64,000 nt of DNA, taken from contig JBLNBR010000008.1 of the NCBI GenBank assembly GCA_050260105.1, positions 2,099-66,098 of the forward strand, written 5' to 3'. The notes beneath the pieces were generated by a model. That model ran no database searches. It saw only the letters and a list, made by a program, of their open reading frames with translations, and was not told where the DNA came from. The stretch is from Ignavibacteriales bacterium. Lineage in GTDB: Bacteria; Bacillota; Sulfobacillia; JABLXB01. Of this stretch, positions 1 through 64,000 are shown piece after piece (within the stretch, counting starts at the first letter, position 1; the number at the start of each line of letters is the position of its first letter). The position numbers were made by a program, and so were the translations under genes.

Positions 1-2
1 GC

Positions 3-2411
3 AGGCTTCAGCAGTATGCCTACGACTACGGACTGGAGACGCTGCGGTTTCCGAGGGACAGGATGGAACCCGAGCTGGACGACACCAACCCCTTCATTGT
101 AAGGGACCTCAGCAAGTGCATCCTTTGCGGGCGGTGTGTGACCGTATGCAACGACATCCAGGGTCAGGCCGCGATTGGGACGATAGGCAGGGGATTTGGA
201 AGCAAAGTGGGACCGGCGTGGGGAGAAGCCCTGGAGAATTCGCCTTGCGTGTTCTGCGGGAACTGCGTCCAGGTCTGCCCGGTTGGGGCCCTTACCCCCA
301 GACTGAGCGTCGGAGCGGGGCGGTCTTGGGAAATCAAGAAGGTAGTGACCACTTGTCCGTACTGCGGCACCGGGTGTCTCATCAACCTCCATGTTAAGGA
401 CGGCAAGGTAGTGGGCGCGTCCGGCGCCGAGGGGCCCGCGAACCACGGCTTCACGTGCGTGAAAGGCAGGTTCGGCTTTGACTTCGTACACCACCCCGAT
501 CGCCTCACTAAGCCGCTAATCAAGGAGAACGGCGAATTCAGGGAGGCAACCTGGAACGATGCTCTGGACCTCGTGAGTTCCAGATTGGGGTCTCTGATTC
601 GCGAGAGTGGTCCGGATGCGGTCGCTGCTTTCAGCTCGGCCAAATGCACCAATGAGGCCAATTACCTCATGCAGAAGTTCGCCCGGGCTACGCTCGGAAC
701 CAACAACGTCGATCACTGCGCCAGGCTATGCCATTCCTCGACGGTCGCGGGCCTCGCCATGGCTTTCGGCAGCGGCGCCATGACCAACTCCATCGGGGAG
801 ATAGCAGGGGCAAGCGCGGTGTTTGTAATAGGGTCCAACACCACCGAAAACCACCCGGTCATCGGCATACAGGTCAAAGAAGCCGTGAGAAGGGGCGCCA
901 AACTCATTGTGGCGGATCCCCGCCGGACCGAGCTGGCGGAGAAGGCCCACGTTTTCATGCAGCACCGGCCCGGCACCGACGTGGCCCTCTTGAATGGCAT
1001 GATGAATGTCATCATAGAGAGGGACCTGTATGACAGGGAATTCGTCGAGACGAGGACCGAGAAATTCGAGGCCCTGCGCGAGCGCATTGCGAAGTATACG
1101 CCCGAGTATGTCTCGGGGATCACTGGAGTTCCCGCCGATACCATAGTGGAGGCCGCGGTCGCCTATGCGACCGCTGAGGCGGCAAGCCTCATCTACTCGA
1201 TGGGCATAACGCAGCATTCCACCGGGACAGACAACGTGCTTTCGACCGCCAACCTTGCCATGCTCACCGGAAATGTTGGCAAGGAGAGTGCCGGAGTGAA
1301 TCCGCTTCGCGGGCAGAACAACGTTCAGGGCGCCTGCGACATGGGGGCCCTTCCCAACCTGATGCCGGGCTATCAGTCGGTCACAGTGCCCGAGGTTCGC
1401 GCCAAGTTCGAAAAGGCGTGGGGGCGCAAGATTTCGGAGAAGCCGGGTCTGACCGTGACCGAGGCCATCAACGCGGCTTATGACGGGAAGCTCAAGGGGC
1501 TGTACATCATGGGCGAGAACCCCATGGTATCCGACCCGGATCTCAACCACGTGGAAGCCGCCCTGAAGAAGCTGGACTTCCTGGTCGTTCAGGACATCTT
1601 CCTTACGGAGACTGCGAAACTCGCCGATGTGGTGCTGCCGGCCGCCAGCTTCGCCGAGCAGGACGGGACGTTCACCAGCACGGAGAGGCGTGTGCAGATG
1701 GTGAGGAAGGCAGTGAACGCTCCGGGTGAGGCCAAGTCCGACTGCGAGATAGTACAGGAGCTGTCCAACCGTATGGGTTACCCCATGAGCTATTCGTCAA
1801 CTGCCGAGGTGATGGCCGAGGTTGCCTCCCTGACCCCCATCTACGGCGGGATAACCCACGACAGGCTGGATGGCGAGGGTCTACAGTGGCCCTGCCCGTC
1901 AAAGGATCATCCGGGCACGCCCTACCTCCATAAGGGCAAGTTCTCACGCGGACTAGGGCTGTTCACCGCAATCGAGTACATTCCGCCGGCCGAACTGCCT
2001 GATGAAGAGTACCCGTTGACGCTGACGACAGGCCGTATGCTCTACCACTTCCACACAGGCTCTATGACCAGGAGGTCCAAGGGGCTCCATACCCATCGCC
2101 CCGAGGGATACATCGAGATTCCTCCCGAGACTGCCCAAGCCCTTGGCATCGCTGATGGGGAGATGGTCCTGGTGTCTTCGAGGCGTGGGAAGGTGCAGGT
2201 CAGGGCGATGGTGACTCCGCGGCCGGCGCCTGGCGTGGTGTTCATGCCGTTCCACTTCGCCGAAGCGGCGGCGAACGTGCTGACCAACGCGGCTCTCGAC
2301 CCGAAGGCCAAGATCCCGGAGTTCAAGGTGTGTGCGGTGAGGATCGACAAGATACCCGCGGGCGAAATACCTGTGTCCGGATGCCGCGGGGCGGCGGGGG
2401 CCGATAGGTGA
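3..2411 (+). CDS. fdhA: Formate dehydrogenase catalytic (alpha) subunit, molybdopterin oxidoreductase, Cys-type; 5' end lies outside the window
   Basis: The frame is open from nt 3 (…[24 protein letters not shown]…). Ferredoxin-type CxxCxxC motifs CILCGRC and [12 protein letters not shown], the MopB 4Fe-4S motif [17 protein letters not shown], and Mo-ligand motif ARLCHSST (Cys where FdhF has SeCys). No in-frame TGA. Confidence 0.9.
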
Positions 2412-3808
2412 ATCTGAAGGATGTCACCGGTGTGGTCCTTGCCGGCGGGAAAAGCTCGAGAATGGGGTCGGACAAGGCATCCCTCGTCATCGACGGCAGG
2501 CCGATGATCGCGCGCGTCGTCGATGTCCTGAAGGAAGTCTTTGCCGATGTGATGATCGTGGGCAAAAACCCGGAGCGCTTCCAGGCGCCGGGTGTCAGGA
2601 CCATCGGGGATTCAATCACCGGGAGCGGGCCTCTCGTGGGGATATACAGCGCCCTGTCGGCGTGTGAGACGCCCTATTGCTTTGTCGTGGCGTGCGACAT
2701 GCCGTGCGCGAGGCCCGCCCTGGTGAGGTGGATGGTCGAAGAATGCGACGGATACGATGCCTTTGTGCCAAAGATAGGCCCGTATTTGGAGCCCCTGTTT
2801 GCCACATACTCCAAGAAGTGTCTGATTCCCATCAGGGACTGCCTGGAGAGGGGAGACTACCGGGTAAGGGGCATATTCCCCGAGATCAACATGGGCTACG
2901 CGGACGAAACCGGCATCCGGGCCATCGATCCCGATCTCGAGTCGTTCACGAACATCGATACCAGAGAGGACTTGAGGTCTCTGGTTGAGCCGAACCGCCG
3001 CCAGGATGGCGCGGTCTGCGATTGTGACTATGCGGCCATCGATGTTCGCAAGTTCACCGATGCAGGCAAGGACACCGAGGCGCTGCAGGACGCGCGCGAC
3101 ACCGTGGTGACAGAGGCCGACCTGACCCTCCTATACGGGGATGTCCGCGTGGAGATGCCTTCGTGTTCACCGTCTAACCTGGAGTATCTTGCCGTGGGGC
3201 GGCTGGTGACGCGCGGTTTCATAGGTCCTGACGATCGTGTGACTGCAGTGGAGATGGAGCGTCTTCCCCGGGGGAACGCCATCAGGGTGCGTACTGAGAG
3301 AGTGGATGGGTCCGCCAGTGATTCATCCGCTTCAGACCAGCGCAGGCCCGGACAGGGCGGGCCTGGACACGCGGTCCTGTTCTCCCCGGGGGCCATATGT
3401 GACGCCCTTGATGACCTCCTTCGCCGCTCCCGTCTATTCCAAATGACCGGCGCCGCCCACGCCGCCGCCCTGTGGGATGGCCGAGGGATACTCGTCTGGC
3501 ATGAAGACATCGGGCGCCACAATGCCGTTGACAAGGTAATCGGGCACTCGTTCCTCAATGGAATCAACCTTACCGACAAGATGCTTGTCCTGACCGGGAG
3601 GATTAACTCGGAGATCGTGGCCAAAGTCATCTCGGCTGGTATTCCGATAGTGGCGTCCAAGGCGCCTCCAACCGATCTGGGAGTGGCGGCCGCGTCACGC
3701 GCGGGGGTAACCGTCGTGGGCTTCGTCAGGGATCGCAGGATAACAGTGTATTCATGCCTGGAGAGGGTCGCAGGACGTCCCCAGGTTGCCAGCCAGGGGC
3801 GGGGATAG
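2408..3808 (+). CDS. fdhD: Fusion protein: MobA-like molybdenum cofactor guanylyltransferase (N-terminus) plus FdhD formate dehydrogenase accessory sulfurtransferase (C-terminus)
   Basis: The N-terminus [16 protein letters not shown] is the MobA nucleotidyltransferase motif. The C-terminal half has [15 protein letters not shown] (FdhD GRHNAxDK motif). The GTG start overlaps the fdhA stop (GTGA). Confidence 0.8.
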
Positions 3809-3858
3809 TCTAGACTGGAGATACCCCGGCTTAGTGGACACCGTCAGGTATTGATTTC

Positions 3859-3885
3859 GGGCCCGGAAACAACTGACCCGGGCCC
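3859..3885. terminator. GC-rich hairpin between convergent fdhD and focA (GGGCCCGG-loop-CCGGGCCC), likely a bidirectional terminator
   Basis: An 8-bp perfect inverted repeat with an 11-nt loop in the 98-bp convergent intergenic region. Confidence 0.45.
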
Positions 3886-3906
3886 CTCGTGTCGCTGGGG
3901 AAATAT

Positions 3907-4788
3907 TCAGCGTGGTGTGGCTGCCGAGCCGGAGGCGCTCGTGGTAGCCGGGGTGGACGCGCCCCGTAGGTACGCGAACCAGTAGAATCCACCCACGAAC
4001 AAGGCCCCTCCCACGATGTTACCTATTGTTACGGGGATCAGGTTCCGAGTGAACAACGCGACCCAGTTCAGGTTGTTTACTTTGCCGGCGAGCCCGGAGG
4101 CCGTAACCACGTCCGGTACCCCGGAGAGTGCGATGCCCACAGGTATGAAGTACATGTTCGCGACGCTGTGCTCGAACCCGCATGCCACGAATCCCATTAT
4201 CGGCAGGAACAATGCGGATATCTTACCCACCACGTCCTTCGCTGCGAGTGTTGCCCACACGGCAAGACAGACCATCCAGTTGCACAAGACCCCGCGCGCG
4301 AAGGCTGCCTGCCAGGTCAGCGTTACCTTCGCGTTCGCGGTCGCGAGGGCCTTTGCCCCAACGAGGAAGCTGTTTGAAGCCCACTGGCCGCTTTGTAGGG
4401 CGAGCCACGCCACCAGCAGCGATCCGACGAAGTTCCCGATGTAGACGATCGCCCAGGCGTACAGTACCCTCGACCAGGATACCTTGTCGTCGAGAGCCGC
4501 CACGGCGAGCATCATGTTGTTCCCCGTAAACAGCTCCGCACCGGCCACTATGACGAGAGCGAGCCCCACGGTGAACACGGAGCCCGTGATAAACTGGGAA
4601 AACCCGTATCCGAAGTACTTGCTCATGTCATTCGACACGACGGTCGCGAGGTTTCCCGCCAGTGCTATATAGGCCCCGGCAAGTATAGCGAGGGCCAGCA
4701 TCCTGGCGGCAGGGAGATTTGCCTTCTTCTGGCCAGCGGCGGATGCCGCCTGAGCCATTTCAGCCGGACTCAGCATGTTCATCGACAA
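3907..4788 (-). CDS. focA: Formate/nitrite transporter family channel (FocA/NirC-like)
   Basis: FNT signature AGAELFTGNNMM, a polytopic hydrophobic profile, and a position adjacent to fdhA-fdhD. Confidence 0.85.
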   Translation of the reverse strand: MSMNMLSPAEMAQAASAAGQKKANLPAARMLALAILAGAYIALAGNLATVVSNDMSKYFGYGFSQFITGSVFTVGLALVIVAGAELFTGNNMMLAVAALDDKVSWSRVLYAWAIVYIGNFVGSLLVAWLALQSGQWASNSFLVGAKALATANAKVTLTWQAAFARGVLCNWMVCLAVWATLAAKDVVGKISALFLPIMGFVACGFEHSVANMYFIPVGIALSGVPDVVTASGLAGKVNNLNWVALFTRNLIPVTIGNIVGGALFVGGFYWFAYLRGASTPATTSASGSAATPR

Positions 4789-5006
4789 ATGACCTCCTTG
4801 GGTGCACCTCTGAGTGTTATGGGGCTTCAGTTGTTAGTTCGCTCAGAGCCGCGCCTATCCTGCTCTGGCCCTCCCATTACCTCAGAATCAAGGGGGTGGC
4901 CTGTCAGTGGCCTTTTGCGGCTGACGCAAGACACCGGGACCAGGCACGTTTGGCGGCGCGGTCTCCGGGTCATGATAACCCCAGAAGGCAATTGGAGGTG
5001 CACAGC

Positions 5007-5198
5007 GTGCATAGACATACTGACCCGGTGTGCCATATGGAGGTCGACCCTGACAAGGCTGCAGGAGAGGCCGAGCATCAGGGGAAGAAGTATTACTTCT
5101 GTTCGCCCAGGTGCAGGGAGACGTTCGAAAGGGAGCCGGCGAAATACACGGGTGGCGACATGAGCCGGGAAGGGCGTGGAGGTCGCTGCGGAAGTTGA
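5007..5198 (+). CDS. Small YHS/TRASH-type metal-binding domain protein (alternative start ATG 5037)
   Basis: PVCHMEVDPDKA…KKYYFCSPRCRETFEREPAKY matches the YHS domain pattern (C-H-M…Y-F-C-S…C). GGAGGTG RBS at 4994-5000, 6 nt before the GTG. Confidence 0.5.
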   Translation: MHRHTDPVCHMEVDPDKAAGEAEHQGKKYYFCSPRCRETFEREPAKYTGGDMSREGRGGRCGS

Positions 5199-5237
5199 CG
5201 GTCCGGGGAAGGCCACCTCAATTTGATGAATGAGCAT

Positions 5238-5268
5238 GAAGGACCCCGCCGGCAGGGCGGGGTCCTTC
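5238..5268. terminator. Strong intrinsic terminator-like hairpin (13-bp perfect stem GAAGGACCCCGCC/GGCGGGGTCCTTC, loop GGCAG)
   Basis: Perfect inverted repeat read directly. Located 40 nt after the YHS gene stop. Confidence 0.6.
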
Positions 5269-5270
5269 AT

Positions 5271-5296
5271 TACACAATCCAGGTACACAATCCAGG
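5271..5296 (+). repeat. Tandem direct repeat 2 x 13 bp (TACACAATCCAGG) in the leader of the polysaccharide operon
   Basis: Exact tandem copies read directly, immediately after the terminator hairpin. A TTGCAC-N17-TATCTT promoter-like element follows at about 5343-5371. Confidence 0.6.
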
Positions 5297-5592
5297 TCTC
5301 CGGAGGACATTATGTTGCCCGTCATCATCCTCCCTCGTAGAGTGGCGATTTACCCGAAAACCCCCTGACCTATTGCACGATTTTGGGTAACGTGTTATCT
5401 TATAGGAGGTCACTTTCCAGTAAACAACATCCACCTCAAGACATAGGGATATCCGGGAGACCGCGTCATAGCGCTAGCCGTTCCATGCGTAGCGCTTGTG
5501 GTGTTTGGGGTTCTCCCGATTTGACGTGTTCTGGATCGCGTGGCAAGTCATCGGGGGGCGCGGGTCAACAGTTGTCATCGAATTTGCGGGTC

Positions 5593-7341
5593 ATGATGAC
5601 AACAGAAGGGACATATCCATTTCACCTTGGCGGAGTAAGCACGTGGTGCGATGCCCTGACGAAGGGCGTTCCGGCCGTGGATTTCATTCTCTATGCCATC
5701 CTCATGAACCCGTTCGTGACTCAGAAGTTCAGGACGTCCCCCAACGTGAAGGAACTGATAAAGGTACCCCTGTGGGGAACCGAGGAGCCCAGCGAGCACC
5801 TGACGCACATCCCGTTCTCTTCGGTCTATCTTGCCAAGCGCCGTACCGGCGAGGCAGTCATCAGGTCCGACTTCGTCCCGCTATTCGAAGGGCTGGTGCG
5901 GCAGCTGACGGCGGACGAAGGGCGGAGCGTTCCGGCGGTGGCCAGGACCCTATTCGAGATGTACAAGTATTTCAGACAGTACGACTACCAGACAACCTTC
6001 AAGTCACCCAGCGTGTGGGAGACTTTCAAGAGAGTCACACTCGAGGAAGTGGGCAGACTCGGTCGCAGGGACACGATCCCTACCCTGTTCGACCTGACGG
6101 AGAGCCTTGGATGGCTTTACAGGTTCTTCACCATCTTGAACACGCCGCTGCCAAAGGTGCATGTGACCCATTCAGCAGCCGCGGCGTTCTGCGGGATACC
6201 CTGTGTGATTTCGAAGCTCGAGAACAAGACGCCATACCTCCTGAGCGAGCACGGGATCTACCTGAGGGAGCAGTACATAGGCACGGCGCGGATGAGGCTG
6301 TCGATGTACTCGAGGAGATTCCTGCTCAACCTTGTGACGACGGTTGCACAGCTCAGCTATGAGTTTGCGGACCAGGTATCGCCTGTGTGCCAGTTCAATA
6401 CCCGCTGGGAACGCCGGATGGGAGTGCCGGAAGGCAGAATCAGAGTAGTCTACAACGGCGTCGATCCCGGGATCTACGCGCCAGCGCCGGATAAAGCCCA
6501 GGTGAGGCGCCCGCCGACGGTGGTGTGCGTTGCCCGAATAGACCCGATCAAGGACATGGAGACGCTCATTCGAACGGCGGCCCTGGTAAGACAGGCTGTG
6601 CCGGGTGTCAAGTTCGTCGTGTACGGCGCTCCCAGCTCGCAGTCGTATTTCGAGCGCTGCTACAAGTTAAGGTCGGAACTGGCCCTGGACGAGGTCTTCA
6701 TATTCGCGGGCCACACGAACGATGTGGCCGCCGCGTTCCGCACGGCGGACGTGGTCGCCCTGTCGAGCATATCGGAGGGCTTTCCGTACAGCGTAGTCGA
6801 GGCGATGATGTCGGGGAAGCCCATCGTGGCGACCGACGTCGGAGGGGTTCGTGAAGCGGTTGAGGGCTGCGGGTTTGTCGTGCCACCCCGGTCGCCGGAC
6901 AAGATGGCCACAGCCCTGGTGAAGTTGCTCGACGACGAACAGTTGAGGGCGGCGCTCGGGAAGCGGGCCAGGGAGAAGTCGCTGGAGTCGTTCACCATCG
7001 CCCGGCTGGTCAGCGAGTACCTGGATTCGTACGTCAGACTCCACGAGGGCGCGCTGCGTCGCTCGGCTGCCGCCAGCCGGAACAGGCAGGCGCTGTTCAC
7101 CGAGCGCGGCCTGGCGTTCATGGAGGCGGAGATGTGGCTCGAGGCTGTTGAACAGTTCAGGAGGGCCGTGGACGCCAATCCGTCGAGCCCTGCGGTTCCC
7201 GTCATACTCACGGAGATTGCTCAAGCATACAACAGTATGGGTCGCGTAGACCTTGCTCTCGTGGAGCTTCAGAAGGCGGAAATCCACGCGGAGATGGTGC
7301 TCGGGTTAACGTCCCCACTTGAACGGGCGGCAAACGGGTAG
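5593..7341 (+). CDS. PelF-like family 4 glycosyltransferase (DUF3492-type N-terminus) with C-terminal TPR-like tail
   Basis: N-terminus MMTTEGTYPFHLGGVSTW resembles the EGTYPYV.GGVSSW DUF3492 signature of PelF-type GT4s. The GT4 C-domain motif is EGFPYSVVEAMMSGKPIVATDVGG. TPR-like helices are at the C-terminus. The ORF-track start at 5383 is probably leader; TTG 5584 is an alternative start. Confidence 0.8.
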   Translation: MMTTEGTYPFHLGGVSTWCDALTKGVPAVDFILYAILMNPFVTQKFRTSPNVKELIKVPLWGTEEPSEHLTHIPFSSVYLAKRRTGEAVIRSDFVPLFEGLVRQLTADEGRSVPAVARTLFEMYKYFRQYDYQTTFKSPSVWETFKRVTLEEVGRLGRRDTIPTLFDLTESLGWLYRFFTILNTPLPKVHVTHSAAAAFCGIPCVISKLENKTPYLLSEHGIYLREQYIGTARMRLSMYSRRFLLNLVTTVAQLSYEFADQVSPVCQFNTRWERRMGVPEGRIRVVYNGVDPGIYAPAPDKAQVRRPPTVVCVARIDPIKDMETLIRTAALVRQAVPGVKFVVYGAPSSQSYFERCYKLRSELALDEVFIFAGHTNDVAAAFRTADVVALSSISEGFPYSVVEAMMSGKPIVATDVGGVREAVEGCGFVVPPRSPDKMATALVKLLDDEQLRAALGKRAREKSLESFTIARLVSEYLDSYVRLHEGALRRSAAASRNRQALFTERGLAFMEAEMWLEAVEQFRRAVDANPSSPAVPVILTEIAQAYNSMGRVDLALVELQKAEIHAEMVLGLTSPLERAANG

Positions 7342-7361
7342 CGACAAAGGTGGATTGAGCG

Positions 7362-7853
7362 ATGGGCAAGAAGTTCCCCAGGTCTCTGTGGGGTTACAGG
7401 CCTTCCGCCGTCGACGAGCATCTCGGATCCATTGCCCGGGACGCCGAGGAGAAGGCCAGGCAGCTGCGTGAGGAAACCGAACGGGCCCTTGAAGCCAACC
7501 GGGGTCTCAAGGAACAGGTGGAAATCGTTCAGAAGGAGATAGAGGGCTACAAAGAAAAGGAGCGCGCGGTTGCGCAGGCCATAATAGCTGCTCAACTCCG
7601 GGCGAGCAGTATCGAGGAAGAGGCCAGGAAAGTGGTGGAGGAACAGAAGCAGCGCGTGATCGCCGAGATCGCCGCGAAGCGGGTTGAGATGAACAGGGTG
7701 CGTGCTGAATTGGAGCGGTTCCGCCAGGCGTTTTCGCAGATGCTGGCCGCGATCGACGAGTCTCTGAAATCGGCGCCGCCTGTGGATATCGGCGATGTCG
7801 AGGTCTCTCTGGAGAAGGATTCAGTGGCTGACCGGACGGGAGGGTTTTCGTGA
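7362..7853 (+). CDS. DivIVA-domain coiled-coil protein
   Basis: The N-terminus FPRSLWGYRPSAVDEHL fits the DivIVA N-terminal domain pattern (F…GY…VD..L), followed by a long charged coiled coil. Confidence 0.65.
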   Translation: MGKKFPRSLWGYRPSAVDEHLGSIARDAEEKARQLREETERALEANRGLKEQVEIVQKEIEGYKEKERAVAQAIIAAQLRASSIEEEARKVVEEQKQRVIAEIAAKRVEMNRVRAELERFRQAFSQMLAAIDESLKSAPPVDIGDVEVSLEKDSVADRTGGFS

Positions 7854-9055
7854 AGTCCGCTCTTCCGAGACGGATCCTTGGATACAGAATAGGTGTTGTG
7901 GACGCTCACATCGAGATGGCCGAGCGCGAGTCCGCGGCCCTTGTGTCGCGCGCCCGTGATGACCTTCGTTTTGCCCTCGACGAGCAGGCCGCGTTGACCG
8001 AGCGTTTGTCTGAAAGGCGCAATGAGCTCTCATTGTACGCCGGTCGGAGCCGGTTCTACGAGAAGGCTATGCAGAAGGCCCTCGCCACCGCCGACTACCT
8101 TGTGGAGACTGCGAAGTACAGGGCCGAAACCATGGTGGCGGAGGGCGAGGAGTACGCCGGGGAGCAAAGGCTGCGCCTCATAGAACTCGACAGGGAGATA
8201 GCGGGCGCCCGCCGGGAGATCGAGATGATGCGGCAGGGCGTTAAGCAACTGATGGAGTCCCGTTCCGCCGTAATGCAACACGCGCGATCCTCCAAAGTTG
8301 CCGGCCACATACTGGAAGCGTCCGGCAGAAACGCGCCTTTCACGGCCACCACGTCGAGCGGCTTCCTGGAAGTGGACGTGAGCATTCAGGCGGTCAGGGT
8401 TGTGTCCCAGGACGGAGAGGAGATAGGACGCGTCCGGAGCCTGGTTCTGGACAAAACGAAGGACAGGGTATGCGGCTATGAAATTGAGCCGCAAGGCCCC
8501 GAGTCTCCCCTGAAGTCTCCGGCGATAGTCCCGTCGAGCGCTGTGATCGCGGTGAAGCGCGACGCACTCCTCGTGCACAGCAGCTGGGTGAGAGAACTCA
8601 GGCGTGTTCCCGCCCCCGCCGAGATGGAATCGCAGGTGCCTTCCTCAGAGACGCGGTCGAACCCCGTGGAGCCGAGGATCGGGGTCGATCTGCTCGAAAG
8701 GATTCGCGCAACCGTTCCGTCCGTGTCGCCTGCCGCAGTGCCTGCAATCGCCGGCCTTGCCGGTGGAACCAGTTCACCGGCCGCATCAACCCAGGTTGTG
8801 GCGGCTGAACCGGCCCCGGCGCCCGAAAGCGAGGCGGTGTCTCAGATCGGCTCACGGCGCATGAAGTATCTGGTCGGCAGGATCTCCGGCACCGATATTC
8901 GTGATCCGGACGGCGCACTGATCGTGGCCAAAGGCGGCACCATCACGGCCGAGATCGTGGACCGGGCAAGGTCCGCGGGCAAACTCGCGGAGCTGATCGT
9001 GAACATGACAATCCCGGGCCTCAACCCCGATGGAGAGTCTACCAGCGACTCATAG
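7850..9055 (+). CDS. DivIVA-domain protein with extended C-terminal region (two beta-rich repeats plus a Pro/Ala/Ser linker)
   Basis: N-terminus RRILGYRIGVVDAHI is DivIVA-like, then coiled coil. The C-terminus has two related segments: VRVVSQDGEEIGRVRSLVLDK and YLVGRISGTDIRDPDGALIVAKGGTIT. Overlaps upstream gene by 4 nt. Confidence 0.6.
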   Translation: MKSALPRRILGYRIGVVDAHIEMAERESAALVSRARDDLRFALDEQAALTERLSERRNELSLYAGRSRFYEKAMQKALATADYLVETAKYRAETMVAEGEEYAGEQRLRLIELDREIAGARREIEMMRQGVKQLMESRSAVMQHARSSKVAGHILEASGRNAPFTATTSSGFLEVDVSIQAVRVVSQDGEEIGRVRSLVLDKTKDRVCGYEIEPQGPESPLKSPAIVPSSAVIAVKRDALLVHSSWVRELRRVPAPAEMESQVPSSETRSNPVEPRIGVDLLERIRATVPSVSPAAVPAIAGLAGGTSSPAASTQVVAAEPAPAPESEAVSQIGSRRMKYLVGRISGTDIRDPDGALIVAKGGTITAEIVDRARSAGKLAELIVNMTIPGLNPDGESTSDS

Positions 9056-9079
9056 GTCTGGCTTGTTGGAGAGGCTGAA

Positions 9080-10654
9080 ATGACCGGGGAACACACAGAT
9101 CTGAGCGCGCTGGCGCGTGAGGTGGCGGAGAGGACCAGGTTCCCGCGTGACTGCTACGAGGTGGCTGCCGTTCTCGAGTCGATGGCCTGGACAGACGCCC
9201 TCGCACTCGAACGCTTCGGATTCGAGGATGTGTTCGAGCTCGCCAGCGCAGTCTTCGGGATGATCCCCAGGATAACCGCGGAATCCGCCGCCCGCCCCGA
9301 TAGAACCCCGGTATGGTTGGTACTACTGGTCATGGTCAAGCAATTCCTCCGTGGGATCATGTTCGCGATGCCGATGGCGATTTCTATCATCGCCATGCTC
9401 ACGATAAGGTATTCGCTCTGGTCCTACCAGTACTTCTCCGTCGAGAACGCCACGGCCATCGCGATCGGCACGGCGATGAGTTTCGTCGCCACGGGAGGCT
9501 TCACGCAGGCGATAGCCAGGCGGGGCCTGATGTACATTTCGCAGAATGAATACGGCCTCGCCAGGAGACTCTCATTCAATATCGTGCTGATTGGTGTTGT
9601 CGCCACGCTTGTTCTCGGGGCAGTCATGTTCCTGCTCAACCTGGCGTTCGCCGTTTTCCCCTGGAGCATGGCGTGGTTCACCTTCATATACTACCTGTTT
9701 CTATCGGCGATCTGGCTGTCAATCACGATCCTGTACATGCTCCGCAGGGAAGTCCTGTTCACCCTGGTGATGGCGGCCGGTATCGGGCTGGTGGTCCTCC
9801 TGCACGAATTCCTGCGCCTTACGATCATCGTCTCACAGATACTTGCTCTCTCGGTAACCGCTGGGGTATCGCTATCCCTGGCCACATACCTGTTCCTCTC
9901 CGCGGAGAGGCGAAGCGAATCGGGTCTCGAGGCAGCTCCGCTCCCGCGAGCCTCGCTTGTCGTGTATACCAGCGTTCCGTATTTCGTCTACGGCGTGCTG
10001 TACTTCTCGTTTCTGTATCTCGACAGGATCATAAGCTGGTCGACGAACGACGTGTACATGCCATACGTCATATGGTTTCGCGGACAATACGAACTGGGGC
10101 TGGACTGGGCGATTCTCGCCATCATCATCCCCATGGGCGCGGTGGAAATGATACTCGAGCAGTTTGTGGGGAGCCTCCTGAAGTCCGAGAAGGCTACCTC
10201 CGGCGCCGAATCGCGGCAATTCGGCCGGATGTACGTGAAGACATACACCAGGCAGATGGCGCTTTACCTCGCGCTGTCCGCGCTGAGTGGATACCTTCTG
10301 CATTCGGCCATCCTGCACGTGGAAAACCTGAGGATGTTCGAGGTGTACGTCTCGGGTGACCGCGTTTCATGGATTGTCTTCAACTGGTCGCTGATCGCCT
10401 ATGTGCTGTTGGCGGCCGGCCTGCTCAACTCGCTGATGCTATTCTGTCTTTCGAGGCCGGAGATGGCGGTGCGGGCGATTTCGTCGGCAGTACTGGTGGA
10501 TTTCGTCGTGGGCTTCGTTTGCAGCCGGCTCCTGGGTTACTACTGGGCAGTAGCCGGTCTCGTCGTCGGAGCCGCTGTCTTCGCGGTTACGGGTTCGAGG
10601 CAGGTTTTCAGGGTGTTGCGCAATCTCGATTATTACTATTACGCGTCACTCTAG
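9080..10654 (+). CDS. Polytopic integral membrane protein (about 12 TM segments) with ~60-aa cytoplasmic N-domain; possible polysaccharide polymerase or exporter component
   Basis: Hydrophobic periodicity throughout. Long uninterrupted ORF inside the operon. No family signature recognised. Confidence 0.55.
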   Translation: MTGEHTDLSALAREVAERTRFPRDCYEVAAVLESMAWTDALALERFGFEDVFELASAVFGMIPRITAESAARPDRTPVWLVLLVMVKQFLRGIMFAMPMAISIIAMLTIRYSLWSYQYFSVENATAIAIGTAMSFVATGGFTQAIARRGLMYISQNEYGLARRLSFNIVLIGVVATLVLGAVMFLLNLAFAVFPWSMAWFTFIYYLFLSAIWLSITILYMLRREVLFTLVMAAGIGLVVLLHEFLRLTIIVSQILALSVTAGVSLSLATYLFLSAERRSESGLEAAPLPRASLVVYTSVPYFVYGVLYFSFLYLDRIISWSTNDVYMPYVIWFRGQYELGLDWAILAIIIPMGAVEMILEQFVGSLLKSEKATSGAESRQFGRMYVKTYTRQMALYLALSALSGYLLHSAILHVENLRMFEVYVSGDRVSWIVFNWSLIAYVLLAAGLLNSLMLFCLSRPEMAVRAISSAVLVDFVVGFVCSRLLGYYWAVAGLVVGAAVFAVTGSRQVFRVLRNLDYYYYASL

Positions 10655-10709
10655 CGGCCGTCCGGCCTGCCGGGCCGTCCGGCGTTGGCCGGGCGGTCTG
10701 TGATGGGGG

Positions 10710-12698
10710 ATGGACTTGTACAACAGCGTGACAATCGCTACGGCGCTGTTCCGGATGGGCCTGTCATTCACCGGCCTGTTCATGGTATTGCCAGCGTTGT
10801 TGTTCAGGAAGGAGCCGGGGGCGCCGGCGCTGGACTCTTTCTACGCCAATTTCGTGAAGATGGTGTTCTTCATCCAGGTGACAACATATGCGCTTGCCGC
10901 TGTCCGCCTGTATGAAGTAATCTCGCTCGTCACGGTCTTCCTTGTGGCGGGCCTGTGGCGGGTAAGGTCATCAATGACCCCGGAACAGGTTCCCCGCGTT
11001 CGATCCATGCTCACGGTCCGCGGCCTGGACCTGGCGGACAGGAGGGTCGGCCTGTCCCACCTGGCCGCTCAGTGCAGGTTGACCATGGCGGCCCATGTCC
11101 GGGGTGTGTGTGTGGCGATGCGCGATAGGCTGAACCTCTTCGACTCGCTTGCGCTGTTCGCCACGCTCGGATACGCTGCCTACCTGCGGTTCCTCGACTC
11201 GATCGTCAACGCGGCCCCCGCCATGTCCGACTCTTATGTGACGCTGGCATGGATGAAATACATCGAGCGCCGCCAACTGTTTCACGATGGGATTTACCCG
11301 CACGGGTTTCACATATGGCTGTCGGTCCTGCACAAGTTCTCCGCCATCGACGCCCTGTTCGTGCTCAAATACGCCGGACCGTTCAACTCCGTGTTGACAA
11401 CGCTGTCATGCTACTACTTCGTATCGAGGATGACGGAAAACCCCCTGGCCGGCGTATGTTCGGCGTTCGCATACGGCTGCCTGCCCTCTTTCATGCCCTA
11501 CGAGTTCCAGCGTCAGGCGGCCACCAACTCACAGGAGTTCGCGATGCTGTTCCTGCTGCCGGCCGTTGTGTTCGTCGTGAGGTACCTGAGGCAGGGATCG
11601 CCCCGGGATCTCGCGGCCGCCTTCTGCGCGATCGGCGTCACGGGGTTGACTCACCCCGTGGTGACGCTGTTCGCGGTTGCTGGAGCGTTTGCCGCCGTCT
11701 GCGCAAGCGTGTTTTCGCTTTCGACCGGTTTTCGCAGGCTCGTGCGGATGGCCGGCGCCGGCATCGGGGCGGGGGGCGTGGCGTGCGTCCCGCTGGCCGC
11801 CGGACTGGCGGCGGGCATACCCTTTCACGGTTCATCGGCCGAATTCGCAGTCGCTGAAGGGGTGGCCTCTATACCCGTTGTCCAGCGCCTGCACGCCGCA
11901 GCACTTGTTGCCGGTCTGGCGGGGTGCCTGCTGTGCGCCGTGCTGGCGAGATCACGTCAGTCGCGCGCTGGTTTTCTCTGTTGCGGCTTTCTTGTCTTGG
12001 GATCGGTGTTGGTTTACATGGCGCCCGCTTTCGGGGTCCAGAACCTTGCGCTCTCCGCACGGTCCGGCGAGGTGTATGCCCTGGGGTTGTGCGTGGCTCT
12101 CGGCGCAGTGATTTCCGCGGCGGTACCGCGGGGATCCCTCGGAAGGCGCTGGTTTGTGGTTGCCTGGGGGTGGCTCACTCGAGCGGGGGTCGCAGGGCTC
12201 GCTGCGGCGGTGTTGATGCTGTTCCCCCAGTCGCCCGCCCGTCCATACAAGATGCAGACGAACGAAAGTGCGGAACAGTACATTCGCATCCTGCTCACGG
12301 ACACCCCGACCGATTGGCTCATCGTTTCCGACTTCGAGGGCTATTCTTTGGTGCTGGGGCGGGGCTGGCACTTGATGACTGGGGATTTCGTGCGGCAGGT
12401 GGACCCGTCGGGTGAGAAGCTGGAGATCGTGCAGAACGGGGTGTCGTCGCCCCTCGAGATGTCGAGGATCTACCTGTTCTACGAGGAGAACCCGTACAAG
12501 CCTCCCATCGAGGAGGCCATTCCTGAATACGAACGCAAGGTGGTGGACCAGCGCCGCCTCGCGGAATGGATAGCGAAATACGAGGCTCATCACGGGCCGC
12601 TGAAGGTGTATCACAGGGGGCCGGCTCTGACGATCTATGTCATAGAGCGTTCACCGGATAAGCGTAAGGAATTCGAGAGGATATGGGGCGATGCGTAA
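10710..12698 (+). CDS. Large polytopic membrane protein, GT-C-like/YfhO-like putative glycosyltransferase or polymerase (paralog 1)
   Basis: Multi-TM N-terminal two-thirds plus a soluble C-domain. Shares blocks with the next gene (DSYVTLAWMKYIERRQLFHDGIYPHGFH; RQAATNSQEFAMLFLLP; LGRGWH). Confidence 0.6.
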   Translation: MDLYNSVTIATALFRMGLSFTGLFMVLPALLFRKEPGAPALDSFYANFVKMVFFIQVTTYALAAVRLYEVISLVTVFLVAGLWRVRSSMTPEQVPRVRSMLTVRGLDLADRRVGLSHLAAQCRLTMAAHVRGVCVAMRDRLNLFDSLALFATLGYAAYLRFLDSIVNAAPAMSDSYVTLAWMKYIERRQLFHDGIYPHGFHIWLSVLHKFSAIDALFVLKYAGPFNSVLTTLSCYYFVSRMTENPLAGVCSAFAYGCLPSFMPYEFQRQAATNSQEFAMLFLLPAVVFVVRYLRQGSPRDLAAAFCAIGVTGLTHPVVTLFAVAGAFAAVCASVFSLSTGFRRLVRMAGAGIGAGGVACVPLAAGLAAGIPFHGSSAEFAVAEGVASIPVVQRLHAAALVAGLAGCLLCAVLARSRQSRAGFLCCGFLVLGSVLVYMAPAFGVQNLALSARSGEVYALGLCVALGAVISAAVPRGSLGRRWFVVAWGWLTRAGVAGLAAAVLMLFPQSPARPYKMQTNESAEQYIRILLTDTPTDWLIVSDFEGYSLVLGRGWHLMTGDFVRQVDPSGEKLEIVQNGVSSPLEMSRIYLFYEENPYKPPIEEAIPEYERKVVDQRRLAEWIAKYEAHHGPLKVYHRGPALTIYVIERSPDKRKEFERIWGDA

Positions 12699-14856
12699 AC
12701 AGGCGCCTGATTCTGGCTCACAGCGGGGACTCACGACGGGGATGGGGTGTCTCACCACTCTCCTCATCCTGGCTGTCTTGAACGCCGCCCTCTATCTTCT
12801 GTTCAAAGCGCAGCCTGCCAGCGTGCAGCGCACGGCCCTGAATATGATTGCCAGCCTCATCAATGGGGCCAAGGTAGTCGTGTTTTTCTGCCTGATCTTC
12901 ATCTACCTTCCCTGGCGCACAATCGTGCTGCCTGCTGGTCAGCCATGGCTCGATAGACTATTTGCGAACCTGACCCTCTCGACGGCCGTCTTCACCGTCG
13001 TAGTACACGTCCTGGCCCTGCTCAGACTGTACGATCCCATTTCCATCTGGCTGTCCACTGCATTCCTATGTTTCTTCGCCCTGAGAACTGCAAGGGGGCG
13101 TCGAGCGGGGGTCCCGAACTCATCGCGCGGGAATCCGGACACTACGTTCGGCCAGTTCCTGGACATGATTGACCGTCGCACTGACCTGGTGCAGGCGGTG
13201 CTACTGCCACTTCTTCAGCGAGTCACGCGCATGGTGAGGGATTGGCTACGCACACTCACAAGGTTGGCCCTGTCTTGGGATGGACTCCTTTTCGTGTGTG
13301 CAATGGCTTACCCGACGTATCTCCGTATGCACCATGCTATTACCAAGGCGTACTACTCCTGCTCGGACGCTTACGTTCACCTGGCGTGGAGCAAATACTT
13401 GAGTTCTGGAGAGTTGTACCGCGACGGCATCTACCCTCACGGGATGCATGCGGTGCTCTCACTGCTAGATAGGATGGCCTTCGTCGACCCGTATTGGGTG
13501 TTCCGCTACGCAGGGGCCATGGTGGGAGTGCTGATTGTCCTTGCTGTGTTCTACGCGGTTTACCGCTTCACATCTGATTTGCCAGCTGCAGCGGTTGCTT
13601 CGTTTGTTTACGGGATCGAGTGTGGTCTGCCGGCATCGGCCTGGAGGCAGACAGCGGCCCTGCCGCAGGAATTCGCGATGCTATTCTTGCTCCCCGGGTT
13701 GGTGTTCCTAAATGACTATGTCGGCACCGACGACCGGCGGTACTTGTTGCTGTTCCTTGCGGCGTATTTCATGACCCTGGTCAGTCACCCGTTTATATCG
13801 TTTTACATGTTGATCGGGACGGCTTGCATACTACTGCCGGCGGTCATCGGCCGATCGATCGGCCTGCGCCAGGTGGGCTGGTTGGGTATTGGCGGCCTGC
13901 TCACGAGCATTGCAGGGACCCTGCCATACAGTGTGGGTCTCGTTTTCCATCAGAGACTCCATTCTGTCGAGTGGGCTCTCTCCACCCAGATACTCGAGTT
14001 TTCGTCTGGTCCCACTTCCGTGGCTGACACCCTCAGGAGCATCCCCAAACCCGAGATGACAAGCGTGGTTTGTGCCGCAGCCCTCGTGCTTGCCGGAGGG
14101 TTATCGGTTCTCCACCGCCGGGCTTCCGGGCGACGGCCGGCGGCAGGATTGGGCCTCACGTGCCTTGTCCTTTTCGCTATGTGTGAGGCTCGAGTTCTAG
14201 GGCTGCCACAGTTGATTGAGCCTCAACGTACCCGAATGGTGTTTTCGCTTGTGGCTGCAACCATACTCGGCCAAGTGGCTTCGGCCTTGCGGTACGCCAT
14301 CCGAGGAAATCTGAGACGCGTTGTGGCGATACTCGCCATTGTGGCCCTGGGAGTCTACTTCCACCCCAAACCCTACGTCAGTGAAATGTTGGAGTATTCG
14401 GTTGCAGCGGAGACATACTTGCGGCTCAGAGATGAGTTCCCGCCGCTGAGCTGGACCCTCGTGGCGCCCGTGGAACAGTACCAACAGGTGTTGGGGCGAG
14501 GATGGCACTACGAGCTTATCCGATTTGTCACCGAATTCAATGTGGAGAGGGTTTCGAGAAAGAGTTTCCGTTTTCCGATACCTACCCCGCACATCTTTGT
14601 TCTTGTCGAGAAAATTCCGCTGGGAACGAAGGTCCCTGTAACCCCAGAGATGGCACTGAAGCCGTTGCCGAGTAGCGGATCTGAATTGGGTACTGGCTAC
14701 TACCGCAACGCTTCCCTGCGGAGCATTGTCGAGGCGCGCGCCATGGCCATTTGTGAGGCATACATGTCAAGCCATAATGACGCCACCATCTACTACGAAG
14801 ACGACACCATCAGGGTGTATCACTTTGTGAATGCCGTTACCAAGACATTGCAGTAG
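12691..14856 (+). CDS. Large polytopic membrane protein, GT-C-like/YfhO-like (paralog 2, tandem duplicate of the upstream gene)
   Basis: Matching blocks DAYVHLAWSKYLSSGELYRDGIYPHGMH, RQTAALPQEFAMLFLLP and LGRGWH. Overlaps paralog 1 by 8 nt. Confidence 0.6.
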   Translation: MRKQAPDSGSQRGLTTGMGCLTTLLILAVLNAALYLLFKAQPASVQRTALNMIASLINGAKVVVFFCLIFIYLPWRTIVLPAGQPWLDRLFANLTLSTAVFTVVVHVLALLRLYDPISIWLSTAFLCFFALRTARGRRAGVPNSSRGNPDTTFGQFLDMIDRRTDLVQAVLLPLLQRVTRMVRDWLRTLTRLALSWDGLLFVCAMAYPTYLRMHHAITKAYYSCSDAYVHLAWSKYLSSGELYRDGIYPHGMHAVLSLLDRMAFVDPYWVFRYAGAMVGVLIVLAVFYAVYRFTSDLPAAAVASFVYGIECGLPASAWRQTAALPQEFAMLFLLPGLVFLNDYVGTDDRRYLLLFLAAYFMTLVSHPFISFYMLIGTACILLPAVIGRSIGLRQVGWLGIGGLLTSIAGTLPYSVGLVFHQRLHSVEWALSTQILEFSSGPTSVADTLRSIPKPEMTSVVCAAALVLAGGLSVLHRRASGRRPAAGLGLTCLVLFAMCEARVLGLPQLIEPQRTRMVFSLVAATILGQVASALRYAIRGNLRRVVAILAIVALGVYFHPKPYVSEMLEYSVAAETYLRLRDEFPPLSWTLVAPVEQYQQVLGRGWHYELIRFVTEFNVERVSRKSFRFPIPTPHIFVLVEKIPLGTKVPVTPEMALKPLPSSGSELGTGYYRNASLRSIVEARAMAICEAYMSSHNDATIYYEDDTIRVYHFVNAVTKTLQ

Positions 14857-14904
14857 AGCGCATGCATGTCCACAATGAGGTAGCGCTGGAAAGGGGCGGT
14901 TGAC

Positions 14905-15732
14905 ATGAGAAGGATCCTCGTGATGCCCCAGTACAACGAAGAGCGCACGGTAATTGGTGTGCTCGAGTCAGCCTCGAGATTCGTCGACAGGATCATAATT
15001 GTAAATGATGGTTCGACCGATTCATCCCAGACCCTCATCGAAGAGTGGATGGACAGCAGGCCGGGAGTGGCCCTGATCAACCTGGCTGCAAACCAGGGAA
15101 TGTCGGGAGCGCTCCTCGCGGGATTCTGCGAAGTCTATCGCCTGTACATTGAACGCATGCTGGGTGACGACGACATCATCATCAATATCGACGCGGACGG
15201 CCAGCACAAGGCCGAGGAGATACCACGGATGGTCGAGGCACTGCATGCTAAGAAGGCAGACGTGCTGTTGGCCAGGCGTGACCTGTCCGGCTATCCCTTA
15301 TTCAAGCAGGTTGGAAACAAGGGTTTATCGGCCTTCGCCTCGTTCCTTTCGGGAGTCCGCTATTTTGATGTTGAATGTGGTTTTCGTTTCATGAGGGTGA
15401 AGGTCATCCCGGGCCTTCTGAAGTACTTCACGGGCCGGAGATACGGCTGTGCCCAGGAAATCGGGATGATAACCGCCTTGCTGGGCTTCGCCATTGACAA
15501 CACTGAGCCCGCCGAGATAGCCTACTACCGCGCAGGGGCGCGAGTGACCGACGGCCTCGTCAACATCGGCATGGGGTTCCTGGCTTACGCGAGGGTGAAG
15601 CTGGGCCTTGCGAACGATCTGGAACGCCTTGTCGGGCGGGTGTTAGGCCACGCCAAGGTCTGCGTGTCACCTCTTCTGGACGCGGGTCGCACTCTGTCGG
15701 CAAGAGCTAACGCAGGCCCCCTGGGGAGTTGA
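14905..15732 (+). CDS. Family 2 glycosyltransferase (DPM1-like polyprenyl-phosphate sugar transferase type)
   Basis: MPQYNEERTV…IIIVNDGSTDSS is the classic GT2 N-terminus, with the DAD motif in NIDADGQH. Confidence 0.75.
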   Translation: MRRILVMPQYNEERTVIGVLESASRFVDRIIIVNDGSTDSSQTLIEEWMDSRPGVALINLAANQGMSGALLAGFCEVYRLYIERMLGDDDIIINIDADGQHKAEEIPRMVEALHAKKADVLLARRDLSGYPLFKQVGNKGLSAFASFLSGVRYFDVECGFRFMRVKVIPGLLKYFTGRRYGCAQEIGMITALLGFAIDNTEPAEIAYYRAGARVTDGLVNIGMGFLAYARVKLGLANDLERLVGRVLGHAKVCVSPLLDAGRTLSARANAGPLGS

Positions 15733-15739
15733 GAACACC

Positions 15740-16924
15740 ATGGTGAAGCGCGGTGATTGGGCCGGGTCGGTGTTTCTTACCGACGCCCAACAACGCAAGA
15801 CCCTGGCGGCAATTCGATCCCTCGCGCGCAGGCGAATCGCGCCACACGCCGGAGAAGTGACTGTCCTTGCGACATCGCTTTTCTCGCGTTACTGTGGTGG
15901 ACGCCTGGTGTATCCATCGCCGATCCTGCACCCCTCGGAGTGGGTGGACACCGTAGAGAAGTACGTGAGAACACACGCGATAGAATGCCTGTTCCCAATG
16001 GACGATGATAGCGTGCTGTTGGCTTCGGCCCGCAGGAAGGCATTCCAATCCCTGTGCGCCCTGCCGTTGCCCCCACACGAGATACTCGTTGAGGGTATGG
16101 ACAAGGCGAAGACAGTTGCCGCTGCGCAAGGCGCGGGGCTGAGATGTCCGGTTAGTATGCCGATTGCTGCCGCATGCCAGGCCAAGGAATGGTGCGGAGG
16201 GTATCCAGCCCTGGTCAGGCCGCGAAGGAGCTCTGGCGCCAGGGGACTCCGGGTTGTCCGAGGACCGCAGGATCTGGCCAATACAGTTGCAGCGCTGGCA
16301 AAGGAATACCCGGATGGACTTCTCATCCAGGAATACCTGGCTCAAGGGCCGAAGTTCGACGTGTGCGTTATGTTGGACTGGTCGGGCAAGCCGCTCGCTT
16401 CATTCGTGCAGAGGGAGATCAGATGTTTTCCTATTCCTCACGGTCCCAGCACTGTTCAAGAGAGCGTGCACAGGCCGGATCTCGTTGACCTCGCGCTTAA
16501 GCTGCTAAAACGCATGGGTTGGACGGGCCTTGCCGAAGTGGAATTCATGGAGGACCCAAGGGACGGAATGCCGGTGTTCATGGAGGTCAACCCGAGATTC
16601 TGGGCCTCTCTTCACCTGGCGGTGGAATGTGGAGTGGACTTTCCGTATCTCTTGTATCTGCTGGCCACAGGCAGGGATGTTCCGAACCGGCACGAATACC
16701 CTGCTGGGTTGAAATGCCGGTGGCTGCTGCCCGGAGACGTACTACACTTCATTTCGAACCCTCAAAGGCTGAGGATGGAGCCGGGCTTCTTCGAATTCTT
16801 CCGCAGGGACGTTATGGATGACATCATGTCCCTGTCTGATCCGGGGCCCACACTGGGATTCATATTGGCTGCGGCAAGATATGCGTTCGATCCTGTGATG
16901 TGGCGGTTCATGTTCCGGCGGTGA
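15740..16924 (+). CDS. ATP-grasp family ligase
   Basis: PALVRPRRSSGARGLRVV (glycine-rich ATP-grasp loop) and AEVEFMED…MEVNPRF (E[IV]NPR motif). Confidence 0.65.
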   Translation: MVKRGDWAGSVFLTDAQQRKTLAAIRSLARRRIAPHAGEVTVLATSLFSRYCGGRLVYPSPILHPSEWVDTVEKYVRTHAIECLFPMDDDSVLLASARRKAFQSLCALPLPPHEILVEGMDKAKTVAAAQGAGLRCPVSMPIAAACQAKEWCGGYPALVRPRRSSGARGLRVVRGPQDLANTVAALAKEYPDGLLIQEYLAQGPKFDVCVMLDWSGKPLASFVQREIRCFPIPHGPSTVQESVHRPDLVDLALKLLKRMGWTGLAEVEFMEDPRDGMPVFMEVNPRFWASLHLAVECGVDFPYLLYLLATGRDVPNRHEYPAGLKCRWLLPGDVLHFISNPQRLRMEPGFFEFFRRDVMDDIMSLSDPGPTLGFILAAARYAFDPVMWRFMFRR

Positions 16925-17835
16925 CGACCGTCGGTGGGCCATGGCGCCGGGCGGGCAGTCCCGGGCGTTATTCTGGAGGCGCTGTCTCATTGCTCAACGC
17001 ACTCACGTTCGACATCGAAGAATGGTATCACGGCAACCTGTTCCGTTTCGCGGAACCGCAGATGGCGCGGTTCCCGAGTCGTGTTGCGCCTCCGACAATG
17101 GACATACTCGACATGCTGAGGGCATCTGGTACCAGGGCCACCTTCTTCTTCCTTGGGGTCGTGGCCAGGGATCATCCCGAGCTCGTGAGGCGCGCAGCCT
17201 CTGAAGGCCACGAAGTCGCCTGCCACGGCTGGGAGCACCGTCTCCTGTACACCCTTTCCGATGATGAAGTCAAGCAGGACCTTCTCAGGGCCAAGGGCCT
17301 CCTGGAAGACATCTCCGGCACTCGTGTAAGGGGGTTCAGGGCGCCTTCCTGGTCGATATCGCGCCGCACTACACACCTGTTGAGAGTGCTGTGCGAATGC
17401 GGGTTCGAGTACGATTCCAGCGCTTTCCCAAGAGGGACGCCGCTTTTCGGCGTTGACGGGGTTTCACCGGGGCCCACGCGGATTTCGGTTGGAGATGGTC
17501 CCGGACGGTGGAGCATTATTGAGTCTCCAGCTGCCGCCTACGACACCGGCATCGGGCTAGGGATACCGTTTGGTGGGGGATTGTTCTTGCGCATATGGCC
17601 GTACCTCCTCACCCGGTCCTGGATTCGTCGCCTCAATGGCAGGGGAGAGCCGGCCGTCATCTATGTTCACCCGTGGGAGTTGGATATGGGCCTCCCCGTC
17701 TGTAGTCCGGTGTGGCGCCGCATGGCCAGGGACTTCAACCTGCGTTCGACAAGGCCCAAGTTGGAGGCTATTCTGAGGGATTTCTCCCTGGGGACAGTTC
17801 TTGAGATGCTTCGAGAGAGAGGCCTGTATGAATAG
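16900..17835 (+). CDS. Polysaccharide deacetylase (CE4), resembling the PEP-CTERM-locus/DUF3473 subfamily
   Basis: LTFDIEEWYHG (TFDVEDWF-type motif) and HGWEHR. Overlaps upstream gene. Confidence 0.7.
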   Translation: MAVHVPAVTTVGGPWRRAGSPGRYSGGAVSLLNALTFDIEEWYHGNLFRFAEPQMARFPSRVAPPTMDILDMLRASGTRATFFFLGVVARDHPELVRRAASEGHEVACHGWEHRLLYTLSDDEVKQDLLRAKGLLEDISGTRVRGFRAPSWSISRRTTHLLRVLCECGFEYDSSAFPRGTPLFGVDGVSPGPTRISVGDGPGRWSIIESPAAAYDTGIGLGIPFGGGLFLRIWPYLLTRSWIRRLNGRGEPAVIYVHPWELDMGLPVCSPVWRRMARDFNLRSTRPKLEAILRDFSLGTVLEMLRERGLYE

Positions 17836-19396
17836 CACGCGGCGGTTGTCACCGGCTCTCATCGTTGCCGGGGCGAACATCATCCTCGCCGTGGTCGCGT
17901 TCGTCAGGGAGGCTGTCCTGGGGGCGACGATCGGGACAGAGTACTCGGCAGACGCATTCGCCCTATCCCTTTACCTGGCGGACGCGCAGGCGAATACCAT
18001 CTTCTACAGCTCGATCGTGTTCGCGGCCATCCCGGTTCTGTCAGGACATGTTGTCGATCGTCGCAGAGACAGTCTGTTGCGCACTCTTAACTCGGCTACC
18101 GGGACGGGCGTGGCCGTCAGCGCCGCTCTGTGGACAGTGAACGCATCAGCCGCCAGGCTGCTTATCAGCACCCTGGGGGCCGGCTTTCCCGCTCCAGAGA
18201 GGAGCCTGGCAACCAGCATGTTCCTCCTATTGCTCCCCCTGATTCCCTGCTACATACTTTCCGCTGTATTCATTTCGGGTTTGCAGGCATGCTCCGAGTT
18301 CGGGGTGCCCGCTTTCGGCCCCGTTGTTCTCAACGTCTTGTTCATTGCCGGCCTGGGGGCAACGATGAGCCACCTCGGGCCGGCTGGCCTGTCGGTTTCC
18401 TACAGCGTTGGCGCCGTCGCAATGCTCTTGCTCCAGGCCGTGACGCTACATGTGAAAGGGCTTCCCATCAGACCATCATTTGACATTTGCGACCCGGGAC
18501 TGAGGCAAATGGTAACCGCCCTTGTCCCGATTGCCCTTGTACAGGTCTTCAACCAGCCAACCTATCTTGTAGAGCGCATACTTGCGGGGAGGTTCGGCGA
18601 GGGTGGCGTCGCCAGCCTGACATATGCTTTCAAGGTGTCGCAGATCCCTGTCTGGGTATTCGTGGCTGCTCTGGGCGCTGTGGCGTTTCCCGCTATGTCA
18701 CGTTTCGCCCACCTCAACGACGTGGATGGAATGTCTGGCGTACTGGAAAAGGCCGCTGAACTGACCATGGCCATCACACTCCCATCGGCTGTTGTGTTCC
18801 GGGTCTTCGCCCGAGAGGTGACTGCGGCGATATTCATGAGGGGTGCATTCGGGGCGGCGTCGCTCGCTTCGACGTCCCAGGTGCTCCGGGGTTATGCGCT
18901 GGCGCCCGTATGTCACGGGTTGCTATACCTGTTGCTCAGACTGTGCTACGCCTGCCGCGACACAGCGACACCCATCATAGCAACTCTGGCCGGTTCCGCG
19001 GTTACGGTGCTAGCGGATCTCATCTTGACACCCAGTCTGGGTCTTGAGGCGCTGGGCTTCGGATCCGCCATCGGGTTGACGGTATCCGCAGCATTCATCA
19101 CCTGGAGGGTCCGTACGAGGCTGGCACGTGAGGCGCCGCGGCGCCTCGCCTTGGCCGCCGGCAGTATTCTTGTATGCTGCATCATCATGTTGATGGTGAT
19201 GTTCGCAGTCGAAGGGTGTCTGCCGGTGCACGTTGAAGCAATCACTGAGGAACAGAGGTTGTTCCGGACGGGGGCATTGTTCTCCGCAGGATTCGCGTCG
19301 TATGCGACGGCATACCTCTTTCTCGGCTCGGGAGCGTTACGATTTCGCGGAGTTGTGGCATCGAATCGCGCAGATCATGGCGCCCCCAGGGAGTGA
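17828..19396 (+). CDS. MOP-superfamily flippase, MurJ/MviN-like (PelG-like role possible)
   Basis: N-terminus ALIVAGANIILAVVAFVREAVLGATIGTEYSADAFALSLYL…IPVL matches the MurJ N-terminal pattern. About 14 TM segments, about 520 aa. Confidence 0.7.
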   Translation: MNSTRRLSPALIVAGANIILAVVAFVREAVLGATIGTEYSADAFALSLYLADAQANTIFYSSIVFAAIPVLSGHVVDRRRDSLLRTLNSATGTGVAVSAALWTVNASAARLLISTLGAGFPAPERSLATSMFLLLLPLIPCYILSAVFISGLQACSEFGVPAFGPVVLNVLFIAGLGATMSHLGPAGLSVSYSVGAVAMLLLQAVTLHVKGLPIRPSFDICDPGLRQMVTALVPIALVQVFNQPTYLVERILAGRFGEGGVASLTYAFKVSQIPVWVFVAALGAVAFPAMSRFAHLNDVDGMSGVLEKAAELTMAITLPSAVVFRVFAREVTAAIFMRGAFGAASLASTSQVLRGYALAPVCHGLLYLLLRLCYACRDTATPIIATLAGSAVTVLADLILTPSLGLEALGFGSAIGLTVSAAFITWRVRTRLAREAPRRLALAAGSILVCCIIMLMVMFAVEGCLPVHVEAITEEQRLFRTGALFSAGFASYATAYLFLGSGALRFRGVVASNRADHGAPRE

Positions 19397-21258
19397 TCTC
19401 GGTGATCATCCATCTGGCTGGAGCGGTCGCTGCAACTCTGATAACAGTGCTGCTCGTGCGTGACCTGCGATTGAGGTCTCTCAACAGGCGCCTCCTGGAG
19501 AGAGAGTCACTGTGGCGCCGGATACTGTCGGCGGTTGGGCCGGGTCTCACCTTTGACGAATCGGCTGGCAACTTGCTCGCACTGATTTCATCCCTCGTGG
19601 ACGCTCCGGGCTACTACCTATACATGAGCGGAACTGAGTCGAACGCGCTTTCGCTCAGAGTGATCAGAAGTGAACCCGAAACGATGAGGGCTGGGATATA
19701 CTACTCCAGCCTGGTGGAGGAGTATCCGGCATACGATGCCCCGCTCAGTCAAGATCCCCGGAACCAGCCCGGCGAGGTGGGATTCGTGGGCGCCGGAGAC
19801 CTTGCCCTGCTGGCTATTCCCATCAGGCGGGACGGTTCCACTATCGCCGCAATACATGTGGGCCCGGTCCGGCCCCACGACATACCTGCCGCCCGTTTGA
19901 ACCTCCTCAAGGACCTGCACCCTGCGCTGACTCTCGCCGTCACCACGATATGGGAGAATGACATCATCAGGCGGAAATCCGATGATCTCGCCGGCCAACT
20001 GGAGGCCGTATCGATAGCCGCAAGGGGGGCCTATGAACCGTCGGGGTTCGTCGAGACCATGATGTCACTCGGCGCCCGGCTCACCGGCAGCGACTCATGG
20101 CTGCTGGCTGTCTTCGATGAATACTGCCCCAGCCGTTTCAAACCGGTCTTCAGGGGAATCTCCGAGACTACTGCGCGCGAAGTCATCAGCCACCTGTCTT
20201 CGGCGCGTGCAACGGGCCTTTTCCCACGGCAGATCGAATTCATCCACGATGCCGGCGCACTCAGAGACTCCCTGGGGACGCTCCTGCGATGCGGTCGTTC
20301 TCAAGGGGTGATTTGGGCCCCCCTGGTGCACGACGACAGAGTAGCCGGCGCACTTATCCTCTTTGTCGATGCTAGACGGCCTCCTGACATCCACAAGATT
20401 CAGGCCCTCGGCGCACTTACGACTTGGCTGGTGGGCGCACTCGACAGCCTTCGTACCCAAGAGCAGGTGACGCGCGCCTATGTGGAAAGCCTCAAGACGC
20501 TGGCCACGTTCATAGATGAACAGGAAATCTACAGCAGGGGTCATTCGGCGAGAGTAGCCAAGCTGGCTCGCGAGATCGCGGGGGAACTGGATCTCGCTCC
20601 CCGGTACCTGGAGGCAGTGGAGCTGGCCGGCTACCTGCATGATATCGGGATGTGCGCGCTCAAAGGCGAACTCGTTTTTGGAGCGGCGAAGTTCACTGAC
20701 GTGGAGTACGAGGAGATGAAGGCGCACACCACCATTGGGGCTGCGCTCGTGGGGCCGGTCAACGACTTCGCCCCGCTGGCCTCCCTAATCAAGCACCACC
20801 ATGAGAGATATGATGGCGGCGGATACCCCGATGGACTGAAGGGCGAGATGATTCCCATTGGGGCAAGGATCGTCGCGGTGGCGGATGTATTCAATGCCAA
20901 GATTACGAACCGGAGCTACAGGCGGGCGCTCAGTTTCGGGAAGGCGGTTGAGGACATGGTGAAGACGGAGGGAACGATGCTTGACCCGAAGTGTGTCAAG
21001 GCGCTTCTGTCCTCGATCCGGCGGAAGCAGAACAGAGCCGAACGGCGGGGCAAGACCCTCGAGCCCTGTTGGGAGATGCTACAGTGTCCTCAGTACCTTC
21101 GTGACGCCTGTCCAGCGGGGCCCAGGGACTGCCACTGTTGGACAGTGCCGGGTGTGCGCTGTGACCTGCACGGTAGCCGTTGCGAGAGCTGTCCTGTCTA
21201 TACCGAGTACGAATTGAGGACAGGCGCTGCGCCGGGTGGTGTGGTCAATGGCCGCTAG
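19393..21258 (+). CDS. Membrane-anchored GAF-like sensor plus HD-GYP c-di-GMP phosphodiesterase with C-terminal 9-Cys tail
   Basis: HD-GYP motifs YLHDIGM and HHERYDGGGYPDGL. N-terminal TM segment. C-terminus CWEMLQCPQYLRDACPAGPRDCHCWTVPGVRCDLHGSRCESCPVY. Confidence 0.8.
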   Translation: MISVIIHLAGAVAATLITVLLVRDLRLRSLNRRLLERESLWRRILSAVGPGLTFDESAGNLLALISSLVDAPGYYLYMSGTESNALSLRVIRSEPETMRAGIYYSSLVEEYPAYDAPLSQDPRNQPGEVGFVGAGDLALLAIPIRRDGSTIAAIHVGPVRPHDIPAARLNLLKDLHPALTLAVTTIWENDIIRRKSDDLAGQLEAVSIAARGAYEPSGFVETMMSLGARLTGSDSWLLAVFDEYCPSRFKPVFRGISETTAREVISHLSSARATGLFPRQIEFIHDAGALRDSLGTLLRCGRSQGVIWAPLVHDDRVAGALILFVDARRPPDIHKIQALGALTTWLVGALDSLRTQEQVTRAYVESLKTLATFIDEQEIYSRGHSARVAKLAREIAGELDLAPRYLEAVELAGYLHDIGMCALKGELVFGAAKFTDVEYEEMKAHTTIGAALVGPVNDFAPLASLIKHHHERYDGGGYPDGLKGEMIPIGARIVAVADVFNAKITNRSYRRALSFGKAVEDMVKTEGTMLDPKCVKALLSSIRRKQNRAERRGKTLEPCWEMLQCPQYLRDACPAGPRDCHCWTVPGVRCDLHGSRCESCPVYTEYELRTGAAPGGVVNGR

Positions 21259-22057
21259 AGACGCGCCGGCCCGCGCCCGCTTCAGGGCTGCTCACAACTA
21301 CGTGGTCTACTATGGCGATGGGCGCCTCGATGACTTGGCTCAATTCGACGTTGCGATTCTCGAAAGCTCGGCCTATGCGGCAGGCGAAGTCGAGGACCTC
21401 TCGCAGCGCGGGTGCCTGCCGATCAGCTATCTCAGCGTTCTGGAATCCAGCGATCATCTGCCGTATCACCAGTTCGCCGCTTGCCGCGATTTCCTCACGC
21501 TGTCTGGTTCGAGGGTCCTGATACCCGAGTTTGACACTTGGGTAATGGATATTCGCGAGCCGCACTGGCGCGAGGTTCTTCTGACCGCTGCTGGCGACAT
21601 GTTGGAGAGGAAGCGCTTCTCCGGCTTGTTCCTTGACACTGTTAGCAGGGTGGAAGACCCGTCGTTTCCGGCGTCGCTTTCCCTGGACCTGGCCGCCGGC
21701 GTCCTCGAATTTGTCAGCACACTTCGAAGGAACTATCCCGGCGCCGTCCTCATCCAGAACCTTGGGCTTGAAAGGCTCGTTCGTCACACGGCCCCGTTGC
21801 TTGACGGCGTGTGCTGGGAAGGGTTCGGGAGTCTTCCCTGCCATGACTCCCGCGAGTGGCGCTGGATGCTCAATAAGATACGGGAGTTGAAGCAGCTACG
21901 TGAACAATACGGCATCAGGATCATGCTGTTGGGTCATGCTGCTTTGGGAAGGGAAGTAGAGGCAATCTTGAGTCGGAGCGGCCCCGATGAACTAATGTCC
22001 TGCTGGGGATTGTCCTATTCCAGGGCGGTTCAACAGGAGATGAACGACAGGGGATGA
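21236..22057 (+). CDS. GH114-like (COG2342/PelA-hydrolase-like) putative endo-alpha-1,4-polygalactosaminidase-type glycoside hydrolase
   Basis: TIM-barrel-like alternation. Blocks FDVAILE, ISYLSVLES (YxS[IV]GE-like) and GLFLDTV. Family assignment is from memory of GH114 motifs, at moderate certainty. Confidence 0.45.
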   Translation: MVWSMAARDAPARARFRAAHNYVVYYGDGRLDDLAQFDVAILESSAYAAGEVEDLSQRGCLPISYLSVLESSDHLPYHQFAACRDFLTLSGSRVLIPEFDTWVMDIREPHWREVLLTAAGDMLERKRFSGLFLDTVSRVEDPSFPASLSLDLAAGVLEFVSTLRRNYPGAVLIQNLGLERLVRHTAPLLDGVCWEGFGSLPCHDSREWRWMLNKIRELKQLREQYGIRIMLLGHAALGREVEAILSRSGPDELMSCWGLSYSRAVQQEMNDRG

Positions 22058-23139
22058 GGATCGCCTATCTTGTTCTCGACGATCTTAGCCGAATGCCCGG
22101 CGTCTGGAAGAAGGTGGTTGGCCAAGTTGAGCAATGGCGCCTTCTCGGGCACGACCCTGCCGTCTTCGCGTGCGAACCAAGGAGGGCGACTCACTCTGAC
22201 TTGATCCACGACTCTCGGGCTGCAGCCTACCCCGACTACGCTGCGGCCTACATCCTACGCAGTCTGACAGCACTGAGAGTCCGGCGTGAATTGAGCGATT
22301 TCCGGCCCGACATCGTCTACATGCGATTCGGGGTGTTCACTCCATTTGTCAGCGGCACTCTGGAAGTGGCTCGCGCCCCAGTCATCATCGAGGTTAACAG
22401 CGATGATGTTGCTGAGTATGATCGGTACGGACCGATGATAGGCGGGTACAATCGGCTTACCCGGGGACTGCTACTGTCAAGGGCTGCGGGGTTCGTCAGC
22501 GTCACCGACGAACTGCGTGCTCGCTTGGGCCGTCCGGCGGTACTTCACGTGGTCGTTCCCAACGGAGTCGCATGGAGAGAGTTCGCACGGCTACCCGCGC
22601 CAGGGAACGATAGGCCAAACATCGTCTTCGTGGGGTCTTCCGATCAACCGTGGCAGGGTGTGGACAAGATAACATATCTTGCCAAGCGATGTCCCGAGTT
22701 CACGTTCCATGTTGTCGGTCCTAAGAACGTGGAGGTCCTACCGAATGTCGTTGTACACGGTTGGAAACTAGGTAAGGACCTTCAGCAGATATACGCGGTG
22801 AGTGATGCTGCGATTGGAACACTCGCTCTCCACAGGAAGGGCATGAATGAAGCGAGTCCCCTCAAGGTCCGAGAGTATTTGGCATACGGAATTCCCAGCA
22901 TTATTGGCTACCACGATCCTGATCTCGAAGGTCATATTCCGGGAATACTCAAGCTACCTAACCACGAGCACAATGTCGCGAATGCCGTATCGGAAATACG
23001 ACAATTCATCGTGGCACACGTTGGCAAGAGAGTTGGTGACGGAGTCAAGCTACTGATCGATTCTGGTAGGAAAGAGGCAAAAAGGGTGGGTTTCTTCCAA
23101 ATGGTCCTTGATCAGCATAGACGGCAAGCGCCACTATGA
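22054..23139 (+). CDS. Glycosyltransferase (GT4-like, GT-B fold)
   Basis: C-domain KVREYLAYGIPSIIGY (E-x7-E-like region). 361 aa. Last gene of the co-directional run. Confidence 0.55.
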   Translation: MRIAYLVLDDLSRMPGVWKKVVGQVEQWRLLGHDPAVFACEPRRATHSDLIHDSRAAAYPDYAAAYILRSLTALRVRRELSDFRPDIVYMRFGVFTPFVSGTLEVARAPVIIEVNSDDVAEYDRYGPMIGGYNRLTRGLLLSRAAGFVSVTDELRARLGRPAVLHVVVPNGVAWREFARLPAPGNDRPNIVFVGSSDQPWQGVDKITYLAKRCPEFTFHVVGPKNVEVLPNVVVHGWKLGKDLQQIYAVSDAAIGTLALHRKGMNEASPLKVREYLAYGIPSIIGYHDPDLEGHIPGILKLPNHEHNVANAVSEIRQFIVAHVGKRVGDGVKLLIDSGRKEAKRVGFFQMVLDQHRRQAPL

Positions 23140-24339
23140 CCTCCGCACGGGTGCTGTCCTCTTATACAGCGATACAAGCGACTCTGCTGCTGCCCTGCTG
23201 GATCGCTCGGATTGAATGTACCGCAGGCCCGACTCAGTCAGGTGCGACATGAGTCCAGAGTCATCCCGCAGACGCAGCAGAGATGATGCTAGCGACACGG
23301 GATCGCGCTCAGGCACCAGGATTCCTGTGTCTTCGTGGTGAATGATCTCGCGCAACCCGCCGACCGCGGACGCTATCACCGGTTTCCCGCAGGCCATGGC
23401 CTCGAGTACAGCCATAGAGCACCCCTCGACTGCTCCGCTGGGAGAAGAGACTGAGGGTATCACCACAACGTCTGCGGCGCCATAGAGTGCAGGCATACGG
23501 TCGTTCGGAATCTGTCCAAGCAAGGAGAGACATCCGCTAACGCCCAGATCTGCAGCTAAGCGAGTCAGATCCCCCGCCTGCTCGCCAATTCCCAGCACGA
23601 GGACGTGTGGCTTCCTTCCCTCCGACCCGACGAGGGCCGGCAACGCCCTGATAAGGAATTCCGCCCCGTACTTGGGGAGCAGCCGCCTCGGGCAGAGTAT
23701 GACGAAGTCGTCGTCATCGAGGCCCAACCGCTGCCGCTCGACCTTCCTATTCCCGGCTCGCTCTGTGAACCGTTCCACATCGACGAAATTGGGCATCAAG
23801 ACGACCTTGTCGGGTTGGGCTCCGTGTTTGACAACGTGTTCGGACAGCCTAGATGTCACGGTAATAACCACGCCGGCTCTCGTATAAGCCTTCTCCTCCT
23901 GGTTCAATAGGAAACCGTGTGCCGGGCTGTTGGTGGGAACCCTGCGATCCTCCACGGCCTCTGCGGCGAGGTAGCCGTGCACTGTCATGACAACGGGAAT
24001 GCCTCGTGCCCGATCGAGTCCCCATGCCGCATTGGCAGCGGAAACGTCTTGAGCATGAATGGCGTCAAAACGGCTACGAGTGAGGGCCTTGAACATCTGC
24101 GCTCTCAGCAGATACTGGCTGAAGACATAGGCGGTGACCATTCCGCAGGGGAAACGTAGGAAGACGGCCAGCGCAGTCGACATTCTAGGACCGATCGCCT
24201 TGAACTCGTCCGCCACACCCAGGGGCGTGACGACGACGGCCTCGTGGCCGGCGGCCCGCAGGGCGCGGCACAGCGAATTGATGTGTGATGAGACCCCACC
24301 GACTGTCGGCGTTACGCCGGCGGCAATCAGAATGCGCAC
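23134..24339 (-). CDS. Family 4 glycosyltransferase (convergent to the operon)
   Basis: AVLEAMACGKPVIASAVGGLREII is the GT4 signature. N-terminus MRILIAAGVTPTVGGVSSHI. Confidence 0.8.
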   Translation of the reverse strand: MRILIAAGVTPTVGGVSSHINSLCRALRAAGHEAVVVTPLGVADEFKAIGPRMSTALAVFLRFPCGMVTAYVFSQYLLRAQMFKALTRSRFDAIHAQDVSAANAAWGLDRARGIPVVMTVHGYLAAEAVEDRRVPTNSPAHGFLLNQEEKAYTRAGVVITVTSRLSEHVVKHGAQPDKVVLMPNFVDVERFTERAGNRKVERQRLGLDDDDFVILCPRRLLPKYGAEFLIRALPALVGSEGRKPHVLVLGIGEQAGDLTRLAADLGVSGCLSLLGQIPNDRMPALYGAADVVVIPSVSSPSGAVEGCSMAVLEAMACGKPVIASAVGGLREIIHHEDTGILVPERDPVSLASSLLRLRDDSGLMSHLTESGLRYIQSERSSRAAAESLVSLYKRTAPVRRS

Positions 24340-24494
24340 CGCACACCGCCCCTGAGCGGAAACGGCTGACCACTACCCACAATCTTACCATAACAACGCA
24401 ACAAGCGGGATTCGGAATCCACAGGATGACAAGGAGTTCCCCCTGTGACGGCTAGAATGTAAATAGGCAGACTCTGAAGGGAGAGTGAGGCTCC

Positions 24495-25409
24495 GTGCTC
24501 AAGCCCAGCGGTTCATGGGTGGCCATCGCCACACCGTTCACCGGGAATGACGAGATTTACTTCGAGGGCTTCTTCGAGACGATAGACTTTCAGGCCGGCC
24601 ACGGGACGTCGGCCCTGCTCGTAATGGGATCCACCGGTGAGTCGACGATGCTTTCTTTGGACGAGAAGCGCGAGATCATCTCGCGCGTGGCCCCCTACGC
24701 GAAGGGTAAGATCCCCACGTTCTTCGGGACCACTTGCCCCACCACGAAAGACACCATCAATCTGAGCCGGTTCGCGGAAGAAAAAGGCGCCGACGGTGTG
24801 CTGTTCGTCATACCCCCGTACATCCGGCCCCCACAAGAGGCCGTATTCACCTATTTCAAGACGGTGATGCAGAGCGTCTCCATCCCAACGGCGGTATACA
24901 ACAACCCCATCAGGGTCGGAGTCAACATTGAGCCGGCGACCATCCTGCGGCTGGTTGAGGAGTGCCCGAACTTCGTGGCGGACAAGGAGGCCATGGGGAA
25001 CGTCGCGCAACTTGCCGAAGTAATAGGCGGCGCCCAGGGCAGGATCCACGTGTTGTGCTGTGACTACCCAGCGTACTCAATTACTGTCCCGACGCTCGGC
25101 CTGGGCGGCCACGGCACCGCGAACATCGGTGGGAACATCATACCCGAAGAGATGGCGCAGATGTCACAACCCTGGAAGACGTTCGACGACGTGCAGCGGA
25201 CTCGGAACATATTCTTCAAGTACTACCCGCTGCTGAAGCTGCTTTATAGCGTCACAAACCCGGTCGCGGTCAAGGCCGCCCTGGATATCCTCGGATTGCC
25301 CTGTGGGAAGCCCAGATTGCCCCTTCCCGAAATGGCGCCGGAGCGCAAGGAAGAGCTCAGGCGCACGATGGAGAATCTGGGAGTGGTCGAGAAGTACCGG
25401 CGTCGGTAG
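24495..25409 (+). CDS. DapA/NAL-family class I aldolase (dihydrodipicolinate synthase-like)
   Basis: GSTGESTMLSLDEKREI, YNNP, and the Schiff-base Lys context FVADKEAMGN. Confidence 0.75.
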   Translation: MLKPSGSWVAIATPFTGNDEIYFEGFFETIDFQAGHGTSALLVMGSTGESTMLSLDEKREIISRVAPYAKGKIPTFFGTTCPTTKDTINLSRFAEEKGADGVLFVIPPYIRPPQEAVFTYFKTVMQSVSIPTAVYNNPIRVGVNIEPATILRLVEECPNFVADKEAMGNVAQLAEVIGGAQGRIHVLCCDYPAYSITVPTLGLGGHGTANIGGNIIPEEMAQMSQPWKTFDDVQRTRNIFFKYYPLLKLLYSVTNPVAVKAALDILGLPCGKPRLPLPEMAPERKEELRRTMENLGVVEKYRRR

Positions 25410-25418
25410 GGAGCGCTC

Positions 25419-26330
25419 TTGAAGGGGGGATCTCGCGTGTTTTCAGGTATATTTGCGCCGATTGCCACACCATTCGAGGGCGGCGAGATATCGTTCCGGA
25501 GGATGAAAGAGAATCTCGCCAGGTGGGGAGAAACCGGTCTCGCAGGGGTGGTCGTGCTCGGCTCCAACGGGGAGTTCGTCCTGCTGGATGAGGACGAGAA
25601 GGAGCGCCTGGTCGGATTCGTTCGCGAGAACCTGCCGGCATCCAAGAAGGTGATCGCCGGCACTGGGTGCGAGTCCACGCGGGCCACGGTGAGACTGTCC
25701 AAGAAGGCGCGCGACCTCGGAGCCGATGCAGTCCTCGTCGTCACCCCATCCTACTACAAGGGCGGGATGACGGACCATGCTCTCCAAGACTACTACACTG
25801 CGGTCGCCAACGATTCGCCGTGCCCTGTGCTGCTGTACAACATGCCGCGTAACACAGGGGTCAACATGTCCCCGTCGCTCGTGGCATCGCTCTCCTCCCA
25901 CCCTAATATCGCCGGCATCAAGGACAGTTCGGGCAATATCGTGCAGATATCCGAGATAATCGCACGATCCAGGCCGGGGTTCGCCGTCTTCGCTGGATCG
26001 GGGAGTTTTCTCCTCGCGACCCTGCTGATGGGAGGGGTGGGCGGAACCCTGGCGGTCGCCAACGTGATACCTGACGTGTGTGTGAGGATCGCCACCATGT
26101 TCAGTGAGGGAAGAATCCGCGAGGCCAGAGACCTTCAAATGAAGATACTCGATCTCAACGCGGCAGTGACTTCACGATGGGGCGTGGCGGGGCTGAAGGC
26201 GGCGCTCGACATGACGGGGTACTTCGGAGGCGACCCGAGACCGCCGCTCAGGCCGCTCCCGGCGCCCCAAAGAGTGGAACTCCAGGATATCCTTACGAGG
26301 ACGCTTGATGCTGTTGGACACGGCAGATGA
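25419..26330 (+). CDS. DapA/NAL-family class I aldolase (second tandem paralog)
   Basis: GSNGEFVLLDEDEKERLV, YNMPRNTG and IAGIKDSSGN. Confidence 0.75.
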   Translation: MKGGSRVFSGIFAPIATPFEGGEISFRRMKENLARWGETGLAGVVVLGSNGEFVLLDEDEKERLVGFVRENLPASKKVIAGTGCESTRATVRLSKKARDLGADAVLVVTPSYYKGGMTDHALQDYYTAVANDSPCPVLLYNMPRNTGVNMSPSLVASLSSHPNIAGIKDSSGNIVQISEIIARSRPGFAVFAGSGSFLLATLLMGGVGGTLAVANVIPDVCVRIATMFSEGRIREARDLQMKILDLNAAVTSRWGVAGLKAALDMTGYFGGDPRPPLRPLPAPQRVELQDILTRTLDAVGHGR

Positions 26331-26397
26331 CCGGCGCGAGGACTAATAGCGCTCGCACCGTGACGAACGCATCCACCGACGACGAGGAGGTTAAGAC

Positions 26398-27570
26398 ATG
26401 AGTGAGGGACACCGCAACTCCAGAGAGGTAGTTCTGATGGGTCCGGGACCGAGCAACTGCGACCCCAGGGTGTTGAGGGCGATGTCTGAGCCGACGCTGG
26501 GACACCTCGACCCAAGATTCCTTGCCATCATGACGGAGACGATGGGCCTGCTGAGGGATGTATTTCAGACCCGGAACCAGCTCACGCTCGCCATGCCTGG
26601 CACAGGAAGCGCGGGCATGGAGACTTCGATGGTCAACATGCTCGAACCCGGGGACCGCGCCATCGTGTGTGTTCACGGCGTGTTTGGGGAGAGGCTTGCC
26701 GACGTGGCCGCCAGGTGCGGGGCGGAAGTCACTGTCGTCGAGGCCCCCCGGGGTGAGCCGATCGATCCTTCGCATGTTCGCGAAGCGCTGAACAGGGTCA
26801 AAGGGGCGAAATTACTTGCAATAGTGCACGCGGAGACATCCACGGGTGTACTCCAGCCGATGGCGGATATCGTCGAGATGTGCAAGAAGCACGGGCTGCT
26901 GGTGGTGGTGGACGCGGTGACGTCCCTGGGCGGCGTCCCGGTGGACGTGGACCGCTCCGGTTTCGACTTCGTCTACTCCGGAACCCAGAAGTGCCTCAGC
27001 TGTCCTCCGGGGCTCTCCCCGGTCACCCTCAACGAAAACGCCGTGAAAGCCTTGAGTGCCCGCAAGACCAGGGTCCGGAGCTGGTACCTGGACCTCACCA
27101 TGATCCAGAGGTACTGGGGTCAGGAGAGGTTCTACCACCATACGGCTCCGGTGAACATGATATACGCGCTGCACGAGGCCCTGACCATTATCGCCGAGGA
27201 GGGCCTGGACGAGCGTTTCAAGAGGCACGCAACCAATGCCGCAGCCCTGGCGGCCGGTCTCGAGGCAATGGGGTTGAGACTGCTGGTGGCCAGGGACTAC
27301 CGGCTGCCGTCGCTCACCACAGTGGTGATTCCGGAGGGCGTCGACGACGTCGCCGTCAGGAAGAGGCTGCTCGCCGACTATAGCATAGAGATCGGTGGGG
27401 GACTCGGCACCCTCAAGGGCAAGATCTGGCGCGTGGGTCTCATGGGCCACACGTCTCAGAGATCGAACGTGCTACTGTTCCTTTCGACACTGGGGGCCGT
27501 TCTCCGTTCAACCGGATTCAAGGCCGACACAGGGGCGGCCCTGGCTGCCGCGGGCGAGTGCTATTCGTGA
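26398..27570 (+). CDS. Class V aminotransferase (serine-pyruvate/alanine-glyoxylate aminotransferase family)
   Basis: PLP-Lys motif SGTQKCLSCPPGLSP and the overall AGXT-family layout. Confidence 0.75.
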   Translation: MSEGHRNSREVVLMGPGPSNCDPRVLRAMSEPTLGHLDPRFLAIMTETMGLLRDVFQTRNQLTLAMPGTGSAGMETSMVNMLEPGDRAIVCVHGVFGERLADVAARCGAEVTVVEAPRGEPIDPSHVREALNRVKGAKLLAIVHAETSTGVLQPMADIVEMCKKHGLLVVVDAVTSLGGVPVDVDRSGFDFVYSGTQKCLSCPPGLSPVTLNENAVKALSARKTRVRSWYLDLTMIQRYWGQERFYHHTAPVNMIYALHEALTIIAEEGLDERFKRHATNAAALAAGLEAMGLRLLVARDYRLPSLTTVVIPEGVDDVAVRKRLLADYSIEIGGGLGTLKGKIWRVGLMGHTSQRSNVLLFLSTLGAVLRSTGFKADTGAALAAAGECYS

Positions 27571-27681
27571 AGGTAGGCAGGCGTCTTCAAACCTGCGGAT
27601 TCCAGAGACCATCTGACGCGGATGGGACTGCCCGGATTGGGGTCCCATCCGCCTCATGGCGTCGCCGCCTTGTTCGCCGGA

Positions 27682-28554
27682 CTACACCGGCGTCCCGGTC
27701 GAGTTGGCCAGGTCCCTGAAGGCTTCTACGAGCCTGTTCGTGATCGGGCCTGGACTGCCCGAGCCGATCCTCCTGCCGTCCGCGTTCACCACGGGGATTA
27801 CCTCCGCGGCGGTGCCCGTCAGGAAGCATTCATCTGCGACGTAGACGTCATGCAACGCGAACGCGTCCTCCACGACGGCTATGCCCATCGACCGCGCCAG
27901 TTCCATGACCGCGTTCCTCGTGATCCCCTCGAGCGGTCCGAGGTGGAGCGGTGGGGTGATGAGTATGCCTTTGCGGACGATGAAAACGTTGTCGCCCGTG
28001 CCCTCCACGACGTAACCCTGGGCGTTGAGCATGAGTACCTCGGGTATCCCCGCGGTATTTGCGATCATTTTCGCCATTATGTTGTTGAGGTAGTTAAGCG
28101 ATTTCACTCTGGGGCTGAGAGCGTCCGGCGCGGTGCGACGCGTACTGACCGACATCACTGCCAGGCCCTTTTCGTAGAGTTCGGCCGGGAAGAGAGTGAT
28201 CGCGTCAGCGATGATGAATACGGTTGGCCTTGGGCACCTCCTTGGATCCAGCCCGAGATCGCCCGGTCCACGCGTGACGACGAGCCTGATGTAGCAGTCG
28301 CGGAGGCCGTTTGCCCTTACGGTGTCGACCACAGCCCGCTCCATCTCGCTCCATCCGATCGGTATGTCCAGCATGATCGAACGGGCGGATTCGTACAACC
28401 TATCCAGGTGCTGCGTCAACCGGAATACCCTACCGTTGTACCCGCGTATGCCCTCGAATACCCCGTCGCCGTAGAGTACGCCGTGGTCGAAAACTGAGAC
28501 CTTGGCCTCAGTCTCGGGGACAATTTGGCCGTCCAGGTAGATCATCCTTGGCAT
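27682..28554 (-). CDS. Class IV aminotransferase (branched-chain amino acid / D-amino-acid aminotransferase)
   Basis: EGTGDNVFIVRKG (ExxxxNxF motif) and RLTQHLDRL. About 290 aa. Confidence 0.75.
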   Translation of the reverse strand: MPRMIYLDGQIVPETEAKVSVFDHGVLYGDGVFEGIRGYNGRVFRLTQHLDRLYESARSIMLDIPIGWSEMERAVVDTVRANGLRDCYIRLVVTRGPGDLGLDPRRCPRPTVFIIADAITLFPAELYEKGLAVMSVSTRRTAPDALSPRVKSLNYLNNIMAKMIANTAGIPEVLMLNAQGYVVEGTGDNVFIVRKGILITPPLHLGPLEGITRNAVMELARSMGIAVVEDAFALHDVYVADECFLTGTAAEVIPVVNADGRRIGSGSPGPITNRLVEAFRDLANSTGTPV

Positions 28555-28564
28555 TCTACCGTCC

Positions 28565-28870
28565 TCCTTCAGTTCCAGGTTTGTTCGCCAGGGGTTAGTC
28601 GAAAGGAAACCACAGGCCCCCCGTTCCCGCAGCGTTCAACTGCTTAGGGACGAGGGGCCTCGTTGTACCACCCTAATTCGCCGCGCCATCAAGGTGCGGC
28701 CTCACCCGTGCGCATCCCCTCTCGGGGACACCCATCGTTGACGATAACGGCCTCTGCCGGCGGGGCCTACTAGTGTCTGCCACTTTCAGCCTGCCGCTCC
28801 GGGATGACTCCGGTTGCGGGCTTACGGCCGGCTCTCACCTTCCCGGCTCTCTGTGGCGCCTGCCCCGCAG
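28565..28870 (-). promoter_or_regulatory. T-box riboswitch-like leader upstream of the class IV aminotransferase
   Basis: Minus strand reads GGCCGTTATCG (F-box CCGUUA), then AATTAGGGTGGTACAACGAGG (T-box AGGGUGGNACC). A terminator-like helix CCCCTCGTCCC…GGGAACGGGGGG plus U-rich tract follows, then RBS GAAGGAGG. A GGTGA distal-loop motif and a GAGUCAUC candidate specifier (GUC or AUC) lie in stem I. Confidence 0.5.
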
Positions 28871-29433
28871 CCTTATACTTCCCTTCATCGCGTTTCACGA
28901 TATTCGCCAGCTACGCGGTTTGCGGGTGCCCGCACCGGTTCCACCAGCGTACAGGCCAAGACGCAGCGCCGCGTAAGTATATTGTTCCTACCTTACCATG
29001 CTTCACCCCGTTTGTAAAGAGGTTTTTGGAGAGTGGTAGTGTGGGAGTTGAAAGGAGCCGGGCGAACGCCGCCGAATTATACGCAAACACGAATGTGAGA
29101 TCTGGCTAAAAGTGCGGTGCCGTAGTAAACTCGTAGGAAACACCCCGCGACGTCGTCCTGACCCGCGATCTGCCTCTGTCCCAGAGGTATGGGCTGCTGG
29201 CAGAAATCCGCAAAAACGTCGGTTCGGGGAAGGAATCTCAATTATTTTAGAGAAATTGTGTTAGCCAAGACCCTGGCTGAATGGCTGGATTGTGCTTTGA
29301 GAAAATGGCTCGTTCGCCGGGGTCATCCTGTAAGAGGGGGGATGCTCCTGGTCGAGTTCCACGAGACTATTCGGGGTTGGAAGGTTAGGCCATTCCAGAG
29401 TGCAGCGATCCTGACAGGAGGGGTAGAGAACTA

Positions 29434-30633
29434 ATGATAAGAGGGAAGAAGTTTCTTGCGCTAGTCAGCCTCGTGCTCATTGTGGCGTTCGTCGTCGGCT
29501 GCGTCGGGCAGAAGCCTGCTGAGCAGAAACCGGCAGAACAGAAACCCGCGGAGCAGAAACCCGCGGAGCCGGCCGAAATCAAGATCGGGCTCGTTACGCC
29601 CATCACTGGCGACGTCGCCACATTCGGCGCTATGACGAAGAGGGGCACCGAGCTGGCGGTCAAGCAGATCAATGACAAGGGTGGGGTCCTCGGCAAGAAG
29701 ATCGTCGTTGTCACCGAGGACGACAAGAACCAGCCCACCGAGACTGCCGCGGCCGTGCAGAAGCTCATCACTCAGGACAAGGTCGTCGCCATCGTCGGTT
29801 CGGTCGCTTCCAAGTGCACGCTCGCCGGCGCCCCCATAGCGCAGGCGAACAAGGTGCCCTTGATAAGCCCGACTTCAACCAATGAGAAAGTTACACAGGT
29901 CGGTGAGTACATATTCAGGGCTTGCTTCATCGACCCGTTCCAGGGCGCCGTCATGGCCAAGTTCGCCTGGGAGAACCTGAAGCTGAAGACCGCGGCCTGC
30001 CTCTTCGACGTAACGAACGACTACACGAAGGGTCTAGCCGAAGCGTTCAAGGCCAACTTCGAGAAGCTTGGCGGCAAGGTCGTCGAATATCAGACGTACA
30101 ACGTCGGCGACCAGGACTTCAAACCGCAGTTGACCAAGATCAAGGCACAGAACCCCGATGCGTTGTTCCTGTCCGACTACTACAACACCGTCGGGCTCAT
30201 CGCGAAGCAGGCCAGGGAAATGGGTATCAAGGCCGTCATGCTCGGCGGCGATGGCTGGGATTCGGCTGAGCTCGGCAAGATCGGTGGCACCGCCATCGAG
30301 GGTAACTACTTCTCGAACCACTACTCGAAGGATGCCAAGAACCCCGAGGCCGTGGCGTTCCTCGAGGAGTTCCGCAAGGCGTACAACGAGGATCCGGATG
30401 CGTTGGCGGCGCTCGCCTACGACGCCACTTTGATCCTGCTTGACGGCATCAAGAGGGCCGGCAAGCTCGACGGCGGCGCCATCAAGGACGCCCTGCACGC
30501 TACGAAGGACTTCAAGGCGGTGTCCGGCTCGATCACCATAGACCCGGCGACTCGCAACCCGATCAAGAGCGCGGTCGTGCTCAAGGTCGACAAGGGTGGC
30601 AAGTTCGCGTTCGAGGCGCTGGTTAATCCATAA
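29434..30633 (+). CDS. Branched-chain amino acid ABC transporter substrate-binding lipoprotein (LivJ/LivK family)
   Basis: Lipobox VVGC, KPAEQ x4 linker, then a type I periplasmic-binding fold (IGLVTPITGDVATFG). Confidence 0.85.
   Translation: MIRGKKFLALVSLVLIVAFVVGCVGQKPAEQKPAEQKPAEQKPAEPAEIKIGLVTPITGDVATFGAMTKRGTELAVKQINDKGGVLGKKIVVVTEDDKNQPTETAAAVQKLITQDKVVAIVGSVASKCTLAGAPIAQANKVPLISPTSTNEKVTQVGEYIFRACFIDPFQGAVMAKFAWENLKLKTAACLFDVTNDYTKGLAEAFKANFEKLGGKVVEYQTYNVGDQDFKPQLTKIKAQNPDALFLSDYYNTVGLIAKQAREMGIKAVMLGGDGWDSAELGKIGGTAIEGNYFSNHYSKDAKNPEAVAFLEEFRKAYNEDPDALAALAYDATLILLDGIKRAGKLDGGAIKDALHATKDFKAVSGSITIDPATRNPIKSAVVLKVDKGGKFAFEALVNP
29523..29582 (+). repeat. 4 x 15-bp in-frame tandem repeat encoding KPAEQ-KPAEQ-KPAEQ-KPAEP linker
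   Basis: Read directly: aagcctgctgagcag / aaaccggcagaacag / aaacccgcggagcag / aaacccgcggagccg. Confidence 0.9.
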
Positions 30634-30665
30634 GTCTACTGACAACCGGCTGATAGCAAAGTGGG

Positions 30666-31607
30666 GTGGTTCTCCCGGTGGGAACCACCCCACTGAATGC
30701 GAATTTCCCCCCTGGGAGTGAGAGGGACTTGGTGCAGTTTATCCAGCAGTTGATCAATGGGGTGTCGCTGGGGAGCATCTACGCGCTGATAGCCCTCGGC
30801 TACACTATGGTATACGGGATCGTGAGACTCATCAACTTCGCCCACGGCGAGATATACATGGTCGGCGCGTACGTCGGGTACAAGATCGCCCTGTGGATGG
30901 GGCCGCGCTTTCTCCCCGCACTCATTATAGCAATGGCGGGTTCGGCCCTGCTTGGCGTCACCATTGAGAAAGTCGCGTACAAACCGCTTCGTGCTGCTCC
31001 CAGGATTGCGGCCCTGACAACGGCCATCGGCGTGTCCATCTTCCTGCAGAACTTCGTCAGGAAATTCATCAGCCCGAACTTCCTGGCGTTCCCTGATCTC
31101 ATCGCGAGGAAGACGTACGAAGTCGGGGAGGTGACGTTCTCCAACGTCCAGCTGATTGTGCCGTGCATAGCGGGACTACTCGTTGTGCTGCTGCAATACA
31201 TCGTCCTGAAAACGAAGCCTGGGAAGGCGATGAGGGCGGTCTCCCTGGACAAGGATTGCGCCAGGTTGATGGGAATCGACGTGGACCGCATCATCACGAT
31301 CACATTCGCCCTTGGCTCATCGCTGGCGGCCGCAGCGGGTGTTCTTGTGGGTATCGCCTATCCGCGGATTGACCCCTACATGGGCGTGATGGCGGGACTG
31401 AAGGCGTTCGTCTCCGCCGTTCTCGGCGGCATAGGCATCATCCCGGGCGCCGCGCTGGGAGGCCTTTTCATGGGGCTTGCCGAGGTCATGGCAGTTCACT
31501 TCATCAACTCCGCGTTCAAGGACGCGGTGGCGTTCGTCATACTCATCATCGTCCTGCTCGTCAAACCCTCCGGCCTGCTGGGCAAGTACGCCAGCGAGAA
31601 AGTGTAG
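30666..31607 (+). CDS. livH: Branched-chain amino acid ABC transporter permease (LivH-type)
   Basis: Polytopic membrane protein. Position and size match the LivH family. Confidence 0.8.
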   Translation: MVLPVGTTPLNANFPPGSERDLVQFIQQLINGVSLGSIYALIALGYTMVYGIVRLINFAHGEIYMVGAYVGYKIALWMGPRFLPALIIAMAGSALLGVTIEKVAYKPLRAAPRIAALTTAIGVSIFLQNFVRKFISPNFLAFPDLIARKTYEVGEVTFSNVQLIVPCIAGLLVVLLQYIVLKTKPGKAMRAVSLDKDCARLMGIDVDRIITITFALGSSLAAAAGVLVGIAYPRIDPYMGVMAGLKAFVSAVLGGIGIIPGAALGGLFMGLAEVMAVHFINSAFKDAVAFVILIIVLLVKPSGLLGKYASEKV

Positions 31608-31618
31608 GTGAGACGGAC

Positions 31619-32641
31619 ATGCCAAAGACGAATGGGAGACTCTCGATGGGTTCGGGATTCCTGCGCACGTTCGTTACACCTGTAGTCCTGATGTTGATCC
31701 TGTACCAAATCATCGTCGCACTGTTTGGGTCCAACGACTACTACATGTACGTCCTCACGCTGTCGTGCATGAACGTCATACTGGCCACGAGCCTCAACTT
31801 GATCAATGGATTCACCGGGCAGTTTTCCCTCGGGCACGCCGGCTTCATGGCCGTCGGGGCCTACGTCGCGGGCTCACTCACGAAATTCCTCGGCTGGCAG
31901 TTCGTCCCGGCTCTGGTCATTGGGGCCCTGGGGGCGGCTGCGGCGGGCATTCTCGTCGGCCTTCCCACCCTGCGCTTGAAGGGAGACTACCTCGCCATCG
32001 CGACGCTGGGATTCGGCGAGATTATCAGGATGCTGATCGTCGCCTCGGACCAGATTGGGATGAAGTTCCTTGAAGGACCCCGGGGAGTCATGGGTATAGT
32101 GAGATATACGTCGTTTGGATGGGCGTTCACGCTGGCCGCCATATCCATCTGGCTGCTCGCAAACTTCATCTGGTCGACCCACGGCAGGGCCTGCGTATCG
32201 GTGCGCGAGGACGAGATTGCCGCCGAGGCGATGGGCGTTAACACCACCAAGTATAAGGTGATGGCGTTCTGCATCGGCGCAGGGTTCGCGGGACTCGCCG
32301 GTGGGTTGCACGCCCACTTCCTTCAGCTGCTGCACCCCTCGTCGTACGACTTCCTGAAATCTGTTGACTACCTCGTCATGGTGGTTGTCGGAGGAATGGG
32401 AAGCCTCACTGGAGCGGCGTTCGCCGCAATATTCCTGACTGTGTTCAACGAGGTCTTGCGGAGGGCGCTTGAATTGAGGATGTTGATCTACGCTGTCTGC
32501 CTGATCATCATCATGCTCAACCGGCCGCAGGGCCTGCTGGGCGGCAGGGAGTTCAGCCTCGGCGTGTTCAAGTACCTGGTCCCCTCGTACGGGCGAACGA
32601 GGGGCACAAAGGCTGGGAGTGGTGAGCATGGCGCTGCTTGA
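31619..32641 (+). CDS. livM: Branched-chain amino acid ABC transporter permease (LivM-type)
   Basis: Polytopic, and paralogous in layout to the upstream permease. Confidence 0.8.
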   Translation: MPKTNGRLSMGSGFLRTFVTPVVLMLILYQIIVALFGSNDYYMYVLTLSCMNVILATSLNLINGFTGQFSLGHAGFMAVGAYVAGSLTKFLGWQFVPALVIGALGAAAAGILVGLPTLRLKGDYLAIATLGFGEIIRMLIVASDQIGMKFLEGPRGVMGIVRYTSFGWAFTLAAISIWLLANFIWSTHGRACVSVREDEIAAEAMGVNTTKYKVMAFCIGAGFAGLAGGLHAHFLQLLHPSSYDFLKSVDYLVMVVVGGMGSLTGAAFAAIFLTVFNEVLRRALELRMLIYAVCLIIIMLNRPQGLLGGREFSLGVFKYLVPSYGRTRGTKAGSGEHGAA

Positions 32642-33395
32642 CATACGCAATCTGACGATCAACTTCGGTGGGCTGCGGGCCGTCTCCGGGTTCAGTATGA
32701 GCCTCGAGAAGGGCGACCTGAAGGGCCTGATAGGACCAAACGGCGCAGGCAAGACCACGGTGTTCAACATGCTTACCGGCGTCTATCGCCCCGACGAGGG
32801 CGAGATCTCCCTCGGCGGTAAGTCAGTCGTGGGGTTGAAGCCCCACCAGATCGCGGCCGCCGGAATGTCGAGGACTTTCCAGAACATCCGGCTTTTCAAG
32901 GGACTGACGGTCCTGGATAACGTGAGGATCGCGCTGAATCTCACGGCGACATGCAGTATCCCGGAATCGGTGTTCCGGTTCCCGAGATTCTACTCGGAGG
33001 AGAACAGGATAACCGCCCGCGCCGAAGAGCTTCTGGGGCTGTTCAGGCTGGCGGACAAGAAGGACGCGATCGCGTCGAGCCTGCCATACGGCGAACAGAG
33101 AAGGCTGGAGATCGCTCGCGCCCTCGCCACGAGCCCGAAGGTACTGCTACTCGACGAGCCTGCGGCGGGCATGAACCCCCAGGAGACCCAGGAGCTCATG
33201 GGGCTGATACAGTGGGTCAACAAGGAATTCGATCTTACCATACTCCTCATCGAGCACCACATGGAGGTCGTGATGGGGGTCTGCCAGAGGATCCAGGTCC
33301 TCGACTACGGCGAGACGATCGCGGAGGGTTCGCCCAACGAGATCAAGCGCAACCCCAGAGTCATCGAGGCCTATCTGGGGGAGGAGGTCCACTGA
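32619..33395 (+). CDS. livG: ABC transporter ATP-binding protein (LivG-type)
   Basis: Walker A GPNGAGKTT, ABC signature LPYGEQRRLE, Walker B LLLDEPAAG. Confidence 0.85.
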   Translation: MVSMALLDIRNLTINFGGLRAVSGFSMSLEKGDLKGLIGPNGAGKTTVFNMLTGVYRPDEGEISLGGKSVVGLKPHQIAAAGMSRTFQNIRLFKGLTVLDNVRIALNLTATCSIPESVFRFPRFYSEENRITARAEELLGLFRLADKKDAIASSLPYGEQRRLEIARALATSPKVLLLDEPAAGMNPQETQELMGLIQWVNKEFDLTILLIEHHMEVVMGVCQRIQVLDYGETIAEGSPNEIKRNPRVIEAYLGEEVH

Positions 33396-33396
33396 G

Positions 33397-34104
33397 ATGA
33401 TGCTCGAGATCAATGACCTGAACGTCTACTATGGGGCAATCCACGCCCTCAAGGGGATCTCCTTGAAGGTCGAGGAAGGGGAGATCGTGACCCTTATCGG
33501 CGCCAACGGCGCCGGCAAGAGCACCTGCCTTAAGACCATCTCAGGCCTCCTGCGGACGAAGACCGGCGACATAATCTTCGCAGGCAGATCCATCAAGGAC
33601 GTGGCCGCCCACAAGATCACGGAAATGGGGATAGCCCACATACCGGAGGGCCGGCGAGTGTTCTCCAACATGACGGTGTTGGAGAACCTGGAACTCGGCG
33701 CATACAGCCGAAACGACAAACAGGGTATAGCGGATGACATGCAGAGGGTGTTCAAGAGGTTCCCGCGGCTCCTCGAGAGGAAGAACCAGCTGGCGGGAAC
33801 CCTGAGCGGCGGCGAGCAGCAGATGTTGTCCATGGGCAGGGGCCTCATGGTGAGGCCGAAAATCCTGTTGCTGGACGAACCGTCGATGGGCCTGGCGCCC
33901 CTGCTCGTGCGCGAGATTTTCGATATCATCAGGGAAATCAACGCCGCCGGTACCACAGTGCTTCTCGTCGAGCAAAACGCTCACATGGCCTTGTCCATAG
34001 CCCAGAGAGCGTACGTGCTCGAGACCGGTACCATAGCCCTTGAAGGTCCGGCAAACGAGCTCAGGCAAAACCCACACGTCAAGAAGGCCTATCTGGGAGA
34101 GTGA
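33397..34104 (+). CDS. livF: ABC transporter ATP-binding protein (LivF-type)
   Basis: Walker A GANGAGKST, signature LSGGEQQML, Walker B LLLDEPSMG. Confidence 0.85.
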   Translation: MMLEINDLNVYYGAIHALKGISLKVEEGEIVTLIGANGAGKSTCLKTISGLLRTKTGDIIFAGRSIKDVAAHKITEMGIAHIPEGRRVFSNMTVLENLELGAYSRNDKQGIADDMQRVFKRFPRLLERKNQLAGTLSGGEQQMLSMGRGLMVRPKILLLDEPSMGLAPLLVREIFDIIREINAAGTTVLLVEQNAHMALSIAQRAYVLETGTIALEGPANELRQNPHVKKAYLGE

Positions 34105-34137
34105 CCGGACAAGGCGCAAGGTAGCTGGAGAGCATGG

Positions 34138-34166
34138 CCGGTGCAGCAATGTCGTGTCTGCACCGG
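34138..34166. terminator. Hairpin (CCGGTGCAG-11 nt-CTGCACCGG) between convergent livF and DUF4097 gene
   Basis: 9-bp perfect inverted repeat read directly. Confidence 0.45.
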
Positions 34167-34194
34167 CCTCTGTATTCGGCCGCCTCCAACCGGG

Positions 34195-35118
34195 TCATGG
34201 GCGTTCCACGTTAAGTCTGCTCACCGCCGACGAGACCCTTACGTCCACTGTGCTCCTTGCCGTGGCGAAGTTGTCTGATACCCAGAAATCGCCGCTTTTC
34301 TTCAGACCCGAGTCGCTGAGGTTCCCCCCGGTGGCCGCGCTGGACACCTTGACCCTGATGCCGACAGGCGCCGGTACAACCAGCGTTATGTCCGCGGCGC
34401 CCGTAGACATGGACACGTCCGTCTGGAGGCCGTGGTCTCCAAAAAACACTCTGAACTGGCCGGCTCCCGTGTCCACTCTCAGGGCCGACAGTTTGACATC
34501 GGAGAAATCCATGTCAGCCCGCCCCGCCCCCGCGTCGATTGTGAGCGAGATCGGCACCGCGTTGGTCAGCCTCATGAGCCATTTCGGAGCGGGACCGCCG
34601 GAGCGCCTGCCCGCGAGTCCGCCCTTCAGGTTGACTACGGCCCTCGAGCCTTCGCGCCTGTATGAGATCTGGGGCTCACTCCCGATGTAGTCGAGATCAC
34701 CCTCGATGAGGTTGGCCGCGCCCCCCTTGATCTCGATGTTGCCGGCGCTGAGGTCCACCGAGACGTCCGCCGAAGCGACACCCTGTTCGAGAGGCTCCTC
34801 CACGTGGGACGTGCCGGACTCCAGGCGGTCGCGTTCATTCACCGGCGGACCCCAGTGCCTGTCCCAGAACTCCGGCCCGACAAAGTCCAGCGGGATCCTG
34901 GCGGCGTTGAGCCCGATGAGCACCACCATGACCAGGATGAGCACTCCCGGCACCCTTCGCCTGAGCAACACAAGCAGGCCTATGAGTACGAGGATGACCG
35001 GCCAGAACCGCGACGCGTCGAGCCAGACACGCCAGCTGAGGTAGCCCAGGGTGTTGCCGAGAAGAAGCAACCCAAGGGCAACGAGCACGATTCCCTCCAC
35101 AAGTCGCCCCCTGCTCAT
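34195..35118 (-). CDS. DUF4097/LiaG-like putative adhesin-fold envelope stress protein
   Basis: N-terminal TM, then beta-solenoid-like repeats ([22 protein letters not shown]…). ATGA overlap with the PspC-domain gene. Confidence 0.6.
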
Positions 35119-35648
35119 TTCGTAGACCTCCTTGCCAGTATCGCCACGCCGATGGCTACGAACACCAGCGGCCATAGTTTGTCAAGACGGAGCCACCACA
35201 GGTGCGACCACAGCCAGGGCGGCAGGAACTGCCTTACCAGGAAGTACCCTCCGATCGCTATGAGGATGTATCCGAAAAGCTGGGGTCCGGTTGTCCTGCC
35301 CCCGGGTTTGTCGATCTCCTCCACGAGCCCTTCAAACCGCTCTTCGAGGGAATCCTGCGGTGCGGGACCCTCTGACTGCGGGACTTCTCCCTCGCGGCGG
35401 CCCGCATCACTACCCACCTGCCCGGCGCCCGCCGTGCCGTGGCCCGGCGCGGGGGAACCGTACTTGGGTTCCTCCGGGATGACTATGGCCGCCACGATGT
35501 ATGCTGGAAGGCCCCAGCCACCCATGATGAGGCCGAGCACGAAGAGCAGCCTGACAAGCGCCACATCTACCTCAAAGTACCTGGCGAGCCCTCCGCACAC
35601 GCCGAAAATCATCTTATCCGTCCTTGACCTATAGAGCTTTTTCATCAT
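35115..35648 (-). CDS. PspC-domain membrane protein
   Basis: [28 protein letters not shown] is the canonical PspC domain N-terminus. Confidence 0.8.
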
Positions 35649-35711
35649 CCTTGTCTCCCTTCCCGTAACGTCGGTTTTCGAGCAACCGCGAAGCCCGGTT
35701 CAACCAGGCAA

Positions 35712-36215
35712 TCATGAGGCAAACCGCCTGCTTCCGCCCGCTGCCAGGACGATCCCTGACAGCACCAGCAGAACGGCCACCCAGATCAATGCCGCCTGTG
35801 GAATCCCCAGGACCAGCCAGACGGTCGTCCAGCCACCGGAGGATATGCCCCTTATCAGGCGCATCACAGCAGTGGCGTAGGCTGCGTTGGCCATCAGGCC
35901 GACCACCAGGGCGTTCGCCCTCTGCAGCATCACCGCGGACAGGATGTAACCGGCCGCGACTGACGACGCCAGCCATACCAGGTAGAGTACTCGCTCCCCG
36001 ATACCAAGCCGGACGCCGCCCAGGGCATACATCACCCTGGGCGCCAGGTCCTGCGGTGGTGTCTCCATGCCGGCCTCGCGCAGGGCGGACCGCAGACACT
36101 CCATCTGTCTCAACAGACCGGCGCAACGCCTGCAATCCCTCACGTGTTCGGGGAGGCCGGGGACCTCGACGCCGTCCAGATAAGCGTCCAGTTCCTGCTC
36201 GTCAAAACACCGCAT
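35712..36215 (-). CDS. Anti-sigma factor, zinc-finger (zf-HC2-like) with membrane anchor
   Basis: HVRDCRRCAGLL (H-x3-C-x2-C) N-terminus followed by TM segments. Lies immediately downstream of the ECF sigma. Confidence 0.65.
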   Translation of the reverse strand: MRCFDEQELDAYLDGVEVPGLPEHVRDCRRCAGLLRQMECLRSALREAGMETPPQDLAPRVMYALGGVRLGIGERVLYLVWLASSVAAGYILSAVMLQRANALVVGLMANAAYATAVMRLIRGISSGGWTTVWLVLGIPQAALIWVAVLLVLSGIVLAAGGSRRFAS

Positions 36216-36219
36216 CGAG

Positions 36220-36810
36220 TCAACCTCCTCCTTCCGTATGGTTTGCCAGTACTCCGGCCAGTCTCTCCCGGAGCATTTTTCTCGCCCTGAACAGCCTGTT
36301 CTTCACGACTGTCACGTTCAAGCCGGTGACTGCGGAGACTTCCGCCAGCGAAAGCCCCTGGATGTGGAACAGTTCCACGAGGATCCGGTACCCCGGGGCC
36401 AGGCCCATGATGGCTTCTCTCACGCGGCGGTTACGCTCGCCTTCCTCGGCGAGTTCCGCGGGTCCTGGCGAAACGTCGGGGATGTCCGCCGCAAGCGCTT
36501 CACCGGCGGCCACAGGACGCTTGTGCCGGAGAAAATCCGTTGCGGTGTTCGCAGTCACCGCGAGGAGCCAAGGCCTGAACGGGCTGCCCCTCCGGAAAGT
36601 CGGCAGGGAACGAAAGGCCTTTAGAAACGCCTCCTGCGCAACGTCCATTGCGTCATCCGCGTTCCCGGTCACCCGGAGCGCCAGGCTGTAGACCGGCCTC
36701 TGATACGCCACCACGAGGCCCTCGAAGGCCTCCGTGTCGCCGGACAGACAGCGGCCTATCAGCGCTTCGTCGTTCACTGCGTTCCCTCCAACTGAATATA
36801 CGGATTCCAT
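36220..36810 (-). CDS. ECF-type RNA polymerase sigma-70 family factor
   Basis: Region 2 LVVAYQRPVYSLALRVTGNADDAMDVAQEAFLKAF and region 4 GLSLAEVSAVTGLNVTVVKNRLFRARKMLRE. Confidence 0.85.
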   Translation of the reverse strand: MESVYSVGGNAVNDEALIGRCLSGDTEAFEGLVVAYQRPVYSLALRVTGNADDAMDVAQEAFLKAFRSLPTFRRGSPFRPWLLAVTANTATDFLRHKRPVAAGEALAADIPDVSPGPAELAEEGERNRRVREAIMGLAPGYRILVELFHIQGLSLAEVSAVTGLNVTVVKNRLFRARKMLRERLAGVLANHTEGGG

Positions 36811-36958
36811 GTACGAAGGTCTGATATACTGCCCAGACTAATGGTGGATGTGGAAGGTCCCCGCGCCCAGCCGTTGAAAGATCTTGTCCAGCAAGCGACG
36901 CTGATCAGGCAAGCATGGACCTGCCCCTGAACCCGGATGTCAACCAAACACACGTTTG

Positions 36959-36991
36959 TTATTCACAGGCTGTGTATAAACCTGTGGATAA
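36959..36991. promoter_or_regulatory. 21-bp near-perfect palindrome TTATTCACA-ggc-TGTGTATAA plus a third half-site TGTGGATAA at 12-bp phasing (DnaA-box-like 9-mers)
   Basis: Read directly in the divergent intergenic region between the ECF sigma and NUDIX genes. TGTGGATAA is the reverse complement of consensus DnaA box TTATCCACA. Confidence 0.5.
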
Positions 36992-37092
36992 CCTGGGTTT
37001 ACCATGTGCACTGGGCGCGAGTTGCCCAAGGGTCGAGACCTTCGGAGTTTGTCGAATCGGTTGCTCCGGTTGACGGAAAGGGATGATGGGAG

Positions 37093-37557
37093 TTGACCAA
37101 AGAAGTATCCGCCGGAGGGGTAGTGTTTTCCTGCGAACCGGCGGACGATGGCCGGGGCTCCGGCCGGTCCGCGCCGAAAGTACTGATGATAAAGGACAGC
37201 TACGGCAAGTGGACGTTCCCCAAGGGATTGATCGAAAAGGGCGAAACCCCCGAGGTGGCGGCGCTGCGGGAAGTGCGCGAAGAAACGGGCGTGAGCGGCG
37301 TGATTGAAAGAGACCTCAGCAGCGTGAACTACTTCTACACGCTGAACAAGCAGGTCATTTCGAAGACGGTGTACTACTTCCTGGTCAGGTCCGACCGGAC
37401 GGATCCCGTCCCTCAACTGTCGGAGATACTGGACGCCAGATGGGTCGAACCCGGGGAAGCACTTGGATTGAGCGGTTACGAGAACAACCTCGGGGTGCTC
37501 AAGGAAGCCATTGCGGCCATTGAGGCCATTGAAGGAACGTCGGGGGACAAGTCGTAG
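37093..37557 (+). CDS. NUDIX hydrolase
   Basis: NUDIX box GLIEKGETPEVAALREVREETGV (Gx5Ex7REUxEExGU). TTG start. Confidence 0.8.
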   Translation: MTKEVSAGGVVFSCEPADDGRGSGRSAPKVLMIKDSYGKWTFPKGLIEKGETPEVAALREVREETGVSGVIERDLSSVNYFYTLNKQVISKTVYYFLVRSDRTDPVPQLSEILDARWVEPGEALGLSGYENNLGVLKEAIAAIEAIEGTSGDKS

Positions 37558-37701
37558 GCCTTCGTGTTTCGCCGGGCTATCCCCGCTTTTCTTCGTGTCG
37601 AAAGGTGGGCTGACTTGTCGCACAAATCGGTCCCGTAACTGGAAGAGAGTGGCAGGACAAGCGGGATTGCCAACCGAATTACTGAAGCACGAAGGGGGCC
37701 G

Positions 37702-38283
37702 GTGGCCGCAACCCGAGGGGTGAAGTATACGAAACGGCCCTACAAGGCGTTTGCGGTCCCGGCTTTCGCTATTGTGGCGACACTTGCGGCTCTTACCCGC
37801 GCCTTCGCCCGGAGTCCGGCCGGTACCCTGAAGATCCCTGTCATAGTGGTAGAGGCGTTCCCTGCATGCAGTCAGGGTCAGGGGCCCGAGACTGCGGAGG
37901 GAACGCCTTTTGTCTGCCTGCAGGAGGGGGACGATTCCTCCGCGATGGAGATCCCTCCGGGGTGCAGGTGGGCGATGCTCGTCGCAGACGGTACGGGTGG
38001 CCGGTTCCTAGCAAGATGGCTGTACGCGGGGTGGCGGCCCGCCCTGCGCGCCAGCTTGGGCGAGGGGGCAGTCTCCAGGGAGATCGTCGCCGTACTACTG
38101 CCCGGTGGGCGAGCCCTTGTGGTTCCAGGCGGGCGGAACAACAGGCAGGCCGTCATCCTCTCCCCGGGTGAGTCCTGGGGGGACGTGATCGCCGGGGCCG
38201 CCGCAGACCCGGCGGGCGACACGGTAATCAGGGCGCACAATCTTGGCAGGATAGGGGCGGTAGTGGCCGACCGCGATGAGTGA
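37702..38283 (+). CDS. Hypothetical exported protein
   Basis: N-terminal hydrophobic signal/anchor segment. No recognised domain. Confidence 0.45.
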   Translation: MAATRGVKYTKRPYKAFAVPAFAIVATLAALTRAFARSPAGTLKIPVIVVEAFPACSQGQGPETAEGTPFVCLQEGDDSSAMEIPPGCRWAMLVADGTGGRFLARWLYAGWRPALRASLGEGAVSREIVAVLLPGGRALVVPGGRNNRQAVILSPGESWGDVIAGAAADPAGDTVIRAHNLGRIGAVVADRDE

Positions 38284-38343
38284 TCCCGCGAGCCACGTGA
38301 AAGGACTCAGTCACCATGAGGGGGTTTTAACATCAGACGGTTT

Positions 38344-39045
38344 GTGTACGCCAGCATTGGCATAATCGCCTGCATCGCCGGTGTTGGAGGGTGCTTTGCG
38401 TTCTCGATGTTCTGGGGCGGGAGCAACAGGTACTCCCTGTTGACCGTATTGGAGACCAACACGAAGGGTCTGATTGCTATACCACTGGAGGGTGATTGCC
38501 CCAGGGCGGCCCGGTGGGAAGAGCAATCCCGTACGCTTGTTCCTCTCAAGACCGAGTACGCCCCCGATCGCCGGACGAAATGCCTGGTCGTGTACGATGT
38601 CGACTTTGCGGGTGTGAGGGTGTCCAGTGACGCCCGCAAGATCCCGTCGTTTCCCTACAGGATCGATCTGGGTGTCCCGATCAGTGTTATCGCCCAAGCC
38701 GACCCGCCCGGCGATGCGCCGGAAGCGGACGCGGTCATCGGCGTCCCCGTTCCCGTATGCGATAATCGCCTGAGGCTCTTCACAGGGGAATTGTCTCTCG
38801 ACCGGATCTCCAGCGATGGTGTGGCGACGCTCTCTCTGGACGGCGAGGATATTACCGTAGCGCCCGGCCAGGCGTGGACGGTCGCCCGGATACGGGAGGG
38901 CAGCTCCACCGCCGAGATCCGGCCGGGCCCCGGCTGGGAGGCGGCGCTGACCAAGGCGTTCGAAAACGGTTCACCCATAAGTAGACTGACGATCATCAAC
39001 TACGGGCTGTGGGAGAAGGAGCGTGTTGAGAAGTGCGGTTATTGA
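38344..39045 (+). CDS. Hypothetical protein with N-terminal hydrophobic/lipoprotein-like segment
   Basis: IACIAGVGGC N-terminus. No recognised domain. Overlaps the lipase gene start. Confidence 0.45.
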   Translation: MYASIGIIACIAGVGGCFAFSMFWGGSNRYSLLTVLETNTKGLIAIPLEGDCPRAARWEEQSRTLVPLKTEYAPDRRTKCLVVYDVDFAGVRVSSDARKIPSFPYRIDLGVPISVIAQADPPGDAPEADAVIGVPVPVCDNRLRLFTGELSLDRISSDGVATLSLDGEDITVAPGQAWTVARIREGSSTAEIRPGPGWEAALTKAFENGSPISRLTIINYGLWEKERVEKCGY

Positions 39046-41636
39046 GGCCGCTCCGTACGGTGACTGGATCCACGATCAATGCCGTAATCAGTGGCGGGCT
39101 TGCCGCCGTCCTCGTTCTCGCGAACCCCTCGATAGCCGGGGGCGGGATCCCCGACTCGAACAGGCCGGCCGATCGCATCCCGGTCATACTGGTTCATGGC
39201 GCGCTCAACAGCCCTGACGGGACCTGGGGGACGGCCTCTGACCAGAGGGGATTCTATTCGTTCCTGATGGGGAGGGGCTACGAGCCCGGCCTCACGCTGT
39301 TCAACGTCGACTATCGCGATTCGCCGGACGGGGACTACGCGGCGCTGTACCCGAGACTTCACCGCGCCGTGGAGCTGGCGCGGGCCAGGTCGGGCCATCA
39401 GAAGGTGGACGTGGTGACCCACAGCATGGGGGCGCTCCTGGCGAGGTACTACGTGGCCAGTCCCCTGTACGATGGCGGCGTCCGCAACCTGGTGATGTTG
39501 GCGCCTCCCAGCAACGGCTCCTTCGCTGTGACCTCCCTGCGGGCAGCGCTGATCACAGTTGCGCAGGAAGACCGGCGCATGCGGACTGCGCCTCTGACTG
39601 GTCCCGGCACAGGGGGTTCAACGCACGCATTCCCGGAGTTCCGCGGGGAGCATGACTATGTCGCCAGGAGGGCGGCCGAGTTCTACGAGCCCCTCTACGG
39701 CCAATTCGTGCTCGACACCAGGATAACCGGCGGTTCGAAGGGTTCAGCGGAATCCTTCGAAGAGTGGCTTGCAAGATCGAAACCGGAGGTCTACCGGGAC
39801 TGTTTCGTGGAAGCCTCGGAGCCACCGTTACGACCCGATTGGGACATGGGTGATGCGCCGGGGCCCGGGAAGGATCTCACCCGCGCCTACTACGAGAGGC
39901 TCGGTCTTGAGGTCGGGAGGAACAACTATCTCAAGTACGGGGGAGCGCGCCCGACTCTGGCGGAGACTCTCGTCAAGTCCACTCCACCGCTGTCGGGGGA
40001 CCTGGTAGAGATGCTGAAGGAGTATTCGAAGAGGGTGTTGTTCTATTTCGCCGGCCGGCTCCTGGAGATCGGGACCACGAAGGGCAAGGTCGCGGTGGCC
40101 GGTCTGCTGGAATCCAGGTTCAAGGTGAACGTTGACTCCCCCGCCCTGCGCAGGATGGTCAGCAGGGAGGTCCGTGTCAGTTCCGCCACTGCGCCGGTCC
40201 TGGCCAATCATTTCCTCGCCAGGTGGACCGGGCTGGAACAGGCCAACCGTGAGGGCGTGGAGGCGAACGCGACGGGCGGCTGTTGGCCGGAGAATCCGAG
40301 GTACCTCGTGATTGCGGGCGGGGCGGTGGCCGCAAACCTCCCGTGGGGCCGCGGCGTTGAGGAGAACGACGGGGCTGTGGAGATCAGGTCCACGCTTGTC
40401 GCTCCCGGGTCAGACGACGTCTTCAAGGTGTTCCGCGGCCTGGTGTGGCCGAACCACCTCGGCCTGCTCAAGAGCCCCACAGTCAGGAGGTACGTCGCCA
40501 GTCAGCTGGAGACCTACTTCCCGGTCCGTTCCACGCACTACCCGTCATTTCGCGAGAAGGCACTGAAGTGGTTCAGGTGGTCGGACTCGGGAGAGGTGGC
40601 CGTCACCCCGTGGGAGCCCGCGTACATTGCGGTGGACAGTTCAAGGCTCAAGGGCGAAGCGGGATCGCTGAGAATCCAGGTGAGCAGCGACAACTTGCCC
40701 GGCGAGATGGGCTTGAAGGCCTGGGTGTACGTGGTCTCCGGCGACGGGATGCTCGAGAGACGGGAGGTCTCGCTCAGCAGCCCGTCGAAGACGGGCGCCG
40801 CAGGGGGAACGATCTCAGTTGACGGGTTGGGATCGCTGTACGACCGGGTCTTACTGGGCTTCCGCCTGACGGGCGCTTTCACCACGGACGCCGAAATGCG
40901 GCGGATGGAGGGAGTCGCTTCTCCCGTCAAGTACACGCTGTCATTTGAACCCTCTGGGCAGCCTGGGACATCCGGTGGATCATCCGGCGCGCCGGCCGGC
41001 AACGATGGGGAAGCCGGAGTGCCCGGGGCTGGAGACGAGGCGCTTCCCACAATACACGTCATAAGGACGACCAAGAAGACCGTCCCGGGCGAATTCCTGC
41101 TCGGTGAATGCGCTGTGTGGGTGTGGGATTTCGGCGACGGCGCCGGTTTTCGGGATGAAGGCCCAGGGGAGCGTTCCACGGCGAGCCACGTGTTTTCCCC
41201 GGGCGAGTACACGGTCAGGGCGAAAGCGCTGGATGGCAAGGGCAGGGTGCTCCGGGAGGAGTCGTGGAGTGTGAGCGTGCCCCCGGCGGTCGAGGAGGCG
41301 CCGGCGCCCCCTTCCGAGGTTAAATTCGTGGCAGGAGGGGACAGCCCCGATGTCCGCGTCGAAGTCACCGGGCCGGCGATGTGGGTGACCGGCAGGCCGG
41401 CGAAATTCGAGGTGAAGGTGGACACGGGCGGCGTGGGCGCTTCGGGGAAGGAAGTGATTACGGTCGAGCCCGGCCGGGAATTCCGGATGATATGGGAGAG
41501 GCCCGGTACATTCCAGGTCACTGCCGCAGCCAAAGTGAGGCTCACGTACGACAGGCCGGGCGGCAGGGTCTCGATCACCAGGACGTACACGGGCGCCACC
41601 ACGGTCAAAGTGGCCGCCACCGGGGTAACGGACTGA
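39033..41636 (+). CDS. Secreted multidomain alpha/beta-hydrolase lipase/esterase (Bacillus LipA-like N-domain) with C-terminal PKD-like domain
   Basis: Signal peptide. RIPVILVHGALNSPDGTWG … KVDVVTHSMGALLARYYV (lipase class 2 / GxSxG). C-terminal VWVWDFGDG…HVFSPGEYTVRAKALD is the PKD-domain motif. Confidence 0.7.
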   Translation: MRLLRPLRTVTGSTINAVISGGLAAVLVLANPSIAGGGIPDSNRPADRIPVILVHGALNSPDGTWGTASDQRGFYSFLMGRGYEPGLTLFNVDYRDSPDGDYAALYPRLHRAVELARARSGHQKVDVVTHSMGALLARYYVASPLYDGGVRNLVMLAPPSNGSFAVTSLRAALITVAQEDRRMRTAPLTGPGTGGSTHAFPEFRGEHDYVARRAAEFYEPLYGQFVLDTRITGGSKGSAESFEEWLARSKPEVYRDCFVEASEPPLRPDWDMGDAPGPGKDLTRAYYERLGLEVGRNNYLKYGGARPTLAETLVKSTPPLSGDLVEMLKEYSKRVLFYFAGRLLEIGTTKGKVAVAGLLESRFKVNVDSPALRRMVSREVRVSSATAPVLANHFLARWTGLEQANREGVEANATGGCWPENPRYLVIAGGAVAANLPWGRGVEENDGAVEIRSTLVAPGSDDVFKVFRGLVWPNHLGLLKSPTVRRYVASQLETYFPVRSTHYPSFREKALKWFRWSDSGEVAVTPWEPAYIAVDSSRLKGEAGSLRIQVSSDNLPGEMGLKAWVYVVSGDGMLERREVSLSSPSKTGAAGGTISVDGLGSLYDRVLLGFRLTGAFTTDAEMRRMEGVASPVKYTLSFEPSGQPGTSGGSSGAPAGNDGEAGVPGAGDEALPTIHVIRTTKKTVPGEFLLGECAVWVWDFGDGAGFRDEGPGERSTASHVFSPGEYTVRAKALDGKGRVLREESWSVSVPPAVEEAPAPPSEVKFVAGGDSPDVRVEVTGPAMWVTGRPAKFEVKVDTGGVGASGKEVITVEPGREFRMIWERPGTFQVTAAAKVRLTYDRPGGRVSITRTYTGATTVKVAATGVTD

Positions 41637-41689
41637 TGGGGAGGATTTGCGCGGGGGCTGGCTAATCTTCTGGACGAGCGTACTCGGGA

Positions 41690-42322
41690 GTGATGGCGTT
41701 GATGAACCTCGTGTGCAGGGCGTGGTCAGGGGTATGGTCATTCATGATGAACATACCGGTGGACAGGCGGTGGCTGCCCCCGCTCATAGTGGTCAATTTC
41801 TTCGGATCCCTGTACGGTTTCAACTGGTACAGGGAGCAGCTGTCGACCACTCCGGTGAAATACTGGCCGATCGTGCCCGATTCACCACTCTCCTGCCTGC
41901 TGTTCAGTTTCGTGCTGATGCTCATATACGCGCGCAAGAGGTTCTGGCCGCTCGAGGGCATCGCCTACATTTCCATGATGAAGTACGGCTTCTGGACGGT
42001 GTTCGTTTTCGCCCAGTGCTGGGTCGTGCGAAGGGCTGCGTACCCCGAGGAGATGTTCCTGTTCGCAAGCCACTTCTGCATGGCCGTTGAGGCGATCCTG
42101 TTCTCACGGTACCACTCACCGGACCGCGGCGCGATCCTCGCCTGCGGGGTCTGGTCGGTCTTCAACGACTACATGGACTATTTCAGGGGTTTTCACCCGT
42201 ACCTGCCGATGCCGGAGTTCTACGGGTCGGTGCGCCTGGTGAGTATCGTGAGCACCTACGTGGTCACCGGCTGGTTGGTCTTCTGGGGAAGGAACCGCTG
42301 GAAAGAGGTTTCCCGGGCGTGA
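41690..42322 (+). CDS. DUF1405-family membrane protein
   Basis: Multi-TM small protein. The pattern resembles DUF1405. Family assignment is at moderate certainty. Confidence 0.5.
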   Translation: MMALMNLVCRAWSGVWSFMMNIPVDRRWLPPLIVVNFFGSLYGFNWYREQLSTTPVKYWPIVPDSPLSCLLFSFVLMLIYARKRFWPLEGIAYISMMKYGFWTVFVFAQCWVVRRAAYPEEMFLFASHFCMAVEAILFSRYHSPDRGAILACGVWSVFNDYMDYFRGFHPYLPMPEFYGSVRLVSIVSTYVVTGWLVFWGRNRWKEVSRA

Positions 42323-43251
42323 AATGGGTCATGAGCGTCAGCCTGGGCGACCCTTCACGGGACTATTGCGTCGAGGCAAAAATCGCCGGAGAGAGGGTAG
42401 TCCTGGAAAGACGCGGGACCGGGGGCAGCGTCCGGCTTGCCTGCGATCTGATTCGCCGGCATGACGGGCTGGTGAGCGCGTTCGGCCTGGGCGGCGCCAA
42501 CTTTCACTACATCGCAGGAGCGGCTGAGTTTCGCATGCCCGAGGGCTGGACCATCCGGGCCGCGGCGAAGAAGTCGCCTGTTGCGGACGGGTCCCGCGTG
42601 AAGCGGTTCATTGAACCACTCATAATTGACCTCCTCGCCGAAAATGGTGTACAGTTTCGGAGGAGGAAGGCCGCCATATCATCCGCCCTGGACCGCTGGC
42701 ACCTTGCGGAGGCGCTGGAAACGGCCGGATGTGAAGTCGCTGTGCTCGATGCCGCGCTCGCTTTGCGACTGCCGGTGGTATTCCCGGGCACGCGGACTTT
42801 CGGGATCGCCGCTCGAGTGACAATGCCAGCGCTGTCACGCTTGCCTGTCGGGTGGCTCTACCCGCGGCGGATAGACTACACCCCCGGCGCGTCCGCGGGT
42901 GGGCTCACCGAGAGGCTGGCCGCCAGGCTGGCGGAGGGGGCCATGTCCGCAGCGGACGTCATCGCGGGAGACTCGTACCTTATGTGGAAGCACATGCCGG
43001 GGCGCCTCGATGGCAAGACAGTCATCGTCTCGACGGCGACCCCGGGGGAAGTCGGTGAGTTGAAGGCGCGCGGCGCTGCGGTTGTCGCGAGCACTTCTCC
43101 GTCACTGTCGGGGAGGTCTCTTGGGGCCAACGTGATCGAGGCGATGATCCTGGCCTTCGACGGCAGGCCGCCGGAGGAGATACCGCCGGCCTGTTACCGG
43201 GAATGGTGGAACAGACTGGGGCTGCGATTCAGGATAGAAGGGCATCAGTAG
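42319..43251 (+). CDS. Hypothetical protein (Rossmann-like alternating pattern)
   Basis: ATGA overlap with the upstream gene. No confident family. Confidence 0.45.
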   Translation: MKWVMSVSLGDPSRDYCVEAKIAGERVVLERRGTGGSVRLACDLIRRHDGLVSAFGLGGANFHYIAGAAEFRMPEGWTIRAAAKKSPVADGSRVKRFIEPLIIDLLAENGVQFRRRKAAISSALDRWHLAEALETAGCEVAVLDAALALRLPVVFPGTRTFGIAARVTMPALSRLPVGWLYPRRIDYTPGASAGGLTERLAARLAEGAMSAADVIAGDSYLMWKHMPGRLDGKTVIVSTATPGEVGELKARGAAVVASTSPSLSGRSLGANVIEAMILAFDGRPPEEIPPACYREWWNRLGLRFRIEGHQ

Positions 43252-43718
43252 CCTTGCCTCATCGATTCGCGGACGAGGTCTGCCACCACTTTCCGCAGCC
43301 TGGGCGTGGCCAGGACCTCGCGGATTGCCTGCTCGGCTTCGGGTGATTTGAGGGCGTCGGCGAACGCCTGGCGCGCTTCCGGCGTGGAGAGGGCATCCTT
43401 CAGGATCTGGCGGGCCTCAGGCGAAGTGCTGATTGTGGCCAGGATGTCCCTGGTGAGGGCATCCTTGTCGAGAGTGATTTCGGGGAACATGTCCTCCAGG
43501 ATAACGCGGGTTTCATCGCTCTTCAGGGCGTCCTGAAGCGCCTGCCTGAAAATGGCCCTTACATCCCAGGGCCAGGGCCGGCCGCCCGCTGCTGTGCGGA
43601 ATAGGGGGAGCCTGTCGGCCATAATCAGCGCCACCGATGTGACCGACAATATTAAAGCCAGAGTCAGGACCAAGGCCGGTAGTGATCTGCGGCTCACTCT
43701 TATCACCTCCGGTAACAA
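43245..43718 (-). CDS. Small membrane-anchored protein with four degenerate DAL-x-(S/T)PEA-x-Q repeats
   Basis: N-terminal TM, then DALKSDETRVI / DALTRD…SPEARQILK / DALSTPEARQAFA / DALKSPEAEQAIREVL. Confidence 0.45.
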   Translation of the reverse strand: MLPEVIRVSRRSLPALVLTLALILSVTSVALIMADRLPLFRTAAGGRPWPWDVRAIFRQALQDALKSDETRVILEDMFPEITLDKDALTRDILATISTSPEARQILKDALSTPEARQAFADALKSPEAEQAIREVLATPRLRKVVADLVRESMRQGY

Positions 43719-43770
43719 TTCTGCCCAGGGACGGAATACTTATCCATCCTGGATAGCGCAGGTGAATGCA

Positions 43771-44661
43771 ATGCATCCGTATATACTCAAGTGGGGTCCC
43801 ATAACCATCTGGTCGTACGGTCTCATGCTGGACCTTGGGTTCCTCCTCGGCGCCGTACTCGCGGCGCGGGAGGCGGATCGCAGGGGCATCGGTGGAGCGT
43901 GGATGTACGACCTTCTGTTGGCGATGCTCCTGGTCGGGGTGGTGGCCAGTCGCGCCCTGTACGTCCTGTTGAATCTCAGCCTCTATGTATCCAATCCGTG
44001 GACCATCTTGAACATCACCGAGGGAGGTCTGGCTCTTCACGGCGCGCTGCTCGGTGGCCTGATCGTGGCGATATGGTTCTGCCGCAGGAAGAAGATATCA
44101 TTCTACGACCTGGCCGACACTGTGGCGCCCTCGCTTGCTCTCGGGATTGCTGTGGCCCGGTGGGGTTGCCTGCTCAACGGCTGCTGCTACGGCGTCCCGA
44201 CCACGGGGAAGTGGGGCGTTCTCACACGCTATGCTCCCGGATTGAGGCATCCAACGCAGATATATGAATCGCTTCTCGCATTTGGGTTGTTTGCCTTCCT
44301 CTGGTGGGCGAGACAGAGGACCAGAATCAGGGGGCAGCTATTCATGCTCTTCCTGATGCTCTATTCCGTGATCAGGTTCCTCGTGGAGTTCTTCCGCGAG
44401 TCCTCGTACATCGGGCCGCTGACCCACGCCCAGGCTGCCAGCCTCGCCATAGCCCTCCTGGCGCTGTGGTGGTTCTTCAGGCTGGAGAGGCAGGCGACCG
44501 CGGCCGCGACGGCCGGCGACTCTGCAACGGCCAGCGACGCTGCGACAGCCGGCGACTCCGCGACAGCTAGCGACGCTGGCCAGGCGGCGCCGCGGCTTGC
44601 ACCGGAGGGTGAAAAAGGCTGCGATGACGGCGATGGCGACGATGACACGGCGGCACTATAG
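43771..44661 (+). CDS. lgt: Prolipoprotein diacylglyceryl transferase with unusual C-terminal repetitive/acidic tail
   Basis: MHPYILKWGPITIWSYGLMLDLGFLLG is the Lgt N-terminus, with a G-rich signature region (GCLLNGCCYG). The tail ATAGDSATASDAATAGDSATASDAG…DDGDGDDD is non-canonical. Confidence 0.8.
   Translation: MHPYILKWGPITIWSYGLMLDLGFLLGAVLAAREADRRGIGGAWMYDLLLAMLLVGVVASRALYVLLNLSLYVSNPWTILNITEGGLALHGALLGGLIVAIWFCRRKKISFYDLADTVAPSLALGIAVARWGCLLNGCCYGVPTTGKWGVLTRYAPGLRHPTQIYESLLAFGLFAFLWWARQRTRIRGQLFMLFLMLYSVIRFLVEFFRESSYIGPLTHAQAASLAIALLALWWFFRLERQATAAATAGDSATASDAATAGDSATASDAGQAAPRLAPEGEKGCDDGDGDDDTAAL
44512..44583 (+). repeat. 2 x 36-bp in-frame tandem repeat (AGDSATASDAAT) within the lgt 3' end
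   Basis: gccggcgactctgcaacggccagcgacgctgcgaca / gccggcgactccgcgacagctagcgacgctggccag, read directly. Confidence 0.8.
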
Positions 44662-44749
44662 TGCGAGCCGGTGTCGAATGCTGCCCGGCCGGAAGGCCGG
44701 GCGCCAGAATGGGGTAGTGTAACCGGGCGCCCGTAAGGGCCCCCGGTTC

Positions 44750-45610
44750 CTATTCCTTCCGTACCGTGAGTCTCGCGAAACCCGTCCGTTCGAGCGCAAG
44801 CAGCAGGTCGTCGTCCGGGGGCACCATCCTCAGCCACTTCTCGGCGATCCATTTCACAGCGTCACTCATCTCCTCCGTCAGCGGCGGGATCGTGAAGCCC
44901 TCTCGCGGATCATTGTACCTCTCGATCGCCCGGCCGAGATGGTTGGTGGAATAGTCCGAGTACCGGTGATGCATGACGATGCCCTCTTCAAACAGCCGTC
45001 CCCTCTTCGGCTTGTCGCGCTTGCCCTCCGGGGGGTAGCCGAGGAACAGCGCGCCAACGGGAACGACCATCTCCGGAATGGCCAGTTCGGTCACCGCGTT
45101 CTCCAGCTTGTTCAGGAGTCCGTTGCTGAAACAGCTGTCGATTCCGAAGGAGTGGGCGGCTATCGCGGCGTTCCTGGCGCAGAACATGACGTCCATGAGG
45201 GACGTGAGGAACCACCTCAACCCCAACTCCGGCCTCTTGGCGCCCGACGCTTCGAACATGAGCGCCAGCCGACGGCAATCGGCGTTGAAGACGAGCATGA
45301 CGTCCGCTTTGCGAAAATGACCGAAACCCAACCGTTCCATTACACCCTTGTCGCTGACGACGATGATGCTGTATTGCTGCAGGTTCGAGGCCGTCGGAGC
45401 AGCAACGGCAGCCCTTAGCACGACGTCCAGCGTTTCCCTTTCTATGCGCCTGGCTGGATCGAAATCGCCATGGTTGCTCCTCATGCCCATGAGCATCCCG
45501 GTGATGCCGTCCATTTGCGGACCCCCGCTTCCGTGGAAATCACTATCTGGAGTATACAACCCTGCAGGTAGCGGGCCAAGACTCCCCGCCGCGGGACAGT
45601 CATCCGCCAC
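44750..45610 (-). CDS. Nitroreductase-family protein (true start probably internal, about 220 aa)
   Basis: RRIERETLDVVLRAAVAAPTASNLQQYSIIVV matches the nitroreductase fold N-terminus. Confidence 0.65.
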   Translation of the reverse strand: MADDCPAAGSLGPLPAGLYTPDSDFHGSGGPQMDGITGMLMGMRSNHGDFDPARRIERETLDVVLRAAVAAPTASNLQQYSIIVVSDKGVMERLGFGHFRKADVMLVFNADCRRLALMFEASGAKRPELGLRWFLTSLMDVMFCARNAAIAAHSFGIDSCFSNGLLNKLENAVTELAIPEMVVPVGALFLGYPPEGKRDKPKRGRLFEEGIVMHHRYSDYSTNHLGRAIERYNDPREGFTIPPLTEEMSDAVKWIAEKWLRMVPPDDDLLLALERTGFARLTVRKE

Positions 45611-45853
45611 CGTTCGGGCTGATCATAGAAGGTCCAATCAGGGAAGAGGGAGATATTCGCGATATTCGGGGGATACCGAGAGTTGACACTGCTGCCGGCT
45701 GCAGGATACCGTATAACTACACAAAAAAATGCGATGGACCAGAGAACACTGCGGTAGTAGCAGCATATGGAGTAGTCAGGGATCTGCGCGGGTACCTTCG
45801 ACCTTACGGTTCGCTAAGGGGCGGAGGTTCTTGTTTTCTCGGGGAGACTCCTG

Positions 45854-47281
45854 TTGCTGCTGTGCCGGGGTTCCGGACCATCCAAAGGAGGAACAGGGAG
45901 CTTGAAGAAAAGCAGGGTGCCGCACAGCTACGTAATCGTCTTCATGATCCTGATCCTGGCTACCATCGCGACATTCGTAGTCCCGGCGGGCGCGTACGAA
46001 CGGGTGAAAAACGCGGCCGGAAGGACGGTAGTCAAGCCTGATACCTTCAAGTATGTCAAACAGAAACCAGTGGGCCCCTTCGACATGGTCGCCGCCATAC
46101 CCAAGGGTATGACTGCAGGCGCAGGTATTGTATTCTTCATCTTCCTGGTGGGCGGCGCATTCTCGATCATTCAGGCCACCGGCGCAGTGGAGGCGGTCCT
46201 TGGCAAGGCGGTGAGATCCCTCGAGGGGAAGGAGAAACTCCTGATCCCCGTGTGCATGTTGCTGTTCTGGCTGGGCGGCGCGAGCTTCGGAATGGCTGAA
46301 GAGGCGCTGCCGTTTGTCCCGCTCGGAGTCTCCCTCGCTAAGGCGCTCGGGTTTGACGCCATCGCCGGGACCGCCATGGTGACGATGGGCGCCGCCGCCG
46401 GCTTCTGCTGCGGGGCGTTCAACGCCTTCACCGTCGGGGTCGCGCAGGGCATTGCGGAACTCCCGATCTTCTCCGGACTCGGCTTCAGGATAGTGTGCGG
46501 CCTGATCTTCCTTCTCACCGGTATGTGGTGGGTGACCAGGTATGCGGGTATGGTCAAGCGCGATCCGTCCTCGAGCTACGTGCACGATGTGGAGCAGAAG
46601 GGAGAGCTCAAGCTCGAGAACATCAGGCAGCTCGAATGGCAGCATTCGGCCGTCCTGCTCATCCTTCTCGCCACCCTCGGTTGGATAGTGTGGGGCGTGA
46701 TGAAGAAGGGCTGGTACATTACGGAAATCGGCACGGCGTTCCTCATCGCCGGCATAGTCTCGGGGTTCATAGGCAAACTCAGCGCGAGCAACATAGCCAA
46801 GGCGTTCGTTGCGGGCGCCAAGGATCTGGCGTTCGGCGCCCTGATGGCCGGCTTCGCCCGTTCAATCGTAACGGTCCTGGAACAGGGCAGCGTGATCGAC
46901 ACTATCATCCACTTCCTTGCGCAGGCAGTCTCGTCGCTTCCGGGCGCCCTGGCGGGAATCGGGATGTTCCTGGTCGTGACCTTCCTGAATCCGCTCATTC
47001 CCGCGGGCAGCGGGCTTGCGGCTACTACGATGCCGATCCTCACCCCGCTTGCCGACCTTGTCGGCATAACCAGGCAGACGGCCGTCCTTGCTTTCCAGTT
47101 CGGCGACGGTTTCACCAACTCGATAATCCCCACCTCGGGTGTTCTCATGGCGTATCTTGCCATGGCGGGTATTCCTTACGAGCGGTGGGTGAAGTTCATC
47201 TATCCCTTGATGGCGCTGTGGACGGCCCTTGGCGCCGTTATGCTGGCCGTCGCGACGGCTATTCACTACGGTCCATTCTGA
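45854..47281 (+). CDS. YfcC-family (C4-dicarboxylate anaerobic carrier-like) membrane transporter; start uncertain (TTG 45902 candidate)
   Basis: Polytopic ~450-aa protein with GGAFSIIQATGA and FQFGDGFTNSIIPTSG blocks typical of YfcC/DcuC-like carriers. Confidence 0.65.
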   Translation: MLLCRGSGPSKGGTGSLKKSRVPHSYVIVFMILILATIATFVVPAGAYERVKNAAGRTVVKPDTFKYVKQKPVGPFDMVAAIPKGMTAGAGIVFFIFLVGGAFSIIQATGAVEAVLGKAVRSLEGKEKLLIPVCMLLFWLGGASFGMAEEALPFVPLGVSLAKALGFDAIAGTAMVTMGAAAGFCCGAFNAFTVGVAQGIAELPIFSGLGFRIVCGLIFLLTGMWWVTRYAGMVKRDPSSSYVHDVEQKGELKLENIRQLEWQHSAVLLILLATLGWIVWGVMKKGWYITEIGTAFLIAGIVSGFIGKLSASNIAKAFVAGAKDLAFGALMAGFARSIVTVLEQGSVIDTIIHFLAQAVSSLPGALAGIGMFLVVTFLNPLIPAGSGLAATTMPILTPLADLVGITRQTAVLAFQFGDGFTNSIIPTSGVLMAYLAMAGIPYERWVKFIYPLMALWTALGAVMLAVATAIHYGPF

Positions 47282-47315
47282 GATTCGCCCAGTAATCGCC
47301 TATTATGCTCGTCCT

Positions 47316-48569
47316 ATGTACCCGGCTAATACGCTCGAAGGGAGTCGACCGGATTTGAAGGAGACGGGCCTGGCGTTCGAGGACATCCAGAAGTACTATA
47401 CCGAAGATGAGGTTGTTCGTCTCACCCAGGATCTCGTGAGGATCCAGAGCCACAGCAAGGCGCCCGGAAGAGAGGCCGGCGTCGTCGAGTACATCCGGGC
47501 GTTTCTCGAGAGGAACGGCCTTGAAGTCAAGACCCAACCGGTGGAAGACGAGCGCTCCAACGTGCTCGGTTTCCTCAGGGGGTCCGGGGGCGGCCGCAGC
47601 CTCATGTTGAACGGCCACCTCGACACCGTGCCCCCGTATGAAATGGATTTCGACCCGTTCGCAGCCGAGATACGGGATGGCAGGATCCTCGGCCGGGGTA
47701 CGGTTGACATGAAGGGCGCTGTCGCCTGCATGCTCATGGCGATGCTCGCGCTCAAGCGGTCGGGCGTCCGCCTCGCAGGCGATCTAGTGTTCGCCGGCGT
47801 TCTTGGGGAGGAAGGCCGTTCCGAGGGCACTGAGGCGCTGGTGATGAGTGGATTCCGCACCGATGGCGCCATCGTCGGGGAACCGTCCAAGTTTGAGTAT
47901 GCTATCGGCCACCGCGGGCTGGAGTGGCTGGAGATCGAGATCACCGGCAAGGCGGCCCACGGGGGTGTTCCCCACCTCGGCATAAACGCCATCGTCCAGG
48001 CGGCGAAGCTCATCCAGAGGATCCAGGAGAAGATCCCTCCCATGCTCGCTAACAGGCAGAACGAGTTCATGGGACCGTCGGTGATGAACTTCGGCACCAT
48101 ATCCGGTGGGACTCAGCCAAGCACCGTGGCTGACCGGTGCGTGATCCAGATCGACAGGAGATACATACCTGGAGAGACGCCGGAATCCCTGATGAAGGAA
48201 TACACCGACATTCTGGACGAACTGGCGGCGGAGGACCCGGCGTTCAAGGCGACCCTGCGTCGCATGGAATCTGGCCGGATGAAGCATCTCTCCCAGGTGC
48301 CTCTCGAGACACCGCCGGACGCGCCGATCGTGCAGGCGGTCGTGTCGGTCTTGAAGACCGCACTGGGGCGAGAACCGGGTATTACCACGAGGCGCGGGTG
48401 GACCGACGCGGGCCTCCTTTCATATTTCGGGAAGATCCCGACGGTGGTGTGCGGGCCCGGGGACATCTCGTACTCCCACTCGAGACACGAGAGCGTTCCC
48501 ATAAGTGACCTCGTGATGGCGGTGGCGGTGTATGCTTCGACGGCGCTGGAGTTCTGCGGCGTAGCCTAA
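47316..48569 (+). CDS. M20-family metallopeptidase/deacylase (ArgE/DapE-like)
   Basis: LMLNGHLDTVP, GRGTVDMKG and GEEG are the M20 metal-binding motifs. Confidence 0.8.
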   Translation: MYPANTLEGSRPDLKETGLAFEDIQKYYTEDEVVRLTQDLVRIQSHSKAPGREAGVVEYIRAFLERNGLEVKTQPVEDERSNVLGFLRGSGGGRSLMLNGHLDTVPPYEMDFDPFAAEIRDGRILGRGTVDMKGAVACMLMAMLALKRSGVRLAGDLVFAGVLGEEGRSEGTEALVMSGFRTDGAIVGEPSKFEYAIGHRGLEWLEIEITGKAAHGGVPHLGINAIVQAAKLIQRIQEKIPPMLANRQNEFMGPSVMNFGTISGGTQPSTVADRCVIQIDRRYIPGETPESLMKEYTDILDELAAEDPAFKATLRRMESGRMKHLSQVPLETPPDAPIVQAVVSVLKTALGREPGITTRRGWTDAGLLSYFGKIPTVVCGPGDISYSHSRHESVPISDLVMAVAVYASTALEFCGVA

Positions 48570-48641
48570 AGCAGAAGCGGGCTATGCACGGCCGGAATAC
48601 GACCTGCATAGCCCGCTGACCTTCGCGCTGCGAGGAATCCC

Positions 48642-49289
48642 CTAGATTCCCTTTCTGAACAGCAGGTAGGAGTATCCGACAGGGAGAATCGCGCCCGCCA
48701 TTACGAACGCGAAGAAGACGCCCGCCGCCGCTGGGCCGTCAAAGGGCAACGTGAGCAGTGAGAGCAGCCCGCCGGCGACCATCGTCTTTGCGCCGAACCG
48801 GTGAGTCCTCCTCCAGTTCTCCTGGCTTGCCAGCGTCCAGGGCGTGCGGAACCCGACGAACCAGTTCTGCTTGATCTTGCCCATCCGGTCCCCCAGGAAG
48901 ACGAAGAGCAGCGAGACGCCCAGCCTCACCAGCAATCCGATGTTCACTGCGTAGCCCAACCCGGCCATGAGCGTTATCAGGTATATGCCGTCCATGAACA
49001 GCACCAGCGCCGCCCTTATCATGCTGTACGACCCGGCGAACTGCTCGTACTTCTTCTTGTGCGGGTCCAGCGACGGGAGTACCTCGAACAGCAGGTAGAA
49101 CCCGAGCGCCATCGCGGGGAAACCGAATACCCCGAACGTCTTGCTGGACCAGCCGTCGACCTCGCCCCTGAAGTTCCAGTGTGTGGGGACCCTGTCCGGA
49201 AGCCTCGGATAGGCCCATATTCCCACCGCAAGGCATGCCAGAGTGACGATTATCAGAAGGGGACTTGGACGAAGCACTCTATTCTTCAT
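48642..49289 (-). CDS. SdpI/YhfL-family membrane protein (toxin-immunity / signal-transduction type)
   Basis: RLPDRVPTHWNFRGEVDGW is the SdpI-family N-terminal motif, followed by 4-6 TM segments. Confidence 0.7.
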   Translation of the reverse strand: MKNRVLRPSPLLIIVTLACLAVGIWAYPRLPDRVPTHWNFRGEVDGWSSKTFGVFGFPAMALGFYLLFEVLPSLDPHKKKYEQFAGSYSMIRAALVLFMDGIYLITLMAGLGYAVNIGLLVRLGVSLLFVFLGDRMGKIKQNWFVGFRTPWTLASQENWRRTHRFGAKTMVAGGLLSLLTLPFDGPAAAGVFFAFVMAGAILPVGYSYLLFRKGI

Positions 49290-49545
49290 GGGTTCCGCGC
49301 CTCCCCGTCATGTTCATTATCCACTTAACGACGTCTTCGAACACGCTTGTGTTCATGCTGTACATCAGGAACTGCCCCTGCTTCTCAACGGATACCAGGC
49401 CCGCTTCTTTCAGTATGTTCAGGTGATGAGATATCGAAGGCTTGGAGATATCAAATCTGTCGGCTATTTCTCCAGCGGTCATGTCACCCTGATTGAGATA
49501 CTCGAGTATCCGGCGCCTGGTGGGATCGGATAGCGCGAAGAAGAT
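49279..49545 (-). CDS. ArsR/SdpR-family transcriptional autorepressor
   Basis: ALSDPTRRRILEYL…ISKPSISHHLNILKEAGLV is the ArsR HTH. The RBS GAAGGGGG lies 9 nt upstream of the ATG (MGNIFF). Overlaps the SdpI-like gene start. Confidence 0.75.
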   Translation of the reverse strand: MFFALSDPTRRRILEYLNQGDMTAGEIADRFDISKPSISHHLNILKEAGLVSVEKQGQFLMYSMNTSVFEDVVKWIMNMTGRRGTHEE

Positions 49546-49715
49546 GTTGCCCATGGCCGGCATCCCCCTTCTCTGTGCGTTGTATGGAGGTGAACATGCT
49601 TTAGACATTTAGCCAAAGGTCTAAATATAGCCTAGAACAGCGCCGGCCACGTGTCAATAGGCGCCGTCAGGAAATCGCAGCCGCCGGCCTTCCCGGGGGC
49701 GGGCGGGTCCAAAGG

Positions 49716-50447
49716 CTATATGGCCGCTGTGAGGAACGCCCCGGCGGCCATGCCCACGATGGCGCCGGATACGAGCGCTGTTTGGAATCTGAGGGTCGTA
49801 CCCTCGGGGAAAAGGCGGGCTGTGACGAACAGCATTGCGCCACCTGCGGCGCCAAGGGATACGGCCAGACCGGTCCTGGAGATGTTTCCCATTATCGCCC
49901 CTGCCAGGGCGCCGGCCGCCATCGGCACCCCGGACGCCGCGGCGGCCACGACGACCGCCAACCGCCGGACGCTCCCGAGGCGGAGCATCGTCGCGAGCGC
50001 CATGCCTTCGGGGACGTCGTGCAGGCCTATGATGATTGCGATCTGAATGCCGAGACGGGCGGTGGCGACGTATCCGGATCCCACGGCGAGACCCTCGGCG
50101 AAGTTGTGGGCAGCGATGCCCAGCCCCACCACCAGACCGGCGTGGACGTATTGCGGCGACCTGCCGGGTTGCGGGGTATCGGGGCGCGGGATCAGGAAGT
50201 CTGTGAGCATCATGAGACCCATACCCGCCAGTGCGCCTGCGACGCCGGGTAGCGGCGCCGCAGTCAGGGATTCGGGGATCAGGTCGAAGACGGTCACGGA
50301 GAACATCATGCCTCCGGAGAAGCCAACCATCGTGGCAAACGCCCTGCGATCGGGTTTGCGCCAGACCGCTGCCAGGACGCCCCCGAGTCCGGTGCCCGCG
50401 ATGCCCGATATGGTTCCTAGGATGACCGCGGCAACAATCCCCGTCAT
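49716..50447 (-). CDS. ZIP-family divalent metal (zinc) transporter (ZupT-like)
   Basis: HNFAEGLAVG and HDVPEGMA are the ZIP signature motifs. Confidence 0.8.
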   Translation of the reverse strand: MTGIVAAVILGTISGIAGTGLGGVLAAVWRKPDRRAFATMVGFSGGMMFSVTVFDLIPESLTAAPLPGVAGALAGMGLMMLTDFLIPRPDTPQPGRSPQYVHAGLVVGLGIAAHNFAEGLAVGSGYVATARLGIQIAIIIGLHDVPEGMALATMLRLGSVRRLAVVVAAAASGVPMAAGALAGAIMGNISRTGLAVSLGAAGGAMLFVTARLFPEGTTLRFQTALVSGAIVGMAAGAFLTAAI

Positions 50448-50564
50448 TCATGCACCAGCTTCCCGTCTTCAAAAGGCTATTTCCCACGGAGGAGTTTTAG
50501 GAAGACGGATCCGGCTGGTGTGGACCCTAGAGGGGGACCAGGAGAGAGGGTCACGGAAGACTGC

Positions 50565-50588
50565 GCCGGTGTTCAGGCCGGTGTTCAG
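50565..50588. repeat. Perfect 2 x 12-bp tandem direct repeat GCCGGTGTTCAG in the leader region of the ZIP transporter gene
   Basis: Read directly. Lies between the ferredoxin stop and the ZIP start on the minus strand. Confidence 0.7.
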
Positions 50589-50597
50589 TCAGGCAAC

Positions 50598-50780
50598 CTA
50601 CTCCACCGTTATGGCCCCGACGGGGCATGAGTCCGCGGCTTCTTGGGCGCAGCCCGCGCTGTAGTCGGCGTCGTCCTTCACGCGGGCTTTTTCGCTATCC
50701 CCAATCTCGAAGACGCCGGGACATATCTCCGGGCAGAGACCACAACTGATGCACAGGTCCTTGTCGACCATGGCCTTCAA
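50598..50780 (-). CDS. Small 4Fe-4S ferredoxin
   Basis: CISCGLCPEICP … CAQEAADSCP. 60 aa. Confidence 0.7.
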   Translation of the reverse strand: MKAMVDKDLCISCGLCPEICPGVFEIGDSEKARVKDDADYSAGCAQEAADSCPVGAITVE

Positions 50781-50974
50781 AGCGACTACCTCCCGGCATA
50801 GGTTTGTCCGCGGGGCCGGTCGTTATTCGGAAGATAGCGGGCAAGCCGTCACACGAACAAGATCGCGCGCTGGCCGGACAGCGTGCAAGATAGCATGCAA
50901 GCACCCCGGCGGACATGCTATCATTGTAGGTGGTGGCGAGCGGGGAGATACCAGGAAACCATGGGGGTAGAACG

Positions 50975-51436
50975 ATGCACGGTCGCATTGTGGCTGTCTG
51001 CCGCAGCGAGACGAAGGGTGTGAGGAAAGCCGACATTGGCTCTGGCACGCTCAAGGAAGGATTTGGCCTGGAAGGGGACGCGCACGGCGGGGACTGGCAC
51101 CGCCAGGTCAGCCTGCTGTCGGTGAGCAGCATAGAGAAGATGAGATCGCAGGGACTCGACGTGGGTCCCGGCGATTTCGCGGAGAACCTTACGGTGGAAG
51201 GCCTGGACGTTTGGACCCTCCCCGTCGGGACGCGCCTGAGCGTGGGCGGCGCTCTGCTCGAGGTGACCCAGATCGGCAAGGAGTGCCACGCGGGATGCGA
51301 GATATTTCGCAAGGTCGGGCATTGCGTGATGCCCCGCGAGGGAATCTTTGCCAGGGTGCTGAAGAGCGGGCGTGTGAGCAACGGGGATCTGCTCGTCGCA
51401 GGTGACGAGATAGCTGTGGAGCGGGATGAGAGTTGA
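50975..51436 (+). CDS. MOSC-domain protein
   Basis: RIVAVCRSETKGVRK…GLEGDAHGGDWHRQVSLLS…LLEVTQIGKECH matches the MOSC beta-barrel pattern. Confidence 0.7.
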   Translation: MHGRIVAVCRSETKGVRKADIGSGTLKEGFGLEGDAHGGDWHRQVSLLSVSSIEKMRSQGLDVGPGDFAENLTVEGLDVWTLPVGTRLSVGGALLEVTQIGKECHAGCEIFRKVGHCVMPREGIFARVLKSGRVSNGDLLVAGDEIAVERDES

Positions 51437-51771
51437 CCGATCGCAGGATCATCTTCGCCGTATTGCTGATAGCAGGTGCTCTGTGGCTGGGCCTTGGTTA
51501 CGTGGGGGGTTACCGCGGGGAAGTGGTGGTCGTCAACGTCCAAGGGGTCGACGTGGAACGGTTGCCGCTCGAGCCCGCGCGTGAGCCTGTGAACAGGACC
51601 GTGCAAGGCGCCATAGGGCGAAGTACCTTCGAGATATCCGGAGGGAGGGTGAGAATGATCTCGTCGGACTGTCCCGACAAGGTGTGTGTGAAGATGGGCT
51701 GGATATCGCAAGCGGGGCAAGTGATCGTCTGCCTGCCCAACCGGGTCATTCTCAAGGTGGAGCCGCGTTGA
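51433..51771 (+). CDS. NusG-domain-II-containing small membrane-anchored protein
   Basis: N-terminal TM plus a beta-rich domain. Conserved partnership with the following Gx-transporter-family gene. Confidence 0.55.
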   Translation: MTDRRIIFAVLLIAGALWLGLGYVGGYRGEVVVVNVQGVDVERLPLEPAREPVNRTVQGAIGRSTFEISGGRVRMISSDCPDKVCVKMGWISQAGQVIVCLPNRVILKVEPR

Positions 51772-52331
51772 TCCGGGTCAGCACTTTCACGCTGGTGTAC
51801 CTGTCCATCCTGACGGCGCTCGCGACCGCCCTTCACGCCTTCGAAGCGTCGCTCCCTGTGCCATACCTTTTTCCGGGGGCGAAGCTGGGACTAGCCAATA
51901 TCGTCGGGCTGCACGTCATTCTTACGCATGGAACGGCGGCCGCTCTTGTCGTGACCGGCCTGAGGGCCGTCATCGGGAGCCTCGTGAGCGGCACCCTTTT
52001 CGGTATGGGATTCGCGCTGAGCCTATCAGGGGGGATGACCAGCACCGCTGTGATGGGCCTGTTGGCGGGCCTGACGCGAGCGCCTCGTGCGTCCGGCTCA
52101 CCCGGCCCGGTCGGAATAAGCGTTGCTGGTGCGGTTACGCACAACATGACTCAACTTGCGGTCGCCGCCCTAATCACGCGGCAGCCGGGGATCGTGTTCT
52201 ACCTGCCTGTGTTGCTGTTTTTCGCTGTACCCACCGGCGCGCTGGTGGGTCTCGTGGCCGGGAAGATGAAGCCGCTCGAAGCGATTGTCCGCGCGTTGTT
52301 GGACTCCAGGCGCCCCTCGCCTGGGGATTGA
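51768..52331 (+). CDS. Gx transporter family / heptaprenyl diphosphate synthase component I-like membrane protein (TTG start)
   Basis: LIRVSTFTLVYLSILTALATALHAFEASLPVPYLFPGAKLGLANI. Overlaps the upstream stop. Confidence 0.6.
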   Translation: MIRVSTFTLVYLSILTALATALHAFEASLPVPYLFPGAKLGLANIVGLHVILTHGTAAALVVTGLRAVIGSLVSGTLFGMGFALSLSGGMTSTAVMGLLAGLTRAPRASGSPGPVGISVAGAVTHNMTQLAVAALITRQPGIVFYLPVLLFFAVPTGALVGLVAGKMKPLEAIVRALLDSRRPSPGD

Positions 52332-52362
52332 GGGGCGGACGTTGAGAATGGGGTGAAACGTA

Positions 52363-53004
52363 ATGCGGATGAGGAAACCGCCGGATGTGGTGATCAGGAG
52401 ACTGGCCATGTACTTGAGGCTACTCGAGGAACATGAATACTATCTCGGCCAGTATATCTCGTCACACGAACTTGGGGAGCTGGCCGGGGTGACCTCCGCC
52501 CAGATTCGTAAGGACCTGGACATGTTCGGTGAGTTCGGGAAGCAGGGGGTGGGCTACCCCGTGCGCGAGCTCAAGCGGCAACTCATACATATCCTCAAGG
52601 TGGACAGGCCCTCGAACATTGCCATCATAGGCATCGGCGAACTGGGCTCCGCGTTTGCCCGGTATCTTACCAGAGACCCCGCCGGAAGGAAGGGCGAGGG
52701 GGCCAGCGCGTTCCGCGTCGCTGCCCTTCTTGACGTTGACCCCGGCAAAGTCGGCCAGTCAGTCGCGGGGCTTCCCATCTATCATCTCGACGACCTCGAG
52801 GCCAGGGTCAAGGAAATGGATATCAAGATCGCGCTTCTCACAGTGCCGGCCCCCGTGGCGCAGAGCGTCCTCGACAGGGGGATCGAGGCGGGGATCAGGC
52901 TTTTCATCAACTTCGCGCCTGTCAGGCTCAAGGCGCCGGAGGACGTGATAGTCAATCATGCCGATGTGAGCCTGGAGCTCCACCAGCTGGGCTATTACCT
53001 GTAG
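52363..53004 (+). CDS. rex: Redox-sensing transcriptional repressor Rex
   Basis: VIRRLAMYLRLL winged-helix N-terminus, NAD-binding Rossmann motif IAIIGIGELG, and overall Rex layout. Confidence 0.8.
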   Translation: MRMRKPPDVVIRRLAMYLRLLEEHEYYLGQYISSHELGELAGVTSAQIRKDLDMFGEFGKQGVGYPVRELKRQLIHILKVDRPSNIAIIGIGELGSAFARYLTRDPAGRKGEGASAFRVAALLDVDPGKVGQSVAGLPIYHLDDLEARVKEMDIKIALLTVPAPVAQSVLDRGIEAGIRLFINFAPVRLKAPEDVIVNHADVSLELHQLGYYL

Positions 53005-53033
53005 TCTGGGAGTCACCCGATGTCGCCCTGCTC

Positions 53034-54233
53034 ATGGTCGTCATGCGGGCGCCGGGAATGATTAGTGCGAAGGGGGCGTCAGCGTTGGACTTCGTTCTTA
53101 GTGAGGAGCACGAAAGCATTAAGAAATCGGTGCGGGACGTGGTCGACAGGGCCATCGGGCCCAGGGCTCAGGCGCTCGACATTTCCGGGGAATTCCCGTG
53201 GGAAAACGCAAAAGCCCTGGCGGACTTGGGATATTTCGGGCTGCATGTTCCGGAGGAATACGGTGGCGCCGGCCTCGATTCACTGGCGCTGGCTCTCGTG
53301 ATCGAGGAAATCGCGAGGGGATGCGCCTCGACCGCGCTGATGTATGAGGTCCACTGCAGCCTGTGCTCGGAATCCATCCTCAAGTTCGGGACGGAGGATC
53401 AGAAGCGCAGGTACCTGCCCATGCTCGCTTCAGGTAAGGCGCTCGGAGCGTTTGCGCTGACCGAGCCGGGGGCCGGCTCGGACGCCGGGTCCCTCAGAAC
53501 GGTGGCGACCCTGGACGGGGAACATTACGTTCTCGACGGTCAGAAATGCTTCATCACAAACGGCAACACCGCTGGTGTGCTCGTGGTTTTTGCTCTCACC
53601 GACAAGGCCAAGGGCGTGAAGGGGATCAGCGCGTTCATTGTGGAGAAGGGCTTCCCAGGGTTCAAGACGGGGCGCGTCGAGGACAAGATGGGCCTCCGCG
53701 CGTCGTCCGCGGCCGAGCTGTTTTTCGATAAGTGCGTCGTCCCGAAGGAAAACCTCCTCGGCAAGGAGGGCGAGGGCTTCAAGATAGCCATGACATCGCT
53801 GGACGAGGGCCGGATCGGCGTCGCCGCGCAGGCGACCGGTATAGCGCAGGCGGCGCTCGAGGCCGCCGCGAGGTACGCGAAGCAGAGGGTCCAGTTCAAC
53901 CAGCCGATAGCCGGCTTCCAGGCCATCCAGTTCATGCTGGCCGAAATGGCCACGGACATCGAGGCGGCGCGGACCATGTACCAGAGGGCCGCCTGGATGC
54001 GTTCCCAGGGGATGAGATGCACGACGGAAGCGGCGATGGCGAAGATGTTCGCCTCCTCGATGGCGGTGCAGCACTGCATCAAGGCCATACAGATCCACGG
54101 CGGCTACGGCTACATGAGGGAGTACAACGTCGAGAGGTATCTCAGGGACGCAAAGGTCACCGAGATTTACGAGGGGACCAACGAGATCATGAAGATGATT
54201 GTCTCGGGGCAGGTACTCCGGGACATCTCGTGA
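53034..54233 (+). CDS. Acyl-CoA dehydrogenase (short/medium chain, butyryl-CoA dehydrogenase-like)
   Basis: ALTEPGAGSDAGS and QIHGGYGYMREYNVERYLRDAKVTEIYEGTNEI (catalytic Glu region). Confidence 0.85.
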   Translation: MVVMRAPGMISAKGASALDFVLSEEHESIKKSVRDVVDRAIGPRAQALDISGEFPWENAKALADLGYFGLHVPEEYGGAGLDSLALALVIEEIARGCASTALMYEVHCSLCSESILKFGTEDQKRRYLPMLASGKALGAFALTEPGAGSDAGSLRTVATLDGEHYVLDGQKCFITNGNTAGVLVVFALTDKAKGVKGISAFIVEKGFPGFKTGRVEDKMGLRASSAAELFFDKCVVPKENLLGKEGEGFKIAMTSLDEGRIGVAAQATGIAQAALEAAARYAKQRVQFNQPIAGFQAIQFMLAEMATDIEAARTMYQRAAWMRSQGMRCTTEAAMAKMFASSMAVQHCIKAIQIHGGYGYMREYNVERYLRDAKVTEIYEGTNEIMKMIVSGQVLRDIS

Positions 54234-54385
54234 GGGCTCCGCAACTGGGGGACGCGGGGAAAGCGGCCGCCGAAGGGTAGCGCCGATATCAGAGAGAGCG
54301 TTCGGGTTTTGTCTGTGACAAGTCGAAGGTAACAATCCGATGACATCGAAACTAGTAGGTGTGAAGCATCGATGGATAACTTCGG

Positions 54386-56023
54386 GTGAAGAATGTGAAG
54401 ACCACGCAGTGTGGGAGAAAAGGCCGGGATGTCTCCCGAATCATGCGACGGGTGCCATCCAAGAACACGTCTCCGGAGATGTTGCTGAGGAGGGCCTTGT
54501 GGTCTTCGGGCCTCAGATACCGAGTCTGCTTCGCGGCGCTGTCTGGACACCCGGACATAGTGTTCCCCTGTGCTCGTCTGGCGGTTTTCGTCGACGGTGA
54601 CTATTGGCATGGCGGCCAGTGGAAGAAGAGGAACCTCACCGCGCTGGAGGATCAGTTCTCGAGGACGGAGTCGCGAGACTACTGGCTGTACAAGATTCGC
54701 CGCAACATGTGTCGTGACTCGTCCGTGACTGCCGAGCTGCTCGCGGACGGTTGGACGGTGCTTCGTTTCTGGGAGAGCGATATCCGGCGCGACCTCGAAG
54801 GGTGTGTGCGGATGGTGGTGGATGCGGTAAGGAACGGCACAAGCCCGAGCGGGTTGGCCATTGGGCCATCCAAGACCGTAGCTGAGTTCTTCGCAGGGAT
54901 CGGCCTAATGCGGATGGGGTTGGAGAAAAAGGGCTGGCGTGTTCTGTTCGCCAATGATATCGAACCGCAGAAGTATGACATGTATAAGGGCCACTTCGAC
55001 GACTACCCAGGCCACTTCGTGTTGGGCGATGTACACCACTTGACAGAGGCCCAGGTTCCCACTGTCACACTCGCGACCGCCTCGTTCCCGTGTAATGATT
55101 TGTCTCTTGCCGGAGCAAGACGCGGGCTTTGCGGAAGACAATCCTCCGCCTTCTGGGGGTTCATGCGAGTGATCGAGGACATGGGGGCCAGGAAGCCACT
55201 CATAGTGCTCCTCGAAAACGTGACCGGTTTCCTGACGTCGCACGCGGGAGACGATTTCCGGAGCGCGCTACTTGAACTCAACAGGCTGAATTACGTTGTG
55301 GACGCGATTATTCTGGACGCCGCCAACTTCGTTCCCCAGAGCAGACAGAGGCTCTTTGTTGTGGCGGTTCAGGAGGACAACAGGGCCTACGAGATAGCTC
55401 GGGAACCGCGCCGGTTCTTTGAGAGTGAAGTCAGACCGAAGGCGTTAGCCGATTTCATCCTCAATAACCCGGAGATTCGCTGGAGAATACGCGATTTGCC
55501 GTCGCCACCTCCGTGCAACAGTAGTCTTGAATCGATACTGGAAGACCTTCCGAGCGACGCCCCTGAGTGGTGGAGTAGGCAACGGGCGGTTTATCTTCTG
55601 AACCAGATGAGTCCTCGCCATCGCCAGACTGCTGAGCGCATGATATCTTCAGACAAGGTGTCGTATGGGACTGTGTTCCGCCGGATCCGTGGTGGCAGGT
55701 CCGTGGCCGAGTTGAGAACTGATGGGATCGCGGGATGTCTGAGGACTCCTAGAGGCGGGAGCGGAAGACAGATTCTGTTTCAAGCGGGCAAGGGATCGTA
55801 TGCGGTGAGGCTTCTCACTCCGAGGGAGTGCGCGAGACTCATGGGGGCCGCCGATTTCCGCATCACTGTCCCGATGAACCAAGCCCTCTTCGGCTTCGGC
55901 GACGCTGTCTGTGTACCGGTCATTGAATGGATCGCGGAACACTACCTGAACCCGCTGGTGAACGAGATGATGCGGGGACGCCCCCTCCGAGTTGAGGGAA
56001 GGATGCAAGCGTATGGAGGCTAG
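54386..56023 (+). CDS. Single-polypeptide fusion: Vsr-type very-short-patch-repair endonuclease (N-terminal ~150 aa) plus DNA (cytosine-5)-methyltransferase
   Basis: Vsr signature: SKNTSPE…PDIVFPCARLAVFVDGDYWHG…WTVLRFWES. m5C-MTase motifs: I FAGIGL, IV FPCNDLSLAG, VI ENVTGF, VIII QSRQRLFVVAV, X GDAVCVPV. One uninterrupted ORF. Confidence 0.8.
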   Translation: MKNVKTTQCGRKGRDVSRIMRRVPSKNTSPEMLLRRALWSSGLRYRVCFAALSGHPDIVFPCARLAVFVDGDYWHGGQWKKRNLTALEDQFSRTESRDYWLYKIRRNMCRDSSVTAELLADGWTVLRFWESDIRRDLEGCVRMVVDAVRNGTSPSGLAIGPSKTVAEFFAGIGLMRMGLEKKGWRVLFANDIEPQKYDMYKGHFDDYPGHFVLGDVHHLTEAQVPTVTLATASFPCNDLSLAGARRGLCGRQSSAFWGFMRVIEDMGARKPLIVLLENVTGFLTSHAGDDFRSALLELNRLNYVVDAIILDAANFVPQSRQRLFVVAVQEDNRAYEIAREPRRFFESEVRPKALADFILNNPEIRWRIRDLPSPPPCNSSLESILEDLPSDAPEWWSRQRAVYLLNQMSPRHRQTAERMISSDKVSYGTVFRRIRGGRSVAELRTDGIAGCLRTPRGGSGRQILFQAGKGSYAVRLLTPRECARLMGAADFRITVPMNQALFGFGDAVCVPVIEWIAEHYLNPLVNEMMRGRPLRVEGRMQAYGG

Positions 56024-56972
56024 GCTTCAGGCTGTGAAGGCGCTTGCATTATGGTACGAAACGCTCCCACGCAGAGCCGGAGGTTTTCCTGCCCGCGGGA
56101 CAATTGCGACGGCTCTGGTCGTGCTTGATAGGTTGAAAGACACCTACGATCTTAGACTCGAATCGCACCGAGCCTCGGGGAAATCACAGATAAGATCTGC
56201 GAGCGGCGCAGCAGTGTCTCGGATACTTGCCAGGTTTGGGGAGAAGAGACCGTTTCTCAAGGAGGGTGGGCGAACCAACCGTGGCGCGCCGGGGGACATC
56301 GCCGGAATGCTGCAGTCGCTGCGATCGTGTAATCTACACCTACTTGAAGAAGGTGAAAGAGTCGAAGTTCTTGAGGCGCTCCAGCAGTTCTTGACCGAGA
56401 GGGTCAGGGATTATCATAACAGACAACGCCTGAGAGTCTACTATGATGCTTCGACAACCACCTGGAAAGCCGTACGCGACCTTTTGGAGACGGCCAGGCA
56501 GAGCGGCAAGGACGCGCCTGTCGCGCAATACCTCGTTGGGGCCAAGCTGAAGATTCGCTTCCCCGACATAAACGTCGAGAATGAATCATATAGCACAGCT
56601 GACGACCAGCTTGGCCGGCCAGGTGACTTTGTCATTGGGGATACCGTCTTCCATGTTACCGTTAGGCCAACCCCGGCACTGTACGAGAAATGCAGAGAGA
56701 ACGTCAGTCAGGGCTTCAGGGTGTATCTTCTGGTCCCTGATTCGTGCGTTCTTGGGGCCAGGCAGAACGCTGAAGCAACACTTCCGGGGAAAGTGGCCGT
56801 AGAATCCGTAGAGTCTTTCGTTTCGCAGAACATCGAAGAAATCTCGGCCTTCAGGCGGGATCGCGTAACCGATGGACTGGGCCGGCTCTTGCAGGTGTAC
56901 AATGAGAGGGTTAATGCGGTCGAGACAGACAAGTCTTTGCTGTTGGAGATCCCCCGCAACCTTCGCCCCTGA
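56013..56972 (+). CDS. Putative restriction endonuclease (PD-(D/E)xK-like) partnered with the upstream methyltransferase
   Basis: DFVIGDTVFHVTV…YEKCR is a D…E-x-K-like triad. Translationally coupled to the MTase (overlap). No other family recognised. Confidence 0.35.
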   Translation: MEARLQAVKALALWYETLPRRAGGFPARGTIATALVVLDRLKDTYDLRLESHRASGKSQIRSASGAAVSRILARFGEKRPFLKEGGRTNRGAPGDIAGMLQSLRSCNLHLLEEGERVEVLEALQQFLTERVRDYHNRQRLRVYYDASTTTWKAVRDLLETARQSGKDAPVAQYLVGAKLKIRFPDINVENESYSTADDQLGRPGDFVIGDTVFHVTVRPTPALYEKCRENVSQGFRVYLLVPDSCVLGARQNAEATLPGKVAVESVESFVSQNIEEISAFRRDRVTDGLGRLLQVYNERVNAVETDKSLLLEIPRNLRP

Positions 56973-57124
56973 GTCATGTCTGCTGTATTGCTTACTTGCG
57001 GTCAACCCCAGATGGTGACCCCGTGGCGCCGCAAAGTCCAGCCTGTTCAGTGGTATTGGTTTCGCTACATCAAGAGACTTGTTGTGAACTGGACAGAATA
57101 CTATCTGGCGAACTGGCAGGCTTA

Positions 57125-57152
57125 TTGACAATCTCGCTGCAAATACTATATT
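57125..57152 (+). promoter_or_regulatory. Sigma-70-type promoter TTGACA-N16-TATATT upstream of hspR-dnaK-grpE
   Basis: Read directly. RBS GGAGGG lies 8 nt before the hspR GTG. Confidence 0.55.
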
Positions 57153-57193
57153 TGTTGGTAGAAGGGATCCTGCGGCAAAGGAGGGATGTAACG

Positions 57194-57535
57194 GTGTACT
57201 CGTCCGGACTCCACGGGCCTGACGAGCCGGTTTACACCATCAGCGTCGCAGCGCGCCTTCTGGGAGTGAGTCCCCAGATGCTCCGGCAGCTCGAGAGGGA
57301 AGGGATCCTCGAGCCCGCACGAACGGGCGCGAACGCCAGGTTGTACAGCCAAAACGAGCTGGCGCTCCTGAGGCACGTGTGCTTTCTTATCAGGGACCGC
57401 GGGATAAACATCGCCGGTGTCAAGGCCATCCTGGAGATGGAGCACCGGCAGAACATTGCGGGAGGAGGAGTCACCACCGGAGGGGCTGACTTGAGGGAAA
57501 GGGAAACGGTAGGGTCCGGCGCCGGCAAGAGGTGA
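57194..57535 (+). CDS. hspR: MerR-family heat-shock regulator HspR
   Basis: YTISVAARLLGVSPQMLRQLEREGILEPARTGANARLYSQNELALLRHVCFL is the MerR/HspR HTH. Lies directly upstream of dnaK. Confidence 0.7.
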   Translation: MYSSGLHGPDEPVYTISVAARLLGVSPQMLRQLEREGILEPARTGANARLYSQNELALLRHVCFLIRDRGINIAGVKAILEMEHRQNIAGGGVTTGGADLRERETVGSGAGKR

Positions 57536-57579
57536 CCGCCGGACATCATGCAAACGCCGCATAGTGTGGAGGTGGCTCT

Positions 57580-59559
57580 ATGAGCAAAGTTGTGGGGATA
57601 GACCTTGGCACCACCAACTCCGTCATTGCCGTGATGGAGGCCGGCAAGCCGACCGTGATCATCAACACGGAAGGGTCCCGGCTCACCCCTTCGGTCGTGG
57701 CTTTCACCAGGACCGGAGAGCAACTGGTGGGCCAGCTTGCGCGGAGACAAGCGGTGCTCAACCCGGAAAACACGGTTTATTCTATCAAGCGTTTCATGGG
57801 GCGCAGGTACGACGAGGTCGCTGAAGAGCGAAAACGCGTCCCGTACCGCGTCACGGCGGGCAGCAACAACGAAGCCAGGGTGCACATTCCCGCCGCCAAC
57901 AGGGACCTGACTCCTGAAGAGATTTCCGCCATGATCCTCCGGAAGATGAAAGAGGACGCCGAGAAATACCTTGGCGAGACGATAACGAAGGCGGTCATCA
58001 CCGTGCCCGCCTACTTCAATGACTCCCAGCGCCAGGCGACGAAGGACGCTGGACGGATCGCCGGGCTCGAGGTGCTGCGGATCATCAATGAACCGACGGC
58101 CGCCTCGCTGGCCTACGGCATGGATAAGAAAAAGAACCAGACGATACTCGTCTGGGACCTCGGCGGCGGGACATTCGACGTGTCCGTGCTAGAGGTGGGG
58201 GATGGCGTGTTCGAGGTGAAATCGACCTCCGGCGACACGCACCTCGGCGGCGACGACTACGACCAGCGGGTAGTCGGTTACATCGCGGACCAGTTCATGA
58301 GGGACCAGGGGATTGACCTGCGGAAGGACCGCCAGGCCCTTCAGCGATTGATCGAAGCCTCCGAGAAGGCCAAGATCGAGCTATCGCAGGTATTCGAGAC
58401 GAACATCAGCTTGCCGTTTATCACCGCGGATCAGTCGGGCCCCAAGCACCTCGAATACAAGCTCACACGGGCCAAGTTCGAAGAGATCACCGCCGACCTG
58501 ACGGACAGGTGTGTCGGGCCGTTCAGGCAGGCGCTCAGTGACGCCAAGTTGACAGCCCAGCAGCTCGACGAGGTGATTCTGGTCGGCGGCGCGACGAGGA
58601 TGCCCGTCATCCAGGACCTCGTCAAGAAGCTCACGGGCAAAGAACCCAACAGGAGCGTCAACCCTGACGAAGTGGTGGCGGTGGGCGCCGCCATCCAGGC
58701 CGGCGTACTCGCGGGCGAGGTCAAGGACATTGTCCTGCTCGACGTCACCCCGCTCACACTCGGGCTCGAAACACTCGGCGGCGTGGCGACACCGCTCATC
58801 CCGCGCAACACGACGATCCCGACGAAGAAGAGCGAGATCTTCACCACGGCCGCGGACGGGCAGGATACTGTCGAAATCCACGTGCTGCAGGGCGAGAGGC
58901 CCATGGCGCGCGACAACCGCACGCTCGGCCGGTTCCACTTGCAAGGGATACCCCCTGCTCCGCGCGGCGTTCCCAAGATCGAGGTGACGTTCGATATCGA
59001 TGCCAACGGCATCCTCAATGTCGCCGCGAAGGACCTGGCTACGAACAAGGAGCAGAGGATTACCCTCACCGCTTCGACGCAGTTGACCAGGGACCAAGTG
59101 GAGAATCTGGTGCAAGAGGCGCAGAAGCACGCTGAGGAGGACGCCAAGGCGCGCGAGGCAGTCGAGGCCAAGAACAGGGCCGATAACCTCATCTACAACG
59201 TGGAGAAGAACCTGAAGGAAGTGGGCGACAGGCTGCCGCCCGCGGACAAATCCAACGTGGAGAACGCGATCAAGAACCTCCGGGAGGCGCTCAGCTCGAA
59301 CGACACCGAGCGGATCAAGAAGGCCACTGACGAACTGCAACAGGCCTCGTACAAGGTCGCCGAGGAATTGTACAGGAAGGCCGGCCCGCAGCCAGGGGCA
59401 GGCGGTACCCCCGGCGAGGCCGGAGGCGCGCCCGGCGCATCCGGTGCTCCGGGTGCGGGGCCCGGCGGCCCCGGGGTAGGTGGGCCTGGAGCAGGGGGCC
59501 CCGGCCAGCAGGGCAATGTATACGATGCTGAATACAAAGAGAAGAAGGACGATAAGTGA
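57580..59559 (+). CDS. dnaK: Molecular chaperone DnaK (Hsp70)
   Basis: [20 protein letters not shown] and the Gly/Pro-rich C-terminal tail. Confidence 0.97.
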
Positions 59560-60287
59560 TGGTCGATCCCGAGGCGAAGAACGGGGATAAGCACGACATA
59601 GCAGGCGAAGGCGCAAACGGGGCGGCCGGCGGCGGGCCGGCTACCGTCACGGGTGCGGATGCGAGCGCCGGTGCGAGTGCGGGCGCGGGGACGAGTGGCG
59701 AGGCCGGCGTTGCCGGAGAGAACGCCAGGTTGCGCGAGGAAATCGCCTCGCTGAAACGCAAGGCCGACGAGAACTGGGACCTATTCCTAAGGTCTCGGGC
59801 CGACCTGGACAACTACCGGAAGCGGACCGAGCGGGATATCGCGATGATGGTGCGTATGGGGAAGAGGGACCTGCTCCTGAAGCTCGTCGAAATAGCCGAC
59901 AATTTCCAGAGGGCGCTTGCTGCATCAACCGCTGACGCAGCGTCCCTGAAGTCGGGACTGGAGATGTTGTCCCGGCAGCTCGACGGCGTGCTTGACGCGG
60001 AGGGGGTCAAGCCGATACCGGCGGTGGGCGAGAAGTTCAACCCCGCCCTGCACGAAGCCATCGCCACGTGGGTCTCTCAGGATGTGAAGGACGATACCGT
60101 GACAGACGAGATCCAGAGGGGCTATACGTACCAGGGGGATGTGCTGCGCGTGGCCAGAGTCAGGGTCGCGCAGCCCGCCGCGGGTACGCAGCCAGTCGGG
60201 GGGACGCAGCCAGCAGCGGGCCAGCCTGCCTCGCAGCCGGCTCGCAGCCAGGCCACGGCGCAGTCTGCCTCCGATGAGCCTGAATAG
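59556..60287 (+). CDS. grpE: Nucleotide exchange factor GrpE (low-complexity N- and C-terminal extensions)
   Basis: [37 protein letters not shown]. The start overlaps the dnaK stop (GTGATG). Confidence 0.9.
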
Positions 60288-60320
60288 GCGTTTCCCGGTT
60301 GCCTGAGAATCGAGGATACG

Positions 60321-60348
60321 GAAGCCCCGCCTCGCACGGCGGGGCTTC
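60321..60348. terminator. Bidirectional intrinsic terminator hairpin (11-bp perfect stem GAAGCCCCGCC/GGCGGGGCTTC)
   Basis: Read directly between the convergent grpE and C_GCAxxG_C_C gene. Confidence 0.65.
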
Positions 60349-60354
60349 ACCGGC

Positions 60355-60891
60355 TTAGCGGTTTTCCGGGGGGTTATCCAGGAGTATCTCGGCCAGCCAC
60401 CGGGCGGCGTTGCCCACTACCGACGGACACTTGTCGCTGTGGCCCCCCGCCTCATCGAATGCCTTTCTGTCTTCGGTATCCAGGAGGTTGAACGATCTAC
60501 CCATCAGCCTCGTCTGGACATCCTTGCACAATACGCTCCCGTACTCCTCCTCGAATTTCTGCCAGAGGTTGCGCCCGAATTGACTCGCATGGCGAGCCCT
60601 GTCGTTCATCGGGAAGTGCTCCCGGTCGCGGCCGTAATAGTACCCTATGGCGATGACCGCGCCTGAGAGGGCCCCACAGGGGCCGGCCCCCGTTACACAC
60701 ATCCCAGCCGAAAGGGCGCTCCCCGCCTTGAAAACTTCGCCCGGGAGGCCGAACAAGTCCTGGATCGCGCCCAGGACGCACTGCGCGCAGCCCCTGTTGG
60801 TACTCTCGTACTCAAAGCCGAGATTGTAGGCCTTCTGGAGGATCTCCGCCCTGCTCATCTGAGAGTGGAGTTTGGGTGCTTCCGTACCCAC
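60355..60891 (-). CDS. C_GCAxxG_C_C-family putative redox-active protein
   Basis: NRGCAQCVLGAI matches the C-GCAxxG-C-C motif. Confidence 0.75.
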   Translation of the reverse strand: MGTEAPKLHSQMSRAEILQKAYNLGFEYESTNRGCAQCVLGAIQDLFGLPGEVFKAGSALSAGMCVTGAGPCGALSGAVIAIGYYYGRDREHFPMNDRARHASQFGRNLWQKFEEEYGSVLCKDVQTRLMGRSFNLLDTEDRKAFDEAGGHSDKCPSVVGNAARWLAEILLDNPPENR

Positions 60892-61059
60892 GGCATCGTC
60901 ACCTGCTTTCGAGTTAGTCAGGGAGGCCCCGCGAGAGGGCCGGATTTCCCCGTTTCGTCCCGTTTTTCAACGAGCGGTAATGCCTTCCCCTGCACAGTAG
61001 TTCTTTGCTCACTCCGGCGCACCCTCCTGAGCGGCTGTGATTCGATGGGCGTGATTCGT

Positions 61060-61088
61060 TTGACGATGCTGGGGAGTTTCGCTATAAT
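61060..61088 (+). promoter_or_regulatory. Consensus sigma-70 promoter TTGACG-N17-TATAAT driving the tRNA-Pro gene
   Basis: Read directly. The -10 ends about 36 nt before the tRNA 5' end. Confidence 0.7.
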
Positions 61089-61124
61089 GATGATGCAGTT
61101 CAACAGCATAGTCTTCAGCCAAGT

Positions 61125-61202
61125 CGGGGCGTAGCGCAGTTTGGCTAGCGCGCATGGTTCGGGACCATGAGGTCGGTGGTTCAAGTCCACTCGCCCCGAC
61201 CA
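61125..61202 (+). tRNA. tRNA-Pro (anticodon CGG), CCA encoded
   Basis: Cloverleaf folds by hand. Acceptor CGGGGCG/CGCCCCG, D-stem GCGC, anticodon stem CATGG/CCATG with loop TTCGGGA, T-arm GGTGG-TTCAAGT-CCACT, discriminator A plus CCA. Confidence 0.85.
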
Positions 61203-61275
61203 TTTTATTGCCCATTTCCGGTGGAAGAAAGTGGTTGGCGGAGACCGTTTTACTGCAATCTTACTGCAACCAGAC

Positions 61276-62487
61276 CTAAGAGCTCATCTGGGTGGGAGCG
61301 TCAACAGCGAGGATGCTATCCAGTCTTCGAGCCGCCCGCTCCTTGAGACCCATTATCACGTGGCTGTATGTATCAAGGGTGGTAGTAATGTTCGTGTGGC
61401 CAAGCAGCTCCTGCACGACTTTGGGGTGTTCGCCCGCCTCCAGTAGCTGCGTAGCATAGGTATGGCGCAAGGCATGGAAGGAAACGTGAGGTAGTCCGGC
61501 CTTGGCAAGTACGGATTCGAACCGGTGCCCAAAGTTTGTGGGGTCGAGAGGGTTGCCGTTCTCGGCGGCAAAAACGAGGTTCTGATCGTCGTACGCGCCC
61601 CCCAGGAGGATTCTCTCCTCCAACTGGCGACGTCTATGATGCCTGAGGGCTTCAATGGCTGCCTTAGGAATGGGGAGCGTTCTCTTCGATTTCTCCGTCT
61701 TGGGTTCCTGAAATACCAGGGCAGTACGCCTGTCCGCCGAATCCTGAGCGTACACTCGTTCCAGCGACCGGGTGACTCTGACAAGGCCGCGTTCGAGGTC
61801 CACATCGCTCCACCTAAGGGCGAGAATCTCGCCGCGCCGCAACCCTGACCCAATAGCAAGAACGAACGCAGCGTAAAGCCTGTGGTTCCGTACGGTCTTC
61901 AGAAGATGCTGAATTTCCGATGTCGTCAGGGGTCTTATCTCTCTTCTCTTCCGCTTTGGGAGTTTCACTGCTTCGGCGGGGTTCCTGGGAATGAGCTGCT
62001 CCCTAACAGCCTGCTTAAGGGCTCCGTAGATGATCGTATGCATGTTGCGCACTGACTTTGGAGACAGCCCTCCGCGCCCGTCAACTCTGCCATTCTGCAG
62101 TCTCTCATTGATGAACCCCTGCAGATGGCTAGGCTGGAGTCGGCGCAACTGGATTGAGCCTAGCCCTGGCTTTATGTGACGGCGGATCATGGTCTCATAA
62201 GAGTCCCGAGTGCAAGGACTAACGTTGTCTCGCACATACTTCTTGAACCAAAGATCGAACCAATCGCCTACAGTTGTGGTAGTCGGTTCCACAAAGACCC
62301 CCGAGTCCAGTTCGGCCAGGACCCTGGTGAGTTTTTCCTTGACCTCCATCCGGGTCCTGCCGTAGAGAGTCATTCGCTTGATCTTGCCAGTTTCAGGATC
62401 CCTTCCCACGGTGGCCTGAGCCATCCACCGACCGTCGGGGCGCTGAACAATCGTCCCTTCCCCTGATCCCCTTCGTTTCCTGGCCAA
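61276..62487 (-). mobile_element. int: Tyrosine-type site-specific integrase (phage/ICE integrase family), TTG start; 3' end 74 nt from the tRNA-Pro 3' end
   Basis: N-terminus ARKRRGSGEGTIVQRPDGRW (integrase SAM-like N-domain). Catalytic C-domain: R in LRRGEILALRW, HALRHTYAT, and nucleophile Y in TLDTYSHV. RBS AAAAGGAGGG precedes the TTG. Flank is low GC. Confidence 0.85.
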
Positions 62488-62787
62488 GGGCCAACCCTCC
62501 TTTTCTGGTCGCGGTATCCTATGGCAGGATATTCGCCATCCAAGCAGGGATTCCTTGGAGAAAACGAACATATGTTTGGATATATCGAATTTTTCCTCCC
62601 AAGAAAAAAGGGCGCGGTGTTTTGAGAGCCTGTGGCCCAAGGTATTGCGCAAAACTGCGCTTGGCATAACAATTGCGCCCTGAACCAGATAGTCCTCGCA
62701 CCCCACCGCAGCTATCGCGCAATTCCGCAGGAATAGGCAGTTGAGAGCTGAAATAGCAGAGTGTAACCAGAATGAGAGCAAGTTAGA

Positions 62788-63795
62788 ATGCCGAGTCTAA
62801 ACATGCAAAGGACGGTCGCGCGGTGTACGGTGAGCTTCATGAACGGAATTGACGGCCTTCTCACGTCGAGAACAGCGTCTCTTCTGGAAGAGGCGAAATC
62901 GCTTGCTAGAGACAAGTCTATAGCATTTCGAGTGATGCAGGATGAAGTTCTCCTCAAGACGTCGGCTGGAGCGGCGGCCACAGAGACGCCAGAGGAGGGG
63001 ATTGTGATACATCTAGATCCATCAAGGGCCACGGAAATGGCCGTTGCTCATGAGCTGCTCCATGTAATCATCCATTATTCGGGCTGGCCACAAATGTACG
63101 GGATGATTGGCTTGGACCGCATAGCCAAGAGATTTGCGGATGCCATTGACAATACTCTCGATCATCATGTCTTCAATCCCCGGCTGAAGGAAATGGGCTT
63201 CGACCTCGACTCCTACTATCAGTGGAGGGTCAAGTGCCTTGACGATTGGCCCGTAGCAGACCGAACCGGACCTAGACTTGTAGTCAATGCCGCCAATATC
63301 CTTGACACCATGCTCTTCGGAAAGGCTTACCGCGAAGCGGCGATCCGAGTGCTAAGGATCAAGCAGCCGAGCGTAGTCGCCATGGCACGCAAGCTCGAGG
63401 GGCTTACTCAACCAGCGAGAAGCCGCACAAGACGTGGGGTAAGGCAGGCCATGGTAGTAACCTTGGATTACCTCAATCGTTGGATGTCTGAACAGACTGG
63501 CCAGCCGGCTTTGCTGCGCCAACGAATAGGAGTCAGCCCCGTGTTCTCATCGGATGAGCTAGCTCGACCAGCCATCGAATTGGTCGAGCTCGTGTCTCAT
63601 CAGGCAACGGTCGAGGACAAGAACCTCTGGATAGTCGCCCTTCAATTGCGTTCTGACAAGGTCCGCTTTAGGACCTACTTGTCTTATGACGAAAGGGAAC
63701 CAACCGACGCCAAGAAGGACTTGCAGCAGAGACTTGCGTCTCTCACTCTCCGAGACCTTCTGCAAACGGAATCCGTGCGCTTCGGCGTTCTGTGA
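62788..63795 (+). CDS. HExxH-motif protein (possible ImmA/IrrE-like metallopeptidase-type regulator) in the integrated element
   Basis: AVAHELLHVIIH contains HExxH. Lower-GC context, divergent from the integrase. Confidence 0.4.
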   Translation: MPSLNMQRTVARCTVSFMNGIDGLLTSRTASLLEEAKSLARDKSIAFRVMQDEVLLKTSAGAAATETPEEGIVIHLDPSRATEMAVAHELLHVIIHYSGWPQMYGMIGLDRIAKRFADAIDNTLDHHVFNPRLKEMGFDLDSYYQWRVKCLDDWPVADRTGPRLVVNAANILDTMLFGKAYREAAIRVLRIKQPSVVAMARKLEGLTQPARSRTRRGVRQAMVVTLDYLNRWMSEQTGQPALLRQRIGVSPVFSSDELARPAIELVELVSHQATVEDKNLWIVALQLRSDKVRFRTYLSYDEREPTDAKKDLQQRLASLTLRDLLQTESVRFGVL

Positions 63796-64000
63796 TTGTG
63801 GAAACGGGCAACTCTGTTTTGCCGGGAAGCCTACGGCCGCTAAAGTCCTCACGAATGCATGGAGGGCTGGCCGGTCCATGTTGGCACCGGAGAATCCCTC
63901 ATCGACATAGATATCGGCCATGGCCTAGTCCTCGGTATCAAGGAAGGTCAGGCGTTGATTCTCCTGGGCGGAGATAGACAAACCTTCCGGGACCTGATGC
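63796..64000 (-). pseudogene. Serine recombinase (resolvase/invertase-family) N-terminal remnant interrupted by an in-frame TAG; continues beyond window
   Basis: Minus-strand frame reads …VPEGLSISAQENQRLTFLDTED*AMADIYVDEGFSGANMDRPALHAFV, matching resolvase catalytic-domain motifs (…SIDAQ…RL… and Y.DEG.SG…DRP.L). Similarity is lost downstream, where the HExxH gene occupies the other strand. Confidence 0.4.

Follow-up and report, generated by a model that had tools for sequence, protein, structure and literature searches.

A widespread Bacillota envelope-polysaccharide operon with Pel-like parts and a possible lipid-carrier decoration module

Pel systems of the synthase type are the only known setting of PelF-family glycosyltransferases, and the Roseburia-type pelDEA(DA)FG loci hold their pel genes inside a larger capsule- or teichoic-acid-like cluster; GalE-like epimerases and DUF4832 proteins have been reported as accessory genes of Gram-positive pel loci (Whitfield et al. 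2020, PMC7112168). An experimentally shown precedent for decoration is provided by GacI/GacJ/GacK/GacL (bioRxiv 10.1101/180810). Here, we compare with these systems a cluster of ~18 kb within a 64-kb window (the whole stretch of DNA that was analysed). On the basis of sequence, we consider it confirmed as a real, conserved envelope-polysaccharide operon with Pel-like parts. As given in the preliminary description, ORF listing and translation place 13 tightly packed co-directional genes at 5593-23139, closed by a convergent GT4 gene at 23134-24339:

5199..5592, + strand: untranslated leader/promoter region of 394 nt (sequence read)
5593-7341, + strand: g1, PelF-type GT4 with DUF3492 N-terminus (NCBIfam PelF, Pfam DUF3492)
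7362-7853, + strand: g2, small DivIVA-domain coiled-coil protein (Pfam DivIVA)
7850-9055, + strand: g3, DivIVA-like N-terminus, variable linker and conserved C-terminal domain (BLASTP, Pfam)
9080-10654, + strand: g4, divergent PelG-like MOP-superfamily membrane protein (Pfam PelG, AF2/Foldseek)
10710-12698, + strand: g5, GT-C-fold membrane glycosyltransferase-like protein with C-terminal soluble domain (AF2, Foldseek)
12691-14856, + strand: g6, paralog of g5 (30% identity, E 1e-53)
14905-15732, + strand: g7, GT2 of polyprenyl-phosphate-sugar synthase type, PpgS/ArnC/GacI-like (Pfam, NCBIfam)
15740-16924, + strand: g8, ATP-grasp ligase (Pfam ATPgrasp_Ter, CPSase_L_D2, ATP-grasp_3)
16900-17835, + strand: g9, CE4 deacetylase with DUF3473 (Pfam, TIGR03006)
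17801-19396, + strand: g10, MurJ-family MOP flippase (Pfam MurJ, TIGR01695)
19393-21258, + strand: g11, N-terminal membrane anchor, two GAF-like domains, HD-GYP and Cys-rich tail (Pfam HD_5)
21236-22057, + strand: g12, PelA-hydrolase-like TIM-barrel glycoside hydrolase (PDB PelA 5tcb, GH114 profile)
22054-23139, + strand: g13, GT4-like glycosyltransferase specific to this lineage (Pfam, modest scores)
23134-24339, - strand: g14, convergent GT4 (Glycos_transf_1, 117 bits)

At the annotated starts, the junctions from g1/g2 to g6/g7 measure +20, -4, +24, +55, -8 and +48 nt, and those from g7/g8 to g12/g13 +7, -25, -35, -4, -23 and -4 nt, with start-codon choice deciding three of the overlaps; overlaps of 4-8 nt occur at five junctions. 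The likely true start of g9 is TTG 16990, which has GGAGG upstream and agrees with ortholog N-termini, and that of g10 is ATG 17828, which changes the g8/g9 junction to +65 nt and g9/g10 to -8 nt. The convergent g14 overlaps g13 by 6 nt, and a scan of the cluster for internal terminators gave no excess over shuffled sequence. The leader includes a hairpin (5239-5270) that serves as terminator of the YHS gene upstream; the same region shows no c-di-GMP riboswitch, no Rfam family exceeding noise and no promoter-like site above chance. Both flanks are unrelated to the operon (formate dehydrogenase, FdhD, FocA and the YHS protein on the left; two DHDPS genes and an aminotransferase on the right).

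The combination had been presented as undescribed, but it is not a one-off, since 40 or more further Firmicutes species have the same operon; cultured carriers include Paenibacillus, Tumebacillus, Priestia abyssalis and Psychrobacillus. Counted over 42 Bacillota loci with adequate flanks, PelF, the DivIVA-like pair, the PelG-like gene and the GT-C gene are present in 40/42, and ATP-grasp, CE4, MurJ-like, GT2 (usually with DUF2304), HD-GYP and hydrolase genes each recur in 26-34. Across Bacilli and Clostridia the order PelF, DivIVA-like, g3, g4, g5, (g6), ATP-grasp is followed by CE4, MurJ-like, GT2, DUF2304, HD-GYP and hydrolase, the GT2 gene, and likewise HD-GYP plus hydrolase, changing place between lineages. 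In 22 related loci a GalE-like epimerase lies in the flanks, and in three a DUF4832 protein. Judged by these comparisons, the operon is widespread, conserved and uncharacterised, and Pel-related with different helper proteins. Both terminal GT4 calls agree with Pfam, g13 through modest matches to Glyco_transf_4, Glyco_trans_4_4 and Glyco_trans_1_4; no homolog of g13 was found in any related locus. A GT4 similar to g14 lies inside the operon in three loci (L001, L018, L024), and it is uncertain whether g14 belongs to the system.

The assignment of g1 as a PelF-like GT4 with a DUF3492 N-terminus was borne out, as it passes the curated NCBIfam PelF model (146 bits, cut-off 100) and matches Pfam DUF3492 at 133 bits; its identity to canonical Firmicute PelF is only ~24%. 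The proposed TPR tail holds as a helical, TPR-like C-terminus of ~105 aa, but TPR_1 itself scores below threshold (18.9 bits), with Pfam TPR domains present in homologs. The PelG-like role had been given to the MurJ-family gene; a better candidate is g4, which the earlier account left unnamed and which is likely the PelG counterpart rather than g10. PelG is its sole Pfam match, covering the full length at 24.6 bits (threshold 29), whereas canonical PelG reaches 498 bits on the same model; 11/34 g4 orthologs match PelG (best E 4e-8). The AF2 model of g4 (pLDDT 85.8) has only MATE, MurJ or Wzx proteins as top Foldseek matches, BLAST detected no relation to canonical PelG, and hhalign, comparing profiles, did not separate PelG from MurJ. 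Besides that, g4 carries a conserved cytoplasmic N-terminal extension of ~65 aa.

Two DivIVA-domain proteins had been proposed, of which g2 stands (41.7 bits, cut-off 28), but g3 is only a sub-threshold paralog (19.6 bits against 28; BLASTP to g2, E 1e-7). An ORF of ~140 aa follows PelF in 37 loci, and most of these share the N-terminal motif and coiled coil. The linker of g3 gives a weak PRC-barrel match (22.9 bits) in its non-conserved part, and the strongly conserved C-terminal domain of ~55 aa (YIVGK.AG.DL.D..G.LI..K...IT.E.V..A..EGKL.ELIVNM) matches no named family.

For g11 the HD-GYP call is sound (HD_5, 115.8 bits), and GAF_2 falls slightly below threshold at 26.6 bits. The metal ligands are intact in g11 but gone in 29/38 orthologs, and the tail (8 Cys and a His) is kept in all but two. 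Because the catalytic residues are lost in most relatives, what is conserved is probably a sensing or receptor-like role and not c-di-GMP hydrolysis; binding of c-di-GMP by the degenerate domain is our assumption. The predicted GH114-like hydrolase g12 is indeed of GH114/PelA-hydrolase type, with the PelA hydrolase domain (PDB 5tcb) as best match (E 1e-10 for g12 alone; for the family profile, E 1.3e-21 against PelA and 5e-5 against GH114). D134, Q174, N175 and E195 are invariant, and the acidic D134 and E195 lie in conserved motifs. Four loci lack HD-GYP, and there g12 forms a fusion with a membrane module that is a homolog of the g11 N-terminus. Neither g9 nor g12 has a signal peptide or membrane anchor, here or in nearly all orthologs, which means that the pair does not represent periplasmic PelA divided over two genes, contrary to the earlier view that they jointly cover the two PelA activities. 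We know of no role for a cytoplasmic PelA-like hydrolase.

The duplicated GT-C-like pair of ~700 aa was upheld by the paralogy of g5 and g6 and by the g5 model (pLDDT 88), whose top 23 Foldseek PDB matches are all GT-C enzymes, with STT3 at the top and AftA, DPY19, AglB, ALG12, PglB, ArnT and PMT among them. Pfam matches of g5 to DUF6541 and PMT_2 are weak; SDSYVTLAW and FHDGIYP are invariant motifs, and 20/42 related loci carry the second copy. Pfam searches also agree with the GT2 and ATP-grasp calls. g7 scores 78.6 bits against Pfam GT2 and its best NCBIfam match is PpgS (E 9e-14, far short of the equivalog cut-off); its subtype differs from the GT2 of most relatives, which have a PpgS-like GT2 (116 bits) and then DUF2304, the latter following GT2 in 23-30 related loci and not found in the 64-kb window. 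PDB matches of g8 and g9 are generic. g8 shows weak matches of D-Ala-D-Ala-ligase type, and in the majority of related loci with both genes it lies immediately before CE4; g9 scores 80 bits (Polysacc_deac_1), 82 bits (DUF3473) and 222 bits (TIGR03006, cut-off 276). Substrates for the two are guesses from gene order. g10 matches Pfam MurJ at 202 bits and TIGR01695 at 210 bits (cut-off 235.6), and a similar gene lies inside the operon in 33/42 related loci. MurJ-family proteins flip lipid-linked precursors, and by analogy g10 would fit better in a GacK-like role, flipping a lipid-linked sugar.

The explanation that we favour, at a probability of about 0.5, couples a synthase core of Pel type with a lipid-carrier module resembling GacIJKL/Arn, which would decorate the polymer outside the cell; homology, fold and conservation of gene order suggest the individual steps. 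The cytoplasmic g1 would polymerise a hexosamine-type sugar, probably GalNAc or GlcNAc by analogy with Pel, and hand the polymer to g4, with g2, g3 and the g1 tail, in place of PelD/PelE, probably anchoring the enzyme at the membrane complex; the membrane-anchored g11 would be the regulatory element, with g12 acting alongside it at the cytoplasmic face. In the second module, g7 would make polyprenyl-phosphate-HexNAc, which g9 and g8 may de-N-acetylate and then re-acylate, g10 would flip the carrier-linked sugar across the membrane, and g5/g6 would transfer it onto polymer or wall. The synthase core is supported by the curated PelF match, the PelG-only Pfam match and MOP fold of g4, and the PelA-type match of g12 with invariant D134 and E195; the second module by the GT-C fold of g5, PpgS as best named match of the GT2, and DUF2304 after GT2. 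Their linkage is supported by the recurrent gene order, the GalE-like/DUF4832 flanks, the g12/g11-like fusions, the lost metal ligands of HD-GYP orthologs and the Roseburia-type loci. One of the latter (L070) carries a distant g5 homolog with DUF2304 and GT2, which links the GT-C module with polymers of Pel type and shows that it goes too far to deny such parts to every described pel locus. Counting against this reading are the sub-threshold PelG score of g4, with neither BLAST similarity nor hhalign separation from MurJ; the absence of PelD, PelE and a DUF2194 deacetylase; a cytoplasmic hydrolase without known role; the missing DUF2304 and differing GT2 subtype; the use of GT-C enzymes also as ligases or oligosaccharyltransferases, with STT3 topping the g5 matches; and the guessed CE4/ATP-grasp substrates and assumed c-di-GMP binding.

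A rather unlikely alternative is a Wzx/Wzy- or oligosaccharyltransferase-like lipid-carrier pathway, where PelF, GT2 and the extra GT4s would build an undecaprenyl-linked oligosaccharide with an amino-acid or acyl group, to be moved across by one or both of the MurJ-like and PelG-like proteins, and then polymerised by the GT-C proteins or ligated to wall polymer, S-layer or another protein. The top structural matches of g5 (STT3, AglB, PglB), two MOP flippase-like proteins (g4, g10), the precursor-flipping habit of MurJ, the D-Ala-D-Ala-ligase-type matches, a cytoplasmic CE4 suited to precursor work and four glycosyltransferases in total speak for it. However, the 14 products showed no domain of an initiating polyprenyl-phosphate phosphoglycosyl transferase, PelF is known only from synthase-type systems (PMC7112168), a polyprenyl-monophosphate-sugar synthase-type GT2, DUF2304-paired in relatives, points to single-sugar decoration, and the same module is found within canonical pel loci.

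It is very improbable that the cluster is an ordinary Gram-positive Pel operon, orthologous to B. cereus pelDEA(DA)FG with extra neighbours, despite its PelF, its PelA-hydrolase-like and PelG-like genes and a c-di-GMP-type domain. Membership tests contradict such orthology: Pfam/NCBIfam searches place neither PelD (GGDEF domain) nor PelE nor the DUF2194 deacetylase among the cluster genes, and tblastn did not find them across the window, g1 and g4 are as distant from their canonical counterparts as described above, and the non-canonical genes, kept with PelF in 26-40 of 42 loci, are thus core parts rather than neighbours. Least probable of all is that two or more unrelated operons (Pel-like, wall-decoration, signalling gene) have come to lie side by side by chance. 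In its favour, internal promoters could fit into the 48-65 nt gaps at g4/g5, g6/g7 and g8/g9, and the positions of GT2 and HD-GYP plus hydrolase vary among lineages; yet Bacilli and Clostridia alike keep the gene set together through rearrangements, internal terminator signals are no higher than in shuffles, and five junctions overlap by 4-8 nt.

Altogether, the proposed synthase core with its decoration module would differ from canonical Pel in lacking PelD, PelE and the DUF2194 deacetylase and in carrying the DivIVA-like g2/g3 and the GAF/HD-GYP protein g11. The putative second module (g5-g10) resembles GacI/J/K/L, PpgS/Rv3632/Rv3779 and ArnC/D/EF/T, and the DUF2304 of its relatives is the GacJ/Rv3632 family.

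The cluster has a compact layout in which, according to the ORF listing and translation, thirteen genes (g1–g13, 5593–23139) run co-directionally on the + strand and a convergent GT4 gene on the - strand (g14, 23134–24339) overlaps g13 by 6 nt. The junctions span from an 8-nt overlap up to a gap of 55 nt; with the better supported g9 start, TTG 16990, the widest gap is 65 nt. A scan of the cluster for internal terminators gave no signal above shuffled controls, the promoter scan returned nothing above shuffles, and no riboswitch was found in the 394-nt leader. The G+C content is ~60%, and the flanking genes are unrelated to the cluster. A partial protein matching at 100% identity carries the label ‘Bacillota bacterium’ MAG.

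Features flanking the cluster (window coordinates)
63-5198; upstream formate module
within 63-5198; molybdopterin formate-dehydrogenase-like gene
within 63-5198; MobA-FdhD fusion
within 63-5198; minus strand; FocA-type formate/nitrite transporter
within 63-5198; YHS-domain protein
5239-5270; strong hairpin terminator after the upstream formate module
24495-26330; tandem pair of DHDPS-family paralogs (304 and 303 aa), then a class-V aminotransferase, directly downstream of the cluster

A single tRNA gene (61125–61199) is the sole Rfam match above the gathering score in the 64-kb window.

The distribution of the cluster was analyzed by scanning one genome per species with the g5 family alignment as query, which yielded 176 confirmed stretches, and 78 loci were kept, onto which all 14 window proteins were mapped by homology. 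The recurring order is PelF - small DivIVA-like ORF - g3 - g4 - g5 - (g6) - ATP-grasp - CE4 - MurJ-like - GT2 - DUF2304 - HD-GYP - hydrolase. Carriers include Paenibacillus, Alicyclobacillus, Tumebacillus, Psychrobacillus, Paenisporosarcina, Ectobacillus and Priestia abyssalis as well as Desulfosporosinus, Pelotomaculum, Peptococcaceae and many Clostridia MAGs. Components were counted in the 42 loci with enough flanking DNA; these counts are lower bounds, since clusters often exceed the 10-kb flank.

Occurrence of cluster components in related loci
PelF; at least 40/42
g3; at least 40/42
g4; at least 40/42
GT2; at least 34/42
MurJ-like; at least 33/42
ATP-grasp; at least 32/42
HD-GYP; at least 32/42
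hydrolase; at least 27/42
CE4; at least 26/42
DUF2304; at least 23/42
second GT-C (g6); at least 20/42

The cluster is thus a conserved operon and not a one-off. The two GT4 genes at its end (both assigned by Pfam) stand apart, with no g13 homolog in any related locus and a g14-like GT4 in three loci only. PelF alone carries a name at NCBI; all g4 and g5 homologs with an NCBI name are labeled ‘hypothetical’. GalE-like epimerase genes lie next to 22 related loci and DUF4832 genes next to three; neither was found in the window. Both have been reported as accessory genes of Gram-positive pel loci (PMC7112168).

Next, we compared the individual products with the Pel machinery. The call of g1 as a PelF-like GT4, already made in the preliminary description, was confirmed by the curated PelF model (NCBIfam NF038011, 146.1 bits, cut-off 100), and its DUF3492 N-terminal domain reaches 133 bits in Pfam (cut-off 23.3). 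The C-terminal tail of ~105 aa is helical and weakly TPR-like (TPR_1 18.9 bits, sub-threshold). A look-up of the exact window PelF sequence gave no record. PelG is a 12-TM MOP-type protein encoded next to PelF, and a candidate for it is g4, a component that had been overlooked and left unnamed. PF16933 (PelG) is its only Pfam match, full-length at 24.6 bits against a cut-off of 29; the same model was matched by 11/34 g4 orthologs (best E 4e-8), and nothing else relevant matched. The g4 structure model is confident (pLDDT 85.8) and shows a MOP fold. BLAST detected no similarity to canonical PelG, hhalign was equally weak against PelG (E 0.029) and a MurJ-like family (E 0.022), and a PDB sequence search with g4 gave no match. 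Profile and fold together suggest that g4 is a divergent PelG-like protein.

The remaining Pel parts are a different matter. PelD is a c-di-GMP-binding membrane protein with a GAF and a degenerate GGDEF domain, and PelE is a small membrane protein with TPR-like helices. Pfam assigned neither a GGDEF nor a PelD domain to the 14 products, and tblastn with Firmicute PelD had no match in the 64-kb window. A PelE homolog was likewise absent from the window by tblastn, the sole TPR-like element being the PelF tail, and neither the domain search of the 14 products nor tblastn of the window revealed a DUF2194 extracellular deacetylase. The TM-GAF-GAF-HD-GYP protein g11 would be at most a functional analog of PelD. 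Judged from sequence, the operon includes PelF and a PelA-type hydrolase but not PelD, PelE or an extracellular deacetylase, which argues for a partly Pel-like working outside the described pelDEA(DA)FG family.

Between PelF and g4 lie two genes for which DivIVA domains had been proposed. This holds for g2 (Pfam DivIVA 41.7 bits, cut-off 28), whereas g3 stays below threshold at 19.6 bits but is a paralog of g2 (BLASTP E 1e-7). The DivIVA domain consists of an N-terminal lipid-binding motif and a coiled coil. In g3, a DivIVA-like N-terminus is followed by a variable linker and a highly conserved C-terminal domain of ~55 aa, which has no Pfam match; across the family, no other part of g3 is as well conserved as this C-terminus (window 8837–9052, YIVGK.AG.DL.D..G.LI..K...IT.E.V..A..EGKL.ELIVNM). 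A PRC-barrel was dismissed as a feature of the g3 family, as the match sits in a non-conserved stretch, and a PDB sequence search with g3 gave chance-level matches only.

The HD-GYP call was confirmed for g11 (HD_5 115.8 bits). This protein begins with a single membrane helix, continues with two GAF-like domains and a complete HD-GYP domain, and ends in a tail with 8 Cys. In HD-GYP c-di-GMP phosphodiesterases, metal is bound by H, HD, H, HH and D, alongside the GYP motif; the sequence of the window protein shows all of these ligands as well as HHERYDGGGYP. The ligands H, HD and D are lost in 29/38 orthologs, where Y/R, SN and Q replace them; they are kept in the window and in six other loci, mainly clostridial. 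The degenerate orthologs still hold HHERxDGxGYP and the Cys-rich tail. By analogy with the degenerate GGDEF of PelD, such ligand loss is the pattern that would be expected of an enzyme turned receptor. The tail itself (window 20950–21258, CWEM.C.P..C..CPAY......NCWE.....C..HG..C..C.V.TE.) contains eight Cys and one His. It is kept in all but 2 of 39 sequences (orthologs in L003–L067 of the related loci), matches no Pfam family above noise (a DUF2769 match was at chance level) and may represent a metal- or redox-sensing module.

The adjacent g12 had been described as a GH114-like hydrolase. It is indeed a glycoside hydrolase, but its closest family is the PelA hydrolase domain: phmmer matched PelA (PDB 5tcb) at E 1e-10, and the family profile gave E 1.3e-21 compared with 5e-5 for GH114. 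D134 and E195 are invariant, and no signal peptide was found, so that g12 would reside on another side of the membrane than PelA. Four Bacilli loci without an HD-GYP gene encode a fusion of the hydrolase with a membrane helix and a further domain, homologous to g11 residues ~42–190 in its N-terminal GAF-like part. This suggests that g11 and g12 work together, and the positive-inside rule would place both on the cytoplasmic side. The fusion genes lie at ~16.5–19.9 kb in each of the loci L008, L025, L032 and L034 (Psychrobacillus, Paenisporosarcina, Priestia abyssalis).

As a further step, we considered the genes with proposed roles at a lipid carrier. The duplicated pair of GT-C-like membrane proteins proved sound: g6 is a paralog of g5 with 30% identity, and the AF2 model of g5 (pLDDT 88) matches GT-C glycosyltransferases alone in the PDB, with all of its best 23 Foldseek matches being GT-C enzymes (probability 1.0, TM-score ~0.4). 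PDB sequence searches with g5 and with the g5 family profile gave no match. For the GT2 enzyme g7, the best named relative is PpgS, a polyprenyl-phosphate-GalNAc synthase; with 51 bits against a cut-off of 370, and E 3e-12 for ArnC, this is family-level similarity only. The GT2 of related locus L017 reaches 116 bits on the PpgS model, and the subtype found in the window differs from that of most relatives and is common to the window's nearest relatives. In 23–30 related loci the GT2 gene is followed by a DUF2304 protein (Pfam-confirmed in L017), a member of the GacJ and Rv3632 family. All 26 small DUF2304-type ORFs of the relatives were joined by jackhmmer, and neither tblastn nor profile search detected DUF2304 in the window. 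The four roles of GT2, DUF2304, flippase and GT-C each have a candidate across the operon family, with DUF2304 lacking in the window.

Pfam further identifies g8 as an ATP-grasp ligase. A seeming ATP-grasp/CE4 fusion in L007 was discarded as an artefact of ORF calling. The CE4 protein g9 is of the TIGR03006/DUF3473 type, with TIGR03006 scores of 222 bits here and 245 bits in L017, both below the equivalog cut-off, and lacks a signal peptide in the window as in nearly all orthologs. Consequently, of the two PelA activities that the preliminary description had assigned to CE4 and hydrolase, the PelA-type hydrolase stands, but an extracytoplasmic deacetylase does not, given the lack of a signal peptide and of DUF2194. 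A similar correction applies to g10, a MurJ-family MOP protein (Pfam 202 bits; lipid II flippase equivalog 210 bits, cut-off 235.6): it is retained as a MOP flippase, whereas the PelG-like role more likely belongs to g4 with its full-length, sub-threshold match.

Altogether, at roughly even odds (about 0.5), we favor a scheme, inferred in every step, that couples a synthase core related to Pel with a module for decoration via a lipid carrier. PelF and the PelG-like g4 would form the core, with the DivIVA-like proteins and the TPR-like tail as a scaffold that substitutes for PelD/PelE. Decoration would start from the GT2, pass possibly through CE4 and ATP-grasp to the MurJ-like flippase, and end at the GT-C proteins, while the GAF/HD-GYP protein g11 with its partner hydrolase g12 would control the system. 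The main alternative, a pathway via lipid-linked oligosaccharides with the GT-C proteins as ligase or polymerase, appears about half as likely. A canonical Pel operon, for which PelF and the PelA-type hydrolase would speak, is highly improbable in view of the missing PelD, PelE and extracellular deacetylase, and a chance juxtaposition of operons is slightly more improbable, as it is contradicted by the synteny in related loci.

Rather speculatively, Gram-positives could possess, in this operon family, a Pel-like machinery of a separate, second type. PelD/PelE could be replaced by DivIVA-like scaffolds that sense curvature and by an HD-GYP/GAF protein, degenerate in most cases, whose Cys-rich tail possibly senses metal or redox state; a PelA-like hydrolase on the cytoplasmic side could serve chain release or priming, and the polymer could be deposited at defined sites (poles, septa) with a modified amino sugar added via a lipid carrier. 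Pel, whose product is a GalNAc-rich cationic polymer that is partially de-N-acetylated, is among the few exopolysaccharide systems common to Gram-negatives and Gram-positives, and its membrane complex is poorly understood. By retaining PelF, a PelG-like protein and a PelA-type hydrolase while regulatory and scaffolding parts are exchanged, the operon would indicate which Pel parts are swappable. The degenerate HD-GYP protein is a candidate for a new type of c-di-GMP receptor in Firmicutes, where little is known of such signalling, and the linked GT-C module predicts side groups from a lipid carrier on Pel-type polymers. The presence of the operon in cultured Paenibacillus, Tumebacillus, Psychrobacillus, Priestia and Alicyclobacillus strains makes these predictions directly testable.

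Literature searches (PelF with DivIVA; DUF3492 with HD-GYP) found no description of this operon architecture, but several known systems share parts of it. PEP-CTERM/XrtA exopolysaccharide loci are similar in that g9 is closest to the XrtA-system deacetylase TIGR03006 and the GT4s resemble stp2 and stp3; however, scores are below equivalog cut-offs, the hosts here are Gram-positive, and no exosortase or PEP-CTERM protein was seen in this cluster. An exosortase (EpsH-like) or T2SSE-type ATPase gene lies directly upstream of PelF at L057:4042–5652, L007:3293–4927 and L001:8739–9797, the one in L057 (Alicyclobacillus mengziensis) being exosortase-like. These upstream genes and the XrtA-type CE4 hint at a link to exosortase-type systems.

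Sets analogous to GacIJKL in three-component extracytoplasmic glycosylation are PpgS/Rv3632/Rv3779, CsbB/GtcA/YfhO and ArnC/D/EF/T. The operon family resembles GacIJKL in that a single locus encodes a GT2, here a putative polyprenyl-phosphate-sugar synthase, a small DUF2304 activator (in relatives), a candidate MOP flippase and a GT-C transferase. A parallel to Arn is that a CE4-type enzyme could modify a lipid-linked sugar. GacJ and Rv3632 activate the HexNAc-phosphate-polyprenol synthases GacI and PpgS, and in the attachment of side-chain GlcNAc in Streptococcus pyogenes, GacK serves as flippase for the product and GacL, a GT-C enzyme, as the transferase that adds the sugar to the wall polymer (bioRxiv 10.1101/180810). 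In contrast to these sets, a Pel-like polymer would here take the place of rhamnan, arabinogalactan, teichoic acid or lipid A as acceptor; the candidate flippase belongs to the MurJ family, an ATP-grasp ligase is added, DUF2304 is missing from the window, and sequence similarity is at family level only.

In common with pelDEA(DA)FG of B. cereus ATCC 10987 (PMC7112168), the operon encodes a MOP-type membrane protein after its PelF-type GT4, has a PelA-hydrolase-like gene and a GAF protein that is anchored in the membrane and bears a c-di-GMP-type domain, and is accompanied in relatives by GalE-like and DUF4832 accessory genes. It differs by the absence of PelD, PelE and the extracellular DUF2194 deacetylase, a highly divergent PelG-like protein, a TPR-like tail on PelF and a hydrolase without signal peptide, and its core also comprises a pair of DivIVA-like proteins together with GT-C proteins, an ATP-grasp ligase, a cytoplasmic CE4 and a MurJ-like flippase. 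Whitfield et al. 2020 (PMC7112168, S7 Fig) found Roseburia pel genes inside a larger cluster that is possibly capsule- or teichoic-acid-related. Our scan recovered such a locus in an uncultured Roseburia MAG (L070), with the order PelD, PelE, DUF2194, PelF, PelG (PelG 498 bits). Similar to the operon family studied here, with its PelG-like protein, L070 unites PelF and PelG in a cluster of uniform direction with a distant g5/g6 homolog, DUF2304, a PpgS-like GT2 and a further GT4. In contrast to that family, it retains PelD in canonical form, with an SDR N-terminus, as well as PelE, the DUF2194 deacetylase and a canonical PelG, whereas DivIVA-like proteins, HD-GYP, the ATP-grasp/CE4 pair and a MurJ-like gene are absent. 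Since canonical Lachnospiraceae pel loci also carry the g5 homolog, DUF2304 and GT2, the GT-C module appears tied to Pel-type systems in two independent architectures.

Follow-up and report, generated by a model that had tools for sequence, protein, structure and literature searches.

The systems closest to the locus reported here include GacI/GacJ/GacK/GacL, which serve the GlcNAc side chain of the Streptococcus pyogenes group A carbohydrate, and two systems of the same kind, CsbB/GtcA/YfhO and GtrA/GtrB/GtrC. Also close are the ArnC/ArnD/ArnE-F/ArnT pathway of lipid A aminoarabinose and the mycobacterial PpgS/Rv3632/Rv3779 system (GalN on arabinogalactan). GacI and PpgS supply GT-C enzymes, and each has a known activator, GacJ and Rv3632, respectively. 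Further points of reference are STT3/PglB/AglB (CAZy GT66) and the Pel loci, i.e., pelDEA(DA)FG of Bacillus cereus ATCC 10987 and pelABCDEFG of Pseudomonas aeruginosa. Pel has been described as a lipid-independent synthase system, and Gram-positive loci in which just pelF and pelG are detectable have been noted before (PMC7112194).

Here, we analyzed a 64,000-nucleotide stretch of DNA (the window) in which two adjacent genes, A and B, encode large membrane proteins. The reading that we favor, and hold to be reasonably probable, is that A and B are paralogous integral membrane GT-C glycosyltransferases in an undecaprenyl-phosphate (Und-P)-sugar pathway, decorating what is probably a PelF/PelG polymer.

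Two paralogs of a previously unnamed family

A first-pass annotation of this DNA had described A and B as tandem duplicated, YfhO-like proteins of unknown family that overlap by 8 nt and share several long blocks. The open reading frames do overlap, at positions 12691-12698, with the ATG start of B at 12691 and GAGAGGA, 7 nt before it, as a plausible Shine-Dalgarno sequence. All of the quoted blocks were found in both proteins: DSYVTLAWMKY (A 174-184) and DAYVHLAWSKY (B 226-236), DGIYPHGFH (A 193-201) and DGIYPHGMH (B 245-253), RQAATNSQEFAMLFLLP (A 268-284) and RQTAALPQEFAMLFLLP (B 319-335), and LGRGWH (A 549-554 and B 601-606). A and B are paralogs, matching by BLASTP over ~600 aligned residues with 30% identity (E=1e-53), which upholds a relationship that the annotation had left for alignment to decide. 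What does not stand is a local tandem duplication. A-type and B-type sequences form two deep clades, the B of the window belongs to the deep B-type one, and a B-type gene is found in about half of loci, with gaps of -22 to +51 nt between A and B in most loci other than this one. The two are an ancient pair of paralogs rather than a locally duplicated one. B retains every invariant residue of the putative active-site loops, and it has fixed substitutions beside them (Y60H, D163H, and F191Y).

Homologs of A number 83, and the size of the family is ~1,340 cluster representatives. The family is previously unnamed, and the annotation was right to leave it unplaced: no curated Pfam or NCBIfam model matches it at threshold, a PDB sequence search returned no relative, and a literature search found no paper on it. 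The YfhO likeness is not supported at the sequence level, with no match to PF09586. The sole Pfam models with any signal for A are DUF6541 (PF20176; residues 193-435, 24.2 versus a gathering threshold of 29) and PMT_2 (PF13231; residues 227-332, 20.7 versus 26.1), with matches in only 4 of 59 family members and to neither model in B. Both are GT-C-type families, and the weak Pfam matches go to no other type. PMT_2 is the "RgtA/B/C/D-like" domain, and one homolog bears the UniRef name "Glycosyltransferase RgtA/B/C/D-like."

Predicted fold, topology, and conserved residues

Confident AlphaFold (AF2) models of A (pLDDT 92.4, pTM 0.91) and B (pLDDT 84, pTM 0.86) show the multi-TM N-terminal part and soluble C-terminal domain that had been read from the sequence. 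In Foldseek searches of the PDB, the top 21 matches of A and the top 25 matches of B are all GT-C enzymes at probability 1.0, including STT3 (E=2e-7), DPY19, AftA, PglB, AglB, ALG12, ArnT, Pmt4, and EmbB, with global TM-scores of just 0.35-0.45. The models support a GT-C fold for both proteins, structurally closest to the STT3/PMT/ArnT/DPY19/AftA group, and the GT-C reading of the first-pass annotation is borne out to this extent. At the sequence level, we found nothing that ties the family to a characterized GT-C; when its profile was aligned with Escherichia coli ArnT by hhalign, nothing matched in the membrane region, and an alignment of the first extracytoplasmic loops (EL1 to EL1) with ArnT was no better than shuffles.

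The model of A has ~14 hydrophobic helices (residues 6-504), followed by a ~155-residue alpha/beta C-terminal domain in which Y524, W536, Y545, G550, G552, and F560 are conserved and for which no family match or PDB sequence match was found. Residues 1-88, which bear the conserved P28, Y60, L62, and E69, may be an N-terminal extension of the GT-C core, because the partial Pfam PMT_2 and DUF6541 matches are offset. The helical hairpin at residues 89-142, which also comes before the GT-C core in the model, has a family mean of 9.8 K+R. By the positive-inside rule (family mean K+R of 18.4 inside versus 7.8 outside; the signal is weak for B alone, at 16 versus 15), the D-x-Y loop is predicted to lie outside the cell, as had been proposed.

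Nine positions (A numbering: D174, W181, Y196, P197, G199, R268, Q275, E276, and H315) show no variation among 59 homologs, and most of them are >90% conserved in both paralog clades (107 sequences). Both clades retain D174, R268, E276, and H315 and conserve Q269, and R451 is strictly invariant across the two. The shared motifs are family-wide conserved positions, not chance. D174, R268, Q275, E276, and H315 are concentrated in loops whose predicted location is outside the cell. The putative catalytic loop of A is EL1, where D174 (codon 11229-11231) is found together with the D193-G-x-Y-P-x-G block, and EL1 of B carries D226 (codon 13366-13368) and D245-G-I-Y-P-H-G. We infer that the invariant D174 in A and D226 in B, together with the outer-face R/Q/E/H residues, form the active site.

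A conserved Pel-like gene cluster

The A/B family is a core component of a Pel-like exopolysaccharide cluster that is conserved across Firmicutes/Bacillota. The cluster comprises PelF, DivIVA-like genes, a PelG-like gene, A, optionally B, an ATP-grasp protein, a cytoplasmic deacetylase, a MurJ-like flippase, a GT2 resembling polyprenyl-phosphate-sugar synthases (often with a GacJ-like DUF2304 protein), a GAF-HD-GYP protein, and a GH114-like protein (Table 1). We counted neighbors in 45 full-flank loci, with 79 loci for A/PelG adjacency and 81 for DUF2304. PelF is present in 44/45 loci, and the PelF-like protein of the window scores 146 bits against the NCBIfam PelF equivalog (cutoff, 100). A homolog of the DivIVA-like/PRC-barrel protein is likewise found in 44/45 loci. 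The PelG-like gene occurs in all 45, with a likeness to PelG that is below threshold in most loci, as it is in the window, and A lies directly downstream of it in 68/79.

The GT2 (43/45 loci) resembles PpgS, ArnC, PgfS, DPM, and AglJ. Its best NCBIfam matches in the window are PpgS (9e-14) and ArnC (3e-12), and it matches E. coli ArnC by BLASTP (E=1e-14); in other loci, the best match of the GT2 is PpgS (3.9e-34). A GacJ-like DUF2304 gene follows the GT2 in 48/81 loci and is absent from the window. The deacetylase matches TIGR03006 (7.6e-66) and an ArnD family (7e-6) in NCBIfam and ArnD by BLASTP (E=6e-6), and 48 of 50 homologs have no TM segment or signal peptide. The ATP-grasp protein is present in 38/45 loci, the MurJ-like protein in 37/45, and the GAF/HD-GYP-type protein, likely a c-di-GMP phosphodiesterase or sensor, in 38/45. 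The GH114-like gene is also found in 38/45, with no signal peptide in 45 of 49 homologs, and the GT4-like gene at the end of the apparent operon is not conserved in other loci.

TABLE 1 Features of the A/B locus (positions in the window)
Feature	Positions	Strand	Basis or description
PelF-like GT4 glycosyltransferase (DUF3492 + GT1 domain + TPR), first cluster gene	5383..7341	+	Pfam
Small DivIVA-like coiled-coil protein, 163 aa	7362..7853	+	ORF; tblastn with the L001 DivIVA-domain protein, E=9e-15
DivIVA-like/PRC-barrel protein, 401 aa	7850..9055	+	Pfam PRC barrel, weak DivIVA match
PelG-like polytopic MOP-type membrane protein, directly upstream of A	9080..10654	+	Pfam PelG full-length, sub-threshold (24.6 bits vs 29)
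Gene A, A-type GT-C-fold membrane glycosyltransferase (predicted)	10710..12698	+	ORF, 662 aa; core, always-present family member
A residues 1-88, three N-terminal TM helices before canonical GT-C core	10710..10973	+	Helices 6-31, 40-64, 70-88
A residues 89-142, Arg/Lys-rich cytoplasmic helical hairpin	10974..11135	+	Amphipathic helices 93-109, 115-140
A residues 167-214, first extracytoplasmic loop (EL1)	11208..11351	+	DSSP short helices 174-186, 199-211
A residues 261-279, second conserved extracytoplasmic loop, R268-Q269...Q275-E276-F277	11490..11546	+	Conservation; predicted outside
A residues 505-662, extracytoplasmic alpha/beta C-terminal domain	12222..12695	+	Secondary structure; outside by TM parity
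Gene B, B-type paralog	12691..14856	+	ORF, 721 aa; accessory, ~half of loci
B residues 219-266, EL1 of B	13345..13488	+	Invariant alignment columns; helices 227-238, 251-263
B residues 558-721, C-terminal soluble domain	14362..14853	+	Secondary structure; conserved Y576, W588, G604
GT2 glycosyltransferase, polyprenyl-phosphate-sugar-synthase-like, putative donor synthase	14905..15732	+	Pfam GT2
ATP-grasp ligase, cytoplasmic	15740..16924	+	Pfam, NCBIfam; no TM or signal peptide
CE4/DUF3473 polysaccharide-deacetylase-family enzyme without export signal	16900..17835	+	Pfam
MurJ-like MOP-family flippase	17801..19396	+	Pfam MurJ 1.8e-59; TIGR01695 5.5e-62, below equivalog cutoff
Membrane-anchored GAF + HD-GYP-type (HD_5) protein	19393..21258	+	Pfam; NCBIfam c-di-GMP phosphodiesterase family 2.9e-40; N-terminal TM segment
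GH114/GHL15-like putative glycoside hydrolase	21236..22057	+	Pfam GH114 sub-threshold, 1e-5
GT4-like glycosyltransferase, last + strand gene of apparent operon	22054..23139	+	Pfam

Proposed function

From the fold and the gene context, we infer a donor, an acceptor, and roles for the deacetylase, ATP-grasp protein, and flippase. The GT2 of the cluster would make an undecaprenyl-phosphate-hexosamine, helped in most genomes by the GacJ-like DUF2304 partner. No phosphoglycosyltransferase is conserved in the clusters, which favors a monosaccharide-phosphate-lipid as the donor. On the cytoplasmic face, the signal-less CE4/DUF3473 deacetylase and the ATP-grasp protein may remodel the lipid-linked sugar by de-N-acetylation followed by re-acylation or amino-acylation, although they could act instead on the PelF polymer or a nucleotide sugar. 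The lipid-linked sugar would then be flipped by the MurJ-like MOP protein and transferred to an extracytoplasmic acceptor by A, plus B where it is present. A and B probably act outside the cell, where they would attach the sugar to a polymer of the surface. The likeliest acceptor is the polymeric product of the PelF/PelG-like machinery encoded immediately upstream; others could be protein, teichoic acid, or peptidoglycan. B would probably act at a second acceptor position or form a second linkage, either by itself or in a heterodimer with A.

The first-pass annotation had offered a lipid-linked glycosyl- or arabinosyl-type transferase, or a polymerase/co-polymerase pair. The gene context favors a decorating transferase with an Und-P-sugar module and makes an arabinosyltransferase or a polymerase pair less attractive. 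Still, a pair of Emb/Aft-like extracytoplasmic polymerases is the leading alternative, if an unlikely one. Such a pair would build or elongate a homopolymer processively from the Und-P-sugar instead of decorating the PelF product, with A as the polymerase and B as a branching enzyme or co-polymerase. The structural matches include AftA and EmbB, cooperating paralogous GT-C pairs (EmbA-EmbB and Pmt1-Pmt2) appear in the Foldseek lists, A and B are tightly coupled in their spacing both here and in most other loci, and one Und-P-sugar synthase would supply two GT-Cs. However, the pair is not required, because about half of loci are without B, and a PelF-type polymerizing GT4 is already in nearly every cluster.

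More doubtful is an oligosaccharyltransferase (OST)- or ligase-like role, in which A and B would move a preassembled glycan as one block off undecaprenyl-pyrophosphate and onto a protein or cell wall acceptor; in this reading, PelF and the GT4s would assemble the lipid-linked glycan, and the PelG-like and MurJ-like MOP proteins would flip it. The best structural matches, STT3, PglB, and AglB, also have a C-terminal extracytoplasmic domain, and the cluster holds two MOP-family flippase-like proteins and several GT4s. Yet the OST-defining WWDYG motif occurs in 0/107 family members, the TM-scores to OSTs are modest, and the clusters conserve no initiating phosphoglycosyltransferase, with the polyprenyl-phosphate-monosaccharide synthase-like GT2 nearly universal instead.

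We give very little credence to A and B as a noncatalytic GT-C-fold scaffold or export partner of PelG. Such a partner would replace PelD and PelE, homologs of which were not detected in the cluster, and A does adjoin PelG in most loci. However, the strict invariance of D174, R268, E276, H315, and R451 in both clades is typical of an active site, and a complete lipid-sugar supply module co-occurs. That these polytopic proteins of ~14 TM helices are secondary transporters or permeases is effectively refuted by the structural search that the annotation had proposed as a check, since the few MFS/CLC-type structures low in the Foldseek lists have probabilities of ≤0.2 and TM-scores of 0.08-0.15, and no transporter family in Pfam or NCBIfam matches.

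Comparison with known systems

For A and B as decorating transferases fed by an Und-P-sugar, a GacI/J/K/L- or ArnC/D/T-like pathway would be the best model. The Gac division of labor matches that of the A/B locus: a GT2 making an Und-P-sugar, a flippase-like protein of the MOP/Wzx type, and a polytopic GT-C acting outside the cell are combined in one polysaccharide locus, with a DUF2304 partner in the majority of A/B-family loci. In contrast to Gac, A and B show no sequence similarity to the YfhO or PMT-type models that reaches a curated threshold, A is set apart by additional N-terminal TM helices and a C-terminal domain of its own, and there are two paralogous transferases. The backbone machinery is PelF/PelG-like, whereas Gac uses an ABC-transporter rhamnan pathway, and a cytoplasmic deacetylase and an ATP-grasp protein are added.

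With the Arn and PpgS systems, the locus has in common a GT2 lipid-phosphate-sugar synthase, a CE4-type de-N-acylase before flipping, and a GT-C transferase. ArnT is a structural match, yet neither A nor B matches it in sequence. A MurJ-like flippase takes the place of ArnE/F, Arn has no equivalent of the ATP-grasp protein, and lipid A cannot be the acceptor in a Firmicute. STT3/PglB/AglB share with A and B a plan of ~13-14 TM helices followed by an extracytoplasmic domain at the C terminus and are the best Foldseek matches, but their motif and any sequence similarity are missing from A and B, and the context points to an Und-P-monosaccharide donor.

The locus shares with Pel loci the PelF equivalog, a PelG-like membrane protein, a family match to a GalNAc-ase-like hydrolase, and a c-di-GMP-type regulator. 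Unlike them, it has no detected PelD, PelE, or extracellular PelA-type deacetylase, and it carries DivIVA-like proteins, one or two GT-C transferases, the Und-P-sugar module, an ATP-grasp protein, and a signal-less deacetylase. Because canonical Pel synthesis is described as lipid-independent, a lipid-linked module within a Pel locus is without precedent.

A family of paired membrane proteins with a GT-C fold

The first-pass annotation had described two adjacent, paralogous genes for polytopic membrane proteins, overlapping by 8 nt and assigned to no known family. Both ORFs, here called A (662 aa) and B (721 aa), are present with that overlap, which is credible because a Shine-Dalgarno-like GAGAGGA lies 7 nt 5' of the ATG of B. 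BLASTP confirms the paralogy (E = 1e-53, 30% identity over ~600 residues), and the shared blocks DSYVTLAWMKY/DAYVHLAWSKY, DGIYPHG[FM]H, RQ[AT]A...QEFAMLFLLP, and LGRGWH occur in both proteins. No NCBIfam model matches A or B. The sole Pfam signal for A consists of sub-threshold matches to two GT-C-type models, DUF6541 (PF20176; 24.2 bits versus a gathering cutoff of 29) and PMT_2/ArnT-RgtA-like (PF13231; 20.7 bits versus 26.1); B matches neither, and 4 of 59 family members match one or the other at E ≤ 0.01. PDB sequence searches with A, B, and a profile of the 59 sequences gave nothing meaningful, so the description as an unknown family, with no curated Pfam or NCBIfam model and no PDB sequence relative, is borne out. 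The comparison with YfhO has to be given up: PF09586 matches neither A nor B at E ≤ 1 and none of the 59 members at E ≤ 0.01. Aligning the family profile with Escherichia coli ArnT (hhalign) yielded only a spurious C-terminal match of 0.5% probability. One homolog bears the automatic UniRef name "Glycosyltransferase RgtA/B/C/D-like"; automated annotation had thus already pointed to a GT-C character in at least one member.

Structure prediction gave a clear answer. AF2 models built from the 59-sequence alignment reached a pLDDT of 92.4 and a pTM of 0.91 for A, and 84.0 and 0.86 for B. When these were compared with the PDB using Foldseek, only GT-C structures attained a probability of 1.0. The best 21 matches of A were all GT-C enzymes at that probability, namely human and yeast STT3 (E down to 2e-7), the C-mannosyltransferase DPY19, AftA, PglB, ALG12, ArnT, and Pmt4, and the best 25 of B comprised the same set plus AglB and EmbB. 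We are confident that A and B are GT-C-fold proteins. Global TM-scores to GT-C enzymes are modest (0.35-0.45); judged by the models, A and B are a distinct family inside the fold and not close kin of any solved enzyme.

Predicted topology and a putative active site

The A model contains 14 hydrophobic helices, arranged as listed in the table. The partial Pfam matches begin at residues 193 and 227, a hint that ~140 residues have been added in front of the standard GT-C layout. With the hairpin at 89-142 set as cytoplasmic, mean K+R across the family is 18.4 in "inside" loops versus 7.8 in "outside" loops, and the positive-inside rule places the D-x-Y loop outside the cell, in agreement with its earlier comparison to extracytoplasmic GT-C loops. 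Loop 261-279, H315, and the C-terminal domain are likewise predicted to be outside. Most invariant residues of the family lie in predicted outside segments, including D174, L179, W181, G194, Y196, P197, and G199 in the first outside loop (EL1), R268, Q275, and E276 in the second, and H315; R160, G223, P361, and R451 are invariant too, but lie inside TM helices or at their ends.

GT-C enzymes such as PglB, ArnT, and PMT have as their active-site hallmark an invariant Asp in the first extracytoplasmic loop. In the A/B family, the loop after the first TM helix of the core holds D174 (D226 in B), which is invariant in the 59 sequences and conserved in both clades of a 107-sequence tree. Local alignments of EL1 from A and B with ArnT residues 1-160 did not rise above shuffles (z = -0.5 and 0.7), so the likeness by eye between "D-x-Y-helix...G-x-x-P" and the ArnT segment "DETRY...GDWIVP" is no evidence. 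Because EL1 does not align significantly with the ArnT loop, D174 is only a putative catalytic residue.

Distribution and the two clades

Searching a word-indexed database with A returned 83 homologs, nearly all unnamed, from Bacillota genomes and metagenome-assembled genomes (MAGs). Owing to the word index, B as query found itself and one partial match only, and B-type relatives were taken from loci fetched with the A profile. An exhaustive profile search gave 1,340 cluster representatives at E ≤ 1e-3, 598 of them at E ≤ 1e-30. A scan of GTDB species genomes produced 78 loci (numbered from L001), essentially all in Bacillota; carriers include Paenibacillus, Psychrobacillus, Paenisporosarcina, Priestia, Tumebacillus, Alicyclobacillus, and Cohnella, as well as Desulfosporosinus, Pelotomaculum, and many Clostridia MAGs. 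Among 45 loci with full 10-kb flanks, 23 have two family genes and 22 have one.

Two deep clades separate in a midpoint-rooted neighbor-joining tree of 107 sequences. All single copies and almost all "first" copies fall in the A-type clade, and almost all "second" copies in the B-type clade; there are a few recent A-to-A duplications (L015, L017, and L035). Identity averages 0.33 among A-type sequences, 0.30 among B-type sequences, and 0.21 across the two clades. The window's A and B are therefore an old, recurrent pair and not a local duplication, which corrects the earlier description of a tandem duplication in the sense of a recent event. Both clades share R160, D174, W181, K183, Y196, G199, R268, Q269, E276, H315, and R451, and keep Y524, W536, and G552 in the C-terminal domain; fixed A/B differences near the putative active-site loop are Y60H, D163H, and F191Y. 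With the shared residues kept and these differences fixed, B looks catalytically competent but functionally diverged.

In a Firmicutes MAG (L001; GCA_013178125), a 241-aa fragment with B-type similarity (11956-12681) directly follows A, and a full-length B-type gene (19690-21738) stands 7.7 kb downstream, after the MurJ-like gene; this looks like the relic of a rearranged A/B pair.

The MAG that includes the contig is labeled "Ignavibacteriales bacterium," and the closest named relatives of its DnaK (75-90% identity) are all Bacillota/Clostridia MAGs. Since these relatives and essentially all other carriers of the locus are Bacillota, the taxonomic label or the binning of the 66.5-kb contig is probably wrong. 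L047 (DATJKM010000259.1), a complete Paenibacillus-type cluster labeled "Candidatus Udaeobacter" (Verrucomicrobiota), groups in the tree with L042 and L073 from Paenibacillus and is probably another misbinned contig.

A conserved Pel-like gene cluster

Gene context proved the most telling part of the analysis. A and B belong to an apparent operon of thirteen plus-strand genes (5383-23139) with short gaps or overlaps. Because promoter and terminator scans over 4700-24600 did not rise above shuffles, the operon boundaries are set by gene spacing only. Rfam detected no riboswitch, for c-di-GMP or otherwise, in front of the operon, and one tRNA only in the whole window.

Features of the window and segments of A. 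Segment positions are residues of A; the last column counts loci among the 45 with full flanks.
Feature	Position	Strand	Matches or basis	Loci (of 45)
Gene 1, PelF-like GT4		+	DUF3492 and Glycos_transf_1 (Pfam); NF038011 PelF equivalog, 146.1 bits vs cutoff 100 (NCBIfam)	44
Gene 2, small DivIVA-like coiled-coil protein	7362-7853	+		
Gene 3, DivIVA/PRC-barrel protein	7850-9055	+		44 (DivIVA/PRC-like)
Gene 4, PelG-like		+	PF16933, sole family match, full-length, sub-threshold (24.6 vs 29)	45
Gene 5, A	10710-12698	+		
Gene 6, B	12691-14856	+		
Gene 7, GT2	14905-15732	+	Best NCBIfam: PpgS, ArnC, PgfS, Dol-P-hexose transferases (DPM), AglJ	43
Gene 8, ATP-grasp ligase		+		38
Gene 9, CE4/DUF3473 deacetylase		+	TIGR03006, 7.6e-66; weak ArnD similarity, 7e-6 and 6e-6	34
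Gene 10, MurJ-like MOP flippase		+		37
Gene 11, GAF + HD-GYP-type protein, membrane-anchored		+		38
Gene 12, GH114/GHL15-like protein	21236-22057	+		38
Gene 13, GT4		+		
A, three N-terminal TM helices	6-88		AF2 model	
A, amphipathic hairpin, Arg/Lys-rich	89-142		AF2 model	
A, first helix of presumed GT-C core	143-166		AF2 model	
A, 48-residue loop with two short helices, after first core helix	167-214		AF2 model	
A, further TM helices	to 504		AF2 model	
A, C-terminal alpha/beta domain	~155 residues		AF2 model	
DHDPS-family paralog, first	24495-25409			
DHDPS-family paralog, second	25419-26330			
867-aa protein with PKD repeats	39033-41636			
Vsr endonuclease/C-5 cytosine DNA methyltransferase fusion, 545 aa	54386-56023			
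DnaK	57580-59559			
tRNA	61125-61199	+		
Phage-type tyrosine integrase	61276-62781	-		

By its equivalog match, and with DUF3492 and Glycos_transf_1 domains, gene 1 counts as the PelF of a Pel system. For PelG the picture is weaker in other loci as well: among 10 of them, PF16933 reaches 29.2 in one (cutoff 29), is sub-threshold in four, and has no match in five. The two consecutive DivIVA-like genes separate PelF from PelG, a place taken in canonical Pel loci by PelD/PelE-type genes, and may form a scaffold or localization module.

The cluster recurs across the phylum (see table), and in 68 of 79 loci the gene immediately after PelG encodes a family member. Beyond an epimerase and small coiled-coil proteins, we found no hidden conserved gene inside the clusters. 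In 45 of 49 loci, the GH114/GHL15-like protein (also in L007, L030, L068, and others) carries neither a signal peptide nor a TM segment, which is odd for a presumed trimmer of an extracellular polymer; the Psychrobacillus protein is longer (421-464 aa).

A putative lipid-linked sugar module

Three-component systems for extracytoplasmic glycosylation include GtrA/B/C, CsbB/GtcA/YfhO, GacI/J/K/L, ArnC/D/E-F/T, and PpgS/Rv3632/Rv3779, and parts of the cluster reproduce the same logic. As in those systems, a GT2 gene resembling polyprenyl-P-sugar synthases is co-encoded with the GT-C gene in nearly all loci (43/45). The GT2 of the window matches E. coli ArnC by BLASTP (E = 1e-14), and its NCBIfam matches are all under the equivalog cutoffs. 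In 48 of 81 loci, though not in the window, a DUF2304 gene directly follows the GT2. GacJ and Rv3632 belong to DUF2304 and activate, respectively, GacI, which makes Und-P-GlcNAc, and PpgS, which makes polyprenyl-P-GalNAc; both synthases supply GT-C transferases (bioRxiv 10.1101/180810). Two arrangements are seen. The window-type GT2 (~265-282 aa; 275 aa in the window; also in L001, L004-L006, L008, and L065) has no DUF2304 and lies just upstream of the ATP-grasp gene, directly after B where B is present. In most other loci, a GT2 of ~245 aa with DUF2304 follows the MurJ-like gene (e.g., L003, 17434-18557).

In almost all loci, neither the deacetylase nor the ATP-grasp ligase carries a signal peptide or a TM segment, and both must therefore act in the cytoplasm. 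MOP-type candidates for flipping are the MurJ-like protein (37/45 loci) and the PelG-like protein (45/45); no GtrA- or ArnE/F-type protein was seen in the cluster. The fold supports the earlier reading of A and B as GT-C-type transferases. Support for a polyprenyl-phosphate-linked donor is contextual, from the GT2 and DUF2304 genes, and we think it likely that A and B depend on lipid-P-sugars. In the route we propose, the GT2, with DUF2304 where present, would make an Und-P-hexosamine. At the cytoplasmic face, the signal-less deacetylase, following an ArnD-like logic, and the ATP-grasp ligase might convert it, presumably in that order, to an N-deacetylated and then re-acylated or amino-acylated form. 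The MurJ-like protein would flip the lipid-linked sugar, and A, joined by B where present, would move it onto an acceptor outside the cell. As A adjoins PelG in a locus whose other features are Pel-like, the simplest choice of acceptor is the PelF/PelG polymer, an assignment that we make tentatively. The complete scheme, in which the PelF/PelG polymer of a large group of Firmicutes is more than a plain synthase product and is built or completed by lipid-linked chemistry, the modified hexosamine being grafted by A (and optionally B) as the polymer emerges by PelG, is rather doubtful as it stands.

Alternative roles for A and B

The presence of AftA and EmbB among the structural matches could suggest an Emb/Aft-like polymerase pair, but half the loci do without B and the cluster already encodes the PelF polymerase, which makes this role improbable. 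Transfer of a glycan en bloc, as by an oligosaccharyltransferase (OST), is a still poorer candidate: the top Foldseek matches are STT3 and PglB and the cluster has two MOP proteins, but the WWDYG motif of the OST C-terminal domain is absent from 107/107 family sequences, and no initiating phosphoglycosyltransferase is conserved in the clusters or found in the Pfam annotation of L001 and L003. A non-catalytic partnership with PelG is unlikely given the invariant polar residues at the outer face.

Other assignments were rejected outright. Membership in STT3/PglB/AglB (GT66) fails on the pattern WW[DE][YWF][GN], found in 0 of 107 sequences. No Wzy/WaaL/SEDS-type polymerase or ligase family matches, and the RodA-type structure 6pl6 reached a probability of 0.38 only. 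For both A and B, Foldseek refutes a transporter (probability ≤0.2, TM-scores ~0.1).

Other features of the window

Just downstream of the exopolysaccharide (EPS) cluster are two adjacent DHDPS-family (dihydrodipicolinate synthase/N-acetylneuraminate lyase-like) paralogs followed by a class-V aminotransferase, a possible link of the cluster to sugar-acid metabolism. The 867-aa protein starts with a domain resembling alpha/beta-hydrolases or lipases and is probably a hydrolase that is secreted or exposed on the surface. In the 545-aa fusion, the Vsr very-short-patch-repair endonuclease domain (residues 17-81) and the C-5 cytosine DNA methyltransferase domain (165-519) share one ORF. The tRNA adjoins the integrase gene, and G+C falls to 0.54 over the last 2 kb of the window; an integrated mobile element probably has its boundary here.

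Significance and relation to known Pel systems

Most glycosylation outside the cytoplasmic membrane is done by GT-C enzymes, and new GT-C families have tended to reveal new surface modifications, examples being ArnT (polymyxin resistance), GacL and YfhO (glycopolymers of the wall), and the Emb proteins (target of ethambutol). The A/B family, which counts ~1,340 cluster representatives and has neither a curated model nor any paper that we could find, is a fixed part of a Pel-like locus in many spore-forming and environmental Firmicutes, and hundreds of "hypothetical proteins" now gain a concrete annotation. If lipid-linked Pel chemistry is true, these loci would make a decorated, Pel-like matrix polysaccharide of a new class with a chemistry of its own, its decoration a so far unseen, possibly N-acylated amino sugar; A and B would include the first GT-C enzyme linked to a "synthase-dependent" EPS system, and the lipid-independent synthase view of Pel would fail for this branch of the Firmicutes. 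Experiments are worthwhile because of the tie to a "synthase-dependent" system, the chemistry of the ATP-grasp ligase and deacetylase, and the large number of unannotated family members.

Pel synthesis is described as needing no lipid acceptor (PMC7890745). Gram-positive Pel loci are described with the order pelDEA(DA)FG, with galE, pelA(H), cotH, polyphosphate polymerase, DUF4956, and DUF4832 as accessory genes (PMC7112168), and loci with "only pelF and pelG identified" have been noted but not dissected (PMC7112194, S3 Fig). We found no literature tying PelF/PelG to a GT-C enzyme, ATP-grasp, or DUF6541, and a search on DUF3492, GT-C, and Paenibacillus turned up nothing about the family. Pel-like features of the cluster are PelF, a GalNAc-ase-like hydrolase, a c-di-GMP-type regulator, and a PelG-like protein whose profile score is at or below the cutoff. 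PelD (the c-di-GMP receptor), PelE, and a PelA-type exported deacetylase/hydrolase were not detected in it; compared with canonical Pel, it has instead the DivIVA-like proteins, a GAF-HD-GYP protein, a signal-less DUF3473 deacetylase, and a signal-less GH114-like protein. The fold, the three-component logic, and Pel-type loci are already known, while A and B are an old paralog pair of an uncharacterized GT-C family, and their locus is a widely conserved, previously undescribed variant of the Pel locus with a putative lipid-linked-sugar module.

Follow-up and report, generated by a model that had tools for sequence, protein, structure and literature searches.

Could the cysteine-rich tail of an HD-GYP protein encoded inside a polysaccharide operon couple cyclic di-GMP turnover, and hence polymer production, to redox or metal status? 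An earlier note on this DNA raised the question for a gene on the + strand at positions 19393..21258 of the window, that is, of the whole stretch of 64,000 nucleotides analyzed here. Among c-di-GMP phosphodiesterases, the HD-GYP class is the one less well understood, with few input signals established, and little has been mapped of how c-di-GMP controls biofilm polysaccharides in monoderm bacteria. According to the ORF list and an AlphaFold2 model of the full-length protein (mean pLDDT 91.9), the gene encodes 621 amino acids comprising a transmembrane (TM) anchor, two GAF-like domains, the HD-GYP domain, and a tail assigned below to the two-CW family. The product is identical to protein P0001 (MGE5483749.1).

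The Exopolysaccharide Operon

The HD-GYP gene belongs to a tightly packed run of + strand genes (5383..23139), characterized by Pfam and NCBIfam scans. The run starts with pelF (5383-7341; NF038011 PelF equivalog, 146.1 bits with the cut-off at 100), followed by genes encoding a DivIVA-like protein (7362-7853), a PRC-barrel protein (7850-9055), a PelG-like protein (9080-10654; Pfam PelG, 24.6 bits where the cut-off is 29, and no NCBIfam match), a pair of large paralogs (662 and 721 amino acids; 10710-14856), a GT2 glycosyltransferase (14905-15732), an ATP-grasp protein (15740-16924), a DUF3473 deacetylase (16900-17835; Polysacc_deac_1, 80.4 bits, the best NCBIfam match being the XrtA-system deacetylase, under its cut-off), and a MurJ-type flippase (17801..19396; Pfam MurJ, 1.8e-59). 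Downstream of the HD-GYP gene are genes for a GH114-like TIM-barrel protein (21236..22057; Pfam GH114, 1e-05, 25.3 bits against a cut-off of 27) and a GT4 glycosyltransferase (22054-23139). The location inside a polysaccharide operon, as described in the earlier note, is therefore confirmed, and it is conserved in orthologs: the order ATP-grasp, DUF3473 deacetylase, MurJ, HD-GYP-two-CW is common to the ortholog loci L001, L002, and L083.

The GTG start codon of the HD-GYP gene at 19393 shares four nucleotides (GTGA) with the stop codon of the MurJ gene, and the same arrangement is seen in L001. The start given by NCBI is GTG 19402 (618 amino acids), 11 nt 3' of a GGGAG motif. At the other end, the HD-GYP gene is overlapped by 23 nt by the start of the GH114-like gene, which is kept downstream of HD-GYP in L001 (56% identity) and L002 (36%). 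Moreover, a GH114-like domain is fused to the HD-GYP-two-CW protein in three cluster representatives (P0210, P0234, and P0238). Neither a signal peptide nor a TM segment was found in the GH114-like protein, which we consider a candidate functional partner of the HD-GYP-two-CW protein.

Pel-type systems are classically under c-di-GMP control (PMC7112168). No GGDEF/PelD or TPR match that could point to PelD (GAF plus degenerate GGDEF) or PelE was found among the operon ORFs scanned; PelD homologs are hard to find from sequence, the Gram-positive ones escaping sequence methods (PMC7112168). The scan of about 40 ORFs of the window revealed no diguanylate cyclase, PelD, or PilZ, and no c-di-GMP riboswitch was found.

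The Membrane Anchor, GAF-Like Domains, and Catalytic Core

The sole hydrophobic segment of the protein is a single N-terminal TM helix (residues 4-22, 19402..19458, + strand; Kyte-Doolittle maximum 2.5), which is also present in the aligned orthologs; in the model, residues 2-47 form one long helix. The TM segment is followed by an Arg-rich stretch, so that by the positive-inside rule the remainder of the protein is probably cytoplasmic. This part includes GAF-like domain 1 (residues ~54-160, 19552..19872, + strand), with an alpha/beta fold in the model and weak matches to Pfam GAF_2 and GAF_3, and GAF-like domain 2 (residues ~216-325, 20038..20367, + strand), recognized from the secondary structure of the model and from fold matches to tandem GAF domains. 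The GAF_2 score of the N-terminal region is sub-threshold (24.4 bits against 28.6), and a PDB fold search with the model retrieved the tandem-GAF structures 1mc0 (PDE2A, E 9e-8), 1ykd, and 3ibj. Of the membrane/GAF-like sensor proposed for the N-terminus, one membrane helix and two cytoplasmic GAF-like domains are retained, whereas an extracytoplasmic sensor domain is absent.

A long helix (residues 333-375) connects GAF-like domain 2 in the model to the HD-GYP catalytic domain (residues 373-546, 20509..21030, + strand). The latter matches Pfam HD_5 (PF13487) over residues 373-533, its 115.8 bits (2.3e-33) far exceeding the cut-off of 27.2. In the alignments with 5z7c, 4mcw, and 4r8z all ligands of the binuclear site are present (H384, H416, D417, H445, H469, H470, and D498), and the GYP motif is G477-Y478-P479, part of HHERYDGGGYPDGL. 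Foldseek matches of the domain are 4mcw, 9rbz, and 4r8z. The core is thus canonical, as had been claimed, and the protein is predicted to be catalytically active. With Y380 at the position of the third-metal Glu of PmGH, where V-cGAP3 likewise has Tyr, the metal site is expected to be binuclear like that of PA4781; the Glu marks a subtype and is no defining trait of the family. The top sequence match among solved structures is 5z7c (1.4e-31), the 3'3'-cGAMP-specific HD-GYP protein V-cGAP3, compared with 2.7e-22 for PmGH.

The Cysteine-Rich Tail

The folded tail, that is, the last ~55 folded residues, is a genuine and strongly conserved Cys-rich domain (residues 556-609, 21058..21219, + strand). 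It follows the motif L-x-P-C559-W-E-M-x2-C565-P-x6-C573-P-A-x5-C580-x-C582-W-x6-C590-x2-H593-G-x2-C597-x2-C600-x-V-x-T-E, with cysteines spaced as C-x5-C-x7-C-x6-C-x-C-x7-C-x6-C-x2-C. Nine cysteines and two histidines had been ascribed to the tail; the histidines (581 and 593) are both there, but the quoted string holds eight cysteines (559, 565, 573, 580, 582, 590, 597, and 600). These eight fall within 42 residues, against four cysteines across the other ~579 residues of the protein.

The tail is retained in all seven full-length orthologs, down to 31% identity, and its Cys, Trp, Pro, and Gly positions are invariant in the ortholog alignment. A search with the tail profile retrieved 300 representative clusters at E<=1e-3. 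Among 155 domain instances, C559, C573, and C582 are found without exception (155/155), C600 in 153, C597 in 149, and C590 in 140; His stands at C597 in both exceptions seen. Seven to nine cysteines are kept in 142 of the 155 instances, the extra one shifting among positions 564, 570, or 580. The conserved framework consists of seven core cysteines, an eighth at a lineage-dependent position, and His593-Gly594. The pLDDT of the tail is ~96 within the full-length model and 85 when the tail is modeled alone. The earlier note had named absence from orthologs or a frameshift as grounds for dismissing the tail. It is in frame and conserved in orthologs from independent assemblies, which together with the 300 clusters and the confident model leaves next to no probability for a frameshift or for Cys-rich read-through by chance, and this explanation was rejected. 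The residues beyond the domain (611-621, 21223..21255, + strand) form a C-terminal extension modeled with low confidence (pLDDT 35-52), which is not conserved in alignment A1.

Profile comparison identifies the tail as a short-loop variant of the NCBIfam family NF045718, the two-CW domain. Common to both is the pattern C-W-E ... C-P ... C-P-A ... C-W ... C ... C-x2-C: the two C-W motifs (C559-W560 and C582-W583) are conserved, as are C565, C573, C590, C597, and C600, the last two forming the terminal C-x2-C. In the tail, six residues separate the fifth cysteine from the sixth, versus 14-22 in the long-loop type, and the tail further differs by H593-G594, which is HD-GYP-specific, and by a T-E-[YF]-x-x-R end. 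A direct family search misses the curated cut-off of 35 bits, the tail scoring 10.9-11.2 bits (E 0.38-0.45), with any match given by four of the seven ortholog tails. Homology is nevertheless supported by hhalign of the tail profile with NF045718-positive sequences, which gives a probability of 99.0% and E 3.5e-18 over 55 columns, with all cysteines in register. Further, 24 of the 51 non-HD-GYP proteins retrieved with the tail profile match NF045718 (best 8e-27), and intermediate sequences match both.

Among the metal-binding classes suggested for the tail in the earlier note, the zinc ribbon and Fe-S in its ferredoxin form were not upheld. A zinc ribbon was rejected, as the domain has a single CxxC (C597-C600), residues 552-610 contain in the models only short helices and loops with no strands or beta-hairpins, and Foldseek with the tail model found no neighbor in PDB or BFVD. 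An Fe-S domain of the ferredoxin [4Fe-4S] type was rejected as well: there is no Fer4 family match at E<=1, the spacing 5-7-6-1-7-6-2 differs from CxxCxxCxxxCP, and the C-P pairs follow another pattern. A PDB sequence search with the profile of the seven ortholog tails (alignment A2) gave no match, and a literature search found no paper on the two-CW domain.

Distribution of the Two-CW Domain

Other two-CW hosts are MerR/HspR regulators, where the domain is placed after the HTH, chemoreceptors (MCPs), where copies are found at the C-terminus and sometimes in tandem, receiver and STAS proteins, and stand-alone small proteins of 70-170 amino acids. The chemoreceptor C-terminus is the typical place of the Zn-binding CZB domain, and one MCP (P0261) has both CZB and two-CW. 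A regulatory or sensor role of the tail would fit this range of hosts.

The full TM-GAF-GAF-HD-GYP-two-CW architecture is found in ~90 of the 150 representative clusters listed. About 40% of these ~90 representatives are catalytically canonical, including the protein studied here, and approximately half have lost HD metal ligands (Y/S-N/Q), while the GYP motif, H469-H470-E471, and the tail are preserved, as is the operon context. Since degenerate members still keep the tail, it probably does more than tune or gate catalysis. The two-CW family is already catalogued and uncharacterized, and the HD-GYP-two-CW architecture represents a sizeable unannotated family.

Possible Role of the HD-GYP-Two-CW Protein

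A cytoplasmic module of ~50 residues with seven or eight conserved cysteines and almost no hydrophobic core is most readily understood as organized around a bound metal, and we regard metal binding by the tail as strongly indicated by its sequence. The simplest arrangements would be a pair of tetrahedral sites or a single cluster, either polynuclear thiolate or Fe-S. Being appended to MerR/HspR regulators, chemoreceptor C-termini, receiver, and STAS domains, two-CW may be a metal-centered switch or a docking element. We suggest that the HD-GYP protein could be a cytoplasmic, membrane-tethered cyclic-dinucleotide phosphodiesterase dedicated to the PelF-type exopolysaccharide machine. The state of the two-CW domain (metal occupancy or thiol oxidation) would be relayed to the adjoining HD-GYP domain and the GH114-like partner, and c-di-GMP would be removed locally, at the synthase complex, and polymer output thereby controlled, with the GAF ligand(s) and the metal site as gates. 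We assign to this reading a probability of about 0.45. The redox or metal control of polymer production put forward in the earlier note is a plausible role of this putative switch.

It is somewhat unlikely, though to be taken seriously, that the tail is purely structural, a Zn-stabilized docking or dimerization module that holds the protein on the GH114-like enzyme or other parts of the machine and leaves regulation to the GAF domains alone. Retention of the tail by catalytically degenerate members would agree with this, as would the fusion proteins, where two-CW directly precedes a GH114 or STAS domain, and the replacement of C597 by His, since Cys-to-His replacement is typical of Zn sites; the higher pLDDT of the tail in the full-length model may hint at packing on the HD-GYP domain. 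However, two-CW also stands alone in small proteins, is found in tandem on chemoreceptors, and follows the HTH of MerR/HspR regulators, the usual site of effector-sensing regions, and such occurrences are more in keeping with an input module than with a docking site for one particular partner. Hydrolysis itself might also be secondary, the protein being mainly a c-di-GMP receptor or trigger enzyme in place of PelD, so that how active the PelF/PelG-like synthase or the GH114-like protein is would depend on nucleotide occupancy of the HD-GYP site, with the two-CW and GYP elements as output surfaces. This we consider unlikely, as the catalytic site is complete in this protein and in its closest orthologs, so that hydrolysis is expected. 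In its favor, no PelD-like GAF-GGDEF protein was detected in a cluster that has a PelG-like protein and a PelF scoring over the equivalog cut-off, and about half of the family has lost HD ligands and kept the features named above. PelD, too, is anchored in the membrane and joins GAF to a degenerate nucleotide-binding domain (PMC7112168). Its homologs are, however, hard to find from sequence (PMC7112168), so that an unassigned ORF might be one. For EAL proteins there is a trigger-phosphodiesterase concept (PMC5052742).

Degradation of another nucleotide, such as 3'3'-cGAMP or pGpG, is very unlikely. The higher rank of V-cGAP3 than PmGH among sequence matches and the shared Tyr at the third-metal position point in this direction, but neither a CD-NTase nor a cGAMP-related gene was seen among the ORFs scanned, and sequence similarity is a poor guide here: to our knowledge, the substrate is not predictable from similarity among HD-GYP domains. 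The Pel-type context likewise favors c-di-GMP (PMC7112168).

A bolder reading is also unlikely. TM-GAF-GAF-HD-GYP-two-CW would be the regulatory subunit that replaces PelD in a PelF-type machine of Bacillota. Two-CW would be a previously unrecognized fold built on a metal cluster, whether Fe-S or polynuclear Zn-thiolate; it would sense redox or metal and, with the GYP surface, control the cytoplasmic GH114-like enzyme. Catalytically dead members would be pure c-di-GMP receptors, and MerR/HspR regulators, chemoreceptors, and STAS proteins would all use the same fold as a general module for input.

In this family an HD-GYP domain is hard-wired to a domain of seven or eight cysteines and to a PelF-type operon with no recognizable PelD. 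Should two-CW turn out to be a redox or metal switch, redox or metal status would be linked directly to matrix production at the molecular level, and a function would be assigned to a domain that hundreds of proteins carry, whether regulators, chemoreceptors, or small proteins. With catalytic and degenerate subfamilies both encoded in the same kind of operon, the family presents a natural experiment in the conversion of a phosphodiesterase into a receptor.

Comparison with Known Systems

The solved HD-GYP proteins PmGH (4MCW), PA4781 (4R8Z), DvhD (9RBZ), and V-cGAP3 (5Z7C) share with the operon protein the fold, the motif set H, HD, H, HH, D, GYP, and the N-terminal position of the sensor module. 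The operon protein adds a membrane anchor, a tandem GAF-like module, and a C-terminal two-CW domain, which none of the solved ones has. Two GAF (here GAF-like) domains, joined by long helices to a nucleotide-processing catalytic domain, are also the layout of the mammalian phosphodiesterases PDE2/5/6 (GAF-A/GAF-B) and of the CyaB2 cyclase, the top fold matches outside the HD-GYP proteins; in contrast to these phosphodiesterases, the catalytic domain here is HD-GYP rather than class I PDE, and the Pfam GAF scores are sub-threshold.

As a small accessory domain of chemoreceptors and c-di-GMP enzymes with a probable metal site, two-CW resembles CZB, the Zn-thiolate regulatory module of chemoreceptors and of DgcZ, a cyclase. 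The fold of CZB is a four-helix bundle and its metal site is of the 3His/1Cys type, whereas two-CW is unrelated in sequence, has seven or eight cysteines, and gives no fold match. Finally, the operon protein resembles PelD in combining a membrane anchor, a GAF or GAF-like part, and a c-di-GMP-related domain encoded in a PelF/PelG-type cluster, and the degeneracy of PelD is paralleled by that of half of the HD-GYP-two-CW family. The nucleotide domains are non-homologous (HD-GYP versus GGDEF), and the operon protein has one TM helix, compared with four in Pseudomonas aeruginosa PelD, predicted catalytic activity, and the extra two-CW domain.

Gene Structure and Protein Architecture

The gene under study spans exactly 19393..21258 (+) and encodes 621 amino acids from a GTG start. 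The first 4 nt of the gene (GTGA) overlap the MurJ-type gene upstream at its stop codon, an arrangement also seen at the ortholog locus L001. An alternative GTG at 19402, 11 nt downstream of a Shine-Dalgarno-like GGGAG, is the choice of NCBI (MGE5483749.1, 618 aa), and either codon is a possible start. The NCBI label reads 'HD domain-containing phosphohydrolase' and nothing more. The sole hydrophobic segment, at residues 4-22, is followed by an Arg-rich stretch, so that the positive-inside rule predicts a cytoplasmic location for the remainder.

A full-length AlphaFold2 model built from 92 family members (mean pLDDT 91.9, pTM 0.74) shows, in order, a long N-terminal helix (residues 2-47), a first GAF-like domain (~54-160), a long helix (166-214), a second GAF-like domain (~216-325), a signalling helix (333-375), and the HD-GYP domain (384-546). 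The tail that comes next (552-610, pLDDT ~96) is compact and built from four short helices with loops, and the last 11 residues are disordered. In a Foldseek search of the PDB with this model, the HD-GYP structures 4MCW, 9RBZ, and 4R8Z came first, followed by tandem-GAF proteins, namely PDE2A (1MC0), PDE6, CyaB2 (1YKD), and phytochromes. The earlier note had described a membrane/GAF-like sensor; the membrane anchor and a cytoplasmic tandem GAF-like module are indeed there, while an external sensor domain is absent.

The catalytic part is that of an ordinary HD-GYP family member, and its description as canonical holds. The string HHERYDGGGYPDGL is present in ORF 19393..21258, Pfam HD_5 matches residues 373-533 far above its gathering score (115.8 bits versus 27.2), and residue alignment to 5Z7C, 4MCW, and 4R8Z places all binuclear metal ligands (H384, H416-D417, H445, H469-H470, and D498). 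In contrast to PmGH (4MCW), where a Glu binds the third metal, the protein has Y380 at this position. The closest PDB sequence match is the cGAMP-specific V-cGAP3 (5Z7C).

Conservation of the Cysteine-Rich Tail

The tail contains eight cysteines (559, 565, 573, 580, 582, 590, 597, and 600), and not nine as first counted from the same string, together with the two histidines already noted (H581 and H593); the other ~579 residues hold only four Cys. It is carried by all seven full-length homologs, at identities from 83% down to 31%. Residues L556, P558, C559-W-E-M, C565-P, C573-P, D579, C582-W, G594, C597, C600, V602, T604-E605, and R609 are invariant among these homologs. A search of 1.84 billion representative proteins with a profile built from the seven tails returned 300 clusters at E<=1e-3, of which 85 reached E<=1e-10. 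A frameshift artefact, or a tail missing from orthologs, had been named as a possible outcome; the conservation in full-length orthologs and in the 300 clusters refutes it.

Among 155 aligned domain instances, C559, C573, and C582 are present in every one, C600 in 153, W583 in 152, and C597 in 149 (with His in two others). C590 and P574 are each found in 140 instances, P566 in 130, W560 and G594 in 128 each, and H593 in 108. Residue 563, 564, or 565 is also a Cys. An extra Cys occurs at 570 in 82/155 instances but at 580 in the lineage of the protein studied here (2/155 instances, and also the orthologs P0002-P0004). Although this residue shifts, the total is seven to nine Cys in 142/155 instances, which suggests to us that the number of ligands is under constraint. 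Given its ~50 residues, its cytoplasmic location, its wealth of conserved thiols, and its near lack of a hydrophobic core, the tail is very likely organised around a bound metal.

Relationship of the Tail to the two-CW Domain

Scanned directly against Pfam and NCBIfam, much as the earlier note had proposed, the tail gave only matches below threshold, to DUF2769 (E 0.04) and to the two-CW domain NF045718 (E 0.38-0.45; ~11 bits against a cut-off of 35 bits). The DUF2769 lead could not be firmed up, and the literature mentioning this family contained nothing on its function. Profile searches, on the other hand, pointed to two-CW. NF045718 was matched by 24 of the 51 non-canonical proteins retrieved by the tail profile (best E 8e-27), and by nine of ten small proteins checked singly (E 7e-3 to 8e-9, one above the cut-off). 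When the seven tails were compared profile to profile with 16 long-loop two-CW sequences, the probability was 99.0% (E 3.5e-18) over 55 columns, with all Cys in register. On the strength of these matches we class the tail as a two-CW domain of a short-loop type; it belongs to the family by homology, though it scores below the curated cut-off. The loop between the fifth and sixth Cys has 6 residues in the tail versus 14-22 in long-loop two-CW domains; an H-G pair specific to the HD-GYP proteins and a terminal T-E-[YF]-x-x-R are further features of the tail.

The earlier note had suggested a zinc ribbon or an iron-sulfur or redox-sensing module. The confident tail-only model (pLDDT 85) has no beta-hairpins and the sequence a single CxxC, which is not a zinc ribbon; a ferredoxin-type motif is rejected by the lack of a Fer4 match and by the Cys spacing of 5-7-6-1-7-6-2. 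A PDB sequence search with the profile of seven ortholog tails and a Foldseek search of PDB and BFVD with the tail-only model both returned no match at E<=10; since Foldseek is weak on ~60-residue domains, its empty result is no proof of a new fold. A word-index search with the tail alignment found 22 proteins, mostly 'hypothetical'. Literature searches for 'two-CW domain' yielded no paper, and those for HD-GYP with a cysteine-rich region or iron-sulfur cluster yielded nothing concerning this domain.

Pfam and NCBIfam scans of other two-CW proteins identified diverse partners. In MerR/HspR-type regulators, including one receiver-MerR-two-CW protein, the domain directly follows the HTH. Methyl-accepting chemotaxis proteins end in a tandem pair of two-CW domains, and one of these proteins has a CZB zinc-binding domain as well. 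Further combinations are HD-GYP-two-CW-STAS and fusions with a histidine-kinase ATPase domain, and many two-CW proteins of 70-170 aa are stand-alone or tandem. Such a distribution marks two-CW as a modular signal-transduction domain with an accessory or input function, and it supports, short of proof, a sensing role. The window itself encodes a MerR/HspR-like regulator directly upstream of dnaK and grpE (56996-57535, 57580-59559, and 59556-60287, all +); unlike the HspR-like MerR fusions in other proteins, it has no two-CW domain.

Catalytic and Degenerate Family Members

The same architecture, of ~560-680 aa, was found in ~90 of the best 150 cluster representatives. A canonical group with the ligand pattern H-HD-H-HHH-D/E makes up ~40% of the family and holds the protein studied here and all its closer orthologs. 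In a degenerate group (~50%), the corresponding residues are Y384, S416-N417, and Q498, with H445, H469-H470-E471, D474, GYP, and the two-CW tail still in place. Retention of the tail where catalytic metal ligands are lost argues that its role must go beyond gating hydrolysis. The second CxxC (C570-x2-C573) occurs in 52/55 degenerate versus 12/37 canonical members, by raw counts uncorrected for phylogeny, and this correlation may simply reflect shared ancestry. A genome-contig search with the generic motif HHE[RH]xDGxGY, taken from the full-length alignment, retrieved 80 loci, all of them ordinary HD-GYP genes that lack a two-CW tail.

The Polysaccharide Operon

The gene lies in a compact plus-strand run (5383-23139). 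This run starts with pelF (5383-7341; NCBIfam equivalog, 146 bits versus 100) and continues, by Pfam assignment, with a DivIVA-like gene (7362-7853), a PRC-barrel gene (7850-9055), and a sub-threshold PelG-like gene (9080-10654). Then follow two paralogous large proteins of 662 and 721 aa (10710-12698 and 12691-14856) with essentially no family match, a GT2 glycosyltransferase (14905-15732), an ATP-grasp protein (15740-16924), a DUF3473/polysaccharide deacetylase (16900-17835), the MurJ-type flippase (17801-19396; Pfam 1.8e-59), the HD-GYP-two-CW protein (19393-21258), a GH114-like protein (21236-22057; sub-threshold, 23-nt overlap with the HD-GYP gene), and a GT4 glycosyltransferase (22054-23139). 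The GT2, ATP-grasp, deacetylase, GH114-like, and GT4 assignments likewise come from Pfam. The block of ATP-grasp, deacetylase, MurJ, and HD-GYP-2CW genes recurs at L001 (51% ortholog), L002 (33% ortholog), and L083 (a degenerate-subfamily member). With PelF, glycosyltransferase, deacetylase, and MurJ genes in one run and this context conserved, the placement inside a polysaccharide operon is borne out.

The GH114-like gene is downstream also in L001 (56% identity) and L002 (36%), and its product has neither a signal peptide nor a transmembrane segment. In three independent representatives (P0210, P0234, and P0238), a degenerate HD-GYP domain and two-CW are fused to a C-terminal GH114 domain. 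These fusions point to a physical partnership and suggest that the GH114-like domain is cytoplasmic.

No PelD, GGDEF, EAL, or PilZ protein was found among the ~40 ORFs scanned in the window, nor did Rfam, run over its full length, detect a c-di-GMP riboswitch. Sequence-based searches are known to miss the PelD of Gram-positive bacteria (PMC7112168).

Several neighbors deserve mention. The 662-aa paralog has only weak DUF6541 and PMT_2 matches. The orthologous clusters L001 and L083 have conserved counterparts of both large paralogs, which are core components of this polysaccharide system. It is unusual for an exopolysaccharide operon to carry DivIVA-like and PRC-barrel genes, which here lie between pelF and the PelG-like gene. 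Just downstream of the cluster are two tandem DHDPS-family genes and a class-V aminotransferase gene (24495-25409, 25419-26330, and 26398-27570, all +), and in L001 one DHDPS gene and an aminotransferase gene likewise follow; they may be tied to precursor supply.

Host and Remaining Window

An identical protein carries the NCBI MAG label 'Ignavibacteriales bacterium'. The window, on the other hand, has ~60% GC, and a Bacillota host is suggested by the DivIVA-like gene (7362-7853), a LiaF-like gene (34195-35175, -), an ortholog in a Bacillota-labelled MAG, and a Coat_F spore-coat gene adjoining L083; the contig may be mis-binned and probably derives from a Bacillota-like monoderm. A formate-dehydrogenase-type molybdopterin oxidoreductase with an N-terminal ferredoxin-like domain (63-2411, +), a MobA-FdhD fusion (2408-3808, +), and a FocA/NirC-family formate/nitrite transporter (3907-4788, -) are consistent with an anaerobic lifestyle. 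A Vsr mismatch endonuclease fused to a C-5 cytosine DNA methylase (54386-56023, +) and an overlapping DUF4928 gene (55992-56972, +) may form a restriction-modification-like module. Finally, a tRNA gene (61125-61199, +) immediately adjoins a tyrosine-recombinase (phage integrase) gene (61276-62781, -), and over the final 2 kb the GC content drops to 0.54; the arrangement resembles the boundary of an integrated mobile element.

Proposed Mechanism and Comparison with Known Systems

We suggest, with a probability of about 0.45, that the HD-GYP-2CW protein would act as a membrane-tethered, predicted catalytically competent phosphodiesterase that reduces local c-di-GMP levels at a PelF-type polysaccharide machine. 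It would take its inputs from the GAF-like domains and from the metal-organised two-CW module, whose metal occupancy or thiol oxidation state would be transmitted both to the HD-GYP domain and to the GH114-like partner. The analysis shows the domain architecture, the intact catalytic motifs, the conserved tail with its two-CW homology, the conserved operon context, and the GH114 fusions; metal binding and sensing by the tail, the substrate, and the direction of regulation are inferred.

The same tail could be a purely structural zinc docking module, a reading that we consider rather unlikely. The degenerate half of the family prompts another, quite doubtful reading, in which the protein serves as a receptor or 'trigger' in place of PelD; it is compatible with the phosphodiesterase model, and the protein studied here falls in the canonical group. 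That the substrate is other than c-di-GMP, for example 3'3'-cGAMP, is brought up by V-cGAP3 as the top PDB sequence match and seems improbable.

The combination of a transmembrane segment, tandem GAF, HD-GYP, and two-CW in a PelD-less PelF-type operon with a GH114-like gene was not found described in the literature. The two-CW domain is already catalogued. The enzyme class and sensor-linked c-di-GMP turnover are familiar ideas; the concrete, testable leads are the two-CW domain, the split into catalytic and degenerate members, and the coupling to GH114. In the last respect the operon differs from the known Pel system, as its GH114-like domain is implied to be cytoplasmic, whereas PelA is periplasmic.
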